From NCBI GenBank assembly GCA_903907175.1, contig CAIVNB010000026.1, positions 1 to 43,339 of the forward strand: DNA of 43,339 nt, given 5' to 3'. The stretch comes from an uncultured bacterium (GTDB lineage Bacteria > Patescibacteriota > Minisyncoccia > Phycocordibacterales > UBA9973). How positions within the stretch are numbered: the first letter of the stretch is position 1; the number at the start of each line of letters is the position of its first letter. The position numbers and the translations under genes were made by a program. The notes under the pieces were generated by a model that saw only the letters and a list, made by a program, of their open reading frames with translations, was not told the origin of the DNA and searched no databases. This document shows positions 1 through 43,339 of the stretch, one piece after another.

Positions 1-825
1 AAAGTTTTTAATTGTGCATCATTTTCTGGTACAGAATATTTGTCACGAGCAATTTTGATAGATCAATCACCAATTGGTCGTACTCCTCGTTCAAATGTTG
101 CGACTTATACTGGAGCATTCTCTCATATAAGAGAACTCTTTGCAGAGGGAAGCGAGGCGAAACTTCGTGGCTGGAAAGCAAATAGATTTTCTTTCAATGT
201 GAAGGGTGGCAGATGTGAAGCGTGTGAAGGAAATGGAGAGATTGCAGTTGAAATGCATTTCTTGCCGACAGTATATGTTACTTGTGATGTTTGTGGAGGA
301 AAGCGATTTGATAAAGAAACCTTGACGATTAAATTTAAGAATAAAAATGTTTATGAAGTATTACAGATGACAGTAGAGGAAGCGATATCTTTCTTTAAAG
401 ATATCCCAGCGGTCTATGATCGACTAAAGACTTTAATGGATGTGGGTCTCGGATATATTAAATTAGGGCAATCAGCTACGACTCTTTCTGGCGGAGAAGC
501 ACAACGTGTAAAAATTTCTTCTGAACTTTATCGTCCACATTTAGAAAAAACGATTTATCTTTTAGATGAACCAACTGTCGGACTTCATTATGATGATGTG
601 CATAATCTTTTGGATGTTTTAAATAAACTTGTTGATAAGGGGAATACCGTAGTTCTTATTGAACACAATATGGATATCATAAAAAATTGTGATTATGTTT
701 TAGATATTGGACCAGAGGGAGGAGATGGTGGTGGAAATTTGGTTGCCAAAGGTACTCCTGAAGACATAGCAAATAATTCTAAAAGTTATACGGGTAAGTA
801 TTTAAAGAAGGTATTACGAAAATAG
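1..825 (+). CDS. uvrA: Excinuclease ABC subunit A, C-terminal part (5' end lies left of the window)
   Basis: Frame 1 is open from nt 1, with no stop before the listed TTG at 40. Zinc finger CEACEGNG...CDVCGG, ABC signature LSGGEAQR, Walker B IYLLDEP. Confidence 0.9.
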
Positions 826-844
826 CATATAATAAAAGAATAAT

Positions 845-2104
845 ATGCAAGTCAAAGATTTGAAAAAATTTAAGTTGTCTGATAAGCCAGGAGTTTATTT
901 TTTTAAAAAAGGAAAGACAATTTTGTATATTGGAAAAGCGACATCTTTGCGAGACAGAACAAAGAGTTATTTCAGCAAAGATTTAATCGCTACTCGGGGT
1001 CCGATGATATTAGATATGGTTGTGCAAGCAGATAAAGTTGATTGGGAAATGTCAGACAGTGTTCTCGAAGCTTTAATTCTTGAAGCAGAACTAATAAAGA
1101 AACATCAACCGAAATATAATGTAAAAGAAAAAGATGATAGATCTTGGAATTATGTTTGTATAACTGCAGAGAAAATTCCTAGAGTAATTATTGTAAGAGG
1201 CAAAAATTTACAATCTACGCCATGGCGTAGATCTAAAACTTACGGACCGTATACTAATGGCTTGCAATTAAAAGAAGCATTAAGAATAATTAGAAAAATA
1301 TTTCCTTTTCTTGATGAAAAATCAAAAAATAATTACGAGTTTTATAGGCAAATAAAACTTGTTCCAGAAAACGAAGATTATCTTAAAAATATAAAGAATA
1401 TAAAATTATTTTTTGAGGGAAAGAAAAGGAAAATCTTAAAGGATTTAGAAAAAGAAATGAAAATGCTTGCTAAAACACAAAAATTCGAAAGAGCGAATGA
1501 TGTCAAAAAGCAAATTTTTGCACTACGACACATTAATGACATTGCTTTAATAAAAAGTGAAAGCCTCACCTCTTCCAATTTTTCAGTCCTGCGCCCTTCT
1601 CAGAGTACTGAGTGGGACCCTCGGACATTCAAAATTGAAAGAGGTTCGATTTTCGATGTGTTCCGCATTGAAGCTTATGACATTGCGCATATGTCAGGCA
1701 AAAATATGGTTGGGGTGATGACGGTGATAGAAAATGGAGAAGTTCAAAAGAGTGAATATAAAAAATTTATTATTCGTACACAAAGTAGCAGTAATGATAC
1801 GGGTGCACTTGAAGAAGTTTTGTCACGTAGACTGCGTCACACGGAATGGGGATTACCAAATTTAGTAGTGGTGGATGGTAGTGTTGCTCAAATCAACACA
1901 GCAAAGAGAGCATTAAATAGATATCAATTTAAAATACCAATCATCGGAGTTGTGAAAGATGATAAACATAGAGCGAAAGCTATACAAGGTGATGAGACAA
2001 TAATAAAAAAATACAAAAAAATAATTTTACTTGCGAATAGTGAAGCCCATAGATTTGCGATAAAATTCTATCGTTCAAAAAGTAGAAAAAATATGTTAAA
2101 ATAA
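845..2104 (+). CDS. uvrC: Excinuclease ABC subunit C, short form (419 aa) with no C-terminal (HhH)2 region
   Basis: GIY-YIG N-terminus (GVYFF..ILYIGKA), UVR motif (FERANDVKKQIFALRHI), endonuclease core RIEAYDIAHMSG. Directly follows uvrA. Confidence 0.85.
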   Translation: MQVKDLKKFKLSDKPGVYFFKKGKTILYIGKATSLRDRTKSYFSKDLIATRGPMILDMVVQADKVDWEMSDSVLEALILEAELIKKHQPKYNVKEKDDRSWNYVCITAEKIPRVIIVRGKNLQSTPWRRSKTYGPYTNGLQLKEALRIIRKIFPFLDEKSKNNYEFYRQIKLVPENEDYLKNIKNIKLFFEGKKRKILKDLEKEMKMLAKTQKFERANDVKKQIFALRHINDIALIKSESLTSSNFSVLRPSQSTEWDPRTFKIERGSIFDVFRIEAYDIAHMSGKNMVGVMTVIENGEVQKSEYKKFIIRTQSSSNDTGALEEVLSRRLRHTEWGLPNLVVVDGSVAQINTAKRALNRYQFKIPIIGVVKDDKHRAKAIQGDETIIKKYKKIILLANSEAHRFAIKFYRSKSRKNMLK

Positions 2105-2108
2105 AGAT

Positions 2109-2558
2109 ATGTATATCATTTACGCATTATTGGGGGCAGTAATGGCCTCTCTGGGGACAATTTTTGCGAAGCTTGGATTAAAAGGAATTGATCCAAATTT
2201 TTTAACAGCAATCCGTGGTATTGTGATGGCATTAATCGTGACAATAGCAGCTCTTTCTTTTGGCAAACTTTCTATCACTACATTTAATTCACTTTCGTCT
2301 AAACAATGGATTTTTGTTATTTTGTCAGGTATTGGAGGGGCACTTTCTTGGATCTTCTTTTATCACGCCTTGGCCACAGGTCCGACAGTAGCTGTTACTG
2401 TTATCGATAAACTGTCTATTGTATTAACTGCTATTTTGGCCACAATAGTTCTTGCTGAAGGTATAACATTTCAAGCGATACTTGGCTTAATCTTTGTTTT
2501 TACTGGCACAATTTTAGTCGCTGTGCCATGGGAAAAAATTCAAAAATTATTTTCTTAA
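2109..2558 (+). CDS. Small EamA/DMT-like membrane protein (single 5-TM half)
   Basis: 149 aa, about 5 hydrophobic helices. Pattern typical of half-size EamA domains. Confidence 0.5.
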   Translation: MYIIYALLGAVMASLGTIFAKLGLKGIDPNFLTAIRGIVMALIVTIAALSFGKLSITTFNSLSSKQWIFVILSGIGGALSWIFFYHALATGPTVAVTVIDKLSIVLTAILATIVLAEGITFQAILGLIFVFTGTILVAVPWEKIQKLFS

Positions 2559-2577
2559 TTAATATATAAAAAATAAA

Positions 2578-3540
2578 ATGCAAAAAAATATATTAGTAAC
2601 TGGAGCTATGGGGCAAATTGGGTCAGAACTCGTGCCTGCTTTAAGAGAGAAGTTTGGGAAAGAAAATGTTGTTGCCGTAGGCTTCATTAAAGATAAAGAA
2701 CCAAGTGAAGAATTTAAAAATTCCGGACCTTATGAGAGTATTGATGCCAGAAATAAAGAAGAAATCAGGGCACTAATAGAAAAGTATCAAATAAATACAA
2801 TTTACCACCTAGTTGGTGTTTTATCTGCAGTAGGGGAAAAAAATCCTAATCTTGCTTGGGATGTGAATATGAATAGTTTGAAAAATATTTTAGATTTAGC
2901 AGTAGAATATAAAATTGATAGATTGTTCTGGCCGAGTTCTATAGCTTGCTTTGGGCCAAGTACACCACTTTTTGATACACCCCAAAAAACTATCTTAGAA
3001 CCTACTACAATGTATGGAGTCACAAAAGTTTCTGGAGAGTTGTTGTGTCAATATTATTTTATTAAATATGGCTTGGATGTTAGAAGCTTGAGATATCCTG
3101 GAATAATATCTTGGAAGACTCCGCCTGGTGGGGGAACGACAGATTATGCAGTTGCAATATATTATAATGCAATAGAAAAAGGTAAATATGATTGTTTTGT
3201 AAAAGAAAATACAGTTTTGCCAATGATGTATATGGATGATGCAGTAAACGCAACGATAAAATTGATGGAAGTAGATAAAGAAAAAATAAAAGTACGAACG
3301 GCTTATAACTTAACTGCTATTAGTTTTTCAGCAAAAGAATTGGCTTTAAATGTTTCAAAATATATTGAAAATTTTGTGTGCACATTTAATCCTGATGAAA
3401 GACAAAAAATAGCTGATTCTTGGCCCAAAACTATTGATGATAATTGTGCCCGAGAGGATTGGGGTTGGCAACATAAATTTGATTTGGATCAAATATCCAT
3501 CGATATGATAAAAAATTTAAAAAATAAATTAGTAAAATAA
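2578..3540 (+). CDS. tdh: L-threonine 3-dehydrogenase, SDR/epimerase-type
   Basis: Rossmann VTGAMGQIGSEL, catalytic YGVTKVSGE, and the family-typical stretches LRYPGIIS..PGGGTTDYAV, LPMMYMDD and SWP..DD..AR.DWGW. Confidence 0.8.
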   Translation: MQKNILVTGAMGQIGSELVPALREKFGKENVVAVGFIKDKEPSEEFKNSGPYESIDARNKEEIRALIEKYQINTIYHLVGVLSAVGEKNPNLAWDVNMNSLKNILDLAVEYKIDRLFWPSSIACFGPSTPLFDTPQKTILEPTTMYGVTKVSGELLCQYYFIKYGLDVRSLRYPGIISWKTPPGGGTTDYAVAIYYNAIEKGKYDCFVKENTVLPMMYMDDAVNATIKLMEVDKEKIKVRTAYNLTAISFSAKELALNVSKYIENFVCTFNPDERQKIADSWPKTIDDNCAREDWGWQHKFDLDQISIDMIKNLKNKLVK

Positions 3541-3548
3541 TAAATATT

Positions 3549-4412
3549 ATGAAACCAAAAGGACTCAGAACAAAAATATTTTTAGATAGCTGTGACCCAG
3601 CTGAAACAAGTGAAATAATTTCAGTTTTGGGTTTTCTTGACGGACAAACTACAAACCCAACTCTTGTCGCAAAGAATCCATATGCTCGTGAACGTTTTTT
3701 GAAAGGGGAAAAATTTTCGAAAGAGGAAATTTTTGATTTTTATAAAAAAAATATTGTAGAAATTTCAAAACTTATTCCAAGTGGTTCTATTTCCATCGAA
3801 GTATACTCAGACGAAAATACAAATGAATCTGAAATGTTTACGCAAGGCAAAGAAATGTTTAAGTGGATTTCAAATGCACAAATAAAATATCCAATTACAA
3901 AAGTTGGACTTCTGTCAGCGGAGAGAAGTATAAAAGATGGAATGCGTGTAAATATGACGCTGTGTTTTACGGAAGAGCAAGCGGCTGCAGTTTATTCTGC
4001 AACATTGGGGGCAAAGAAGGGTGATGTTTTTGTCTCTCCATTCATTGGAAGGCTTGATGATATTGGAGAAAATGGAATGTCATTGATTGAAAATATTATT
4101 AAAACATATAAAGATGGCGATGAGCACGTAGAAATTCTTTCAGCAAGTGTTCGTACGATGGATCATTTTATGGCATCACTTCTACTTCATGTTGATATTA
4201 TTACTGCACCACTTTCTATTTTAAAAAAATGGGGGGAAATGGGCATGCCCATTCCTAAAAATTATAAGGAATATGATTTTTCTTCTCTAAAAAATATTCC
4301 ACATAAAGAAATTGATTTAAACAAAAAATGGACAGATTTTAATATAAAAAATGGATTAACTGATAAGGGGTTGGAGCGTTTCGCCTCAGATTGGAATGCT
4401 TTAATTAAATAG
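3549..4412 (+). CDS. tal: Transaldolase / fructose-6-phosphate aldolase family protein
   Basis: LDGQTTNPTLVAKN, IKYPITKVG (Schiff-base Lys region), VSPFIGRLDD. Confidence 0.75.
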   Translation: MKPKGLRTKIFLDSCDPAETSEIISVLGFLDGQTTNPTLVAKNPYARERFLKGEKFSKEEIFDFYKKNIVEISKLIPSGSISIEVYSDENTNESEMFTQGKEMFKWISNAQIKYPITKVGLLSAERSIKDGMRVNMTLCFTEEQAAAVYSATLGAKKGDVFVSPFIGRLDDIGENGMSLIENIIKTYKDGDEHVEILSASVRTMDHFMASLLLHVDIITAPLSILKKWGEMGMPIPKNYKEYDFSSLKNIPHKEIDLNKKWTDFNIKNGLTDKGLERFASDWNALIK

Positions 4413-4444
4413 TTTTTATATGATTCTTGTAGACGATAATTAGA

Positions 4445-4473
4445 TTGACTTTTTTATGTTTTTTCAGTATTCT
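4445..4473 (+). promoter_or_regulatory. Sigma-70-like promoter upstream of acpP
   Basis: TTGACT, 17 nt, TATTCT. A GGAGG Shine-Dalgarno lies 5 nt before the ATG at 4525. Confidence 0.4.
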
Positions 4474-4524
4474 TAAGAAAATTCTTTTATTCACGGAAAA
4501 TTCATTTTTAAAAACGGAGGCAAA

Positions 4525-4764
4525 ATGACTTTAGAAAAAGTTATTGCAATTATTGTAGACAGACTTGGCGTTCCTGAAATCGACGTTGTACCAGGGGCTC
4601 ATATTACGAAGGACCTGGGGGCTGACTCACTGGACGTGGTCGAACTTGGCATGGAGGTCGAAAAGGAATTCAACATCACATTGAAAGATGATGACGTAGA
4701 AGAGATCAGCGACGTTCAGAGCCTTGTCGATTTGATTAATAAGGAGGTTGAGAAAAAAGGGTAA
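4525..4764 (+). CDS. acpP: Acyl carrier protein
   Basis: 79 aa, acidic, phosphopantetheine site LGADSLDVVEL. Confidence 0.85.
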   Translation: MTLEKVIAIIVDRLGVPEIDVVPGAHITKDLGADSLDVVELGMEVEKEFNITLKDDDVEEISDVQSLVDLINKEVEKKG

Positions 4765-4784
4765 TAATAAAACCCCCAACGAAC

Positions 4785-4816
4785 AAAGCCGTGCATTACT
4801 GTACGGCTTTTTATTT
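4785..4816. terminator. Hairpin between convergent acpP and the response regulator (bidirectional terminator candidate)
   Basis: AAAGCCGT, 10-nt loop, ACGGCTTT, followed by TTATTTTTT. Confidence 0.6.
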
Positions 4817-5248
4817 TTTCTCTTGAGAAATTTTTAATGTATTTTTCTTTTCTAAAACATCTTTTATTGTTTTCAGCAGGATATTGAAATCTGATGATTT
4901 ATGAACATATGCATCCAGCCCAAGTTCTTTTGTCATCTTTTCAGCTTCTAAAGAAAAATCTTCATTAGTAAAAAGTATTATGGGGATATCTTTTGTTTCT
5001 GATTCGGACTTCATTTTTACTGATGCTTCTGTTCCAGTCATTACAGGCATTCTCTCGTCCATCAACACTATATCTGGCTGGAAACGCCTGGCTGTTTCTC
5101 TGCCTTCGTTTCCATCTGAAGCGTAAATAACTTCATAGCCATGTTCTACCAGTCGTCCACCAAAGAGGCGACGAATCATCGGATCGTCGTCGACTATTAA
5201 TATATGGATTTTCTTTTTATTCTGTTCGTAAGGTTGGGTATTAGACAT
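4811..5248 (-). CDS. Single-domain response regulator (CheY-like receiver)
   Basis: ILIVDDD..., phospho-acceptor region DIVLMDERMP, conserved T and K regions. The ATG at 5248 is preferred over the TTG at 5266. Confidence 0.8.
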   Translation of the reverse strand: MSNTQPYEQNKKKIHILIVDDDPMIRRLFGGRLVEHGYEVIYASDGNEGRETARRFQPDIVLMDERMPVMTGTEASVKMKSESETKDIPIILFTNEDFSLEAEKMTKELGLDAYVHKSSDFNILLKTIKDVLEKKNTLKISQEKK

Positions 5249-5291
5249 GTGGCTATATTTTACCAATTTTAAGAATTATTAGAAAGTATTT

Positions 5292-5368
5292 TGGTGGACC
5301 CTACAGGACTCGAACCTGCCACCTCCTCATTGCAAATGAGGCGCTCTAGCCAGATGAGCTAAGGGCCC
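5292..5368 (-). tRNA. tRNA-Ala (anticodon UGC), CCA encoded
   Basis: Reverse complement folds as a cloverleaf. Acceptor GGGCCCT/AGGGTCC has the G3:U70 Ala identity pair, the anticodon loop is TTTGCAA, and the T-loop is TTCGAGT. Confidence 0.9.
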
Positions 5369-5429
5369 TTTGTCGAACAAGACTATTTTAACTTATTTTA
5401 ATAAAAATGCAATAGTGTATAATCATATT

Positions 5430-6467
5430 ATGCATTATAAATTCTTTACTAATTCACAAAAATCTTGGCAAGCAATGTTTGAGGCTATCTCAACTGCCCA
5501 AAAATCAGTTTTTTTAGAGATGTATATTTTCCAAGATGATATGACAGATTTTGATTTTTTAAGCTTACTAAAAGAAAAAGCTAAAGCAGGGCTTCTGGTT
5601 AAAATTATTTTGGATTCTTTTGGAAGTGCTGATTTGAGTAAGAGGGCAATATTTGAACTTCGAGAGTCGGGCGTGGAGTTATTTTTTATAAGTCGGTTTT
5701 TTCATCATACACACCGTAAAATTTTAATTGTTGATGAGAATGTTGCTTTTGTTGGGGGAGTGAATTTTCACCAGAGTGCTGTTAATTGGAATGATTTAGT
5801 TGTAAAACTTAGAGGGAAAATCATTCCGTATATTTTAAGATCTTTTGCAAAGGCATATGCAAAGTGTGGCGGGAAAGATATTTTGATTTTGCGTTATAGA
5901 AAAAACAAAAAAAATATTGGAGAGAAGATGAATTCATGGCTAGTCGAACATTCTCCCATGTGGAGAAAAAATGGGTTAAAAAATCTTTATAAGCAGAAAA
6001 TTAGTCGAGCAGAGGAAAGTCTTTTTCTAGTTACTCCGTATTTTATGCCAAGACGATGGCTTATAGCGGCACTTCATCAAGCAGTATTGAGGGGGGTTAG
6101 AGTAGAAATACTTGTGCCAAAATTTACGGATTACTACTTTATTGATCGTGTGAATTATTTTTTTATGTATAAACTTTCAAAACTGGGAGTGAATATTTAT
6201 TTAGAAGAAAAGATGAATCATGCAAAACTTATGATTATTGATAGCAGGGAGGGGATGGTGGGATCGCAGAATTTAGATTATATATCATTTAATTTAAATT
6301 CAGAAGTAGGTATATTTTTTAATGATATAAAAACTATGAAAAAGCTTCTAGGTATATTTCTAGACTGGAAAAAGAATACAATTTTATTTGATTTTAAAAC
6401 ACAAAAGCCAAACTTTCTCGACTATATTTTATCTCCAATAATCAGTATTTTTAATAGAATTTTATAG
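5430..6467 (+). CDS. Phospholipase D family protein (cardiolipin-synthase-like, two HKD motifs)
   Basis: HRKILIVDENVAFVGGVNF and HAKLMIIDSREGMVGSQNLD. The ATG at 5430 is preferred because the listed TTG at 5370 abuts the tRNA-Ala gene. Confidence 0.75.
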   Translation: MHYKFFTNSQKSWQAMFEAISTAQKSVFLEMYIFQDDMTDFDFLSLLKEKAKAGLLVKIILDSFGSADLSKRAIFELRESGVELFFISRFFHHTHRKILIVDENVAFVGGVNFHQSAVNWNDLVVKLRGKIIPYILRSFAKAYAKCGGKDILILRYRKNKKNIGEKMNSWLVEHSPMWRKNGLKNLYKQKISRAEESLFLVTPYFMPRRWLIAALHQAVLRGVRVEILVPKFTDYYFIDRVNYFFMYKLSKLGVNIYLEEKMNHAKLMIIDSREGMVGSQNLDYISFNLNSEVGIFFNDIKTMKKLLGIFLDWKKNTILFDFKTQKPNFLDYILSPIISIFNRIL

Positions 6468-6481
6468 AAGTCATTTTTTAC

Positions 6482-6509
6482 TTGTTTTTTCAGTATTTTT
6501 TGATAATAT
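6482..6509 (+). promoter_or_regulatory. Candidate extended -10 promoter for tRNA-Asn
   Basis: TTGTTT, 16 nt (ending TGa), TAATAT. It lies about 30 nt upstream of the tRNA 5' end. Confidence 0.35.
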
Positions 6510-6540
6510 GGTAAGAGTTCTTTGTTTTAATTGAATATAT

Positions 6541-6615
6541 TCGGGAGTAGCTCAGCGGTAGAGCGGTCGCCTGTTAAGCGATTGGTCGTAGGTTCGATCC
6601 CTACCTCCCGAGCCA
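6541..6615 (+). tRNA. tRNA-Asn (anticodon GUU), CCA encoded; integration target of the island
   Basis: 75-nt cloverleaf: acceptor TCGGGAG/CTCCCGA, anticodon stem GTCGC/GCGAT with loop CTGTTAA, T arm GTAGG-TTCGATC-CCTAC, discriminator G plus CCA. Confidence 0.9.
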
Positions 6616-6616
6616 G
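6599..6616 (+). repeat. attL core: CCCTACCTCCCGAGCCAG (3' end of tRNA-Asn)
   Basis: Perfect 18-bp direct repeat with 20921-20938. Confidence 0.8.
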
Positions 6617-8103
6617 TTAGGGTTATCAGCTAGTTCTAACACTAGATTGAACGGAGAAGCTATTGAAAAATATAGCTTCTTTTCGTTTACAACAGGGTTC
6701 TGAAGTAGATAACTCAAAAATTGTCTTTTGCCTGCTATATCAGAACTTTTTTCAAATATAATTTTTGCTCTGCGTGCCACAGAAAGCACTGTGGCAACAG
6801 TAGTTTGGTAATCGTAATCTGCTTTTGAGTGTTCAGACATTTCAATTTCAAGGACCTGTATTTGGTCCTGATACTCTTGATGCTTTTTGTCATAGATGTC
6901 CTTAGTAATACTCTGGTCTATATAAGCATCAAGCAACCTATTTTGTTTTGCTTTCAAGTTGTTGTAATCAGTTTGTATACGATTTATTTGTGATTTATGG
7001 AATACTACTTCTGCTTCTGTATTTTTCCTTAATTCATCTAATAGCTCGTTTGTAGCTTCCTCTGTAATGCTCTCAAATCGCTCTAAAACCTTGTATACGG
7101 GCTTCAAAAGGTCTTTCTCGTTTATATACACTCTCTTACAAATACCCTTAGAATTAGTGCAAGAATAGTATGTAGGTTTACCTTCGTGTCTTTCGGCTGT
7201 CATTGAACAACCACAGTTTTGACACTTAAGTAATCCCTTAAATATAAAATCTTTTGAGAGTGCTTTATAAACATTTTTATTACGCTTTGTGCGAACTTCC
7301 TGACATTTATCAAAGAGTTCTCTTGTTATTAAACGAGGATATTTATGAGAATATGAACCATATTTTTTTGATATAGCAGTTCCACAATAAAAACTATCTT
7401 TTAATATATTTTCAACTCCACTTTTTGAAAGTTTATTTCCTTTTAATGTTCTTAAGCCAAGCTCATTCATCTTTCCTCGTATTGTTTCAAGAGAGTATTG
7501 GTCTGTTGCGTATAACTCAAACATTTTTTGTATTAAGTGTCCTCGTTCTGGGTCAATAATAATATCTTTTCGTAATCTTTTTTCTTGGTCCAAACTGATA
7601 TTCAAATAACCTAAACGAACACCTCCTGTCCATTCTCCATTTCTTCGCTTCTGTTCAAATGCTCTTCTTACATTGTCTCCGATGGCATCCGAATAGTATT
7701 TTGCTAAACCTAAACTCATTCCAAATTGAAACTTTTCAACAGCAGACATTTGATTGTTTATTACTTGCCCTTCTGAAACGAAATGAAGTTCTATTCTATC
7801 AGCAACAGCCATTTCATAAAGAGTAGCAACCCTTTTATCAAAAATGCTTCTTGAAAGTCGGTCAACTTTATCAAAACAGACAGCTATTTTTTCTTTCTTG
7901 GATACTTCTTGAACATATTCAAGTAATTTATCAAATTCATCTCTCTTTTCCTTGTAAGCACTTTCGTCAAAACTAAAAGATTTAATAATTTCAAACGATT
8001 TCTTTTTACAATAACTATCTATACGCTCAACTTGAGCAGGCAAGGAGTTTCCTGCTTCTTTTTGTTCTTCTGTTGATACTCGTGAGACATTTATTGCTTT
8101 CAT
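6601..8103 (-). CDS. Large serine recombinase (integrase)
   Basis: Resolvase N-domain with catalytic-Ser context VSRVSTEEQ, recombinase domain, zinc ribbon CQNCGC...YYSCTNSKGICK, C-terminal coiled coil. The last codons and the stop lie inside the att core. Confidence 0.9.
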   Translation of the reverse strand: MKAINVSRVSTEEQKEAGNSLPAQVERIDSYCKKKSFEIIKSFSFDESAYKEKRDEFDKLLEYVQEVSKKEKIAVCFDKVDRLSRSIFDKRVATLYEMAVADRIELHFVSEGQVINNQMSAVEKFQFGMSLGLAKYYSDAIGDNVRRAFEQKRRNGEWTGGVRLGYLNISLDQEKRLRKDIIIDPERGHLIQKMFELYATDQYSLETIRGKMNELGLRTLKGNKLSKSGVENILKDSFYCGTAISKKYGSYSHKYPRLITRELFDKCQEVRTKRNKNVYKALSKDFIFKGLLKCQNCGCSMTAERHEGKPTYYSCTNSKGICKRVYINEKDLLKPVYKVLERFESITEEATNELLDELRKNTEAEVVFHKSQINRIQTDYNNLKAKQNRLLDAYIDQSITKDIYDKKHQEYQDQIQVLEIEMSEHSKADYDYQTTVATVLSVARRAKIIFEKSSDIAGKRQFLSYLLQNPVVNEKKLYFSIASPFNLVLELADNPNWLGR

Positions 8104-9086
8104 AAACTTTTTTTATTATTAAGTGCTTGTAAGATATTTCTCGTTACATACCACATCATTACAGGAGCAACAGCATTACCTAATGCTTTATAATTTTTTC
8201 CTCTACCTTTTAGAAGTTCAAAATTATCTGGGAAGGACTGTATTCTTGCAACCTCTCTAGGGGTAAACATTCTATATTTGTTTTTAAGAAACAGTACTGG
8301 GTCTGTACTATTCAAACTTACTTTTGCCAAATGAGCAGTGACAGTATTGCTTGGCTGGTTTATGTTCTGTGCACGCCCTTTATTCATAGTGTTTGAGTGT
8401 TTAGTATTTTGCATACCTAAAACAGCCTTCTCGCTAAAATAGTATTCTTTTCCAACATATTCTTCAGGTTCAATTATTTCTGATATGGGGACTAGCTTCT
8501 TCTCAATTAAGGGTTTCGGAAAAGAAAAAGCTTCATACGTTTTTTTTTCCTTAAATCCCACAATAAATACTCGCTCTCTTTTCTGAGGAACACCATAGTG
8601 CGAAGCATTTAATACCTGATACTTAATATAGTAACCAGCTTTTTCAAACTCTTTAATAATCAAAGGGAAGGTTTCCCCTTTATTTGCAGATAATAATCCC
8701 TTAACATTTTCTGCTACAAAAACCTTTGGTTTTTTTTCTTTCAAAATACGAACCATTTCAAAAAAAAGTTTACCTCTTTCATCTTTATAACCTAACCTTT
8801 TTGGGTTCTGAGCTATTACAGAAAAGGACTGACAAGGAAATCCTCCTGTCAAAATATCGTGATTGGGTACTTCACTAGATTTAAGCTGTTTTATATCTTT
8901 CACCAAGCATTTATTCTTGAAGTTTAGGTTGTAAATATCACAAACATCTTTATCAAAATCAGTAGCAAAAACCGTCTGGGTGTCTAATTTAGAGTACTTC
9001 TTGTTAAGAAATGTAAAACCACCTTCTGAACCAAGGTCCATACCGCCACAACCACTGAATAATGATGCTATTTTGTATTTCTTCAT
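8100..9086 (-). CDS. DNA (cytosine-5)-methyltransferase
   Basis: Motif I FSGCGG, IV GGFPCQSFS, VI ENVKGL, VIII QKRERVFIVG, IX/X RIQSFPD and GNAVAPV. The ATG at 9086 (MKKYKIASLFSGCGG) is preferred over 9143. Confidence 0.9.
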   Translation of the reverse strand: MKKYKIASLFSGCGGMDLGSEGGFTFLNKKYSKLDTQTVFATDFDKDVCDIYNLNFKNKCLVKDIKQLKSSEVPNHDILTGGFPCQSFSVIAQNPKRLGYKDERGKLFFEMVRILKEKKPKVFVAENVKGLLSANKGETFPLIIKEFEKAGYYIKYQVLNASHYGVPQKRERVFIVGFKEKKTYEAFSFPKPLIEKKLVPISEIIEPEEYVGKEYYFSEKAVLGMQNTKHSNTMNKGRAQNINQPSNTVTAHLAKVSLNSTDPVLFLKNKYRMFTPREVARIQSFPDNFELLKGRGKNYKALGNAVAPVMMWYVTRNILQALNNKKSL

Positions 9087-9087
9087 A

Positions 9088-10503
9088 TTAAACAAGTAAA
9101 GGTTCCCAGTAACCTGATTTTTCAGAGTATCTAACATCGGCACCTTCTCTAGGTATCATATCTAGTAAGTCCTCTTTGTATTTTCCAACAGGGTCTTTTA
9201 TTAGGAATAAATTGACTCCACCTGAAGAAATCATCAATCTGTAAACAAAGTAGTTGAGTCGCAAAGTATTCGCTGAACTCCATTCACTAGGTGTCATATG
9301 GAAAGAATTAGAAGCTAATTTACCTCTACTAATAGTAGTCTTAACTTCTATGTATCTTCTTAAATCTCCTTCTCCATCATAGGAGCTAATATCATAGCCC
9401 ACAGCAAATGTTTCTGGTATCTTTTTGATTAAATGAAGCACATCATTTCTATCAAGTTTGATAAGTCTTACCTTTTCGTGCTCAATTACTACAGACTCTC
9501 CAACATCTCCAATTTCTTTTGTCTTTATACCCTGAGCTGACTCAATACTAGTTTGTAGTTTTGATAAGATTTGTTTAAGGAAATCCATACTTGGTGTTTC
9601 TTCTTCAGAACCTTCAATAATAGAAAGTATGTTTGCCTGAAAGATTGAAGTATCAAGTTTATTATTTACATAATGAAACCATAAATCCTGAGAGCTTGTA
9701 ACCATAGTAAGGGTTCTAATTTCTTCTCTGTAAATAGCTTCATATGGCTCAAAGTAAGAAGCACTTGAGTTAATGTAAGCCTGTATTGTTTCAAGGTTTA
9801 CAAGGTTTGGATAGTAGTTGTAATTAGGTCTTAGTGTTACTAGGTCTCCAAGCTCCATATAATCTAGAATATCTCCTGCATATCTAGTTATATCACCTCC
9901 TTGGTCATATTGAACATTGTTTTTTCTATTTTCGATTATGAGTGTCGCTGTTTTTTGAGGAGTCTGATTGTCTCTTGTTACTCTTAAGTCATTAAATATG
10001 CAGTGCGTTGCTTCAGCTTTTGATATACCAAACTTTTCGTTATTCGTTATTTTCCTACCTTCCATTAAAACAGATAGAATATAACTTGCTGGCTTAAACT
10101 TTATACCTGCTTTTATATATTCAAGTGTTTCAACTGGTTTAAGGTGTCCACCAGGATACTGAAAGTAATATAAAAAATATCTAAAGAACTCAACAAGGTC
10201 TTGAGATTGAGAGAGTAATAATGACATTTGACTCGGTTTTGATAAATCGCCATCATATTCAACTAGTCCAAATAATGCAGATATTTCCGTTCGCCAATTG
10301 TTGATAGTTTTTAATGCTCTAGTACTATTCCCTGGATACAATTTAATAATTGTATTAAGTTTTTCCTTAAACACTACGTGTTCACTTGGCTGTATTTTAG
10401 CTATTTCATTAGCCATAAAATAGAGAACATCCTCTACATTATTTTTGAAGCGTGGTCTTATGTGGTGTATTCGGAAATAGTATTCCTCTGGTATTTTATA
10501 CAT
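9088..10503 (-). CDS. Putative restriction endonuclease with a C-terminal PD-(D/E)xK / DUF3883-like domain
   Basis: Sandwiched between two m5C MTases. The C-terminus has GDVGESVV..E...YDISS...RYIEVKTT (D...EVK nuclease-like signature). The N-terminal ~330 aa is not recognised. Confidence 0.55.
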   Translation of the reverse strand: MYKIPEEYYFRIHHIRPRFKNNVEDVLYFMANEIAKIQPSEHVVFKEKLNTIIKLYPGNSTRALKTINNWRTEISALFGLVEYDGDLSKPSQMSLLLSQSQDLVEFFRYFLYYFQYPGGHLKPVETLEYIKAGIKFKPASYILSVLMEGRKITNNEKFGISKAEATHCIFNDLRVTRDNQTPQKTATLIIENRKNNVQYDQGGDITRYAGDILDYMELGDLVTLRPNYNYYPNLVNLETIQAYINSSASYFEPYEAIYREEIRTLTMVTSSQDLWFHYVNNKLDTSIFQANILSIIEGSEEETPSMDFLKQILSKLQTSIESAQGIKTKEIGDVGESVVIEHEKVRLIKLDRNDVLHLIKKIPETFAVGYDISSYDGEGDLRRYIEVKTTISRGKLASNSFHMTPSEWSSANTLRLNYFVYRLMISSGGVNLFLIKDPVGKYKEDLLDMIPREGADVRYSEKSGYWEPLLV

Positions 10504-10511
10504 ATTTTTTT

Positions 10512-11564
10512 CTAGTTAAATAGTTTAAGGATATTTTTACCTATAGCTTCTGCTAATAATGGAGGAACAGCATTCCCAACTTGCTTATACTGACTGGTTT
10601 TTGAACCAAGAAAAATAAAACCATCAGGAAAAGATTGCAATCTCGCTGACTCTCTGACCGTAGGCACACGATTATATTTATAATGAAAATGATGACGATG
10701 ACCAGTATCAATGGTTGGGCTCGGTTTTGTGCTATTAAATCTAGTCCACGCAATGTTCACCTTACGAGAGTTCTTATATTTTTCTGGTAAATCTTTATAG
10801 TTACCTCCATCAGGGACCAAAGAAATAATATCAATTGTTTTTTGGTCGTGAGAGGTAATTTTATGGTTGTATATCTTTGAGTTAATAGCCCGCATATTCT
10901 TTTGATATTTAGACAATGGTTTTTTAACTAACAATGTTCCATCTTCTAAATCCTTGTCGGGTAAATCAGAAATTGCATCAGCTGTAGTCACCTTGTCTTT
11001 ATTGTTACTAAATAGTGTTTCAGGAAATACAAAATTATTTTTCTCCTTAACACCTACAAAAATAACACGCTTCCTATTTTGAGGAACTCCATAGTCCGAG
11101 GCTAGTAAAACTTTGTATTTAACTTCATAGCCTAATTTCTCAAAATCTTTAATGATTTCGCTTTTTATTTTCCCTTCACCTATAGAAACAAGGTTGGGTA
11201 CATTTTCTAAAACAAATACCTTTGGGTTGAACGCTTTAACAATTTTTACAAAACCTTTGTATAAACTATTTCTGGGGTCGTTCAAATCTCTATTCCCTGA
11301 AATTGAAAAACCTTGACAAGGTGGACCACCAACAACAACATCTACACTACCTATGTCTTTTTTTATTTTATTTATATCAGGATTTCCTAAATCAAGGTTA
11401 AATGCCTTAGCATTTTTATGATTTTCTTGAAATGTTTTTAGGGCATCATCCCAATTATCAATTCCTGCAACAATCTCAAATCCAACACTTTCAAAACCAA
11501 ATGATAATCCGCCACATCCTGAGAATAAATCTAATACTTTAATTTTTTTATGTTTAGCACTCAT
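10512..11564 (-). CDS. DNA (cytosine-5)-methyltransferase
   Basis: FSGCGG, GGPPCQGFS, ENVPNL, QNRKRVIFVG, RLQSFPD, GNAVPPLLA. Confidence 0.9.
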   Translation of the reverse strand: MSAKHKKIKVLDLFSGCGGLSFGFESVGFEIVAGIDNWDDALKTFQENHKNAKAFNLDLGNPDINKIKKDIGSVDVVVGGPPCQGFSISGNRDLNDPRNSLYKGFVKIVKAFNPKVFVLENVPNLVSIGEGKIKSEIIKDFEKLGYEVKYKVLLASDYGVPQNRKRVIFVGVKEKNNFVFPETLFSNNKDKVTTADAISDLPDKDLEDGTLLVKKPLSKYQKNMRAINSKIYNHKITSHDQKTIDIISLVPDGGNYKDLPEKYKNSRKVNIAWTRFNSTKPSPTIDTGHRHHFHYKYNRVPTVRESARLQSFPDGFIFLGSKTSQYKQVGNAVPPLLAEAIGKNILKLFN

Positions 11565-11568
11565 TTTA

Positions 11569-11745
11569 TTATTTAGAAATACAATGTTTCAGAAACCTTT
11601 CAAACTCACTTTTCTCAATCCGAAACTCACGACCTAACTTATATGCTTTCAAGCGACCAGCTTTGATATAGCGGTAAATTGTCATAATGTTTACCTCTAA
11701 TTGTTCTGCAAGGTCTTCTGCTTTATAAAATGGTTTGTCTTTCAT
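11569..11745 (-). CDS. Small HTH protein, excisionase-family DNA-binding domain (58 aa; not in the ORF track)
   Basis: My own translation: MKDKPFYKAEDLAEQLEVNIMTIYRYIKAGRLKAYKLGREFRIEKSEFERFLKHCISK. This is the typical MerR/Xis-type helix-turn-helix (TIYRYIK.G.L.A.K.G...RI). Confidence 0.65.
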   Translation of the reverse strand: MKDKPFYKAEDLAEQLEVNIMTIYRYIKAGRLKAYKLGREFRIEKSEFERFLKHCISK

Positions 11746-11802
11746 ATTTAATATCTTCGTTTACCTAATAATTATACTTTACAACGCTTTACATAGCAAT
11801 TC

Positions 11803-13020
11803 TTAATCAGTGGACATCTTTTTACGCTTATACGGCTTGTATTCGTCAAGTTGCTTATCTAATTGAGTAACCCAATCTCGGAGCTTATTCTTGGTTATAA
11901 GCTCACTAGCTTGTTGCATATCCTTTGCAGTTCTATACCAAGTTCTATCGTGGGACCGCTTTGCTATAATAGTTCGCAGTTGTCGCATTCCATTCTCGTC
12001 TTTTGCGAGCATAAATAATCCGAGTAAGTATATTGCTTGTTTTGGTTTTAATTTCTTATCTGCTAAAAATAATGTTCGCAGTATGTCTTTAATACTTATT
12101 GAGATAGAAAATAATCCGAGATTGCGTTCCTTGATAAGTTTTTTCCAGTAATCATTAACAACCTTTTTACTCATCCCTGTATTAAATACTTGTCTAAAAA
12201 CTGGATTTTTTTCATAACCCAAGTCTTCAAGGACCTTATTCATTTTTTGTTTTTGATTTAATCTAATCTCAAATCTTATTATCTCTTGAAGTTCATTTTC
12301 TTTATTCAGTTCGGAGAATAAACTTCTTTGATACAAGGTCTGGTCTTTGTCTATTGCTCGTTTTTTATCTTTTCTTAAATCAGCAATTTTGTCATAAATA
12401 ACAAGTTCGTGACAGCTAGTATGAGCATATAAACTTTGTCCGTCATTCATAAATCTTGTTTTGGCAAAATCAAAATTTTTTCTTAGGTCCACCTTATTCA
12501 TTTCTGATATTAGGTGGCTAGCAGTATATCCATCTTGGAGCAAGATATTTTTTGAGAAATGGACTGAACTTACGGATGCATTTTCAAGCACTGATTTTGT
12601 GATTATTACACCCATAGTTTTTAATCTATCTTGTAACGCTTCAATTACTTTTGGGAAGTCCTTATCTTCAAGTTCTTCTAGGTTATTAAGATATATCAGT
12701 TTGGGAACTGAAAACTCCATACGAACATTGGCATCTTGAGAAAACCTTCTTTTATATCCAGTTAAGCGAGGAAAATAATTTCCAGTTTCTTTTTCTGCCT
12801 TACTAGGATTGCGAACAAACTTTGAATACTGTTCTGTTTTTGAATATAGTTCCCAACTAGATGTCCCATAAAGGTAAGTCATCTTGTCCTTTGGAATTAA
12901 AAGGCATATTGTATCAATCATTGTTTTGTGTTTTTCTAATCTGATAAAGTTCAGGATTTTGTTTTTTATCTTCCTGTATAAGCCAAGCAAAAGCACCGAC
13001 CAGTTTCTTCTTGTCTTCAA
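11803..13020 (-). CDS. Putative replication initiation protein (gene II/X- or Rep_trans-like); likely true start at M34 (12921)
   Basis: The MIDTICLLIP... N-terminus and the IRFEIRL strand resemble rolling-circle/phage Rep families. Supported by its context in a mobile element. Similarity judged by eye only. Confidence 0.4.
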   Translation of the reverse strand: MKTRRNWSVLLLGLYRKIKNKILNFIRLEKHKTMIDTICLLIPKDKMTYLYGTSSWELYSKTEQYSKFVRNPSKAEKETGNYFPRLTGYKRRFSQDANVRMEFSVPKLIYLNNLEELEDKDFPKVIEALQDRLKTMGVIITKSVLENASVSSVHFSKNILLQDGYTASHLISEMNKVDLRKNFDFAKTRFMNDGQSLYAHTSCHELVIYDKIADLRKDKKRAIDKDQTLYQRSLFSELNKENELQEIIRFEIRLNQKQKMNKVLEDLGYEKNPVFRQVFNTGMSKKVVNDYWKKLIKERNLGLFSISISIKDILRTLFLADKKLKPKQAIYLLGLFMLAKDENGMRQLRTIIAKRSHDRTWYRTAKDMQQASELITKNKLRDWVTQLDKQLDEYKPYKRKKMSTD

Positions 13021-13165
13021 GAGGGAGGTTGTTTATTTTGAAACTTTTTATAGTTTCTTTTATTGAGACAATATCCTGCATAGAAAACCCCTAAGGGTTA
13101 TCTTAAGGGTATTCTTTACGCAATAATTAAAATAAGTATTTTATGTAGTACAGAAAATTTATGTG

Positions 13166-13870
13166 CTACAGTTCTTTTCTCTTCCTCTTTTCTAACGATA
13201 TTATTTTACCAATATAGCCATAGTCTATAATATTATTACTTCCAAATTTATCTCCTATAAGTCTCATTATTTCTTTCCTTGGAAGTTTTCTGTTTTCGTA
13301 TATGAAATCATTTCTTTTTTCTATTATAGTTTTTTTGTTTTTAACCTTACCTAAAGTTGTTTTCTTTTGATTAGCTTTTTGAAAAGGTTCTATCGAAAAG
13401 CGATATAATTTTTCTACATAGTTTAGTATATCTCTTTTGGATGCATAAGGACTTATTCTAATAACTACAGGAAATTGTTCTTCTGTATAAGGATTATGAC
13501 CCGATATGAGACTTTCTTTTGTGTCTATAATATCTTCAGTAAATAACATGTTTCCTATATCATTTTCACTAAATTCATCTCTTAATATATATAAAACTAT
13601 AAAATTCAAGCACTCAAATTCTAAATGATATTTATTTAATAGCTCAAGAGCTTCTTCTTCTATTCCATTAGGAAAAGACAGTGATTTTTCTTCTTTATTT
13701 TTATTAACATCAATGTTATATTTTTTTCTTATCTTCAGGATACTCTCTTTGAAGGGTTCTTCTTTGAGTATTTCTTTTATGTAATTAACTAGTTTCTTGT
13801 GTCCTGTAGTACTTTTGAGTAAAGTGAGTATTTCTTCAATAGATAGTTTCTTATTAATATTTTTCTTCAT
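13166..13870 (-). CDS. Hypothetical protein (island)
   Basis: Long ORF of 234 aa, Lys/Glu-rich. No recognisable motif. Confidence 0.45.
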   Translation of the reverse strand: MKKNINKKLSIEEILTLLKSTTGHKKLVNYIKEILKEEPFKESILKIRKKYNIDVNKNKEEKSLSFPNGIEEEALELLNKYHLEFECLNFIVLYILRDEFSENDIGNMLFTEDIIDTKESLISGHNPYTEEQFPVVIRISPYASKRDILNYVEKLYRFSIEPFQKANQKKTTLGKVKNKKTIIEKRNDFIYENRKLPRKEIMRLIGDKFGSNNIIDYGYIGKIISLEKRKRKEL

Positions 13871-13912
13871 TCATATACTTTACTTCAGTTTACAATACTT
13901 ATCAACAGTCCT

Positions 13913-13941
13913 TTGATTAAAAACATATAAAAAGGTATAAT
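13913..13941 (+). promoter_or_regulatory. Near-consensus promoter giving a probably leaderless PanA mRNA
   Basis: TTGATT, 17 nt, TATAAT. Only 6 nt separate the -10 from the ATG at 13948. Confidence 0.5.
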
Positions 13942-13947
13942 CTCTAT

Positions 13948-14430
13948 ATGAGTTTAGTTGCTAAAAAAATTAACGCTTTGACCGTTGCAGAGTATTTTAT
14001 TGATAAAGCGAATAAAGAAAAAGAGGTCATAACAAACAAGAAGTTACAAAAACTTCTCTATTATTCGCAAGTTTGGTCATTGGTTCTGAATAAAGAAAAA
14101 CTTTTCTCTGAAAGGATTGAAGCGTGGGTTCACGGACCAGCAATTCCTTCGGTTTATAGAAAGTTTAAGATTTTTGAGTTCAATCCTATTAAATTAGATA
14201 CTGCTAACATTTCTTTTGGTTTTTCTAAAAAACAAGTAGATTTACTTGAAAACATTTGGTCTGTATATGGAAAATACAATGCTGAATACCTTGAAGCTCT
14301 TACACATTCTGAACTTCCTTGGCAAGAAGCAAGAAAAGAAAAATCTGCTTCTGAACCTTCAAATAATATAATTAGTTTAGCTACAGCAAAGAAGTTTTAT
14401 GCAGGAAAACTCAAGCCAAAAACTTTCTAG
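13948..14430 (+). CDS. DUF4065 / Panacea-domain protein (SocA/GepA-like antitoxin)
   Basis: ITNKKLQKLLYYSQVWSLVL...FSERIEAWVHGPAIPSVYRKFK matches the DUF4065 hallmark (LQKLLYY.Q...L......F...IEAW.HGPV.P.VY). Confidence 0.75.
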   Translation: MSLVAKKINALTVAEYFIDKANKEKEVITNKKLQKLLYYSQVWSLVLNKEKLFSERIEAWVHGPAIPSVYRKFKIFEFNPIKLDTANISFGFSKKQVDLLENIWSVYGKYNAEYLEALTHSELPWQEARKEKSASEPSNNIISLATAKKFYAGKLKPKTF

Positions 14431-14833
14431 CGATGTAGCTGAGCTCACAACAGGTCAAGAAAAAATCTCTCCGATTGTTGCGATTTCAGATGCACTTAAA
14501 GATTACGAAAACAAAAGGGTTGTTTTTAGTTTTGAGATTTATAATTGCAATCAATGCGAAATTGCTAAATTAGATAAAACAGAAGCAAAAAAACTTACAA
14601 AAGAATTAAAAAAAATATCTTCAACTCTAACTAAGCACTTTAGGCATCAAGATACTTCTTGTATTGCCTGTAAGCCAATTCATAATTCTGGCAGTTACTC
14701 TGTTCTTTTTGATGGTATTCCAGAAGATACTGATATGTTAGAAGTAGATTATTCTGGGGCAGGCAGAGTGTTTGGCTATATAGTTAATAACATTTTTAAT
14801 ATAGTTGCAATTGGTAAGAAACATAAACAATAA
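14399..14833 (+). CDS. Unknown 144-aa protein overlapping the PanA 3' end by 32 nt (candidate toxin partner)
   Basis: The ATG at 14399 is the only early Met. The C-terminal GRVFGYIVNNIFNIVAIGKKH resembles the last beta-strands of RelE/ParE/Gp49-type toxins. Weak, by-eye call. Confidence 0.4.
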   Translation: MQENSSQKLSSDVAELTTGQEKISPIVAISDALKDYENKRVVFSFEIYNCNQCEIAKLDKTEAKKLTKELKKISSTLTKHFRHQDTSCIACKPIHNSGSYSVLFDGIPEDTDMLEVDYSGAGRVFGYIVNNIFNIVAIGKKHKQ

Positions 14834-14898
14834 AACTTAGTTTTTTGTAGCTGAAAAAGCTTTTGAATACTTTACTTTAATTCACAGTATACTACAAT

Positions 14899-15588
14899 AT
14901 GAATATGGAAAATAAAAAAACAACTAGCTATCTAAACACTAAAGGGTGGTATAGACTTTTGAAGGTAATTTTTGGTATAGGTTTTATAATTGTATTAGTT
15001 ATATTTAATTTTGTTGCTTTTTCTGGCGGGATTAAAAAGGTGGAGCAAAACCAAACAACAATACACTGTAATATAAAAGACAAACAAACTTTTACTGCTC
15101 AAAGCTTAAATATCTCCTTTAGTAATAATGATTTTCCAAATGGTCAATTTGATTATAAAAAGTTTTTTGGAGGATTTAATGATTACACTATAAAAAGTAT
15201 TCTGACTGCTTGTAATCCAAAAGTATTTACGGGTCAAAAAGTTGACGATGTTTACGATGTCCAAAAGGGATATGAAATCTTAAATAAAGCTGATGTTTTA
15301 TCTATTCCTATATCCAATGACAATCAAAGTGTAAGAGATAGTGCAGTAAATACTGCTATGGATAAAGATTATTTACCTTATAAAAATCAAACAAGTAACT
15401 TATTTGGGAGTAGCAAGATGGCTTATTTAGATTTTTCTTTCAAAATCTTTGATATAACACCAGTATTTACTTACAACAGCTTTTTAGAACTTTTCTTTAT
15501 CGGCAACATAGTAATTTTACTTATCTTTGAAGCAATAAGGAGGATTTTTTATTATATAGTTTTAGGAAAAATAAACCCTGAAAAATAA
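14899..15588 (+). CDS. Membrane protein with N- and C-terminal TM helices, unknown function
   Basis: Hydrophobic segments VIFGIGFIIVLVIFNFVAF and LELFFIGNIVILLIF. Confidence 0.45.
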   Translation: MNMENKKTTSYLNTKGWYRLLKVIFGIGFIIVLVIFNFVAFSGGIKKVEQNQTTIHCNIKDKQTFTAQSLNISFSNNDFPNGQFDYKKFFGGFNDYTIKSILTACNPKVFTGQKVDDVYDVQKGYEILNKADVLSIPISNDNQSVRDSAVNTAMDKDYLPYKNQTSNLFGSSKMAYLDFSFKIFDITPVFTYNSFLELFFIGNIVILLIFEAIRRIFYYIVLGKINPEK

Positions 15589-15591
15589 TAT

Positions 15592-15858
15592 ATGGGAAAA
15601 CAAAATAAATCATTATTCAAAAACCCTGTTTTAATAATTCTAAGTGTAATAATACTTTTACTGATTATTTACTTCGGTGTTATAGTTCCTTATCAAAAAA
15701 AACAAGAAAATGTTAATCTCGGTTGGGGGGAACCTACAGAAAGTTCTTGTTTAAGTATAGCTAATAGCCACTTTAATAAAGATACTAAGCAATGTGATTG
15801 TAATCAGGGTTATGAGGTTGATTGGGCAACATTTAATTGTAAGTTATCTAACAAGTAG
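15592..15858 (+). CDS. Small membrane-anchored Cys-containing protein
   Basis: TM helix VLIILSVIILLLIIYFGVIV, then 4 Cys in the C-terminal 40 aa. Starts 4 nt after the previous stop. Confidence 0.4.
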   Translation: MGKQNKSLFKNPVLIILSVIILLLIIYFGVIVPYQKKQENVNLGWGEPTESSCLSIANSHFNKDTKQCDCNQGYEVDWATFNCKLSNK

Positions 15859-15983
15859 TTTTTAGTTAGTTCTGAAGTGTAAGTGTTGGGAATAGTCCTA
15901 AAATACCACTAAACTGCAATTCGCTTTTAATACTGGTCCAATTCAAAGTTCTGAACTTGTCTACTAGAGGGAGCACCGTAGAA

Positions 15984-16011
15984 AACCCTTATTTCACAAG
16001 GGTTATTTTTT
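15984..16011 (+). terminator. Rho-independent terminator
   Basis: AACCCTT, loop ATTTCAC, AAGGGTT, then ATTTTTT. Confidence 0.6.
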
Positions 16012-16051
16012 GGAGGTTAGTAGAAGTTCGAACCTAATGTATAATAGAAAG

Positions 16052-16291
16052 ATGAAAATAGAAGTATTGGGTTCAGGTTGTAAAACTTGTAAAAAGTTAT
16101 TTGAAATAACTCAAAAGGCAGTTAGTGAATTAGGATTAAATACAGAGGTTGAGTATATTACTGATGTTCAAAAAATTGTGGCTATGGGATTAATGCAAAG
16201 TCCAGTATTAGCGATAAACGACAAACCAGTGATGGTTGGTTTTTCTCCTGACATTGAAAAAATTAAAAAGATTATCAAGGAAAATACTTAA
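16052..16291 (+). CDS. Thioredoxin-fold redox-active disulfide protein (MTH895/TM0996-like, ~79 aa)
   Basis: MKIEVLGSGCKTCKKL with a CxxC motif. The ATG at 16052 is preferred because the listed start at 16010 lies inside the upstream terminator. Confidence 0.7.
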   Translation: MKIEVLGSGCKTCKKLFEITQKAVSELGLNTEVEYITDVQKIVAMGLMQSPVLAINDKPVMVGFSPDIEKIKKIIKENT

Positions 16292-16300
16292 TTAAAAAAT

Positions 16301-16822
16301 TTACCTCATCATTCCTTGTCCATTTTGAATCCCATTTCCCATCATTCCTCTCTGTGGGTTATTTTTAAAATTATTTCCTTGAAGAAGTCCGTTCATCATT
16401 CCTCTCATAGGACCATATTTGAACATTATGTCGTTTAAGCCCGTCATATCTACAACGTATCCCGCGATAATAATCGCTAGAATAAAACCAGCTACTATGA
16501 TCCAAGGATTTTTTTTATACGAAAAATCGTATTGGCGAATAAGCCAAATGCCTATTACTAAACCTAATATTGCGAGTACTATAGTCCACCAAGGGAAGTT
16601 TGATATCATTTGATCAAACCTATACTGACCCATTGGTCCATGAGTACGCAATGAAAATCTTATTAATCCTACAAGAAAGGTTGAAACAACAACAGAAGAT
16701 ATTAATCCAACCAAAGTTAAAATAGAACCAATAATAAAATATATTCGAGGCTTCATTTTTGCTTTGCCTAGATGGATTTCGCTCATCACGTTTTCAGTAA
16801 TATTTTTTAATTCTTTTGACAT
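16301..16822 (-). CDS. Membrane protein, probable anti-sigma partner, with a Met/Gly-rich C-terminal tail
   Basis: Overlaps the ECF sigma stop by 16 nt. About 4 TM helices. Tail MRGMMNGLLQGNN...RGMMGNGIQNGQGMMR. Confidence 0.45.
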   Translation of the reverse strand: MSKELKNITENVMSEIHLGKAKMKPRIYFIIGSILTLVGLISSVVVSTFLVGLIRFSLRTHGPMGQYRFDQMISNFPWWTIVLAILGLVIGIWLIRQYDFSYKKNPWIIVAGFILAIIIAGYVVDMTGLNDIMFKYGPMRGMMNGLLQGNNFKNNPQRGMMGNGIQNGQGMMR

Positions 16823-17349
16823 ATATTTTTCATTATCTTTTTAGCTCTATTAATACGGGTGGCGACGGTACCCATTGGTATTCTTAAAATGTCACTAATT
16901 TCATCATATGATTTTTCGTCTATATAATACAAAGAAAGAGGTTCAGAATATAATAAAGGAATATTTTTTAAACACTTTTCAACTTTCTCTATTGTTTCTT
17001 TTTCTTCAAAATCTTTTTCAATATCGTCATCGCTTTTAAAATCCCAATCCTCTAATAGGGGCGTTTCTTTTTGATATTTTTTAGCCAAATTTATTGCTTG
17101 ATTGTGAGCGATACGATAAATCCAACTAGAAAATTTCTTTTCAATATTAAAACTATTTAAATTGACATATGCTTTTATAAAAGATTCTTGCACTACATCA
17201 ATTGCTTTGTCCTCATTTTTAATTAAATTATTTACATAACGTACAAGTTTCTTTTGGTACCTATCAATAATAAGAGCATAGAGATCCTGGTTAGAAGTTC
17301 TCACTTTTTCTATTATCTCTTCATCTGTTAATTCTTTGTCTACGGTCAT
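16807..17349 (-). CDS. ECF-type RNA polymerase sigma-70 family factor
   Basis: Region 2 (VVQESFIKAY...SWIYRIAHN) and region 4 HTH (SYDEISDILRIPMGTVATRINRAKK). Confidence 0.8.
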   Translation of the reverse strand: MTVDKELTDEEIIEKVRTSNQDLYALIIDRYQKKLVRYVNNLIKNEDKAIDVVQESFIKAYVNLNSFNIEKKFSSWIYRIAHNQAINLAKKYQKETPLLEDWDFKSDDDIEKDFEEKETIEKVEKCLKNIPLLYSEPLSLYYIDEKSYDEISDILRIPMGTVATRINRAKKIMKNICQKN

Positions 17350-17427
17350 ATTTATATACTAGCAGTTTTTAAGTCAATACATCAAACCCCGATTTATTTC
17401 GGGGTAAGATATATTAATTATAAATTA

Positions 17428-17829
17428 TTAATTCATGCAATTACCTCTACCTGTTCCTCTTCCTGTACCATTTTTCATGCCTTGTAGAGAACCATTCTTT
17501 AATCCAAGACCAAGTTCTTGTCTGATTTTTTGAGCACCTGCGATGTCACCATTTTCAGCTAATTTATGAGCTTCAGCGAATTTTGCAAAGTTATCTTTAT
17601 TAATAACTTGTGTAACTCTACCTTGGTTCTGCATAAGTGCTTTCCATGCTGTGTAATCATTTGCCGAGAAGGCTTTTTCAATAGCAGTCTCACGTTCAAC
17701 TGAGTAGTTTGGACCTTTTACTGTGGGGTTTCCTTTGTATGCATTTGCACTACTTACAATTGCTCCAGAAATCCCTATAACTAACGCTAATGTTCCTAAT
17801 CCTAAAAGTATCTTTTTTGTTTTGTTCAT
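17428..17829 (-). CDS. Secreted/anchored small protein, unknown function
   Basis: N-terminal signal or anchor KKILLGLGTLALVIGISGAIVSSANA. Gly-rich C-terminus GTGRGTGRGNCMN. Confidence 0.45.
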   Translation of the reverse strand: MNKTKKILLGLGTLALVIGISGAIVSSANAYKGNPTVKGPNYSVERETAIEKAFSANDYTAWKALMQNQGRVTQVINKDNFAKFAEAHKLAENGDIAGAQKIRQELGLGLKNGSLQGMKNGTGRGTGRGNCMN

Positions 17830-17915
17830 TTAATTTATTCGTTTAATATTAATACTAATTCGACCCTATACCCTTAATACAAGAGGAGTGTCATTTTTCT
17901 TCCCTCGTTAACTAG

Positions 17916-17944
17916 TTGACAAAAATAACCGATGGGTATATCAT
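17916..17944 (+). promoter_or_regulatory. Promoter giving a probably leaderless ArsR-family mRNA
   Basis: TTGACA, 17 nt, TATCAT. Six nt separate the -10 from the ATG at 17951. Confidence 0.45.
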
Positions 17945-17950
17945 TCAAAT

Positions 17951-18223
17951 ATGCGTTTGAATGAATTAGCGAAGTTAATGAGAACAGCTGGAGACGAAAG
18001 TAGGCTTAAAATCCTGTGTGTCATTTTTAATGAAAAAAAGATATGTGTTTCTGATATAGCTGAAGAATTAAATATGAGTGTAGCCATTATCTCTCACCAT
18101 CTTCAAGTAATGGTTAAGGAAGGATTGGTGATTGCTAGCCGTGAGGGCAAAAGAATCTGTTATGAATTACCTAAAGGTCCGTTTGTAAAAGATTTAAAGA
18201 AATTTATTTGTAAGTATAAATAG
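17951..18223 (+). CDS. ArsR/SmtB-family transcriptional regulator
   Basis: 90 aa winged HTH: RLKILCVI...ICVSDIAEELNMSVAIISHHLQVMVKEGLV. Confidence 0.8.
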   Translation: MRLNELAKLMRTAGDESRLKILCVIFNEKKICVSDIAEELNMSVAIISHHLQVMVKEGLVIASREGKRICYELPKGPFVKDLKKFICKYK

Positions 18224-18252
18224 AGTTATATTATTAGTTTATTTTTAAAATT

Positions 18253-18600
18253 ATGTTAAATACAAATTTAAAACATATTGAGGATGTTGTTGAATATAAT
18301 AAGGTACTTAAAGAAAATGAGAATGTAATGCTTGTGTGTGGTCGTATGGGCCCTATGTGTATTCCTGTTTATGGAATAGCCGAAGAACTTGAAAATGATT
18401 ATAAAAATGTAAAATTCTGTGATTTTGAGTTTGATACACAAGAAGCAGATGTAATCCGTAAACTGCCAGAAGTAAGAGGATTTATGGGTATTCCATTTAC
18501 TATTTATTACAAGAATGGAAAAGTCGTAAAAGCTACTTCAAGTATTCAAACGAAAGAACAAGTAAAAACTATATTAGATAAAGAATTTGGAGTTAAGTAA
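18253..18600 (+). CDS. Thioredoxin-fold protein with an atypical active site
   Basis: Thioredoxin-like length and layout, but CGRMGPMC (C-x6-C) where WCGPC is expected. Sits directly upstream of trxB. Confidence 0.5.
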   Translation: MLNTNLKHIEDVVEYNKVLKENENVMLVCGRMGPMCIPVYGIAEELENDYKNVKFCDFEFDTQEADVIRKLPEVRGFMGIPFTIYYKNGKVVKATSSIQTKEQVKTILDKEFGVK

Positions 18601-18609
18601 TATAAATCT

Positions 18610-19554
18610 ATGAGTACAGACAACCATTATGATTCTATAATTATAGGTGCAGGTCCTGCTGGTCTAACGGCGGGCATTTATCTTGCAAGAGCAAGAGTAA
18701 AAACTTTAATTATAAATGAAGGAATAGTGGGAGGACAAATAATTTTGACTCATGAAATTGCAAATTATCCAGGAGTAGAAAATATAAGTGGATATCAACT
18801 TGCAATGATTATGAAAAAACAGGCTGAAAATTTTGGCTGTACCATAATTAATGGAAAGTCTGTAAAAAGTCTTGAACTAGAAAATGAAGTAAAAAATGTA
18901 ACTCTATCTGACGGTAGTATTTTTACAACAAATAGTATAATTCTTTCTCCAGGAGGAAGATCCCGTACTCTTGGTATATCAGGTGAAGATATTTTTAAAG
19001 GAAAGGGTGTTTCTTATTGTGCTACATGTGATGGTGATTTCTTTACTGATAAAGAGATAGTTGTTGTTGGAGGTGGAAACTCAGCTTTAGAAGAAGCAGT
19101 TTCTCTTACTAAATATGCTAAGAAAGTTACTATTGTCCATCAACTTGATCATTTCCAGGCATCTCAATATGCCATAGAAGAAGCTAAGAAAAATTCAAAA
19201 GTTAATTTCATTATGAAGTCCTCGTTGTCTTCTTTTAAGGGAAATGAAAGTATCGAAAGTGTAGATATTAAAAATTTAGAAACAAACGAAATAACTAATT
19301 TTAAAACTGATGGAGTTTTTGTTTTCATCGGATACTCTCCAAATACAGAGTTCTTAAAAGATAAAGTTGAATTAAATCGACGAGGAGAGATTGTAGTAAA
19401 AGAAGATATGTCGACCAATATTGAGGGTGTTTACGCTGCGGGTGATAGCATCACAAAACTTTATCGACAAATCACCACAACAGTTGCTGATGGCACGATA
19501 TCTGCATTGTCAGTTTCAAATTATTTAGAAAAAAGTCGTATTAATAAAAATTAA
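18610..19554 (+). CDS. trxB: Thioredoxin-disulfide reductase
   Basis: FAD site GAGPAGLTAGIY, redox centre CATCDG, NADPH site GGGNSALEEA. Confidence 0.9.
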   Translation: MSTDNHYDSIIIGAGPAGLTAGIYLARARVKTLIINEGIVGGQIILTHEIANYPGVENISGYQLAMIMKKQAENFGCTIINGKSVKSLELENEVKNVTLSDGSIFTTNSIILSPGGRSRTLGISGEDIFKGKGVSYCATCDGDFFTDKEIVVVGGGNSALEEAVSLTKYAKKVTIVHQLDHFQASQYAIEEAKKNSKVNFIMKSSLSSFKGNESIESVDIKNLETNEITNFKTDGVFVFIGYSPNTEFLKDKVELNRRGEIVVKEDMSTNIEGVYAAGDSITKLYRQITTTVADGTISALSVSNYLEKSRINKN

Positions 19555-19567
19555 TTATTATAAATAT

Positions 19568-19807
19568 ATGAAAAATCATAAAGTTATAGTTTATTCAACC
19601 AGTACTTGTCCTTATTGTGTCTATGCAAAAGATTATTTGAAAAAGAAAGGTGTTTCTTTTGAAGATAAAAATGTTGGATTAGATAGATCAGCAGGGATGG
19701 AGATGGTTCAAAAAAGTGGGCAGATGGGTGTGCCCGTTATAGATATTGATGGTGAAATAATAGTTGGATTTCAGCCAGAGGTATTTGATGAATTATTAAG
19801 TAAATAA
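19568..19807 (+). CDS. Glutaredoxin-like protein (NrdH/Grx family)
   Basis: 79 aa, CPYC active site, GVPVI and GF motifs. Confidence 0.8.
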   Translation: MKNHKVIVYSTSTCPYCVYAKDYLKKKGVSFEDKNVGLDRSAGMEMVQKSGQMGVPVIDIDGEIIVGFQPEVFDELLSK

Positions 19808-19812
19808 ATAAT

Positions 19813-20715
19813 ATGAAAATTACAAAAAATGAAGGTGTTATAGATAGATTAATTAGAATACCAGTAGCAACAGTATTCTTTTTATTGGCATTCTTTTGGT
19901 TATCAGGTGTCTTACAAATTATATTTTATATTCTTGCGGTAGTGATGCTATTTACTGTCATAACTGGGTTTTGTGCTTTGTATAAAATACTTAAGATAAA
20001 TACAAATAAAAATCCCGAAAAGAAAGTGTCAAAAATGACATTGAGCGTTTTTACTATTTTGTCTGTTATCATTTTAGTTCTAGGTAGTTATGCTAGTAAT
20101 TTTCTCACTAAGAAGTTTTTTCTAGAGGACTACAATAATATGAACCAGTATTATAAACAAACTTTGTTTTATACTGGGCAGAACAAAAGACCTGAAGCGT
20201 TAGATAATTACAACAAACTTGTAAGTGAATATGGAGTATTTTTAAATAAATATATAAAATATCATCCTTATGTTGTTTCTCACGACAAGCAATTTAATGC
20301 TGATTTAATAAAAGTTTCAGATATCATTACCAGCCTAAAAGATAAAGTAAACACAGGTGATCTAAAATCTGCTCATACAGATTTTGAACAAGTAAGACCA
20401 ATATTTCAAGATTTATTAAAAAGAAATGGTTTTTCAATGTTAGCTATTTCTCTTGTTGATTTTCATGATGCTATGGAAAAAATTATCTCTGCATCTGATG
20501 CAAAAGATGGTCCCCAAGTGATTACAGTATATGAAGAAGTAGACAGTAAGTTAAAGGCAGTGGAAGAAGCCGCAAATGATACTGAAATTCAAGCTATAAG
20601 ACAAAAATTAGATGAAACATTAACCTTAGCAAAAGAAGGCAAAGTGGATTTACTATCTGCAAAAGCAGCAGAGCTTAAAAGTGCTTTTGTGAAGGTTTAT
20701 CTCAAAAGAGGGTAA
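19813..20715 (+). CDS. DUF2892 (YgaP-like membrane domain) protein with a long helical C-terminal domain
   Basis: N-terminal IDRLIRI..., two TM helices, ...TGFCALYKIL. Confidence 0.55.
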   Translation: MKITKNEGVIDRLIRIPVATVFFLLAFFWLSGVLQIIFYILAVVMLFTVITGFCALYKILKINTNKNPEKKVSKMTLSVFTILSVIILVLGSYASNFLTKKFFLEDYNNMNQYYKQTLFYTGQNKRPEALDNYNKLVSEYGVFLNKYIKYHPYVVSHDKQFNADLIKVSDIITSLKDKVNTGDLKSAHTDFEQVRPIFQDLLKRNGFSMLAISLVDFHDAMEKIISASDAKDGPQVITVYEEVDSKLKAVEEAANDTEIQAIRQKLDETLTLAKEGKVDLLSAKAAELKSAFVKVYLKRG

Positions 20716-20724
20716 TTATTCTTT

Positions 20725-20761
20725 CAAAATAGTTATTCGAACATCACCCCACGTCTGGAGC
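20725..20761 (+). repeat. Copy A (5' part only) of the repeat family also at 21583-21660 and 23505-23593
   Basis: 31 of 37 nt identical to 23505-23541 (CAAAATA.T.ATTCGAACATCA.CCCA.GT..GGAGC). Confidence 0.6.
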
Positions 20762-20802
20762 AATTTAAAAAACTACAAGAGATTGTGGTTTTTAAATTGC
20801 TC
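20758..20802 (+). other. Long hairpin at the island's right end
   Basis: GAGCAATTTAAAAA pairs perfectly (14 bp) with TTTTTAAATTGCTC. It extends through CTACAA/TTGTGG around a GAGA loop. Confidence 0.6.
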
Positions 20803-20807
20803 GGGAG

Positions 20808-20831
20808 AGAAAGCCAACTGCTTGGCTTTTG
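20808..20831 (+). terminator. Rho-independent terminator candidate just inside attR
   Basis: AAGCCAA, loop CTGC, TTGGCTT, then TTT. Confidence 0.5.
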
Positions 20832-20920
20832 TGTAGGGATCGAAAAGCTTTTCTGTATTTTTGAAAATTTCTGATTTTTAAAAATTAGAAAAGGTATACT
20901 GCTCCTGTAAGGAGAGATCA

Positions 20921-20938
20921 CCCTACCTCCCGAGCCAG
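20921..20938 (+). repeat. attR core: CCCTACCTCCCGAGCCAG
   Basis: Perfect copy of 6599-6616. No tRNA body precedes it. Confidence 0.8.
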
Positions 20939-20939
20939 A

Positions 20940-20968
20940 TTGACAAATCTAGATAAATATGCTACTAT
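20940..20968 (+). promoter_or_regulatory. Promoter immediately right of attR
   Basis: TTGACA, 17 nt (ending TGc), TACTAT. Confidence 0.45.
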
Positions 20969-21089
20969 TTAGGGGTATAGTAGGTTCTTTGATGTTTGGA
21001 TTAGGTTGGCACTAGTTGAATTATTTTTGTATCTAATATTTTGGGTTCAAAAATAGTTCAATTTAGTATTAACTTTAACTCCCCAAAAA

Positions 21090-21518
21090 ATGAAAAAAGC
21101 GTCATTAATTTCTTTTCAGCAAAGAAACCCGAATGGTTTACTTCAAATCGGTGAATCGATTTCTTACGCGGAGTACGCAACAAATTGTTATTTTTCTGGC
21201 CTGGTTACACTCGGCAGACATAATAATGGACATGAAATATACAGGTCAAAAAGCGTAAAACACGAGGATAAAGATTTCTATCAGTATCCTGAAAGTTCAA
21301 AAAATTCACTGAATACATTGTTTACCGTTCAGGTTGAATCAACAGGTGATCTGCTTGTTGTGTTCGTTGCAGATATTTCTACAGATGGACATGTTCAGGC
21401 AACTTTAATTTTAACCGACGCAGCCTGGCAACAAATATTAGCTTCAAACCAGAAGGTAATGCGAGTAGAACAATTCTACTTACATGTTCTTGAGAAGCAA
21501 TTATATGTGCCTGCTTAA
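21090..21518 (+). CDS. Hypothetical protein (142 aa)
   Basis: Clean ORF followed by a strong terminator. No recognisable motif. Confidence 0.5.
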   Translation: MKKASLISFQQRNPNGLLQIGESISYAEYATNCYFSGLVTLGRHNNGHEIYRSKSVKHEDKDFYQYPESSKNSLNTLFTVQVESTGDLLVVFVADISTDGHVQATLILTDAAWQQILASNQKVMRVEQFYLHVLEKQLYVPA

Positions 21519-21527
21519 GGTTATTGA

Positions 21528-21568
21528 ACCCACCCAAAAAGCCCATTGCTTTTTTGGTGGGTTTTTTA
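21528..21568 (+). terminator. Rho-independent terminator
   Basis: ACCCACCCAAAAAGC, loop CCATT, GCTTTTTTGGTGGGT, then TTTTT. Confidence 0.7.
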
Positions 21569-21582
21569 TTATATAAAACTGT

Positions 21583-21660
21583 TTCAAACATCATCCCAAG
21601 TTCGGAGCTCTTGATTTTTTTATTAATTATGTTATTGTACGAATAGTAACAGTTTTTTGA
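21583..21660 (+). repeat. Copy B of the ~80-bp repeated element (contains a promoter-like core at 21611-21638)
   Basis: 21587-21660 is identical over 74 bp to 23520-23593. Inside it: TTGATT, 16 nt (TGt), TATTGT. Confidence 0.8.
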
Positions 21661-21743
21661 AAATGTGATAAATATTGTTTGGTCTATTAAGTTTCTTTAT
21701 AGAGATTTAGTTGACCAAATAATATTCACTAAAACCCCAAAAA

Positions 21744-22247
21744 ATGAAACTTTACGAGAATTTTGAAAAAGGTACACCAGAGTATGTTTTTTATCATGGA
21801 CTTTACCAAATTGAAATAGGTAAAAAACCATCTGCTCTTCTTTCTAAGTATTACTGTATCAGTGAAAATCCAATAGAAGTTTTTGATTTGGCTAAATCGC
21901 TGGTAAAAGATTGCTCCACTGAAGAAAAAAAGGATTCTATTTCGGGAAGACCATTTCTTCGTACTGAAATTGACTGGGAGAAAAAGTACCAGCAACATCT
22001 AGCTGGGCCTAATTCTGATATACCATTTGACCCTGTATCAGGTATTTATGAATGCAAATGTTCCCTCTGCTTTTACAGAGATGCTCCTAAGGAATTTAAC
22101 CCAAAGAAGGATTGCCAGATTGGGAAAAAAGGCGATCTAGCTAAAATTTTTTTTGGTATTGATTCTAATGAATTTCTTCCTGAAGTTATTGATGGGAAAG
22201 AAGTTGCACATTATTGCCCTTACTGGTTAACGTTTTTGGCTGAGTAG
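21744..22247 (+). CDS. Hypothetical Cys-rich protein (167 aa)
   Basis: ORF with the cluster CKCSLC...C...C in its C-terminal half. No recognised family. Confidence 0.5.
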   Translation: MKLYENFEKGTPEYVFYHGLYQIEIGKKPSALLSKYYCISENPIEVFDLAKSLVKDCSTEEKKDSISGRPFLRTEIDWEKKYQQHLAGPNSDIPFDPVSGIYECKCSLCFYRDAPKEFNPKKDCQIGKKGDLAKIFFGIDSNEFLPEVIDGKEVAHYCPYWLTFLAE

Positions 22248-22286
22248 CAAAAATTATACAAATCCACAAAAAGGAAGGAGAAAATT

Positions 22287-23447
22287 ATGCAAGGCGTTGA
22301 AATTTCCCATCTGAATGCCGCTATTAAAGCCGTTTTGATGGCATATTATGATTTAATGCATACAACTGTTGAAGATGCTCTTCGGCCAGTAGATGCATAT
22401 GGTAAAAAAGATACTCTTGGAATGGACGCAGGTCCAGAAATTACTATTTGTGAACAATTGAACAGATATGATTCTGGGGCTGTTGTTATCACGGAAGAAG
22501 CTGGGTTGAAGGGAATTAATTTTAATGATACATTTCGTCCTAGCGAACCGGAAACATTTAGAACAGTTTTTATTAGCGATCCGACTGACCGTTCTAACCA
22601 ATTAAAGGAATTTCTCGCTCAGTTTCCAAAAGAAATGAAAATTGGTGATATTTTTGGGAAACCAGACAATATCACTAAGTGGGAAGAAAAATTCAGTAAT
22701 CCAGCTTCTATAACCGGGGCATCCTCAGCAATTAGTTGTGTGAGACGTGGTGTCCCGATTTTTGCGGTAATTGTAAATTATATTACGCAAGAATTATTGG
22801 TATCATGTGCGGCCGGTAACAAAATTCTTAAATTACCAGACGAACGTCCAGATTTGATTGACCTCGATTATGTTCGCAAGAATGGTGAAGTCCTTTTGTT
22901 CCCAAATATCGATGGACAAATAACTAGCATGCAGCGTTTTGTAACATTCCTTGGAGATATTGGGAAGATCGGCTATCGTGAAAATTTCATTGACAGTGGC
23001 TTTATGAATGAAGAACAAATGAAAAAATTTCTTCATTACGGGAAACCCGGTGGCCCCTCAAGGGCACTTTATCTTTCTTCGATTCAGCCGAGAACGATAC
23101 CGATTGGATTTATTCTTGCAAATGGAGAAAAAATCAGTGAATGGATCCACTGGTTGTCATTTGTGAGATTTGCCCACAGTCTAAATGATGACAGCCAACC
23201 AGCCTTGATCCTTTATGAAGTTTTCCAGGATCGTCCATGGACAAAAGAAGGAGTATTAATGTCAACACCACCGAACTATAGTGTATTTAGGGAATACAAT
23301 GGGAAAATGTACATTGACACATCTTGGTTACTTAAAATGCCAAATCCTAGCAAACTCCGTTCTACTATTATTATTGCCCCATACGATAATCGTTGGGCAG
23401 TAAGAGCAAGCAGTCAGTTTGGCTATCGGCCAATTAAATTTAATTAA
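22287..23447 (+). CDS. Divergent inositol-monophosphatase/FBPase/CysQ-fold (FIG superfamily) protein, 386 aa
   Basis: Metal and active-site motifs are in the right order: KKDTLGMDAGPE...VVITEEAG and FISDPTDRSNQ (compare EE and DPxDGT). GGAGA Shine-Dalgarno upstream. Long C-terminal extension. Confidence 0.55.
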   Translation: MQGVEISHLNAAIKAVLMAYYDLMHTTVEDALRPVDAYGKKDTLGMDAGPEITICEQLNRYDSGAVVITEEAGLKGINFNDTFRPSEPETFRTVFISDPTDRSNQLKEFLAQFPKEMKIGDIFGKPDNITKWEEKFSNPASITGASSAISCVRRGVPIFAVIVNYITQELLVSCAAGNKILKLPDERPDLIDLDYVRKNGEVLLFPNIDGQITSMQRFVTFLGDIGKIGYRENFIDSGFMNEEQMKKFLHYGKPGGPSRALYLSSIQPRTIPIGFILANGEKISEWIHWLSFVRFAHSLNDDSQPALILYEVFQDRPWTKEGVLMSTPPNYSVFREYNGKMYIDTSWLLKMPNPSKLRSTIIIAPYDNRWAVRASSQFGYRPIKFN

Positions 23448-23458
23448 TGCATAAGTAT

Positions 23459-23500
23459 AACCCTTTTGAAATTTAGCAATATTTCAGAAGGGTTTTTATT
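23459..23500 (+). terminator. Rho-independent terminator
   Basis: AACCCTTTTGAAAT, 8-nt loop, ATTTCAGAAGGGTT, then TTTTATTTTT. Confidence 0.7.
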
Positions 23501-23504
23501 TTTC

Positions 23505-23593
23505 CAAAATACTCATTCGAACATCATCCCAAGTTCGGAGCTCTTGATTTTTTTATTAATTATGTTATTGTACGAATAGTAACAGTTTTTTGA
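23505..23593 (+). repeat. Copy C (full length) of the repeated element (promoter-like core at 23544-23571)
   Basis: Its 5' 37 nt matches copy A and its 3' 74-78 nt matches copy B. Internal imperfect inverted repeat TACTCATTCG / CGAATAGTA. Confidence 0.8.
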
Positions 23594-23685
23594 CATTTGG
23601 TTTTATTGGTTTTCGTAGAAGGTAAATTTTGTCTTTTACGAAGACCAATTAAAACTTTTATAAAAACAATTTAAAATTCTGGAAA

Positions 23686-24099
23686 ATGAAAGATTTTTTC
23701 AACAAACAGGTACTCATAACTCTGTTTTTTGCAGTACTTGCTTATGCCGTGATTATTTCTCTTGCAGTGGGAATCGTTTTTCTTTGCAAGGATGTCTTTC
23801 TTCCTTATTTCGGAAAAGAACCCTTACCAAAAATTCTTTTTTTGTTAGGAATCATTTTTCTGAATGTGATAGTTTTCGCTGCGATGTGTATTATTCACAG
23901 CCGTTTAACAATCATTTCTTTCATAATTTTTTCTGTATTTATTTCTGCTTGTTTGCTTGTTGCAGGAATATCATCCTTCTTTGGGTTTCATATTAACAGC
24001 GTGGAAGTAATTTTTTCTTGGACGTCCTTCCTTTATGGGTTTCTGATGTTGATATGGAATTTCATACTTTTTGTTACACGATGTTCATCAGATAATTAA
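23686..24099 (+). CDS. Small integral membrane protein (about 4 TM helices)
   Basis: 137 aa, almost entirely hydrophobic helices. Confidence 0.5.
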   Translation: MKDFFNKQVLITLFFAVLAYAVIISLAVGIVFLCKDVFLPYFGKEPLPKILFLLGIIFLNVIVFAAMCIIHSRLTIISFIIFSVFISACLLVAGISSFFGFHINSVEVIFSWTSFLYGFLMLIWNFILFVTRCSSDN

Positions 24100-24127
24100 A
24101 TTTCTAATCCGTTAAAAAGATAAAAAA

Positions 24128-24331
24128 ATGGAAACAAAGATCGGTGAATTAATCGGTTTAATTTTAAAAATCGACATTAATGCCTATCCTACTCAAATTT
24201 CAAGTCAAAAACAGATGGCTCTCTCAAGGGCAATGGACTTGAAATTGGATATTCTGAATTTGGTTAAACCCAAAAAATCTGAAGAACCGGAAATGCCCAA
24301 TATACCTGTTCCGGAAAGCCAGATAGCATGA
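24128..24331 (+). CDS. Hypothetical small protein (67 aa)
   Basis: ORF followed by a terminator. No motif. Confidence 0.35.
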   Translation: METKIGELIGLILKIDINAYPTQISSQKQMALSRAMDLKLDILNLVKPKKSEEPEMPNIPVPESQIA

Positions 24332-24351
24332 CTTGGTTTGCAAAACTTTTT

Positions 24352-24386
24352 AAAGCCGCATGATTTATATTATGTGGCTTTTTTAT
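24352..24386 (+). terminator. Rho-independent terminator
   Basis: AAAGCCGCAT, loop, ATGTGGCTTT, then TTTT. Confidence 0.6.
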
Positions 24387-24455
24387 TTCTTAATTAAGGT
24401 TTCCACTTCGTACATTCGCCCTGTTCAGCATCTTTAGCTTCAGACGGGGAGCCAG
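24385..24455 (+). other. GC-rich conserved intergenic motif, copy 1
   Basis: Shares ATTTCTTAA...GTTTYCAC...ACGGGGAGCCAG, and its overall length, with 24969-25037. Confidence 0.5.
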
Positions 24456-24506
24456 AGATTTCGATTATTTTTTATAATGATTGTTTTTTTGTTGTATAAT
24501 AGAACA

Positions 24507-24953
24507 ATGAAACATATTAGCTTAAAAGGTTCTTGGGTTATTAAAGCTCCCATTGATCAAGTTTTTAAAATTATTAGTGATTTTGAAAATATGCCAAAAA
24601 ATTTCCCAACTGTTGCAGAGTCATTAGTTATTACCAAGAAAGATGGCAATAAATTAGAAATTGATGCAAAGGCAAAGTCTTTTGGCACAGTGTTTCCAGT
24701 TAAAATGAAAACAGAGATTATTCCGAAGGTAGGATATATATCTGATAACGAGAATATAAAATTGGGCATATCTGGGCATGAAGAATTTTTAATGGAAGAA
24801 ATAGAAGAAGGAACGAGGATTAATTATGTTTATGAGGTTGATATTCACAATAAATGGCTAAGGATGATAGCGGGGCCACTTTTAGGTTCGTATTCAATGA
24901 AGTTTTGGAAAAAAGCTTTTATCGATAGATTAAAAGATATTGTAGAAAAATAA
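24507..24953 (+). CDS. SRPBCC (START/polyketide-cyclase-like) family protein
   Basis: GSWVIKAPIDQVFKIISDFENMPKNFP is a typical SRPBCC N-terminus. The ATG at 24507 is preferred. Confidence 0.65.
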   Translation: MKHISLKGSWVIKAPIDQVFKIISDFENMPKNFPTVAESLVITKKDGNKLEIDAKAKSFGTVFPVKMKTEIIPKVGYISDNENIKLGISGHEEFLMEEIEEGTRINYVYEVDIHNKWLRMIAGPLLGSYSMKFWKKAFIDRLKDIVEK

Positions 24954-24968
24954 AGATTTTTATTTAAT

Positions 24969-25037
24969 ATTTCTTAAAAAAGTTTTCACCGCGTCCTCTC
25001 AGTCATGGCTTACGAGCGAGGCCAAACGGGGAGCCAG
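24969..25037 (+). other. GC-rich conserved intergenic motif, copy 2
   Basis: See 24385-24455. Confidence 0.5.
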
Positions 25038-25078
25038 GTTTGTAATCATATATGATTTAAGTGTGATATCATTAATAA

Positions 25079-26320
25079 ATGAAGAAAATATTTGTTTTTA
25101 GTATTTTTTTAATATTAATAAGTTTTAGTATTTCTACTACAAAAGTTGCAAATGCCGTTTTGGCACCTTCGGTAATTTATACATATAAGTCATCATTGCA
25201 AGATATTTCTTGTACTGGTAATAATTGTGTTGCTGTTGGGAATAATGTGATATTACAATCAGTTAACAAGGGAGTAACATGGAAAATTGTATTATCAAAA
25301 AAAATATCATCTCCAAATGATGGTTCAAATTTAATGGATGTTGATTGTATATCAACCACTTGTGTTGCAGTAGGAGGAGGGGCAACTATAGTAAAAAGTT
25401 CTGATGGTGGTAAAAATTGGAAAATTATTGATAATTTTTTGGTCGCATTAAATGCAAATTCTTTTACTAGTTCCATCTCTGGAGTTAGTTGTATTGATAA
25501 AAATATATGTTATGCCATCGGTAAAAATTTTCATAACGGAGGTGACCTTACGAAATTCAGCAGTGCATTTGGGACAGTTATATTAAAAACAACAGATGGT
25601 GGATTGACTTGGAATGCTAATAAAATTGAAAAAGCAGTATTTAATTATCCCTTGCCAAGTCTTTTGCCGACTCTTGATTCTAGTAGGTTTGAATTAAAAT
25701 ATACGATTAATGATGAATTTCCACTTCACTTTATTAAAAAAATATTATGTAAAAATGAAATGGAATGTTTTGGCATAGGTGCACAAAGATCAATATTTCA
25801 TACCACTGATGGTTGGAAAACTGCTACACTACAACAATTTAAAATCGATGATCCTGTAAAAGTTTTAACCAATGGAGCCAATGATTTTAACAGTTCTGCA
25901 TATGTAGTAGATGGAAATATCGTGAATACTCCACAAAAAGTGGCTCGCTATGATTTTTCAGGTATTAGTTTTACCGGAGACGGAGGAGTAATAGTTGAAG
26001 ATATGGGTGATGGTACTCATTATATTTTTAAATCAACAGATAATGGCAATACTTGGAACAGTATAAATACTCCACTAACTTCATCTGCTAGAAATAGTGG
26101 AGGAAGAATTTCTTGTGTTGGTTCTACTTGCGTTATCGTTGCCCAAAATTTATCTGCAAAAAAAGTAGATATTCTCACAAGTTTGGATAATGGTAATATT
26201 TGGAAAGCAACGGCATTTAAAAAAGTAACTTCTATAGAAGGAACATCTTGTATAGATTCAAATAATTGTTTTGCTGTTGGAGATACAATTCCCAAAGGAG
26301 TAGTCATAAAAGTTAAATAA
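25079..26320 (+). CDS. Secreted BNR/Asp-box (Ycf48/sialidase-like) beta-propeller protein
   Basis: Signal peptide. Six S/T-x-D-x-G-x-T/N-W boxes (SSDGGKNW, TTDGGLTW, STDNGNTW, SLDNGNIW and others). Confidence 0.7.
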   Translation: MKKIFVFSIFLILISFSISTTKVANAVLAPSVIYTYKSSLQDISCTGNNCVAVGNNVILQSVNKGVTWKIVLSKKISSPNDGSNLMDVDCISTTCVAVGGGATIVKSSDGGKNWKIIDNFLVALNANSFTSSISGVSCIDKNICYAIGKNFHNGGDLTKFSSAFGTVILKTTDGGLTWNANKIEKAVFNYPLPSLLPTLDSSRFELKYTINDEFPLHFIKKILCKNEMECFGIGAQRSIFHTTDGWKTATLQQFKIDDPVKVLTNGANDFNSSAYVVDGNIVNTPQKVARYDFSGISFTGDGGVIVEDMGDGTHYIFKSTDNGNTWNSINTPLTSSARNSGGRISCVGSTCVIVAQNLSAKKVDILTSLDNGNIWKATAFKKVTSIEGTSCIDSNNCFAVGDTIPKGVVIKVK

Positions 26321-26463
26321 CCTAAGTACAGTTATGTGCTTAGGACACTTGCTCAAGCATCGTCATATATATTGAGTTCTTATTATAATGGGAGCATTTT
26401 TAGTTGGTGAAAGTCAGTTTTTTTATTTTAGTAGAAATCTTAACTCGTGATATAATTATTTGT

Positions 26464-27012
26464 ATGGAAAAATTAAAGTTCATTTTATTTTCAATTATTG
26501 TCTTGGTGATACTAGGGCTCGTGGGGTATTGGGCTTTCACTACGATACAAACAGGTGCTGATTTTTCAAAAAATCAAAAAATAAAACAACTTCAAACTGA
26601 AAATGAAAATTTAAATAAAGAGTTAAAAAATTTAAATGATGAACTCGGTATCTTAAAGTCCAAAGTAGAAGAACCTGCTCCAGTTGTTGTGGACAATACA
26701 ATTCCTCAGACAGAAAAAAAACCACCTTCTTCAATTTCTACATATAAATATCAAAGTTTTATAGATGATTTACAAAAACTTGTGGATGGTAACATTTCTA
26801 TGAAACTAAAATCTAGTGGTACGAGAGTGGGTACTTTGCAAGATTTTCTAAATATTTATAACAATACTTCAAATAAGATTGACAATGATTATGGTGTTAG
26901 TACTCAAAAAGCCATAATAGCTTTTCAAAAAGCTCAAGGGTTAAAAGCTGATGGTGAGGCTGGGGTAAGTACTTTCAAAAAAATGATTGACTGGCTTAAG
27001 AAACAAAACTAG
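26464..27012 (+). CDS. Membrane-anchored coiled-coil protein with a C-terminal peptidoglycan-binding (PG_binding_1) domain
   Basis: TM helix near the N-terminus. YGVSTQKAIIAFQKAQGLKADGEAGVSTF. The ATG at 26464 is preferred. Confidence 0.65.
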   Translation: MEKLKFILFSIIVLVILGLVGYWAFTTIQTGADFSKNQKIKQLQTENENLNKELKNLNDELGILKSKVEEPAPVVVDNTIPQTEKKPPSSISTYKYQSFIDDLQKLVDGNISMKLKSSGTRVGTLQDFLNIYNNTSNKIDNDYGVSTQKAIIAFQKAQGLKADGEAGVSTFKKMIDWLKKQN

Positions 27013-27050
27013 TTTTTATGGGTTTATTATTAAAGTGATATAATATATTT

Positions 27051-27488
27051 ATGAATAAACAAAAAATTGTTTACATGGTGCTTCGTTTTGTTATGGGTTT
27101 TATTTTTCTCTGGGCGTTTTTTGATAAAATTTTTGGTTTAGGATTTTCGACAACACCTGATAAATCATGGATCAATGGAGTTTCTCCAACCGCAGGCTTT
27201 CTTTCTTTTGCTACAAAAGGTCCTTTTACTGGGATTTTCCATGCTCTTGCAGGTGTGGCTATTGTTGATTGGTTGTTTATGCTCGGACTTCTTTTTATTG
27301 GATTAACTTTAGTGTTTAATAAATATATAAAATGGGGGTGTATTGCTGGATGTGTGATGTTGTTCTTTATGTATTTGTCCTTAATGCTTCCAGCGAACAA
27401 TCCAATTATTGACGAACATATTGTATATATCCTAGTTTTAATACTTATTGCATTAAGAAGTGAAGAACAACAGAAAGTCTCTAGTTAA
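27051..27488 (+). CDS. DoxX-like membrane protein
   Basis: 145 aa, 4 TM helices, N-terminal RFVMGFIFLWAFFDK. Confidence 0.5.
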   Translation: MNKQKIVYMVLRFVMGFIFLWAFFDKIFGLGFSTTPDKSWINGVSPTAGFLSFATKGPFTGIFHALAGVAIVDWLFMLGLLFIGLTLVFNKYIKWGCIAGCVMLFFMYLSLMLPANNPIIDEHIVYILVLILIALRSEEQQKVSS

Positions 27489-27546
27489 GGATTAAAAGAG
27501 AATGCTTTATCCTATTTTTATTTTTTAAGCGTGGTATAATTTAAAT

Positions 27547-28932
27547 ATGTTTAATTTTATTTCCTTAAATCTAAAAAAGGGAATTAATAAAATAGCTAGT
27601 AATCCTCAATTAATTTATACAATAGTTGTAGCGGTACTTATCACTGGTGCTTTTATTTTCATGGCCAATAGGTTTATAAGTATTGCTAATAACGCAGAAG
27701 AGCGTCTGATAAATGTACGTATTGGATCTTTGCAAGATGCTTTTGTCTCTTTTGCTCCTGATAAAATGGATGATTCAGCATATCTAAATCAGAAAATTAA
27801 GGATATTGTAAATACAAATGAAACTATAAGGAGCTTTAAAGTTGTTGTAAAAAATATAATCATTGATTCTGGTTCAGGAACAGCAGTACCTTCATATGTG
27901 ATTATTGCTTCAAACAATCCAAAGGAGATTGACAAAGTAGATGTTCAAGATTCATTCTTGTATACGTTAGCAACAAGCGATCCATCTAATTCCATGACTA
28001 TATCTCTCAACGAAAATGGTGAACGCTTATTTAGGACGGCTAGAGCTATTACTGACAACCTGGGTAATAATCTTGGGGTTGTAATGACCACACAGACTTT
28101 GTCTTTGGCTGACATGGCCATACAGGGAAGTATTGATAATAGTAAAATCTTACTTTTTGTAGTTATTGTGCTCATTCTCTTTTTATTTTTACGGCACTCG
28201 AAAATAATAGATTACATGGATTTATACAAGAGGTTAAAAGAGGTTGATCAATTAAAAGATGATTTCATTTCTATGGCTTCACATGAATTACGAACCCCAC
28301 TTACAATTATTCGAGGATATGCGGAATTTATAAATGAAGCGCCTGAGCTTTCTCTTCAGACGAAGGGGTTTGTATCAAAAATAGATATATCAACCAAAGA
28401 ACTCGATTCCTTGGTTGCTGATATTTTGGATGTTTCCAGAATTGAACAAGGGAGAATGCAATTTAAAATGGAAAGGTTAAATCCAACAGAAATGATAGAA
28501 AAGGTTGTAACTTCTTTTGGAATAACTGCAAAAGAAAAAGGATTAAATATTTCTTTTGATAAATCAAAAATAGAAGCTAGCCAATATATAAATATTGATC
28601 CAAAATCATTACAACAAATTCTAGTCAACCTAATAGGGAATGCTGTCAAATATACAGTAAAAGGGGAAGTCGTTGTTAAGCAATATAAAGAAAAAGAACA
28701 TTTATACATAAGGGTTGTAGATACAGGGCTTGGAATGAGCGAAGAAGAGAGGGTAAGGTTATTTGAAAAGTTTTATCGTATAAAAAATAAAGATACTGAG
28801 GAAATAAGAGGTACTGGATTGGGTTTATGGATAACAGCTCAGATGATAAAACAAATGAATGGTATAATATCTGTAGAATCTATAAAGGGAGTCGGTTCAC
28901 ATTTTGTAGTATCTTTTCCAATAATTAGTTAA
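27547..28932 (+). CDS. Sensor histidine kinase (2 TM helices and a periplasmic-type sensor domain)
   Basis: H-box SHELRTPLT, N-box LIGNAVKYT, G-boxes DTGLGM and GTGLGL. Confidence 0.85.
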   Translation: MFNFISLNLKKGINKIASNPQLIYTIVVAVLITGAFIFMANRFISIANNAEERLINVRIGSLQDAFVSFAPDKMDDSAYLNQKIKDIVNTNETIRSFKVVVKNIIIDSGSGTAVPSYVIIASNNPKEIDKVDVQDSFLYTLATSDPSNSMTISLNENGERLFRTARAITDNLGNNLGVVMTTQTLSLADMAIQGSIDNSKILLFVVIVLILFLFLRHSKIIDYMDLYKRLKEVDQLKDDFISMASHELRTPLTIIRGYAEFINEAPELSLQTKGFVSKIDISTKELDSLVADILDVSRIEQGRMQFKMERLNPTEMIEKVVTSFGITAKEKGLNISFDKSKIEASQYINIDPKSLQQILVNLIGNAVKYTVKGEVVVKQYKEKEHLYIRVVDTGLGMSEEERVRLFEKFYRIKNKDTEEIRGTGLGLWITAQMIKQMNGIISVESIKGVGSHFVVSFPIIS

Positions 28933-28982
28933 TTTTATTATCAATATTATTTTTTGGTTTCTTAAAAAATTAATATAATTTT

Positions 28983-31900
28983 ATGAAAAAAATTAGTTCT
29001 GAATTTTTGTCTAAGAAATTAAAGCTTTTTGAAGTTTTAATTTTCTTTTCTATTTTAATAATTATTACCATAGTTGGAAGATCAATTTTTGCAGACGATG
29101 TTCCTGCCGCTCCGACAAATTTGACTGTAAATGGAACTCCAACTTCTACGGTTGTTTCGCTCCAGTGGGTAGATAATGCAAGCAACGAAGATAGGTTTAA
29201 TATCGATAGAAAATTAAGTACAGCAACAGATTGGACTTCTGTTACTCAAATTCAGCAACCAGATGTAACTTCTTATATTGATACATATAGTTTTGTTCCT
29301 GGAACTTCTTATGATTATCGAGTTCAAGCTTGTTTGTCAGGAACGGGATGTTCTGAATATACAGTACTTACTGGAGTTCAAATTCCAGTAGCAACACCGA
29401 TTCCTCCAACAGGGTTGGTACTAAACGGTACTCCAACATCTGTAACTGTTCCACTTATGTGGTCAGAAACTTCTACCGGTATATCATTTTTTGCTGTGGA
29501 AAGAAAAGTTACTGGGGCAACTTCAGATTTCATTCAAGTCGGTGCACCGACGGGTATGGTATATATTGACCAATACGCTTTTGTTCCAGGAACTTCTTAT
29601 GACTATCGAGTGAAAGCATGCATTTCAACTACCATGTGTTCTACATATAGTAGTGTTTTAACAGTTCAAATTCCAACGTCAGGTGGTGGTGGGACGCCTA
29701 CCCCTCCAACAAACTTAACGTACGGTGCTATAACATATTCAACCGTTCCACTTACATGGTCTGAAACTTCTACTGGCATACTATATTATGTTCTTGAAAG
29801 AAAATTAACATCAGGTTCTTCGTCTTTTTTACAAGTTGGTCAGCCAACAGGAATGTCATACACTGATACATATAGTTTTGTTCCTGGAACTTCTTACGAT
29901 TACCGAGTAAAAGCTTTTAATGGTTCAAATTATTCGGCGTACAGTAGTATTCTCTCAGTTATGATTCCAGGTGGTGGCAATAATCCACCCCCACCTCCTT
30001 CAACCTTAACTTATAATACAACTGGAACTATGCCACCAGTAATTCTTAACTGGACGATGCAGTCAGGCACGGGTATGAACATGTTTAATCTCCAGAAAAG
30101 AATAACTGGCACTTCGGCATTTTCTCCTATTGCATCCCTTGGATATTCTGTTTTGACATACACAGACGCAAATGTTGTTTCTGGAACGTCTTATGATTAT
30201 CAGATAAATGCATGTATGTCTGGAAATACAAATTGCTCCGCGTTTACGCAGTTGATTGGTGTTCAAGTTCCGGGCGGAGGGGGTGGGGGCATTCCAGCTG
30301 CGCCGACAAATCTTACTGCCACAGTCAATGGGAATAATGTTATCTTAAACTGGACCGACAATTCTTCTAATGAAGCAGGGTTTAAAATTTATCGTGGCCC
30401 GACTTGGACGGATATCGGCAATGTTGGTACGAACATAACAACCTTTACTGACGTGAACCGTCCAGCTGGTACTACTTGGACATATCACATCAATGCTTTT
30501 AATTCAAATAATGTTTATTCTCCGATTTCCAACGACGTTTCGGCTACCATTCCAACCGGTGGTGGTGGAGGAGGAACTCCAGTAGCGCCAACAGGACTCA
30601 TAATAAACGGAACTGTTACTTCTACTTCTGTTCCACTTATATGGACCGATAATTCTAGCATTGAAGATAGTTTTAAAATTTATAGAAGATTGGTATGCAC
30701 TCCTTCTTGTACTTACATGTTTCTTTCTTCAACAGCTTCTAATATAGTTACTTTTAGTGACACGACTGTTTCTCCAGGATTTTTTTACGATTATCAAGTG
30801 CAAGCTTGCTTGGGAACAAATTGTTCAAGTTATATTACTTTGACAGGAGTTTCAGTCCCGACTTCTGGTAATGGTCAAAATATTCCTAATCCACCGACAG
30901 GACTTGCTCTAAATGGAACTATAACTTCTAACTCAGTTCCACTTCACTGGACAGACAACTCTAATAATGAGGATAGTTTTAAAATTGAAAAGAAAATCAC
31001 TGGGTCAACTACAAACTTTGGCTATATTGGTCAAGTTGGAACTAGTATTACTAATTTTACTGATACGGTAGTTACGCCAGGTACATCATATGACTATCGC
31101 GTACAAGCATGTTTAAATAGTGTAGGTTGTTCAACATACTCTATATTATCAGGAATCTTAGTTCCAACATCAGGAAGTGGTGGTGGAAGCGGTAGTGGCA
31201 ACATACCTCTATCTCCATCAAATCTTGTACAAGCAAATACGACAACAGGAGTAGGTATTTCTCTACAATGGACAGATAATTCTAGCAACGAAGATAAATT
31301 TAATATTGAAAGGAAATTAAGTACAGCCAGTGTTTGGTCTACCCTTATTCAAATTCAACAACCAAATGTAACTTTTTATACAGATATGTCTGTTCTAGTG
31401 AATTTATCTTATGACTATCGTGTGCAGGCTTGTTTATCTGGAACCGGTTGCTCTCCATATGTTACTTTATCGGGTGTTTTAGTTCCAAATAATAATATGA
31501 ATTTTCCGTCTGTTACAGCTCCGACCTATACTTCTGTCCTTTATACATCAGTAATTTTAGGAGCAAGTGTAACTTCTTTGGGTACTTCTGCTTTATTGTT
31601 TCGTGGGACTTGTTTGGGAACTACACCTGCTCCAACGACAAATTGTATAGACGCATCTGGCACAGGGATTGGTACATTTACACATATCAGGACAGGGTTA
31701 ACAGCAGGTACTACATATTTCTTTCGTGGTTATGCGACAAATGCAAATGGTACAGCGTACTCTCAAGATAGTACATTTACGACTCTTAATATTTCCCCAA
31801 ATATTCCAGCTGCTCCAACGAATTTAATATTAAACAATATTTCAACTCCAGCATTTATGTCCATTTACTGGACAGACAATTCTAACAACGAAGACAAATT

Positions 31901-33473
31901 TAACATAGAAAGAAAATTAAACAGTGCAAATTCATGGGCTCCTCTTTCCCAGGTTGGTTCAAATATTATTTTTTATATTGACACGACAGCTATCCCAGAT
32001 CTTTCTTATGATTATCGAGTTCAAGCTTGTCTGTCAGGAACGGGGTGTTCTAGCTATGCTTATTTATATAATAAAAAAATTATTACCACCCTTACTACAG
32101 TTCTACCAACATCGGGGACTACTGCTGTACCTTTACCTACAACAACAAATCAAATAAGTCCAAATTCTGGGGTTGCCGCTTCTGGTCCTAACCCAACACA
32201 AAATACTAATATAATTCCAAATACTCCAGCAAATAACATTCCAACAACCTTAGATACGTTACCAGTAAATAATATTGAACCAAATCCTTCTGTTTCTGTA
32301 AGCGAAGCGCCTATGCCTAGTGAAACATCTAATAAAACAGATTCTCAGGTGGATACTTCTATTTCTGCTCCTCCGACTGAAACTTCTCAAAAAATTCAAA
32401 ACCTAGGACTTGTGGTTGAGAAAATGAAAAAAACAGTAAATGATACAAAGGAGCAGTTAGAAAAAACAATTAATGAAAATGTTAATGAAATAATTAAAAC
32501 TATTGAAGCTAGGGGACAAAAAATTGATGCTGGTAAGATATATATTTTACGAGATGAACTTATTAATAAAATAGATTCAACTTTATTGTCATTGGCAGGT
32601 GCTATTACCACGGAAGACATAAATAATTTAGAAAAAGAGATTAATAAAGGAATTGATAATATAAAAACAATTGCCGTTGAAAATGCAACATCTGAAAGTG
32701 TAGCTATAACACAAATAAATAATAGTACGAGTTTCGGAGATATTACTCAAACATTAAATACATTATCTCAAACAGTAAGTACTCAAAATGAAGCACTAAA
32801 GAGTCAAGGAGGAGATCTTCTTTATAAGGATACCAACAAAGACGGAATTTCTGATTATGATTCGGTTTATGTTTATAATATGAATCCGACGACACCGTCC
32901 CCAGTTTCCAGCTATGAAGGGAAAGACATCAATGCCGGGGATAAAATTATATTAGGGTTTAATCCAGCTTTATCTGAAATAGTTAAAGTGGAAAAAGAAC
33001 AACCGGTGGAAGCTCCTGCTCCTGTCGTTTCCACTTATAAAGTGAAAGAGATGGCACTAACAGAAAAGAAGGAAGTTGTCATAAAAGGTCAGGCACTACC
33101 TAATAGTTTTGTGACGATATATATTTACAGTACGCCTATTATGGTTACTGTTAAAACAGACAGTAAGGGAGAGTGGCAATATGTTTTGAATAAAGAGTTG
33201 GAAAACGGGGATCATACTATCTACACTGCGTCGGTGAATAATTCAGGAAATATTATTGCAAAAAGTTCTGGGTATTTATTTACTAAGACAGCAGAAGCTG
33301 TGACTTTAAAAGATGCACCTCTCATAGGAGCTCCGATAGAAGCAAATAGGCCTGGATTACTGGACGGTATCAATCTTTACATAATTATTATTGCTTTTCT
33401 GGCAATAATAATATTAATTTTGATTCTTATTGGGATAAGTAATAAAAAGAATAAAGAACAAGTTGGAAATTAA
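28983..33473 (+). CDS. Giant surface protein: about 11-12 fibronectin-type-III-like repeats, a low-complexity stalk, an Ig-like domain and a C-terminal TM anchor
   Basis: Recurring ~100-aa unit P.PTNL...W.D.S.NE..F.I.R.......GTSYDYRVQAC. N-terminal signal or anchor and C-terminal IIIIAFLAIIILILILIG. Confidence 0.8.
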   Translation: MKKISSEFLSKKLKLFEVLIFFSILIIITIVGRSIFADDVPAAPTNLTVNGTPTSTVVSLQWVDNASNEDRFNIDRKLSTATDWTSVTQIQQPDVTSYIDTYSFVPGTSYDYRVQACLSGTGCSEYTVLTGVQIPVATPIPPTGLVLNGTPTSVTVPLMWSETSTGISFFAVERKVTGATSDFIQVGAPTGMVYIDQYAFVPGTSYDYRVKACISTTMCSTYSSVLTVQIPTSGGGGTPTPPTNLTYGAITYSTVPLTWSETSTGILYYVLERKLTSGSSSFLQVGQPTGMSYTDTYSFVPGTSYDYRVKAFNGSNYSAYSSILSVMIPGGGNNPPPPPSTLTYNTTGTMPPVILNWTMQSGTGMNMFNLQKRITGTSAFSPIASLGYSVLTYTDANVVSGTSYDYQINACMSGNTNCSAFTQLIGVQVPGGGGGGIPAAPTNLTATVNGNNVILNWTDNSSNEAGFKIYRGPTWTDIGNVGTNITTFTDVNRPAGTTWTYHINAFNSNNVYSPISNDVSATIPTGGGGGGTPVAPTGLIINGTVTSTSVPLIWTDNSSIEDSFKIYRRLVCTPSCTYMFLSSTASNIVTFSDTTVSPGFFYDYQVQACLGTNCSSYITLTGVSVPTSGNGQNIPNPPTGLALNGTITSNSVPLHWTDNSNNEDSFKIEKKITGSTTNFGYIGQVGTSITNFTDTVVTPGTSYDYRVQACLNSVGCSTYSILSGILVPTSGSGGGSGSGNIPLSPSNLVQANTTTGVGISLQWTDNSSNEDKFNIERKLSTASVWSTLIQIQQPNVTFYTDMSVLVNLSYDYRVQACLSGTGCSPYVTLSGVLVPNNNMNFPSVTAPTYTSVLYTSVILGASVTSLGTSALLFRGTCLGTTPAPTTNCIDASGTGIGTFTHIRTGLTAGTTYFFRGYATNANGTAYSQDSTFTTLNISPNIPAAPTNLILNNISTPAFMSIYWTDNSNNEDKFNIERKLNSANSWAPLSQVGSNIIFYIDTTAIPDLSYDYRVQACLSGTGCSSYAYLYNKKIITTLTTVLPTSGTTAVPLPTTTNQISPNSGVAASGPNPTQNTNIIPNTPANNIPTTLDTLPVNNIEPNPSVSVSEAPMPSETSNKTDSQVDTSISAPPTETSQKIQNLGLVVEKMKKTVNDTKEQLEKTINENVNEIIKTIEARGQKIDAGKIYILRDELINKIDSTLLSLAGAITTEDINNLEKEINKGIDNIKTIAVENATSESVAITQINNSTSFGDITQTLNTLSQTVSTQNEALKSQGGDLLYKDTNKDGISDYDSVYVYNMNPTTPSPVSSYEGKDINAGDKIILGFNPALSEIVKVEKEQPVEAPAPVVSTYKVKEMALTEKKEVVIKGQALPNSFVTIYIYSTPIMVTVKTDSKGEWQYVLNKELENGDHTIYTASVNNSGNIIAKSSGYLFTKTAEAVTLKDAPLIGAPIEANRPGLLDGINLYIIIIAFLAIIILILILIGISNKKNKEQVGN

Positions 33474-33506
33474 ATATATAATTTATATTTTTGATATTCT
33501 TATTTT

Positions 33507-33767
33507 TTAATGCCCAGTTCTTTTTCTTAATTCATAAGTACCATCACTATGATGAATTAAAGTAAGATCGTGGGTTACATTTAAATGATTACCGTCATGA
33601 GGAGTTTCTAGGTGACATATACCATTTAGTAGGTCTCTCTTTGATGCCTCAAAAAAAACATCTGCTTCTTCTTTACTTAATTTATTTAAATATTCAACGC
33701 CATATTTTGCAGAATCACTTCCTTCTTTTATTTTAACCTTCTTACCATGTACATCTAATTCTTCCAT
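33507..33767 (-). CDS. Hypothetical small protein (86 aa)
   Basis: ORF only. Confidence 0.35.
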   Translation of the reverse strand: MEELDVHGKKVKIKEGSDSAKYGVEYLNKLSKEEADVFFEASKRDLLNGICHLETPHDGNHLNVTHDLTLIHHSDGTYELRKRTGH

Positions 33768-33833
33768 ATAATAGTTTGTATTAAATTAATAATAAGCTAA
33801 TTATAACAAATTAACTTTTTTCAAACTAGTTGA

Positions 33834-33865
33834 TATAAAAAAAGGGAACTATTTTAAAGTTCCCT
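33834..33865 (-). terminator. Terminator for the 33870-34109 gene
   Basis: AGGGAACT / AGTTCCCT hairpin, with an A-run on the + strand (T-run on the - strand). Confidence 0.5.
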
Positions 33866-33869
33866 GAAA

Positions 33870-34109
33870 TTAAGTTTGTTTTATGTTCACTTCCATCCCC
33901 GTGGAAGTTGGATGAAATGTAATTTCCGTACCATCCTCTAAAAGGATAAGCATTTGATGAGGTTTTACCAAATTATCGAAGGTAACCAACGATCTTTTGG
34001 CCGAATGAGAGTTACCAGCAACAAGATACTCTTCAGTAGCTGTAGCGGACATGCTTATACCATCTTCACTGAGTTGGTAAAAGCATGTTTTTATCATTTT
34101 TTCCCCCAT
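33870..34109 (-). CDS. Hypothetical small protein (79 aa)
   Basis: ORF followed by a terminator. Confidence 0.4.
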   Translation of the reverse strand: MGEKMIKTCFYQLSEDGISMSATATEEYLVAGNSHSAKRSLVTFDNLVKPHQMLILLEDGTEITFHPTSTGMEVNIKQT

Positions 34110-34230
34110 GTTTATTGTATTTTTAGTTTCAGAGTCATTCTAACATAAATTTCTTATTTGACAAGTCAAGAATTGTTTTGTATTATATAAGTGAATATAA
34201 GTACTTTGAAAAAAGTTTTGGTTCTTTTTT

Positions 34231-34274
34231 GTTAATTATTCTAAGGGTCTTTGGGGATTTTTAGAATAATTAAC
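34231..34274. promoter_or_regulatory. Perfect 14-bp inverted repeat (operator or RNA hairpin) upstream of the PAS kinase
   Basis: GTTAATTATTCTAA, 16 nt, TTAGAATAATTAAC. Ends 35 nt before the ATG at 34309. Confidence 0.5.
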
Positions 34275-34308
34275 AAAATGAATTAAACCAAAAAATAATA
34301 AGAACTTT

Positions 34309-35445
34309 ATGGAAGACAAGAAAAGAATAGCGGAGCTGGAACAAGAAGTTCTAGCTTTGCGTAAAGAGGCTGAAATGCAGAAGTCTTTTTTAGAAAACGT
34401 GCAAGATGTTTTCTACTGTACAGACTTTAATACAGGAATAATCTTAGACATGGGGCCTTCTATTAAGTATTTCTCTGAATTTAACAAAGAAGAATTAATA
34501 GGAACCCCTGCTCAGGATCTATATTATGATCCAAATGAACGGGCAGCGTTACTTACTGAGGTAAGCAAAAGTGGCGAGTTAAATGATTATGAAATTAGAC
34601 TAAAAACTAAAACCACTTTTAGGTATGTATCTATTAATGCACGACTAATTCATGTCGACGGTAAACCGGACCACATAGATGGGTCAATTCGAGACATTAC
34701 AAGACGCAAAGAAGCTGAGATTATGTTGCGGGCAAAAAACGAGGAACTTATAAAAATTAATACTGAGAAAGATAAGTTATTTTCTATTATTGCCCACGAC
34801 TTGCGTGGTCCATTTAATCCAATACTTGGCTTCACTGAAATGATGGCAGAAGGTCAAATTAGCATTGATGACATGCAAAAAATTGCATTTATGGTTAATA
34901 AGAGTGCCAAAAGTTTATTTCAACTTCTTGAAAATCTTTTAGAATGGGCACGGATGCAAAGAGGGTTGGTACAATATGAACCTGTTAATGTTTTTTTTGC
35001 ACAAAAAATTAAAGGGATTGTTGAACCCCTTCTTGGATTATCAAAGCAAAAGGAAATTATGATTGATTATGTTTTTCCAGTCGAGTTGGAGTTTGTAGCG
35101 GATTTTCATATGTTGGAAGTAATAATTCGAAATTTAATATCTAATGCTATTAAATTTACACCAAAAGGAGGAAGAATTATTATTTCAGGTAAAAAAAATG
35201 ATGATGGCTGGGTTTTGATTTCAATCAAAGATTCAGGGATTGGAATGAATTCTGAAATTTTGAGTAAATTATTTGAAATTGATTCTTCATTAGGTAGAAA
35301 CAGAAAAGGAACAGATGGTGAGAATAGCTCTGGTCTTGGGTTGAATCTCTGTCATGATTTTATTGAAAAACATGGCGGAAAATTATGGGCGGAAAGCGAA
35401 GAAGGAAAGGGAAGTACCTTTTATTTTACCTTACCAGGATTTTAA
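34309..35445 (+). CDS. Cytoplasmic PAS-domain sensor histidine kinase
   Basis: No TM helix. PAS-like N-terminal half. H-box AHDLRGPFN, N-box LISNAIKFT, G-boxes DSGIGM and GLGLNL. Confidence 0.85.
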   Translation: MEDKKRIAELEQEVLALRKEAEMQKSFLENVQDVFYCTDFNTGIILDMGPSIKYFSEFNKEELIGTPAQDLYYDPNERAALLTEVSKSGELNDYEIRLKTKTTFRYVSINARLIHVDGKPDHIDGSIRDITRRKEAEIMLRAKNEELIKINTEKDKLFSIIAHDLRGPFNPILGFTEMMAEGQISIDDMQKIAFMVNKSAKSLFQLLENLLEWARMQRGLVQYEPVNVFFAQKIKGIVEPLLGLSKQKEIMIDYVFPVELEFVADFHMLEVIIRNLISNAIKFTPKGGRIIISGKKNDDGWVLISIKDSGIGMNSEILSKLFEIDSSLGRNRKGTDGENSSGLGLNLCHDFIEKHGGKLWAESEEGKGSTFYFTLPGF

Positions 35446-35458
35446 ATGTATTTGATTT

Positions 35459-35490
35459 AAGGCTGACCAAATTAGGTTGGCCTTTTTTTA
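35459..35490 (+). terminator. Rho-independent terminator
   Basis: AAGGCTGACC, loop AAATTA, GGTTGGCCTT, then TTTTT. Confidence 0.6.
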
Positions 35491-35653
35491 TTAAAAAATG
35501 AAATATTGAGAGATTAATGTTCTGGGTTAGATAAACTTTGACTTATTTTTATAAATATGGTAGTATTTAGATAAAGATGCAAGCCTTTATTTTAAAGGGT
35601 TTTTTGTATCTTTTTTAATAAAATTCAGTAATTTTATAATTTTGTTTATTTAT

Positions 35654-35681
35654 TTGACATTAATAAACCAATGTGTATAAT
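35654..35681 (+). promoter_or_regulatory. Consensus sigma-70 promoter
   Basis: TTGACA, 16 nt, TATAAT. Lies about 85 nt upstream of the ATG at 35766. Confidence 0.6.
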
Positions 35682-35765
35682 GTATTATATAAATAAAATT
35701 ATTATCAATTCTGACGTAAGGTCGGAGTCCTAGCTTCCTAGTGTTGGGATTAATTTTTAAAAAAT

Positions 35766-36794
35766 ATGTCAACAATAACATTTAAACCAAAACAAATCAC
35801 AAAAAAAATAACTTCAAATCTACAAGACCGAGCAAGCGATGTCATTATGAATCGTTTTGGTTTGAATACTGACGCAGAAAGAAAAACTTTAGAAGAAATT
35901 GGAAAGAAATACAACATTACTCGTGAGAGAGTAAGACAGATTGAAGAAGCAGCGTTAAGTTTAATCAAAAAATCAGATGCTTATAAGCAAGAGCAAGCTG
36001 TTTTTGATGAACTTAAACAATTGATATTATCTCTCGGTTCGATAGTAGCAGAGCATGAATTACTACCACATATATCAAAAGACAAAGCTACTCAAAACCA
36101 TATTCATTTTTATTTAGTACTAGGCGACGCTTTTAAAAAACATCGTGAAGATAATCATTTCCACACACGCTGGAGTGTCGATGACGAGATGGCAGAAAAA
36201 GTACATGAATCCCTACGAAAACTTTATGGAAGTCTTAAAGATGAAGATCTTATTATTGAAACTGAAATGATAAAAAAGTTTTTTGATAACATGAAGGATG
36301 TAGCAGAACAATATAAAAATGAAGAGATTGCAAAGAGATGGCTTTCTATGTCAAAAACTATTTCCAAGAATCCACTTGGTGAATGGGGAAAAACAACTTC
36401 TCCAAATATTCGCACTCGTGGAGTAAAGGACTATGCATTTTTGGTTATGAGACGTCATGGTTCTCCTATGCATTTTCGAGAAGTAGCTGATAATATTTCT
36501 AAAACTTTTAATAGAAAGACTCACTATGCAACTTGTCACAACGAACTTATTAAAGATCCTCGTTTTGTTTTAGTTGGACGTGGAATGTATGCTCTCGCTG
36601 AATGGGGTTACAAAGCAGGTATCGCAAGAGACATAATCAAAGATATTCTAAAAAGAGAAGGTCCAATGACTAAAGAACAGGTAGTTGAAAAAGTAATGAA
36701 AGAGAGATATTTCAAAAAGAATACTATTTTAGTAAACCTTGTAAATTCAAAGTTTTTCAAGAAAAATAAAGCTGGACTTTACACCTTAGTTTAA
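35766..36794 (+). CDS. Sigma-70 region-4 HTH plus HARE-HTH domain protein
   Basis: LEEIGKKYNITRERVRQIEEAAL (region 4.2 signature). C-terminal MHFREVADNI...RFVLVGRGMYALAEWGY (HARE-HTH, as in RpoE/delta). Confidence 0.65.
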   Translation: MSTITFKPKQITKKITSNLQDRASDVIMNRFGLNTDAERKTLEEIGKKYNITRERVRQIEEAALSLIKKSDAYKQEQAVFDELKQLILSLGSIVAEHELLPHISKDKATQNHIHFYLVLGDAFKKHREDNHFHTRWSVDDEMAEKVHESLRKLYGSLKDEDLIIETEMIKKFFDNMKDVAEQYKNEEIAKRWLSMSKTISKNPLGEWGKTTSPNIRTRGVKDYAFLVMRRHGSPMHFREVADNISKTFNRKTHYATCHNELIKDPRFVLVGRGMYALAEWGYKAGIARDIIKDILKREGPMTKEQVVEKVMKERYFKKNTILVNLVNSKFFKKNKAGLYTLV

Positions 36795-36803
36795 ATAACT
36801 ACA

Positions 36804-36839
36804 CAAAACAGCTCCGACTATATAGTCGGAGCTGTTTTG
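36804..36839 (+). terminator. Rho-independent terminator
   Basis: Perfect hairpin CAAAACAGCTCCGACTA / TAGTCGGAGCTGTTTTG, then GTTTT. Confidence 0.75.
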
Positions 36840-36877
36840 GTTTTACTTTACTTCTAATTTATATTAAAATATAGAGG

Positions 36878-38203
36878 ATGGACAATATATTGGCATCCTC
36901 ATTTAACGTTTTTTTTAATATTGTACTTTGGATTTTACCTTTAGCGGGGACCTTTTTTTTAGGTTATTGTGCTTGGAAAATGTGGGTGCATTATATACAG
37001 CAAGATTTTATTTCAGGTATTGATTTTTGCATGCTTGAAATTATCCCTCCAAGAGATGTTGTTCGTTCTCCAAAAGGAATGGAACTTTTTATCTCTAATG
37101 CCCTCTATCATTGGAGTGAGAAAGGAGGAATGGAAGAATATTGGCAAGGAGCAGTTTGGTTTTGGTTTTCTCTAGAAATGGCTTCAATCGAAGGACAAGT
37201 ACATTTTTATATTCGTACACCGACACGCATCAAAGATTTAATTGAAACCCAAATGTATGCTCAATATCCGCAATCGCAAGTGAAAGTTGTTGAAGATTAT
37301 ACTTTGGCAGTTTCTGAAATCTCAGAAGAGAGTGGCTGGAATCTTTGGGGTTGTGAATTCAAATTATTGAAACCAGAAGTATATCCTATAAAGACTTATG
37401 TTGATTTTGGTTTAGATAAAGACCCAGATGAAGAATTTAAAGTTGATCCTATCTCTCCTGTGATAGAATTTTTTGGATCACTTGGTAAAGGAGAACAAGC
37501 TTGGTTGCAGATTGTTATTACGCCACCAAAAAGACAGTATCATACTAAGGGTACTTGGTTTGGGCACCACGATTGGGTGGCAGAAGGTAGAAAACAAATA
37601 TTAAATACATTAGAGCCATATACTGGCTCACGTGACAGAGCAAAATTAGATTCTCGTGGTCCTGGATATGGTCTTGAAGTACGTTCTCCTGGATTCATGG
37701 ATGAGATGATAAAAGGGGCTGGTAAAAAATTGACTAAAATTGGTTTTGATACTGGCATCAGATTAGCTTATGTGGCAAGAAAAGATATATTTCCTTTTGG
37801 CACTAGGACAAATAATTCTAGAAATATTCGTTTGATTTTTCGTCAATATGCCAATCCTTTCTCAAATGAATTTTGGCGTCACAATTCAACTCAAGCAGAC
37901 CAATACAGTGGAATATTCATGGCATCCGCTAAGACAGTGAACCTTTTTAAAAGAAGACATTTACATGCGTATCGTGAGCGAGAATTTTTCCATCTCCCGA
38001 TGCGTCATCACTTATTTAACAAACATACTATTATTTGGCCTTTTTCTTTGTGGTTTAAACCTTATTTTCATCCTGAAATTTTTGTTTTGAACATAGAAGA
38101 ATTAGCGACTATTTGGCATTTCCCAGGCCAGATATTGAAAGTTCCAACCTTAGAACGTATCGAATCAAAAGAGGCATCTCCACCTCCGAATTTGCCTATG
38201 TAA
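36878..38203 (+). CDS. Conserved hypothetical membrane protein (441 aa)
   Basis: N-terminal TM helix. No nucleotide-binding motif. The C-terminal EELATIWHFPG resembles the segment that precedes the ATPase domain in some TraD/VirD4-like proteins (weak). Confidence 0.4.
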   Translation: MDNILASSFNVFFNIVLWILPLAGTFFLGYCAWKMWVHYIQQDFISGIDFCMLEIIPPRDVVRSPKGMELFISNALYHWSEKGGMEEYWQGAVWFWFSLEMASIEGQVHFYIRTPTRIKDLIETQMYAQYPQSQVKVVEDYTLAVSEISEESGWNLWGCEFKLLKPEVYPIKTYVDFGLDKDPDEEFKVDPISPVIEFFGSLGKGEQAWLQIVITPPKRQYHTKGTWFGHHDWVAEGRKQILNTLEPYTGSRDRAKLDSRGPGYGLEVRSPGFMDEMIKGAGKKLTKIGFDTGIRLAYVARKDIFPFGTRTNNSRNIRLIFRQYANPFSNEFWRHNSTQADQYSGIFMASAKTVNLFKRRHLHAYREREFFHLPMRHHLFNKHTIIWPFSLWFKPYFHPEIFVLNIEELATIWHFPGQILKVPTLERIESKEASPPPNLPM

Positions 38204-38206
38204 TGT

Positions 38207-39145
38207 ATGGAAAATTTACCCTTACAAGATAATCAATTTATTGGTACTAATAATTTTCCTAAAAAAAGTTTTTTACCAAAGAAGATGTTTTTTAGTGTTA
38301 TTGTATTGTTTTTAAGTATAATATTTGGATATTATTTATTTTTTAGTGCACCTGATAATTTTCCGAAAGGTATTATTGTGAATATAGAAAAAGGAGAAAG
38401 TTTGAGAAGTTTATCTCTTAACTTGAAAGAAAAAAATGTAATTCGTTCGAGAACTTCTTTTGAAGCTTTTGTTATTATGTATGGTGGTGAAAAGCATATT
38501 GCAGTGGGCGATTATTTATTTGAAAATAAATTACCTGTTTTTGAAATAGCAAGAAGAATTGTAGAAAAAGATCGACGCTTAGCGTCTGTAAAAATTACAG
38601 TTCCTGAAGGTTTTGATGTTTCTGAAATCTCTGATAGTGTTTCTTCAAAATTAAGAAATTTTAATAAAGAAAAGTTTTTGAGAGATGCAAAAGAAGGATA
38701 TCTTTTCCCTGATACTTATTTTTTCTTTTCTTATGACAATGAACAAGACGTATTAAATTACATGACTGACAATTTCGAAAAGAAAATTAAAACTCTTAAA
38801 CAAGAGGTTATTTCTTCTGGAAAAAGTGAAAATGAAATCATTACTATGGCTTCGATCATAGAGAGAGAAGCAAAAGGAGATTCTGATAGGGCATATATTT
38901 CAGGAATTTTATGGAATAGAATAAAGAAAAATATGCCTTTGCAAGTTGATTCTGCAATGGAAACATATAAAACAAGAGGTTTACCCGCAAGTCCAATTTG
39001 TAATCCTGGACTTGAAGCAATAAAAGCGTCTATTCACCCAATGATATCAAATTATCTTTATTATTTGCATGATAAGAATGGGGTGATTCATTATGCAAAA
39101 ACTTTTGAGGAACATAAAATTAATAAATTAAAGTACTTGAAATAA
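38207..39145 (+). CDS. mltG: Endolytic murein transglycosylase MltG (YceG family)
   Basis: N-terminal TM helix, GYLFPDTYFF, ASIIEREA, GLPASPICNPG. Confidence 0.85.
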   Translation: MENLPLQDNQFIGTNNFPKKSFLPKKMFFSVIVLFLSIIFGYYLFFSAPDNFPKGIIVNIEKGESLRSLSLNLKEKNVIRSRTSFEAFVIMYGGEKHIAVGDYLFENKLPVFEIARRIVEKDRRLASVKITVPEGFDVSEISDSVSSKLRNFNKEKFLRDAKEGYLFPDTYFFFSYDNEQDVLNYMTDNFEKKIKTLKQEVISSGKSENEIITMASIIEREAKGDSDRAYISGILWNRIKKNMPLQVDSAMETYKTRGLPASPICNPGLEAIKASIHPMISNYLYYLHDKNGVIHYAKTFEEHKINKLKYLK

Positions 39146-39159
39146 TTGAGCATATTCAT

Positions 39160-39687
39160 ATGAGAAAACATGATTTAGCTTTTATTGACATAGAAACAAC
39201 CGGTCTTAGTGTTATAGAACATGAGATTATTGAGATTGGTGGTGTAATAACTAATTATAAACTTGAGATTAAAGAAAAGTTTGAATTAAAAATAAAACCT
39301 AAAAATATTGAAAACGCAAATAAAACAGCTTTAAAAATAAATCATTACAACGAAAAAGACTGGAAAGAGGCGTATGAATTAAAAGATGCATTAAAAATTT
39401 TTTCTAAAAAAGTGAAAGATTGTATTATGGTTGGGCAAAATATTGCTTTTGATTCTGGGTTCTTGGAATATAATCTTGAAAAGAATAATATAAAAAATAG
39501 TTTGCACTACCATAGGCTAGATACCATATCTATTGCTTGGACGAAGTTTCATGACGATAAAAATTTTGAACATTTTTCCTTAAGAGAAATGTGTAAATAT
39601 TTTAATATAAAAAATGAAAATCCACACAGTGCTCTTTCGGATGCTAGTGCTACTTATTTACTTTATAAGAAACTTTTGGAAATATAG
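39160..39687 (+). CDS. DEDDh 3'-5' exonuclease (DnaQ/epsilon-like)
   Basis: ExoI FIDIETTGL, ExoII GQNIAFDSGFL, ExoIII HSALSDA. Confidence 0.8.
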   Translation: MRKHDLAFIDIETTGLSVIEHEIIEIGGVITNYKLEIKEKFELKIKPKNIENANKTALKINHYNEKDWKEAYELKDALKIFSKKVKDCIMVGQNIAFDSGFLEYNLEKNNIKNSLHYHRLDTISIAWTKFHDDKNFEHFSLREMCKYFNIKNENPHSALSDASATYLLYKKLLEI

Positions 39688-39696
39688 AATTATTAC

Positions 39697-39729
39697 AAAA
39701 GAGCCCCGACATTTTGTCGGGGCTCTTTT
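39697..39729. terminator. Bidirectional terminator between convergent genes
   Basis: AAAAGAGCCCCGAC, loop ATTTT, GTCGGGGCTCTTTT. Confidence 0.75.
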
Positions 39730-39731
39730 CT

Positions 39732-40145
39732 TTATTGAGGATTTTGTTGTGCTACTTGTGGTTCTTGATTTGGTGTTTGAGGTGGTGTGGGTGAAGGTAT
39801 ATTTTTTGGGTTAGGTCCGTATTTATTATCTCCAGGAGTACTTTCTTTACATGCAAGTACGATAAACCAGATCCAGCCGGCAATAGGAATAAAATTTATT
39901 AACATCCACCAACCGCTTTTTCCAATGTCGTGTAATCTTCTAATTCCAACTGCTATTCCTGGTAATAATACTGCCAAGGAATAAAGGCTTCCAATAATAT
40001 TTTTACTGTCGCCAATTATTTCACTAATAATGCTGAGCACAATACTTACGATAATACTAAACAAAGTAAAATACCAATATTCCGCTCTTCGAGCACGCCC
40101 AGTAAAAACCGCGTACCGTTTTAAAACATCTACAAAGTAATGCAT
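39732..40145 (-). CDS. DUF805 (YhaH-like) membrane protein with a Pro/Gln-rich tail
   Basis: GRARRAEYWYF..., RRLHDIGKSGWW. Confidence 0.75.
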   Translation of the reverse strand: MHYFVDVLKRYAVFTGRARRAEYWYFTLFSIIVSIVLSIISEIIGDSKNIIGSLYSLAVLLPGIAVGIRRLHDIGKSGWWMLINFIPIAGWIWFIVLACKESTPGDNKYGPNPKNIPSPTPPQTPNQEPQVAQQNPQ

Positions 40146-40177
40146 AAATTTTAATTTAATTTACAAACGTTGATAAT

Positions 40178-41395
40178 ATGGTTATTATAACAATAATGGA
40201 TAAAAATAGGAATAAAACAGTATTTGTAGGTATGTCTGGAGGTGTAGATTCGAGCGTGTCTGCGGCACTTTTAAAAGAACAGGGTTATAACGTCGTTGGG
40301 GTTTTTATCAAAACTTGGCACCCTCCATTTTTAGCCTGCAACGAAGAAGAAGAGCGTCGTGATGCAATGCGAGTTTGTGCACATTTAGATGTTCCATTTT
40401 TGACTTTTGATTTTGAGGACGTATATAAAAAAGATGTCGCAGATTATATGATTTCTGAATATAAGAAAGGAAGAACTCCGAATCCAGATGTAATGTGCAA
40501 TAAATATGTTAAATTTGGCGCATTTTTCAAAAAAGCACTTGCAATGGGTGCAGATTATGTAGCGACAGGACATTATGCACGAACTTCAGCAGAAAATGCT
40601 TTTACTCAGGTCCTCGGTTCCTCGCCTAAGGCTCAGCCAGACCATTCGCAAAAGCATTTTCTGCTTTCGTTATTGAAAGGCAGTGACCCTTCTAAAGATC
40701 AAAGTTATTTTCTTTGGACCTTAAGACAAGAACAGCTTTCAAAAATCTTATTTCCAGTAGGGCATTTAAAGAAAAGTGACGTAAGAAAATTAGCAAATAA
40801 ATTTAAACTACCTGTAGCAGAAAAAAAAGATAGTCAAGGAATTTGTTTCTTAGGTGCCGTTGATTTGAAAGATTTTTTAAAACATTATATAAAAGAAAAG
40901 AAAGGGAAAGTTTTAAATGAAAAAGGAGAAGAAATCGGATTTCACGATGGAGTTGTCTTTTATACTTTTGGCGAGCGACATGGATTTACTATTACAAAAA
41001 AAAGTCCTATCGATGGGCCATATTATGTTGTTGCAAAGGATATAAAGAAGAATCTCTTGATAGTATCACAAAACAGAAACTATCTTAAAAAGAGTACAGA
41101 TATTTTTTTACTAAAAAATTCCTCGTGCTCGGACCAGTCGTCCTCGCAAGTCTATTTTAAAGATAATTTTTGTTTTGTTCTAGAAAATGTAAATTGGATT
41201 GCTGATATTCCAGAAGAAAATAAAAATTATACTGCTCAAATTCGTTATCACGGAGAGTTATTTCCTTGTATAATAAAGATTATTAACAAAACAAAGGCAG
41301 AAATAATTTTTAAAAAACCCATTTTAGCTGCTTCTGGCCAATCTATTGTTATTTACGATGAAAATGTTTGTGTGGGAGGAGGTGTAATTATATAA
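40178..41395 (+). CDS. mnmA: tRNA-specific 2-thiouridylase MnmA, carrying two in-frame GC-rich insertions
   Basis: PP-loop GMSGGVDSSV, NPDVMCN, ATGHYAR, KDQSYFL, C-terminal GQS.V.Y......GGG.I. Confidence 0.85.
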   Translation: MVIITIMDKNRNKTVFVGMSGGVDSSVSAALLKEQGYNVVGVFIKTWHPPFLACNEEEERRDAMRVCAHLDVPFLTFDFEDVYKKDVADYMISEYKKGRTPNPDVMCNKYVKFGAFFKKALAMGADYVATGHYARTSAENAFTQVLGSSPKAQPDHSQKHFLLSLLKGSDPSKDQSYFLWTLRQEQLSKILFPVGHLKKSDVRKLANKFKLPVAEKKDSQGICFLGAVDLKDFLKHYIKEKKGKVLNEKGEEIGFHDGVVFYTFGERHGFTITKKSPIDGPYYVVAKDIKKNLLIVSQNRNYLKKSTDIFLLKNSSCSDQSSSQVYFKDNFCFVLENVNWIADIPEENKNYTAQIRYHGELFPCIIKIINKTKAEIIFKKPILAASGQSIVIYDENVCVGGGVII

Positions 41396-41443
41396 ACCTA
41401 CAATAGAATTTGAAAAAAACTCATTACAGAGTATAATAAGAAT

Positions 41444-41926
41444 ATGGAAAATCTTTTTAGTGCAGGTACTTTAGAAATAGCGTTGCGTCTTTTCGTGGCA
41501 TTATTATTAGGCATGATAATTGGTACTGAACGTGTTTGGGCTCACAAGACTGCAGGGATGCGTACATACGCTCTTGTCTCTATGGGTTCAGCTTTATTTG
41601 TTGTCGTTTCAAACGAAATGATTAAAATGTATACTGGTTTTCCTGGAACAAATCCTTTAATGATTATTGCTCAGATAGTTGTTGGTGTTGGTTTTATTGG
41701 CACAGGTCTTATCTTTTCTAAAGATTCAAAGTTAATGGGCCTTACTACAGCTACTGGTCTTTGGGTTTCAGCAGGTATTGGCATGGCTTCTGGCGCAGGT
41801 CTTTTTAGTATTGCAATAATTGCTACAGCATTTACCCTTTGTATCTTTATAGTGTTGTGGTTTATTGAAGAACAACTTAAAAAAACTAAATTTTTTAATA
41901 ACGATAGTTTTGAGGATTCAAATTAA
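41444..41926 (+). CDS. mgtC: MgtC/SapB family membrane protein
   Basis: LRLFVALLLGMIIGTERVWAHKTAGMRTYALVSMGSALF. Confidence 0.8.
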   Translation: MENLFSAGTLEIALRLFVALLLGMIIGTERVWAHKTAGMRTYALVSMGSALFVVVSNEMIKMYTGFPGTNPLMIIAQIVVGVGFIGTGLIFSKDSKLMGLTTATGLWVSAGIGMASGAGLFSIAIIATAFTLCIFIVLWFIEEQLKKTKFFNNDSFEDSN

Positions 41927-41989
41927 GAAAGCTCTCTTAGTTGTTTTATGGGCTTTTTTATTTATCCTTTTTGTTATAGTATAAATTAT

Positions 41990-43339
41990 ATGACTTCAGA
42001 AGAGATTAGAAAAAAATTTTTAAAGTTTTTTGAAAATAGGGAACATGCCTTTGTTCCTTCAGCTTCTTTGGTTACTACAAATGAAGCTGGTGCTATGGAT
42101 GCGACTCTTTTTAATACAGCCGGGATGCAACCCTTCGTGCCTTACCTTTTAGGGGAACCTCATCCAAAAGGAATGCGTTTAGTAAATGTTCAGAAATGTT
42201 TGAGAACGATAGACTTGAGCGAAGTAGGCGACAGAACACACAATACTTTTTTTGAAATGATGGGCAATTGGTCTCTTGGGGATTATTTCAAAAAAGACGC
42301 TATTGCCTGGAGTTATCAATTTCTTACTTCAAAAGAGGAAGGTTTAGGACTAGATGTGTCACGGCTATATGTGACAGTTTTTGCAGGAAATGAAAAAGTT
42401 GCAAAAGATACTGAATCAATAGAAATATGGAAATCTTTAGGAATACCAGAGCATCGCATTTACCTAAAAAGTTCAAAGTCAAATTGGTGGAGTGCTGGAT
42501 TAAATTCGCCAGCGGGTCCTTCTACTGAGATGTTTTATGATTCCACTGGAGAACAAGGAAATATGACTCAGGAAGAATTTGATAAAGCTGAAGATGAACA
42601 AAAGGTTGTAGAAATTTGGAATGACGTTTTCATGATGTATAGACTAGTTAATGGTGAGATTGTTGGAGAACTTCCACAGAAAAATATAGACACTGGGGCG
42701 GGCCTTGAGAGAGTTACAATGATGGTTCAAGGTAAAAAAGATATTTATGAGACGGATTTATTTTTACCAATAATACAGAAAATAGAAGAATTATCAAAAT
42801 TAAAATATGGAGATAAATCTGATGAAGAATATACAAAAGAAGAAAATCAATGTTTTGTCGACGCACGAAAACAAATGAGAATTGTTGCTGATCATATTCG
42901 GACAGCAGTGTTTATCATATCGGATGGTGTTGTTCCTTCAAATACAGGACGGGGGTACATTCTTCGTAGGATTCTTCGTAGGGCAGTACGACATTCAGAC
43001 TTGGTATCTCTTAAACATGGGACACTGCTTGCTCTTGCAGAAGTTGTGATAGAAGAATATAAAAATGTGTATCCAGAGCTTTTAATAAATGAAGGTTTAA
43101 TCAAAAAAGAAATTAGAGATGAAGAGGATAAGTTTAGAAAAACACTTGAAAAGGGCTTAAAATCATTTAATTCTCTTAAAGAAGATGTGATTTCAGGAGA
43201 AGTGGCGTTTATGCTTTTTTCAACTTATGGTTTTCCAATAGAGCTTATTGAAGAATTGGCAAAAGAAAGAAACATAAAAGTTGATCGAGTAGGCTTTGAT
43301 TACCAGATGAAAAAACATCAAGAACTTTCTAAAACATCA
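41990..43339 (+). CDS. alaS: Alanine--tRNA ligase, N-terminal 450 codons (runs off the right edge; absent from the ORF track)
   Basis: I translated it by hand from the ATG at 41990 and found no stop through 43339. FVPSASLV, TLFNTAGMQPF, RTHNTFFEMMGNWSLGDYFK, ADHIRTAVFIISDGVVPSNTGRGYILRRILRRA. Confidence 0.9.
   Translation, partial: MTSEEIRKKFLKFFENREHAFVPSASLVTTNEAGAMDATLFNTAGMQPFVPYLLGEPHPKGMRLVNVQKCLRTIDLSEVGDRTHNTFFEMMGNWSLGDYFKKDAIAWSYQFLTSKEEGLGLDVSRLYVTVFAGNEKVAKDTESIEIWKSLGIPEHRIYLKSSKSNWWSAGLNSPAGPSTEMFYDSTGEQGNMTQEEFDKAEDEQKVVEIWNDVFMMYRLVNGEIVGELPQKNIDTGAGLERVTMMVQGKKDIYETDLFLPIIQKIEELSKLKYGDKSDEEYTKEENQCFVDARKQMRIVADHIRTAVFIISDGVVPSNTGRGYILRRILRRAVRHSDLVSLKHGTLLALAEVVIEEYKNVYPELLINEGLIKKEIRDEEDKFRKTLEKGLKSFNSLKEDVISGEVAFMLFSTYGFPIELIEELAKERNIKVDRVGFDYQMKKHQELSKTS

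Follow-up and report, generated by a model that had tools for sequence, protein, structure and literature searches.

The window, that is the whole stretch of DNA analysed, comprises 43,339 nt of contig CAIVNB010000026.1 (GCA_903907175.1) from an uncultured member of the Patescibacteriota (UBA9973). It includes a tRNA-Asn(GTT) gene with an encoded CCA (ARAGORN, Rfam), a large serine recombinase (LSR) gene adjoining it and, further to the right, the genes and sites listed below. For comparison we examined the 80 closest of 312 metagenome relatives of the LSR.

6541-6615, plus strand: tRNA-Asn(GTT), the integration target (ARAGORN; Rfam RF00005, 70.6 bits)
6601-8103, minus strand: 5' part of the LSR gene, a 500-aa ORF ending W-L-G-R-stop (Pfam PF00239, PF07508, PF13408; PHROG 95 integrase)
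6610-6613: predicted attL crossover core GAGC (GCTC on the LSR strand; codons TGG/CTC), the only identity between attL and attR, consistent in 23 loci and with the limits of the element shared by L026 and L027
8100-11564, minus strand: predicted type II restriction-modification (R-M) system, with M.C5 (8100-9143), BpuJI-like REase (9088-10503) and M.C5 (10512-11564) genes (Pfam; PADLOC REase_II, MTase_II)
11569-11745, minus strand: 58-aa HTH_17/excisionase-family protein, backbone (PF12728, TIGR01764)
11803-13020, minus strand: conserved backbone protein, ORF of 405 aa with a likely start at 12921 that gives 372 aa
13166-13870, minus strand: 234-aa protein, an accessory backbone gene in some relatives (tblastn matches in 10 of the 80 loci, including the circular L034)
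13948-14833, plus strand: SocA/Panacea antitoxin (13948-14430; PF13274) and an overlapping 144-aa ORF (14399-14833)
14899-15858, plus strand: two small membrane proteins (229 aa; 88 aa), encoded by the final genes of the element (ORF list)
15866-15973, minus strand: split-off 3' end of the LSR gene, with 35 codons LPLVDKFRTLNWTSIKSELQFSGILGLFPTLTLQN and the stop, giving a 533-aa ORF when joined to 6613
15971-15974: predicted attR crossover core GAGC, where the LSR element actually ends on its right side (attL/attR comparison)
15975-16004, plus strand: trailer native to tRNA-Asn (ACCGTAG...); it includes a rho-independent terminator (15984-16004, terminator scan)
16010-20715: redox/ECF block, with Trx_3, putative anti-sigma, ECF sigma, 133-aa protein, ArsR, Trx, TrxR, Grx and YgaP-like genes (Pfam)
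20799-20844, minus strand: inverted partial copy of the tRNA T-arm/acceptor 3' strand, GCTCGGGAG ... TAGGGATCGAA with a hairpin between, that pairs with the 18-mer
20921-20938, plus strand: second copy of the tRNA-Asn 3' 18-mer, without tRNA body (exact-match scan)

The 18-mer CCCTACCTCCCGAGCCAG, which is the 3' end of the tRNA-Asn gene, is present exactly twice in the window, at 6599-6616 and 20921-20938. A scan of the window revealed no third site with up to three mismatches, and two matches were obtained in none of 100 shuffles. No tRNA body was found upstream of the second copy. The original prediction had taken both copies as the limits of a 14.3 kb island, and the sequence features that it described are indeed there, including a CCCTA...TAGGG dyad at 6599-6622 and a promoter (TTGACA-17-TACTAT, 20940-20968) to the right of the second 18-mer. 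The LSR adjoins the tRNA as described, its last codons TGG CTC GGG AGG TAG lying inside the 18-mer, with the final two codons and the stop supplied by the antisense strand of the tRNA.

Backbone and cargo genes

The 500-aa ORF contains Resolvase, Recombinase and Zn_ribbon_recom domains (Pfam). The catalytic domain PF00239 covers residues 7-158 (E=1.3e-20), and the recombinase domain PF07508 (E=5.6e-16) and the zinc ribbon PF13408 (E=1.5e-9) are equally recognisable. The catalytic motif R8, V9, S10 was invariant in an alignment of 30 homologs, as were the Cys residues, and the catalytic domain aligns to that of the TP901-1 integrase. In the AF2 model of an intact homolog, residues 352-456 form long paired helices (coiled-coil) and the tail of the protein appears only as short helices of low confidence. 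The catalytic domain, the recombinase, zinc-ribbon and coiled-coil parts and the att sites described below all point to a large serine recombinase.

Next to it, the predicted R-M operon was recovered with two C5 methyltransferases around a BpuJI-like restriction enzyme (Pfam, PADLOC). The REase matches BpuJI_N with E=6e-93 and the flanking genes match DNA_methylase with E=8e-78 and 2e-83, consistent with a type II (BpuJI-like) system with endonuclease and methyltransferases in one operon. The Xis-like HTH ORF that had been proposed corresponds to the 58-aa HTH_17/excisionase-family gene. This gene accompanies the LSR in 47 of the 80 related loci and also in circular forms, and its product is a candidate directionality factor or regulator. 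The 405-aa ORF has 742 homologs, typically of 372 aa, and was found together with the LSR (at least 1,514 homologs) in 41 of the 80 loci. No Pfam, PHROG, NCBIfam or PADLOC match and no PDB fold match was obtained for the 372-aa protein. Its UniRef name 'Replication initiation protein' is automatic and its similarities in BFVD are weak (TM ~0.4; the matches are viral proteins without a name and a single Inoviridae REP model). What had been called a Rep-like gene is a conserved backbone gene, its label resting on that name and that weak similarity, and the protein is a possible replication initiator.

The TA pair was borne out as far as the SocA/Panacea antitoxin is concerned (PF13274, E=1.2e-19, 160-aa protein); the overlapping 144-aa partner gave sub-threshold matches to MAG6450_fam and phrog_8366. 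The two membrane-protein genes were always adjacent in the contigs with exact matches. No transfer genes were recognised with Pfam, PHROG or NCBIfam. Judging from the related loci, the backbone of the family consists of the 372-aa protein, the 58-aa HTH protein and the LSR, with variable cargo between them, which in this element comprises the R-M system, the Panacea TA-like pair and the small membrane proteins.

A recombinase gene in two parts

A detached tail, in the orientation of the LSR gene, was found at 15866-15973. It starts at the exact codon where the LSR ORF exits the element DNA. When 6613 is joined to 15973, the resulting ORF of 533 aa shows 68-83% identity to intact relatives and can be aligned with them to their very end, with no gap. 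Excision would change the C-terminus, which had been expected to remain the same, from ...W-L-G-R-stop to ...W-L-PLVDKFRTLNWTSIKSELQFSGILGLFPTLTLQN-stop. Since the recombination site lies inside the LSR gene, integration removes its last 35 codons, and the LSR gene has been split at tRNA-Asn in this way. Because of this split-off tail the 14.3 kb island is wrongly bounded.

The same architecture was found in the relatives, whose elements are 5-10 kb long. In 52 of the 80 the gene is split at a tRNA, namely tRNA-Asn that is intact (36) or contains a group I intron (14), or tRNA-Gln (2), and the clade targets tRNA-Asn/Gln. The 5' part is an intact ORF in related split loci (tblastn coverage 1-498) and the detached tail lies 5-10 kb upstream on the same strand in about 28 of the 80 loci, in most of these with the host terminator directly before the remnant. 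None of the 16 full-length tail remnants contains an internal stop, and their pN/pS amounts to 0.36, or 0.33 when limited to codons 10-32, which are outside the att arm. Both observations indicate that the tail is maintained as coding sequence. Only 6 of the best 120 LSR homologs extend over the tail, and none of these 6 is on a contig longer than 9.4 kb; the tail-less forms are found on contigs of up to 1.18 Mb.

The limits were refined by comparison of the att sites in 23 loci, in which the reconstructed attP and attB have only G/CTC(C) in common. The attP consensus has the outer motifs TAGAAC / GTTCAGAAC and that of attB the T-loop TCGAAC, located about 5 bp nearer to the core; this larger distance of the attP motif presumably fits the published half-site model. 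The attB of the clade apparently uses the universal T-loop. Furthermore, one and the same element (99.1% identical over 7.98 kb) is present in two unrelated settings, L026 and L027, and the identity extends from the CTC of the tail to ...TGGCTCCG, the predicted crossover at both ends. These sequence comparisons establish the split of the gene, both boundaries and the 4-bp core. The 18-bp att core proposed before has to be replaced by GAGC, the sole identity of attL and attR and typical of serine integrases, and the right boundary moves from 20938 to 15971-15974, where it is marked by the detached LSR 3' end, the tRNA trailer and the terminator.

Several relatives exist as free circles. Two circular contigs with the LSR intact and without tRNA were found, L034 (123-nt terminal overlap) and L108 (43-nt overlap), and the pairs L047/L048 and L106/L107 are circular permutations, 100% identical, also with intact LSR and without tRNA. 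The circular contigs could be excision products instead of replicons. For the copy in the window neither an empty site nor an attP junction was found, all the exact-match contigs being occupied, and pattern scans of JGI and IMG/VR for the junction or the empty site gave no match. Considering all of the above, the locus very probably holds a 9,361-bp integrative, plasmid-like element of a large Patescibacteria family, bounded by 6610-6613 and 15971-15974, its LSR gene having been cut by integration. A mobile element in the tRNA-Asn 3' end had thus been rightly predicted, with an extent (6599-20938) that does not hold. As anticipated, the element is unusual and of a kind poorly described in CPR bacteria.

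The distal 18-mer and alternative limits

The redox/ECF block, with the tRNA trailer on one side and the second 18-mer on the other, is external to the LSR element. The stress genes that had been counted as cargo are there (Pfam) and do not belong to the element. The second 18-mer can be rejected as attR of the LSR, and is probably an older scar or a duplication. The former would imply a composite region, in which an older element E1 (tRNA 3' end, terminator and redox/ECF genes, about 15975-20920) integrated near the T-loop of tRNA-Asn, moving the host 3' end to 20921-20938, and the LSR element was inserted later into the regenerated tRNA. This reading bears on the outer repeat alone and agrees with the 9.4 kb element favoured above. 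The 18-mer pair has the formal signature of a tRNA island. Behind the second 18-mer comes the promoter that belongs to the following host gene, several assemblies are interrupted at 16.4-17.4 kb, and short equivalents are found between the repeats in L049 and L095. In addition, another strain has a glyoxalase and a 274-aa gene before the same 142-aa gene, so that the region is variable. However, Pfam detected no integrase in 15975-20920, no empty site was found, and in L078 the homologous redox/ECF genes are on the 5' (host) side of tRNA-Asn, outside any island; nor does a simple attR explain the inverted tRNA-like copy at 20799-20844. We regard a composite origin as a serious candidate that falls somewhat short of probable.

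Alternatively, and more doubtfully, the distal 18-mer and the 20799-20844 copy might be a local duplication or tRNA-like module and no att site at all, maybe a decayed second tRNA-Asn or a pseudogene with an intron, as in L013. This locus has a tandem pseudo-tRNA-Asn and behind it a flank, CCAG CTAGACAAAT, that resembles CCAG ATTGACAAAT in the window. Similar inverted T-arm/acceptor modules recur near the trailer in L031, L049, L065, L095 and L082/L102, their acceptor sequence matching the tRNA of each host. Against this, the region has no Rfam family match, and in the window 4.8 kb of genes separate the trailer from the module.

A single 14.3 kb island, excised by the LSR through the 18-bp repeats and with all the genes as cargo, is very improbable. 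It would account for a perfect repeat far beyond chance, an LSR adjoining the tRNA and a promoter right of the second copy, and in L006 the stretch from the tRNA to Trx_3 is 99.98% identical behind a diverged left flank. Yet the detached 3' end of the LSR places the limit at 15971-15974, the relatives have the same split within 5-10 kb and the limits of L026/L027 are exact. Serine integrases need a tiny core, and the left flank of the second 18-mer is devoid of attP-arm motifs. Moreover, L049 and L095 have comparable outer repeats about 160-200 nt beyond the tail remnant, and for this reason the outer repeat is not the element end. An Islander-type island bounded by the 18-mers was rejected given these outer repeats and the end of the LSR unit, and a tyrosine-integrase island was discarded too, there being no Phage_integrase domain in 6599-20938 (Pfam). 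Just as little can be said for the tail-like sequence at 15866-15973 being what is left of an earlier tandem LSR element that has decayed: the family does have tandem arrays and hybrid junctions (six remnants in L060, a second partial LSR ahead of the tail in L027, an LSR fused to a foreign tail in L026), but this remnant is the first one met, at the size expected for the family, has no internal stop and is followed by the host terminator with no LSR 5' fragment beyond, and the similarities of LSR and tail co-vary (87% and 89% identity in L025).

In contig L006 a diverged PLD allele precedes the element, which is followed there by 420 nt of the adjoining Trx_3 region. Transfer of just the 9.4 kb unit does not account for this arrangement.

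Proposed mechanism and known systems

For the 9.4 kb element we propose that attP is located inside the LSR ORF, at the conserved codons ...P-N-W/L-P-L-V-D..., and that attB is the tRNA-Asn 3' end plus trailer (...CCTCCC GAGC ACCGTAG...), with strand exchange within the 4-bp core GAGC. Integration would set the 5' 1.5 kb of the LSR gene against the tRNA, its ORF ending in antisense-tRNA codons, and the remaining 35 codons would stay behind at the opposite end, beside the terminator of the tRNA. The tRNA would receive an encoded CCA, the last bases (C)CA coming from the element. Excision would yield a circle of 9.4 kb on which the gene for 533 aa is whole again, with an attP junction ...AACCCTAACTGG joined to CTCCCTCTAGTAGAC....

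In the tail-less 500-aa enzyme the catalytic domain, the recombinase and zinc-ribbon domains and the coiled-coil are all retained, and we infer that it is still active and brings about excision, probably together with the HTH_17 protein. The 35-aa tail would matter in the free state, and the 372-aa protein may replicate the circle. A more speculative idea is that the split is a built-in state switch, the 533-aa form being made by the free circle and the tail-less form by the integrated copy; both might differ in direction or level of recombination with HTH_17, or in stability, and new elements landing on occupied sites might exchange tails with those already there. If true, such swaps would make hybrid recombinases and help target shifts (tRNA-Asn to tRNA-Gln), and the archaeal 'suicidal integrase' system would have a bacterial counterpart, built on a serine recombinase, in the small mobile elements that are most abundant in Patescibacteria.

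The mobile elements and genetics of Patescibacteria are hardly known. This abundant family offers precisely bounded mobile elements of CPR bacteria that are potential vectors for them. It also provides a new target class for serine integrases, prized genome-engineering tools, with a clade that systematically targets tRNA genes. On the other hand it is a warning, since a perfect tRNA-fragment repeat can mislead the delineation of an island with a serine recombinase.

Compared with known systems, the LSRs of phiC31, Bxb1, TP901-1, A118, SPbeta and SCCmec Ccr have the same domains (R-x-S resolvase, recombinase, zinc ribbon and coiled-coil), and both groups have short, imperfectly symmetric att sites with few bases shared by attP and attB. 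In contrast to the classical LSR elements, the target here is a tRNA gene and attP is inside the integrase ORF, so that the gene is split; unlike LSR phages, these elements are 5-10 kb plasmid-like circles of Patescibacteria. According to an earlier description, tRNA genes were not among the known targets of serine integrases (PMC4383910). Remodelling by an attP inside the ORF is known for archaeal tyrosine integrases, and we found no report in the literature of an attP inside a serine integrase ORF. The nearest parallel is offered by the archaeal SSV-type enzymes (SSV1, pT26-2), the 'suicidal' tyrosine integrases of viruses and plasmids (Badel et al. 2020, PMC7253208). As in these, the recombination site is within the integrase ORF and integration into a tRNA gene splits the gene to both ends of the element, and the hybrid genes assembled from different parts have their parallel in the L026 LSR with its foreign tail. 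Nevertheless, the enzyme is a serine and not a tyrosine recombinase, its domains excluding it from the SSV family, and the hosts are Patescibacteria instead of archaea. Furthermore, the SSV-type split leaves two inactive pseudogenes, whereas the present one takes away just 35 of 533 residues, at the C-terminal end, and every recognisable domain is retained by the 5' part.

Islander tRNA islands, which have tyrosine integrases, use the same site at the tRNA 3' end, restore this end and carry the integrase beside the tRNA, but here no long displaced tRNA fragment is found at the far end, only GAGC, and 4.9 kb separate the true end from the 18-mer that mimics such a fragment further out. Integrative plasmids of the AICE-like/pSAM2 type are similarly small, with circular and integrated forms, an int-xis-(rep?) backbone and a tRNA target, the differences being that the integrase here is a serine recombinase, that Rep is a candidate and that no transfer genes were recognised. 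Finally, in mycobacteriophages attP is inside the repressor gene and integration, carried out by a tyrosine integrase, remodels the C-terminus of the repressor. In both cases, as attP is inside an ORF, integration alters the C-terminus of a protein of the element, which is the repressor in the mycobacteriophages and would be the recombinase itself here.

Extent of the element at tRNA-Asn

The features at and beside the two 18-mer sites are the following.

6541-6615, plus strand: tRNA-Asn(GTT), found by ARAGORN and Rfam
6601-8103, minus strand: 5' part (500 aa) of the large serine recombinase (LSR), with Resolvase, Recombinase and Zn_ribbon_recom domains
20940-20968: promoter TTGACA-17-TACTAT, right of the second 18-mer copy

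The 18-mer CCCTACCTCCCGAGCCAG is present exactly two times in the window, at the 3' end of the tRNA (6599-6616) and, with no tRNA body upstream, at 20921-20938. No further site was found in the window even with three mismatches allowed, and two matches appeared in 0 of 100 shuffles. The LSR gene abuts the tRNA, and its terminal codons and stop (TGG CTC GGG AGG TAG) are contained in the repeat. By domain annotation, the genes between the two copies include a BpuJI-like endonuclease with a C5 methyltransferase on either side (two in all), a 58-aa ORF of the HTH_17/excisionase family, a Panacea-domain antitoxin with a partner ORF overlapping it, and a redox/ECF block with Trx_3, an ECF sigma factor, ArsR, Trx, TrxR, Grx and a YgaP-like protein. 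All these observations of the original prediction, the promoter included, were confirmed. Its interpretation held only in part: there is an LSR element at tRNA-Asn, and it is not the 14.3 kb island bounded by the 18-mers.

The boundary is set instead by the detached 3' end of the LSR gene. The minus strand at 15973-15869 encodes LPLVDKFRTLNWTSIKSELQFSGILGLFPTLTLQN, followed by a stop at 15868-15866, and joining 8103..6613 to 15973..15866 gives an ORF of 533 aa that aligns with intact relatives to their last residue (68-83% identity). GAGC is the sole sequence common to attL (6610-6613) and attR (15971-15974). With this attR and the tail remnant the element measures 9,361 bp, and its attP lies within the LSR ORF. 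Directly outside the remnant we found ACCGTAG and then a rho-independent terminator (15984-16004), as expected for the sequence 3' of a tRNA gene. The related tRNA-Asn genes of two GTDB contigs (the first copy in L013, and L014) finish ...GGAGC-A, with CCA not encoded. Base composition, proposed earlier as a contrast between the inside and the outside of the repeats, was uninformative, with GC of 0.316 in the element, 0.312 in the redox/ECF block and 0.33 in the flanks.

A family of split and circular elements

Scanning the JGI metagenomes with the LSR protein gave 312 relatives, the best 80 of which (62-97% identical) were compared. The conserved C-terminal codons ...CCT AAC TGG CTC... (P-N-W-L) are antisense to the tRNA end ...GAGCCAGTTAGG in 80 of the 80. 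The gene runs on into an intact antisense tRNA-Asn at 36 of these loci, into a tRNA-Asn with a group I intron at 14 (Rfam RF00028; 5' exons located) and into tRNA-Gln at two. Eight genes extend about 35 codons further, with the conserved tail LPLVDxFRTxNWxxIKSELQFSGILxLFPxLxLQN, eight continue with other tails and ten stop at the contig end. At about 28 related loci a tail remnant was found 5-10 kb upstream of the split LSR and on its strand, in most of them directly preceded by a host terminator. Many of the relatives' contigs start ~100 nt before the remnant and finish ~100 nt past the tRNA junction, as would be expected if a mobile unit were present in mixed populations. The remnants themselves are maintained as coding sequence: none of the 16 full-length ones has an internal stop, the pN/pS ratio is 0.36 in total (0.33 in codons 10-32, beyond the att arm), and the final three codons, CTTCAGAAC, are invariant in DNA.

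The members of the clade split at tRNA-Gln(TTG) (L037 3144-3217 and L058 11534-11607; 74-80% identical) look like a target switch within the LSR family, and in L058 the tail remnant lies 9.9 kb upstream. The group I intron of many related Patescibacteria is located in the anticodon loop of tRNA-Asn(GTT), between GT and T (Rfam RF00028, 70-90 bits); it has 217 nt in L052 (11526-11742) and ~550-600 nt, apparently with an ORF, in L023 (1687-2272), L028 (1860-2441), L076 (5054-5674) and L078 (11543-12118). The related element in L076 also contains a LOOT RNA (1034-1154; Rfam RF03000, 77.8 bits) ~2.4 kb upstream of the LSR.

Two metagenome contigs, L026 and L027, carry one element (99.1% identity over 7.98 kb) with unrelated flanks, the block of identity going from the CTC of the tail to ...CCTAACTGGCTCCG of the LSR. 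Furthermore, several circular contigs contain an intact LSR, the 372-aa protein gene, HTH_17 and R-M cargo without a tRNA. These are L034 (terminal overlap of 123 nt), L108 (43 nt), L047 and L048, which are mutual circular permutations, and L106 and L107, from two sequencing runs, which are circular permutations 100% identical to each other with a 30-nt overlap each. At least 1,514 LSR homologs were found among 5.8 billion proteins searched; the tail is covered in six of the best 120, all on contigs of at most 9.4 kb, and truncated forms are found on contigs of up to 1.18 Mb. Tandem and hybrid arrangements suggest re-targeting of occupied sites and exchange of tails: L027 has a second partial LSR immediately in front of the tail, and in L026 the LSR is joined to a foreign tail. 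The series of six tail remnants upstream of one split LSR at tRNA-Asn in L060 (29-6568) looks like repeated integration and decay, a tandem accretion at one tRNA.

For the element of the window itself, neither an empty site nor a circle junction was found in JGI contigs, IMG/VR or exact-match contigs. The empty site predicted from the 18-mers, ...CTCCCGAGCCAG followed by ATTGACAAA, had 0 matches in the JGI metagenome contigs, and IMG/VR returned nothing with either the LSR protein or a degenerate attP pattern. Exact-protein look-ups (PLD, the 142-aa gene, LSR and Trx_3) gave the occupied arrangement in every contig with DNA; one exact-match contig has the 142-aa gene with another left context (a glyoxalase and a 274-aa protein). 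In contig L006 a stretch with the tRNA, the element and 420 nt of the Trx_3 region (99.98% identity) follows a PLD C-terminus of only distant similarity. We do not take this to prove that the element moved to a second host, since the contig extends 420 nt beyond the true attR and the assembly k-mer is longer than the tRNA stretch in common; a recombinant PLD allele, a chimeric assembly or the transfer of a larger segment could each account for it.

Two further genes accompany the LSR, HTH_17 in 47 of the 80 loci and the 372-aa protein in 41 of the 80 and in every circular form with mapped genes. The latter, annotated in the window as a 405-aa ORF, has 742 homologs (75-94% identity) with a typical length of 372 aa, from which a start at 12921 follows. 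Its earlier label, "Rep-like", is supported by no family library: Pfam, PHROGs, NCBIfam, PADLOC and PDB sequence profiles were all negative. UniRef names it 'Replication initiation protein'. Its AF2 model (pLDDT 64) had no match in a PDB fold search (TM <0.2) and matched weakly (TM ~0.4) unnamed viral proteins in BFVD, with one Inoviridae REP at rank 12. Given the circular contigs, a putative role in replication is plausible. The HTH_17 gene directly adjoins the R-M genes in the window, and its product could be a controller of the R-M cargo, instead of or besides an excision factor. The protein (11569-11745) also matches PADLOC mad1, the HTH of a methylation-associated defence system (E=3.6e-10).

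The second 18-mer and the surroundings of the site

The redox/ECF block (16010-20715) has the native tRNA trailer on one side and the second 18-mer on the other, and thus lies outside the LSR element. The genes for Trx_3, the putative anti-sigma, the ECF sigma and the 133-aa protein have homologs (71-84% identical) in metagenome contig L078, between PLD and tRNA-Asn on the 5' (host) side. The redox genes had been taken as cargo of the island, a view that these locations do not sustain, and the second 18-mer does not serve the resident LSR as attR. It may, tentatively, be an attR-like scar of an older element, its integrase since lost, that brought or flanks the redox genes; an outer tRNA-end repeat also occurs in L049 and L095, ~160-200 nt past the tail remnant. 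A local duplication or a tRNA-like module is a slightly less probable reading; the 18-mer is accompanied at 20799-20844 by an inverted copy of the T-arm and acceptor strand that is split by a hairpin, and comparable inverted modules lie beside the trailer in L031, L049, L065, L095 and L082/L102. A group I intron relic is not claimed here, Rfam giving nothing in 20600-23700 at a permissive E-value.

Independent metagenome assemblies of this genome (L001, L002, L003, L006 and two more contigs) break recurrently at 16370-17420, in or beside the anti-sigma/ECF sigma genes, which suggests a second similar copy of the block or strain variation in the communities. Samples with this genome include ENA ERZ27313089, ERZ27313067, ERZ18624736/ERZ18626762 and ERZ1426xxx, and SRA ERR4193245 and ERR4193205. 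A repeat of ~50-100 nt (...GAACATCAYCCCAMGTYYGGAGC...) is located immediately 3' of a stop codon at 20709-20761, where it ends the redox block, and at 21556-21660 and 23489-23593 in the right flank; the two long copies are 91% identical and no Rfam family matches. The ORF at 28983-33473 (1,496 aa) has a series of diverged repeats of ~290-300 nt, with local GC up to ~0.40, that are probably FN3-like, judging from Pfam hits precomputed for identical contigs.

A GTDB genome scan with PLD, in which the species of the window was not among the representatives, gave three related Paceibacteria. In the closest, L012 (11149-20115; PLD 75% identical), a decayed LSR without catalytic domain abuts the same tRNA-Asn. 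The genes TAL-PGI-UvrC-UvrA, left of PLD in the window, are right of PLD and inverted in L012, apparently by an inversion with one end near the tRNA-Asn site. In L014 (1367-8717) a different LSR (527 aa), with no tblastn match to the window LSR as query, overlaps the tRNA-Asn 3' end; after it come an HTH_17 homolog (68% identical), a tyrosine integrase, an EcoRI-like methylase and a GmrSD-like nuclease. L013 (11448-11640) has a normal tRNA-Asn and, ~25 nt later, a tandem pseudo-tRNA-Asn, not called by ARAGORN, whose D-loop contains a GC-rich hairpin and whose acceptor strand has one C too many; its 3' flank is similar to the window flank right of the second 18-mer.

Att sites and comparison with known integrases

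Sites reconstructed in 23 loci gave the consensus sequences below, together with the junctions predicted for the window element and those of the original prediction.

attP consensus: TtTAGT.cTAGAACTAgCtgatagtCCTaACTgG|CTCCc.cT.gTggACaAGTTCAGAACT
attB consensus: (trailer)tttG|CTCCGcgGg.AGGa.TCGAACCT
attP junction predicted for the window element: GCTGATAACCCTAACTGG|CTCCCTCTAGTAGACAAGTTCAGAAC
attB junction predicted for the window element: GGTTCGATCCCTACCTCCCGAGC|ACCGTAGAAAACCCTTATTTC
attP of the original prediction: ...GGAGAGATCA-18mer-TTAGGGTTATC
empty site of the original prediction, junction form: ...18mer-ATTGACAAATC

Both consensus sequences share G|CTC(C) only. The outer motif of attP is TAGAAC / GTTCAGAAC, and its attB counterpart, the T-loop TCGAAC, is ~5 bp closer to the core. 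In serine integrases the half-sites of attP usually differ in this way from those of attB, and the shift may well be this usual difference. Such a reading would explain the use of a tRNA by a serine integrase.

The window element belongs to an abundant family of serine-integrase elements that target tRNA genes, split themselves and can be delimited precisely, a finding of more interest than the island first described. The literature searched had no account of such elements in Patescibacteria. By its domains the enzyme is a bona fide LSR, and what sets its family apart from known LSRs is the targeting of tRNA genes and the att site inside the integrase ORF. The AF2 model of the intact LSR (pLDDT 70) has the tail as short low-confidence helices, from which we draw no mechanistic conclusion. 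An att site within the integrase ORF is the hallmark of the 'suicidal' tyrosine integrases of the archaeal SSV type, in which hybrid genes arise as well (PMC7253208). Unlike in these, only 35 of the 533 residues are detached here and every recognisable domain is kept in the 5' part, so that the integrated, truncated LSR is probably still active.

Follow-up and report, generated by a model that had tools for sequence, protein, structure and literature searches.

A 78-nt in-frame hairpin in a patescibacterial mnmA gene as a probable copy of a dispersed group of small palindromic repeats

Analysis of a 43,339-nt stretch of DNA from an uncultured bacterium of the Patescibacteriota (hereafter the window) revealed a 78-nt hairpin inserted in frame within mnmA. 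The hairpin was best explained, with a probability that we put at about 85%, as one copy of a group of small palindromic repeats dispersed in Patescibacteria of the Paceibacteria or "Nomurabacteria" type. Copies of its core were found in many unrelated genes, and related mnmA genes carried other cores, or none, at the same position. The distribution of the copies suggests that the element is or was mobile, and its bulged, conserved core may be the recognition site of a putative enzyme.

The hairpin (Table 1) was composed of a 16-nt left arm (AGCAGAAAATGCTTTT), a 46-nt core with 28 G+C, and a 16-nt right arm (AAAAGCATTTTCTGCT) of which the left arm was the perfect reverse complement. The total of 26 codons contained no stop, and all of these figures agreed to the base with an earlier, sequence-only reading of the same DNA. 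The element started at the third base of a serine codon, and the peptide read through it was SAENAFTQVLGSSPKAQPDHSQKHFLLS. The GC content of the element was 48.7%, compared with 32.5% in the remainder of mnmA and 32.8% in the whole window. The RNA fold of the element had an energy of -33.4 kcal/mol (z = -6.3), and none of 200 shuffled sequences was as stable. The helix extended into the core (GGUC/GACC, GGUU/AGCC, and GCC/GGC, closed by a UAA loop) and also continued for 4 bp outside the arms. None of 40 first-order Markov simulations of the window produced a perfect inverted repeat of 16 nt whose loop was 150 nt or shorter. The product of the host ORF matched the solved MnmA structures 2hma, 9hlv, and 2der with E values of ~1e-81 to 1e-83. 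It was 19 residues longer than these structures between GHYAR and LLKG, where the sequence-only reading had estimated about 20 extra residues. Read through the element, the protein would include the junction-spanning peptide TSAENAFTQVLGSSPK, and the identical protein sequence with the element was found on 12 contigs.

Table 1. Elements, their parts, and the mnmA host gene in the window. Family numbers (1, 2, 3, 4, and 6) in the table and the text are labels coined in this analysis.
Feature	Positions	Strand	Evidence
mnmA host gene (tRNA 2-thiouridine synthase), 405 aa	40178..41395	+	Pfam tRNA_Me_trans HUP, PRC-barrel, and C-terminal barrel
Family 1 in-frame hairpin, 78 nt, read (S)AENAFTQVLGSSPKAQPDHSQKHFLLS	40588..40665	+	Inverted repeat, fold; library match 40588-40666
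Left arm, 16 nt, with T-tract end (GCTTTT)	40588..40603	+	100% complementary to right arm
GC-rich core, imperfect hairpin, with family-defining motifs CAGGTCCTCGGTTC and CCAGACCATTC	40604..40649	+	Fold; metagenome motif scan
Right arm, 16 nt, with A-tract start (AAAAGC)	40650..40665	+	Complementary to left arm
Second mnmA element (site 2, linker between PRC-barrel and C-terminal barrel), read ...KKSTDIFLLKNSSCSDQSSSQVYFKDNFCF...	41068..41181	+	GC patch; library match 41073-41188
Family 3 element in short uvrC (ORF 845..2104), read ...SSNFSVLRPSQSTEWDPRTFKIERGS...	1567..1647	+	Sliding-fold outlier; Pfam for host

The MnmA proteins most similar to that of the window (63-75% identity), and the closest loci, came from MAGs labelled Nomurabacteria, Paceibacterota, or Parcubacteria. 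In related MnmA proteins, the empty form of the insertion site (site 1) read GHYAQNIKNKLVKG. Among the 120 closest homologues, the interval from GHYA[QRK] to L.KG was minimal in a few (P0004, P0030, P0049, and P0095; e.g., GHYAQNKN-FNLLKG), whereas the remaining proteins carried 13-55 extra residues at site 1, which fell into about ten unrelated peptide types; three of the proteins had double inserts there. At the DNA level, the minimal state of 60 nt was seen in about 20 of 78 mnmA loci. Inserts longer than 24 nt were present at 36 loci, 21 of which gave z <= -3, many with stems of 16-25 bp, and over 90% of the closest homologues had a hairpin of some kind at site 1. The sequence was in frame and free of stops at all 81 mnmA sites and at 64 of 65 uvrC sites, the sole exception containing a run of N. 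Because every one of the mnmA sites was in frame, the element in mnmA is probably translated.

Other sites were variable in a similar way. The linker at mnmA site 2 had 25-29 residues when empty and about 51 when filled, most often with KSTDIFLLKNSSCSRQSRSQVSFQDNFC, and in homologues it was also occupied by elements of families 1, 2, 4, and 6. In uvrC, the empty linker consisted of 10-15 variable residues flanked by LIK.E and FRIEAYD. Filled linkers held an element of family 3 or, in either orientation, of family 1. Relatives of a UvrD-like gene, about 84% identical in the flanks, carried the same family at the same site in opposite orientations with the arm AATACTTTT retained, and both orientations at one site were also observed in mnmA, uvrC, RsmA, and PheT. 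These results showed that the same permissive sites were used repeatedly by different families. An empty allele from a near-identical strain was searched for in metagenomes with the exact left flank, with 0 matches, and an exact 30-mer of the window core likewise gave 0 matches in reference genomes.

Comparison of the inserts at the nucleotide level showed that the peptide types in MnmA collapsed to a few core families, read in various frames and on either strand. The window copy and an mnmA insert from another genome (L006; A2) had CTCGGTTCCTCGC...GCTCAGCCA in common, with different arms. The peptides SQVLGS and SGPRF were frame-shifted readings of one core, of which the antisense reading was FLNGLAGVGDPENRGPEKK, and NFSSLRPSPEYRGGTLGKLK and FELPEGPAPVIRGRAQGRK were the two strands of another core. 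All six frames of the core were free of stop codons, and the core variants found in a given frame had no stops in that frame.

Scanning with a library of 162 elements placed three solid copies within the window, at 1567-1647, 40588-40666, and 41073-41188. A second copy of the core of the 40588-40665 hairpin was absent from the window at up to 3 mismatches, and the two other elements belonged to other families. In the element at mnmA site 2, an outer stem of about 20 bp persisted in imperfect form, and the core hairpin had decayed. The uvrC element was in frame, with the UVR motif on one side and the RNase H-like domain on the other. Its core (TCCTGCGCCCTTC...GTGGGACCCTCGG) was the core of an mnmA insert in another genome (L004; A1), and the element had 54 matches in the library. 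Four further perfect inverted repeats of at least 14 nt with separate arms were present at 34227-34278, 36804-36839, 39697-39729, and 20758-20802; since they were outside every listed ORF of at least 90 aa, they appeared to be intergenic. The 40588-40665 hairpin matched no family in Rfam, and only sub-threshold matches resembling miRNA precursors were returned, as for a generic long hairpin. Two tRNAs were the sole result of an Rfam search of the whole window. A suspected rRNA at the end of the window was rejected as an ORF running off the end.

Outside the window, the core subtype of the mnmA hairpin (CAGGTCCTCGGTTC...CCAGACCATTC) was found at no fewer than 120 metagenome loci. Among the matches listed, there were at least 124 copies of this subtype, of which at least 95 were in long ORFs, representing at least 81 unique contexts and at least 31 host gene clusters. 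The hosts assigned by Pfam included the UvrD helicase, RsmA/KsgA, PheT, a class-I aminoacyl-tRNA synthetase, DNA polymerase I, a class-V aminotransferase, TsaD, RNase R, RecJ, UvrB, SMC, UvrA, an amidase, YchF, and a HIT protein. In the library of 162 elements, the closest relative of the window copy was not an mnmA orthologue; it was located in uvrA of another genome (L302; 89% identity over 73 nt). Family 1 was also present in at least six other long ORFs of reference genomes. Family 3 was found at 88 loci in reference genomes, nearly all of them Nomurabacteria or Paceibacterota MAGs, and several genomes held 4 to 6 or more copies each. Open frames of at least 450 nt contained 65 of 89 family 3 copies, in both orientations and all phases, and about 24 copies looked intergenic; the genic copies were distributed over about 24 host gene clusters. 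The share of copies in ORFs was ~73-77%. Unit identity was 0.71 within a genome and 0.65 between genomes; copies within a genome were thus barely more alike than copies from different genomes, which argued against recent bursts. Viral contigs gave 0 matches for both cores, no candidate transposase for the elements was found, and an autonomous parent, in which the core halves would be split by a long insert, was absent from 3.3 Mb of DNA that had been selected for compact copies. The sequence-only reading had proposed an alignment of orthologues and a search for other copies, and had named conservation of the segment at the amino acid level, together with a lack of other copies or polymorphic empty sites, as the observation that would speak against it. 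Empty and filled sites and many copies in other genes were found, and the segment was unconserved, with a core read in several frames and orientations. Its comparison with the in-frame palindromic elements of Rickettsia (RPEs) also held up, in that the element was repeated, hairpin-forming, in frame, variably present, and placed where it was tolerated.

The anatomy of a copy was clearest in family 3. The conserved unit, derived from 87 copies, was about 70 nt long and read aAATTTTTcg-CCCTGCGCCCTTC-(mini-hairpin)-GTGGGACCCTCGGG-...AAAAATTt. The T-tract was on the 5' side of the core and the A-tract on the 3' side. Intrinsic terminators have the opposite order, whichever strand is read, and the arrangement in the elements accounted for the F...K that recurred at the peptide ends. 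The mini-hairpin had copy-specific complementary stems with AGTA, ATTA, or TTCG loops. The core of the elements was an imperfect hairpin with conserved bulges, and the outer arms were specific to each copy, not being shared even between copies in one genome. The outer stem had a median of 18 bp, alike in genic and intergenic copies, and the outer arms were 96-99% Watson-Crick. The hairpin span had a median of 87 nt (IQR 78-93), and the 78 nt of the window copy were therefore typical.

Several observations were related to the origin of the arms. When copies at one site were compared, 13 of 28 pairs had changed on both sides, all of them in the outer stem, and the core pairs were invariant. Complementarity of the arms within a copy was 0.81, compared with an identity of 0.58 between orthologues. 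If copies regarded as orthologous are independent insertions, which they may be, the argument from concerted evolution would weaken. In filled sites, the palindrome spanned from anchor to anchor, namely GHYA[QRK] to L.KG in MnmA and K.E to FRIEAY in UvrC. In the mnmA gene of one genome (L009), the left arm read K-N-I-K, like the Q-N-I-K of the empty site, and the right arm was its inverted copy. In another genome (L162), the right arm of the uvrC element, TTCGCTTTT, exactly repeated the native K-S-E codons, AAAAGCGAA, in inverted orientation. The copies showed no target-site duplication; direct repeats of at least 3 nt abutted the stem in 12% of copies, against 5% by chance, and were inconsistent in length. 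An apparent excess of G·U pairs on the sense strand (42 G·U to 11 A·C in the outer stems, in an RNAfold-based count) was rejected as a detection artefact. When pairing was assigned from geometry only, the type of mismatch followed the orientation of the element (e.g., a subfamily-conserved C·A) and not the sense strand. Because the arms were essentially pure Watson-Crick, copying of DNA was favoured over slow compensatory selection on RNA. The arms may thus have been built, or kept perfect, by fold-back or template-switch synthesis at the DNA level instead of selection for RNA pairing.

The structural context suggested how the host proteins tolerate the insertions. In solved MnmA structures, site 1 is a tight β-hairpin (GHYARVARDEDGT-VHMLRG), and the window insert was placed at the tip of this hairpin. 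The AlphaFold2 model of MnmA had a mean pLDDT of 74, and its longest internal low-confidence stretches were residues 140-159 and 304-328. Residues 140-159, corresponding to the site 1 insert, were flanked by strands 135-138 and 163-166 in the model, and residues 304-328, corresponding to the site 2 insert, had pLDDT values below 50. Shorter low-confidence stretches were residues 218-231 and 260-267. By Pfam boundaries, the elements at MnmA site 2 and in UvrC were in interdomain linkers. On the basis of the model, the inserted residues are probably disordered. Selection would keep only those insertions in which some 20-30 extra, probably disordered, residues do no harm, and in MnmA the tip of a surface β-hairpin and an interdomain linker would be such places. 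With a core free of stops and a T-to-A order opposite to that of a terminator, an insertion in a multiple of three could be transcribed and translated straight through.

Other explanations of the hairpin were weighed against a dispersed repeat. A structure selected locally in the mRNA or single-stranded DNA could serve as a translational pause, in RNase processing or stability, or as an autoregulatory mimic of the tRNA substrate of MnmA. The strong fold (z = -6.3), the pairing maintained through two-sided changes, and the frequency of hairpins at site 1 (over 90% of the closest homologues) are consistent with such a function; conserved bulges with covarying helices are also typical of functional structured RNA, and the UUCG-type loops of some copies fit RNA as well as DNA. 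However, unrelated cores in both orientations occupied the same site across lineages, some lineages were empty, and the same cores were present in at least 31 unrelated genes and in intergenic DNA. The lack of sense-strand G·U enrichment, the almost entirely Watson-Crick arms, and the lack of an Rfam family were also contrary to selection on an RNA, and we consider a local function unlikely. The arms might also allow the core to flip as an intragenic invertible segment, which would give two protein variants per population, and we think this quite improbable. Intragenic invertons are documented in other bacteria, and we know of no invertase here. Opposite orientations at the same site in relatives, as in the UvrD-like gene with its retained arm and in mnmA, uvrC, RsmA, and PheT, would fit an inverton; yet orientation differed between species only, with no case seen within one population, and any segment that lies between inverted repeats is expected to flip passively. 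Furthermore, since the inserted peptides were modelled as disordered loops, no functional switch was obvious.

Loss of the element, whether by excision like a tiny intron or by bypass on the ribosome, would leave a protein without the extra residues but is very improbable. Excision of exactly 40588-40665 would leave GHYARTSSLLKG with the frame preserved, and a GC-rich hairpin in an AT-rich gene resembles the byp elements (PMC6649704). An untranslated element needs neither the frame nor freedom from stops, yet the mnmA sites (81/81) and uvrC sites (64/65) had both, although they were very different in length; the core variants in a given frame were free of stops in that frame, and no intron family was matched. 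The analogy with ribosomal bypass drawn in the sequence-only reading was not sustained by the 81 in-frame, stop-free mnmA sites. An ordinary lineage-specific loop of MnmA, with palindromy by chance or an assembly artefact, is hardly credible. The loop at this site does vary in length among bacteria, but the palindrome was not reproduced in the 40 simulations, the identical protein was found on 12 contigs, and homologous cores were present in independent assemblies and in other genes; the copies in other genes already refuted this explanation.

The dispersed-repeat reading invites comparison with known palindromic elements, of which the RPEs are the most similar in behaviour. In Rickettsia felis, 85 of the 728 RPEs are located in ORFs (PMC1166351). 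Ten RPE families are recognised, and in-frame fusions have been described in R. conorii (PMC10969869); RPEs have been reported to lose the identity of their repeats over time (PMC6649704). The patescibacterial elements, like RPEs, were short palindromic repeats of several families, dispersed both inside and outside the genes of a small AT-rich genome, and were inserted in frame in unrelated housekeeping genes in a manner seemingly compatible with the protein fold. Unlike RPEs, they were hosted by Patescibacteria instead of Alphaproteobacteria and were not classed with the RPE families. They were ~78-105 nt long, as opposed to ~150 bp, and combined a conserved GC-rich core with copy-specific, near-perfect arms. 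Each RPE corresponds to a conserved peptide, whereas the patescibacterial elements used all six frames, and their sites were reused by different families, in both orientations and with flipping in place. As far as can be told, the element is not an RPE by descent, and the comparison supports a description of these elements as RPE-like in behaviour with apparently new traits.

The defining features of MITEs are terminal inverted repeats common to the whole family, target-site duplications, and a related IS. The patescibacterial elements resembled them in being small, non-autonomous, hairpin-forming, and multi-copy, and some MITEs are also located within genes. In contrast to MITEs, the outermost repeats were copy-specific and the shared parts were the inner T-tract, A-tract, and core; there was no target-site duplication, and ~73-77% of copies were in ORFs. 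Identity with MITEs was rejected on two defining points, the family-wide terminal repeats and the target-site duplication. REPs are 20-40 bp long, extragenic, tagged at the end with GTAG or CGTC, and mobilised by RAYT transposases. The patescibacterial elements, like REP/BIME sequences, were multi-copy imperfect hairpins with conserved bulges and are probably recognised as single-stranded DNA. They differed from the REP/RAYT system in their span of 78-105 nt and mostly intragenic location, and no conserved tetranucleotide head was present in the family 3 profile. Of the prokaryotic MITEs surveyed, ~90% were intergenic (PMC11602168), and bacterial MITEs fused in frame with host ORFs include Coxiella QMITE1, ERIC, and BOX (reviewed in PMC10969869).

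Coding palindromes in the mitochondria of Nematomorpha are near-perfect inverted repeats that are translated in essential genes and gained or lost between species, and they are apparently kept perfect by conversion or template switching and not by function (PMC6649704). The patescibacterial elements were likewise near-perfect repeats within essential genes, with arms that appear to be kept by copying. The nematomorph palindromes differ in having no conserved core, in not forming a dispersed family, in belonging to an organelle genome, and in encoding native protein in both arms, whereas the patescibacterial palindrome added ~20-30 residues to a loop. The yeast mitochondrial GC clusters, the byp elements of Magnusiomyces mitochondria, and the ribosomal bypass of T4 gene 60 are likewise cases of palindromic, GC-rich sequence inserted in AT-rich coding regions. 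The byp elements are untranslated and do not need the frame, whereas the patescibacterial elements were always in frame.

The observations may be joined in a wider reading, possible but held tentatively, in which the elements would form an undescribed, Patescibacteria-specific superfamily of hairpins with non-classical transposition, arms made by fold-back, and recurrent colonisation of loops accompanied by flipping. A putative enzyme would recognise the bulged GC-rich core as a single-stranded hairpin, and target-templated fold-back synthesis of the arms would produce an inverted, not a direct, duplication of the target. The palindrome would come to fill the entire unconstrained stretch between conserved residues, and the same few permissive loops of essential proteins would be colonised again and again by elements that flip in place. 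No description of such elements in CPR/Patescibacteria was found in the searchable literature, which mostly excludes subscription journals, so an earlier report may exist.

The Patescibacteria (Candidate Phyla Radiation, CPR) have tiny genomes that are usually called streamlined, and selfish in-frame hairpins in genes for repair, replication, translation, and tRNA modification contradict this picture. Many of the "lineage-specific insertions" of CPR proteins may be such elements and, if left unmasked, could mislead alignments, phylogenies, and structure predictions. The unrelated peptides read in six frames at one loop constitute a natural experiment in loop tolerance, and copy-specific perfect arms without target-site duplication point to copying by fold-back or template switch. 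The presence, absence, and orientation of elements at fixed sites could be used as strain-level markers for uncultured lineages. If the reading as one superfamily is true, these elements would give organisms with minimal genomes a steady supply of new surface peptides.

Besides the 78-nt family-1 hairpin (the nucleotide core family under study) in mnmA, the window carried two more in-frame elements, one in mnmA itself and one in uvrC. The second mnmA element still had an outer stem of ~20 bp, and its core hairpin had decayed. A related insert (KSTDIFLLKNSSCSRQSRSQVSFQDNFC) was found at this linker in most of the close homologues, and the linker was empty in a few of them. The third element, with a core of family 3, was located in a short UvrC, where it separated the UVR motif from the RNase H-like domain. 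Across the reference genomes, uvrC was the commonest host gene of this family (13 of 65 genic copies).

In-frame elements, hairpins and a GC-rich patch in the window (forward-strand positions)
Positions	Feature	Location
1567-1647	Third in-frame hairpin element, family 3 (core family different from family 1)	uvrC, ORF 845..2104
41068-41181	Second in-frame GC-patch element	mnmA, linker from PRC-barrel to C-terminal barrel
20741-20840	Long perfect or near-perfect hairpin	
21641-21750	Long perfect or near-perfect hairpin	
23561-23670	Long perfect or near-perfect hairpin	
34227-34278	Long perfect or near-perfect hairpin	
36804-36839	Perfect palindrome, 36 nt	
39697-39729	Long perfect or near-perfect hairpin	
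30265-30300	GC-rich patch encoding VQVPGGGGGGIPAAP	Within 1496-aa ORF 28983..33473

The six remaining hairpin regions lay outside every listed ORF of at least 90 aa and were therefore intergenic by appearance; one of them, with a GC core, was flanked by convergent genes with ends at 39687 and 39732. These hairpins look like terminators. The GC-rich patch within the 1496-aa ORF showed a moderate local fold and is probably a native Gly-rich linker, since none of the 162 repeat elements in our library matched it.

Several family-3 copies, from different genomes (loci L082, L084, L090, L091, L097, L110, and L117), had the motif GCTTCGC in common. Each side of the stem carried it, both occurrences being in direct orientation, with a 3-nt internal loop between them. 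The context of these copies was either a short ORF or intergenic, and they are probably intergenic. They may represent orthologous intergenic sites, or may be composites with another repeat.

Two family-1 copies were seen at separate positions of one PheT-like phenylalanyl-tRNA synthetase beta-subunit gene on a metagenome contig (L353), one read in the sense (SGFSQVLGSPGPQPRPDHSKSH) and the other in the antisense orientation (FLNGLAGVGDPGNRGPEKK). Genes or elements of Patescibacteria type were also present at a few loci in MAGs assigned to other phyla, with the labels Burkholderiales (L105), Flavobacteriaceae (L057), and Azotimanducaceae (L071); the most likely cause is Patescibacteria contigs contaminating those bins.

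In more distant Patescibacteria (L016, L037, L056, L026, L072, and L052), the MnmA loop between GHYAR and LLKG was occupied by low-complexity tandem repeats, such as (GTCGAAA)n and (CAACCAA)n, and held no hairpin elements, indicating that this loop takes non-hairpin expansions as well.
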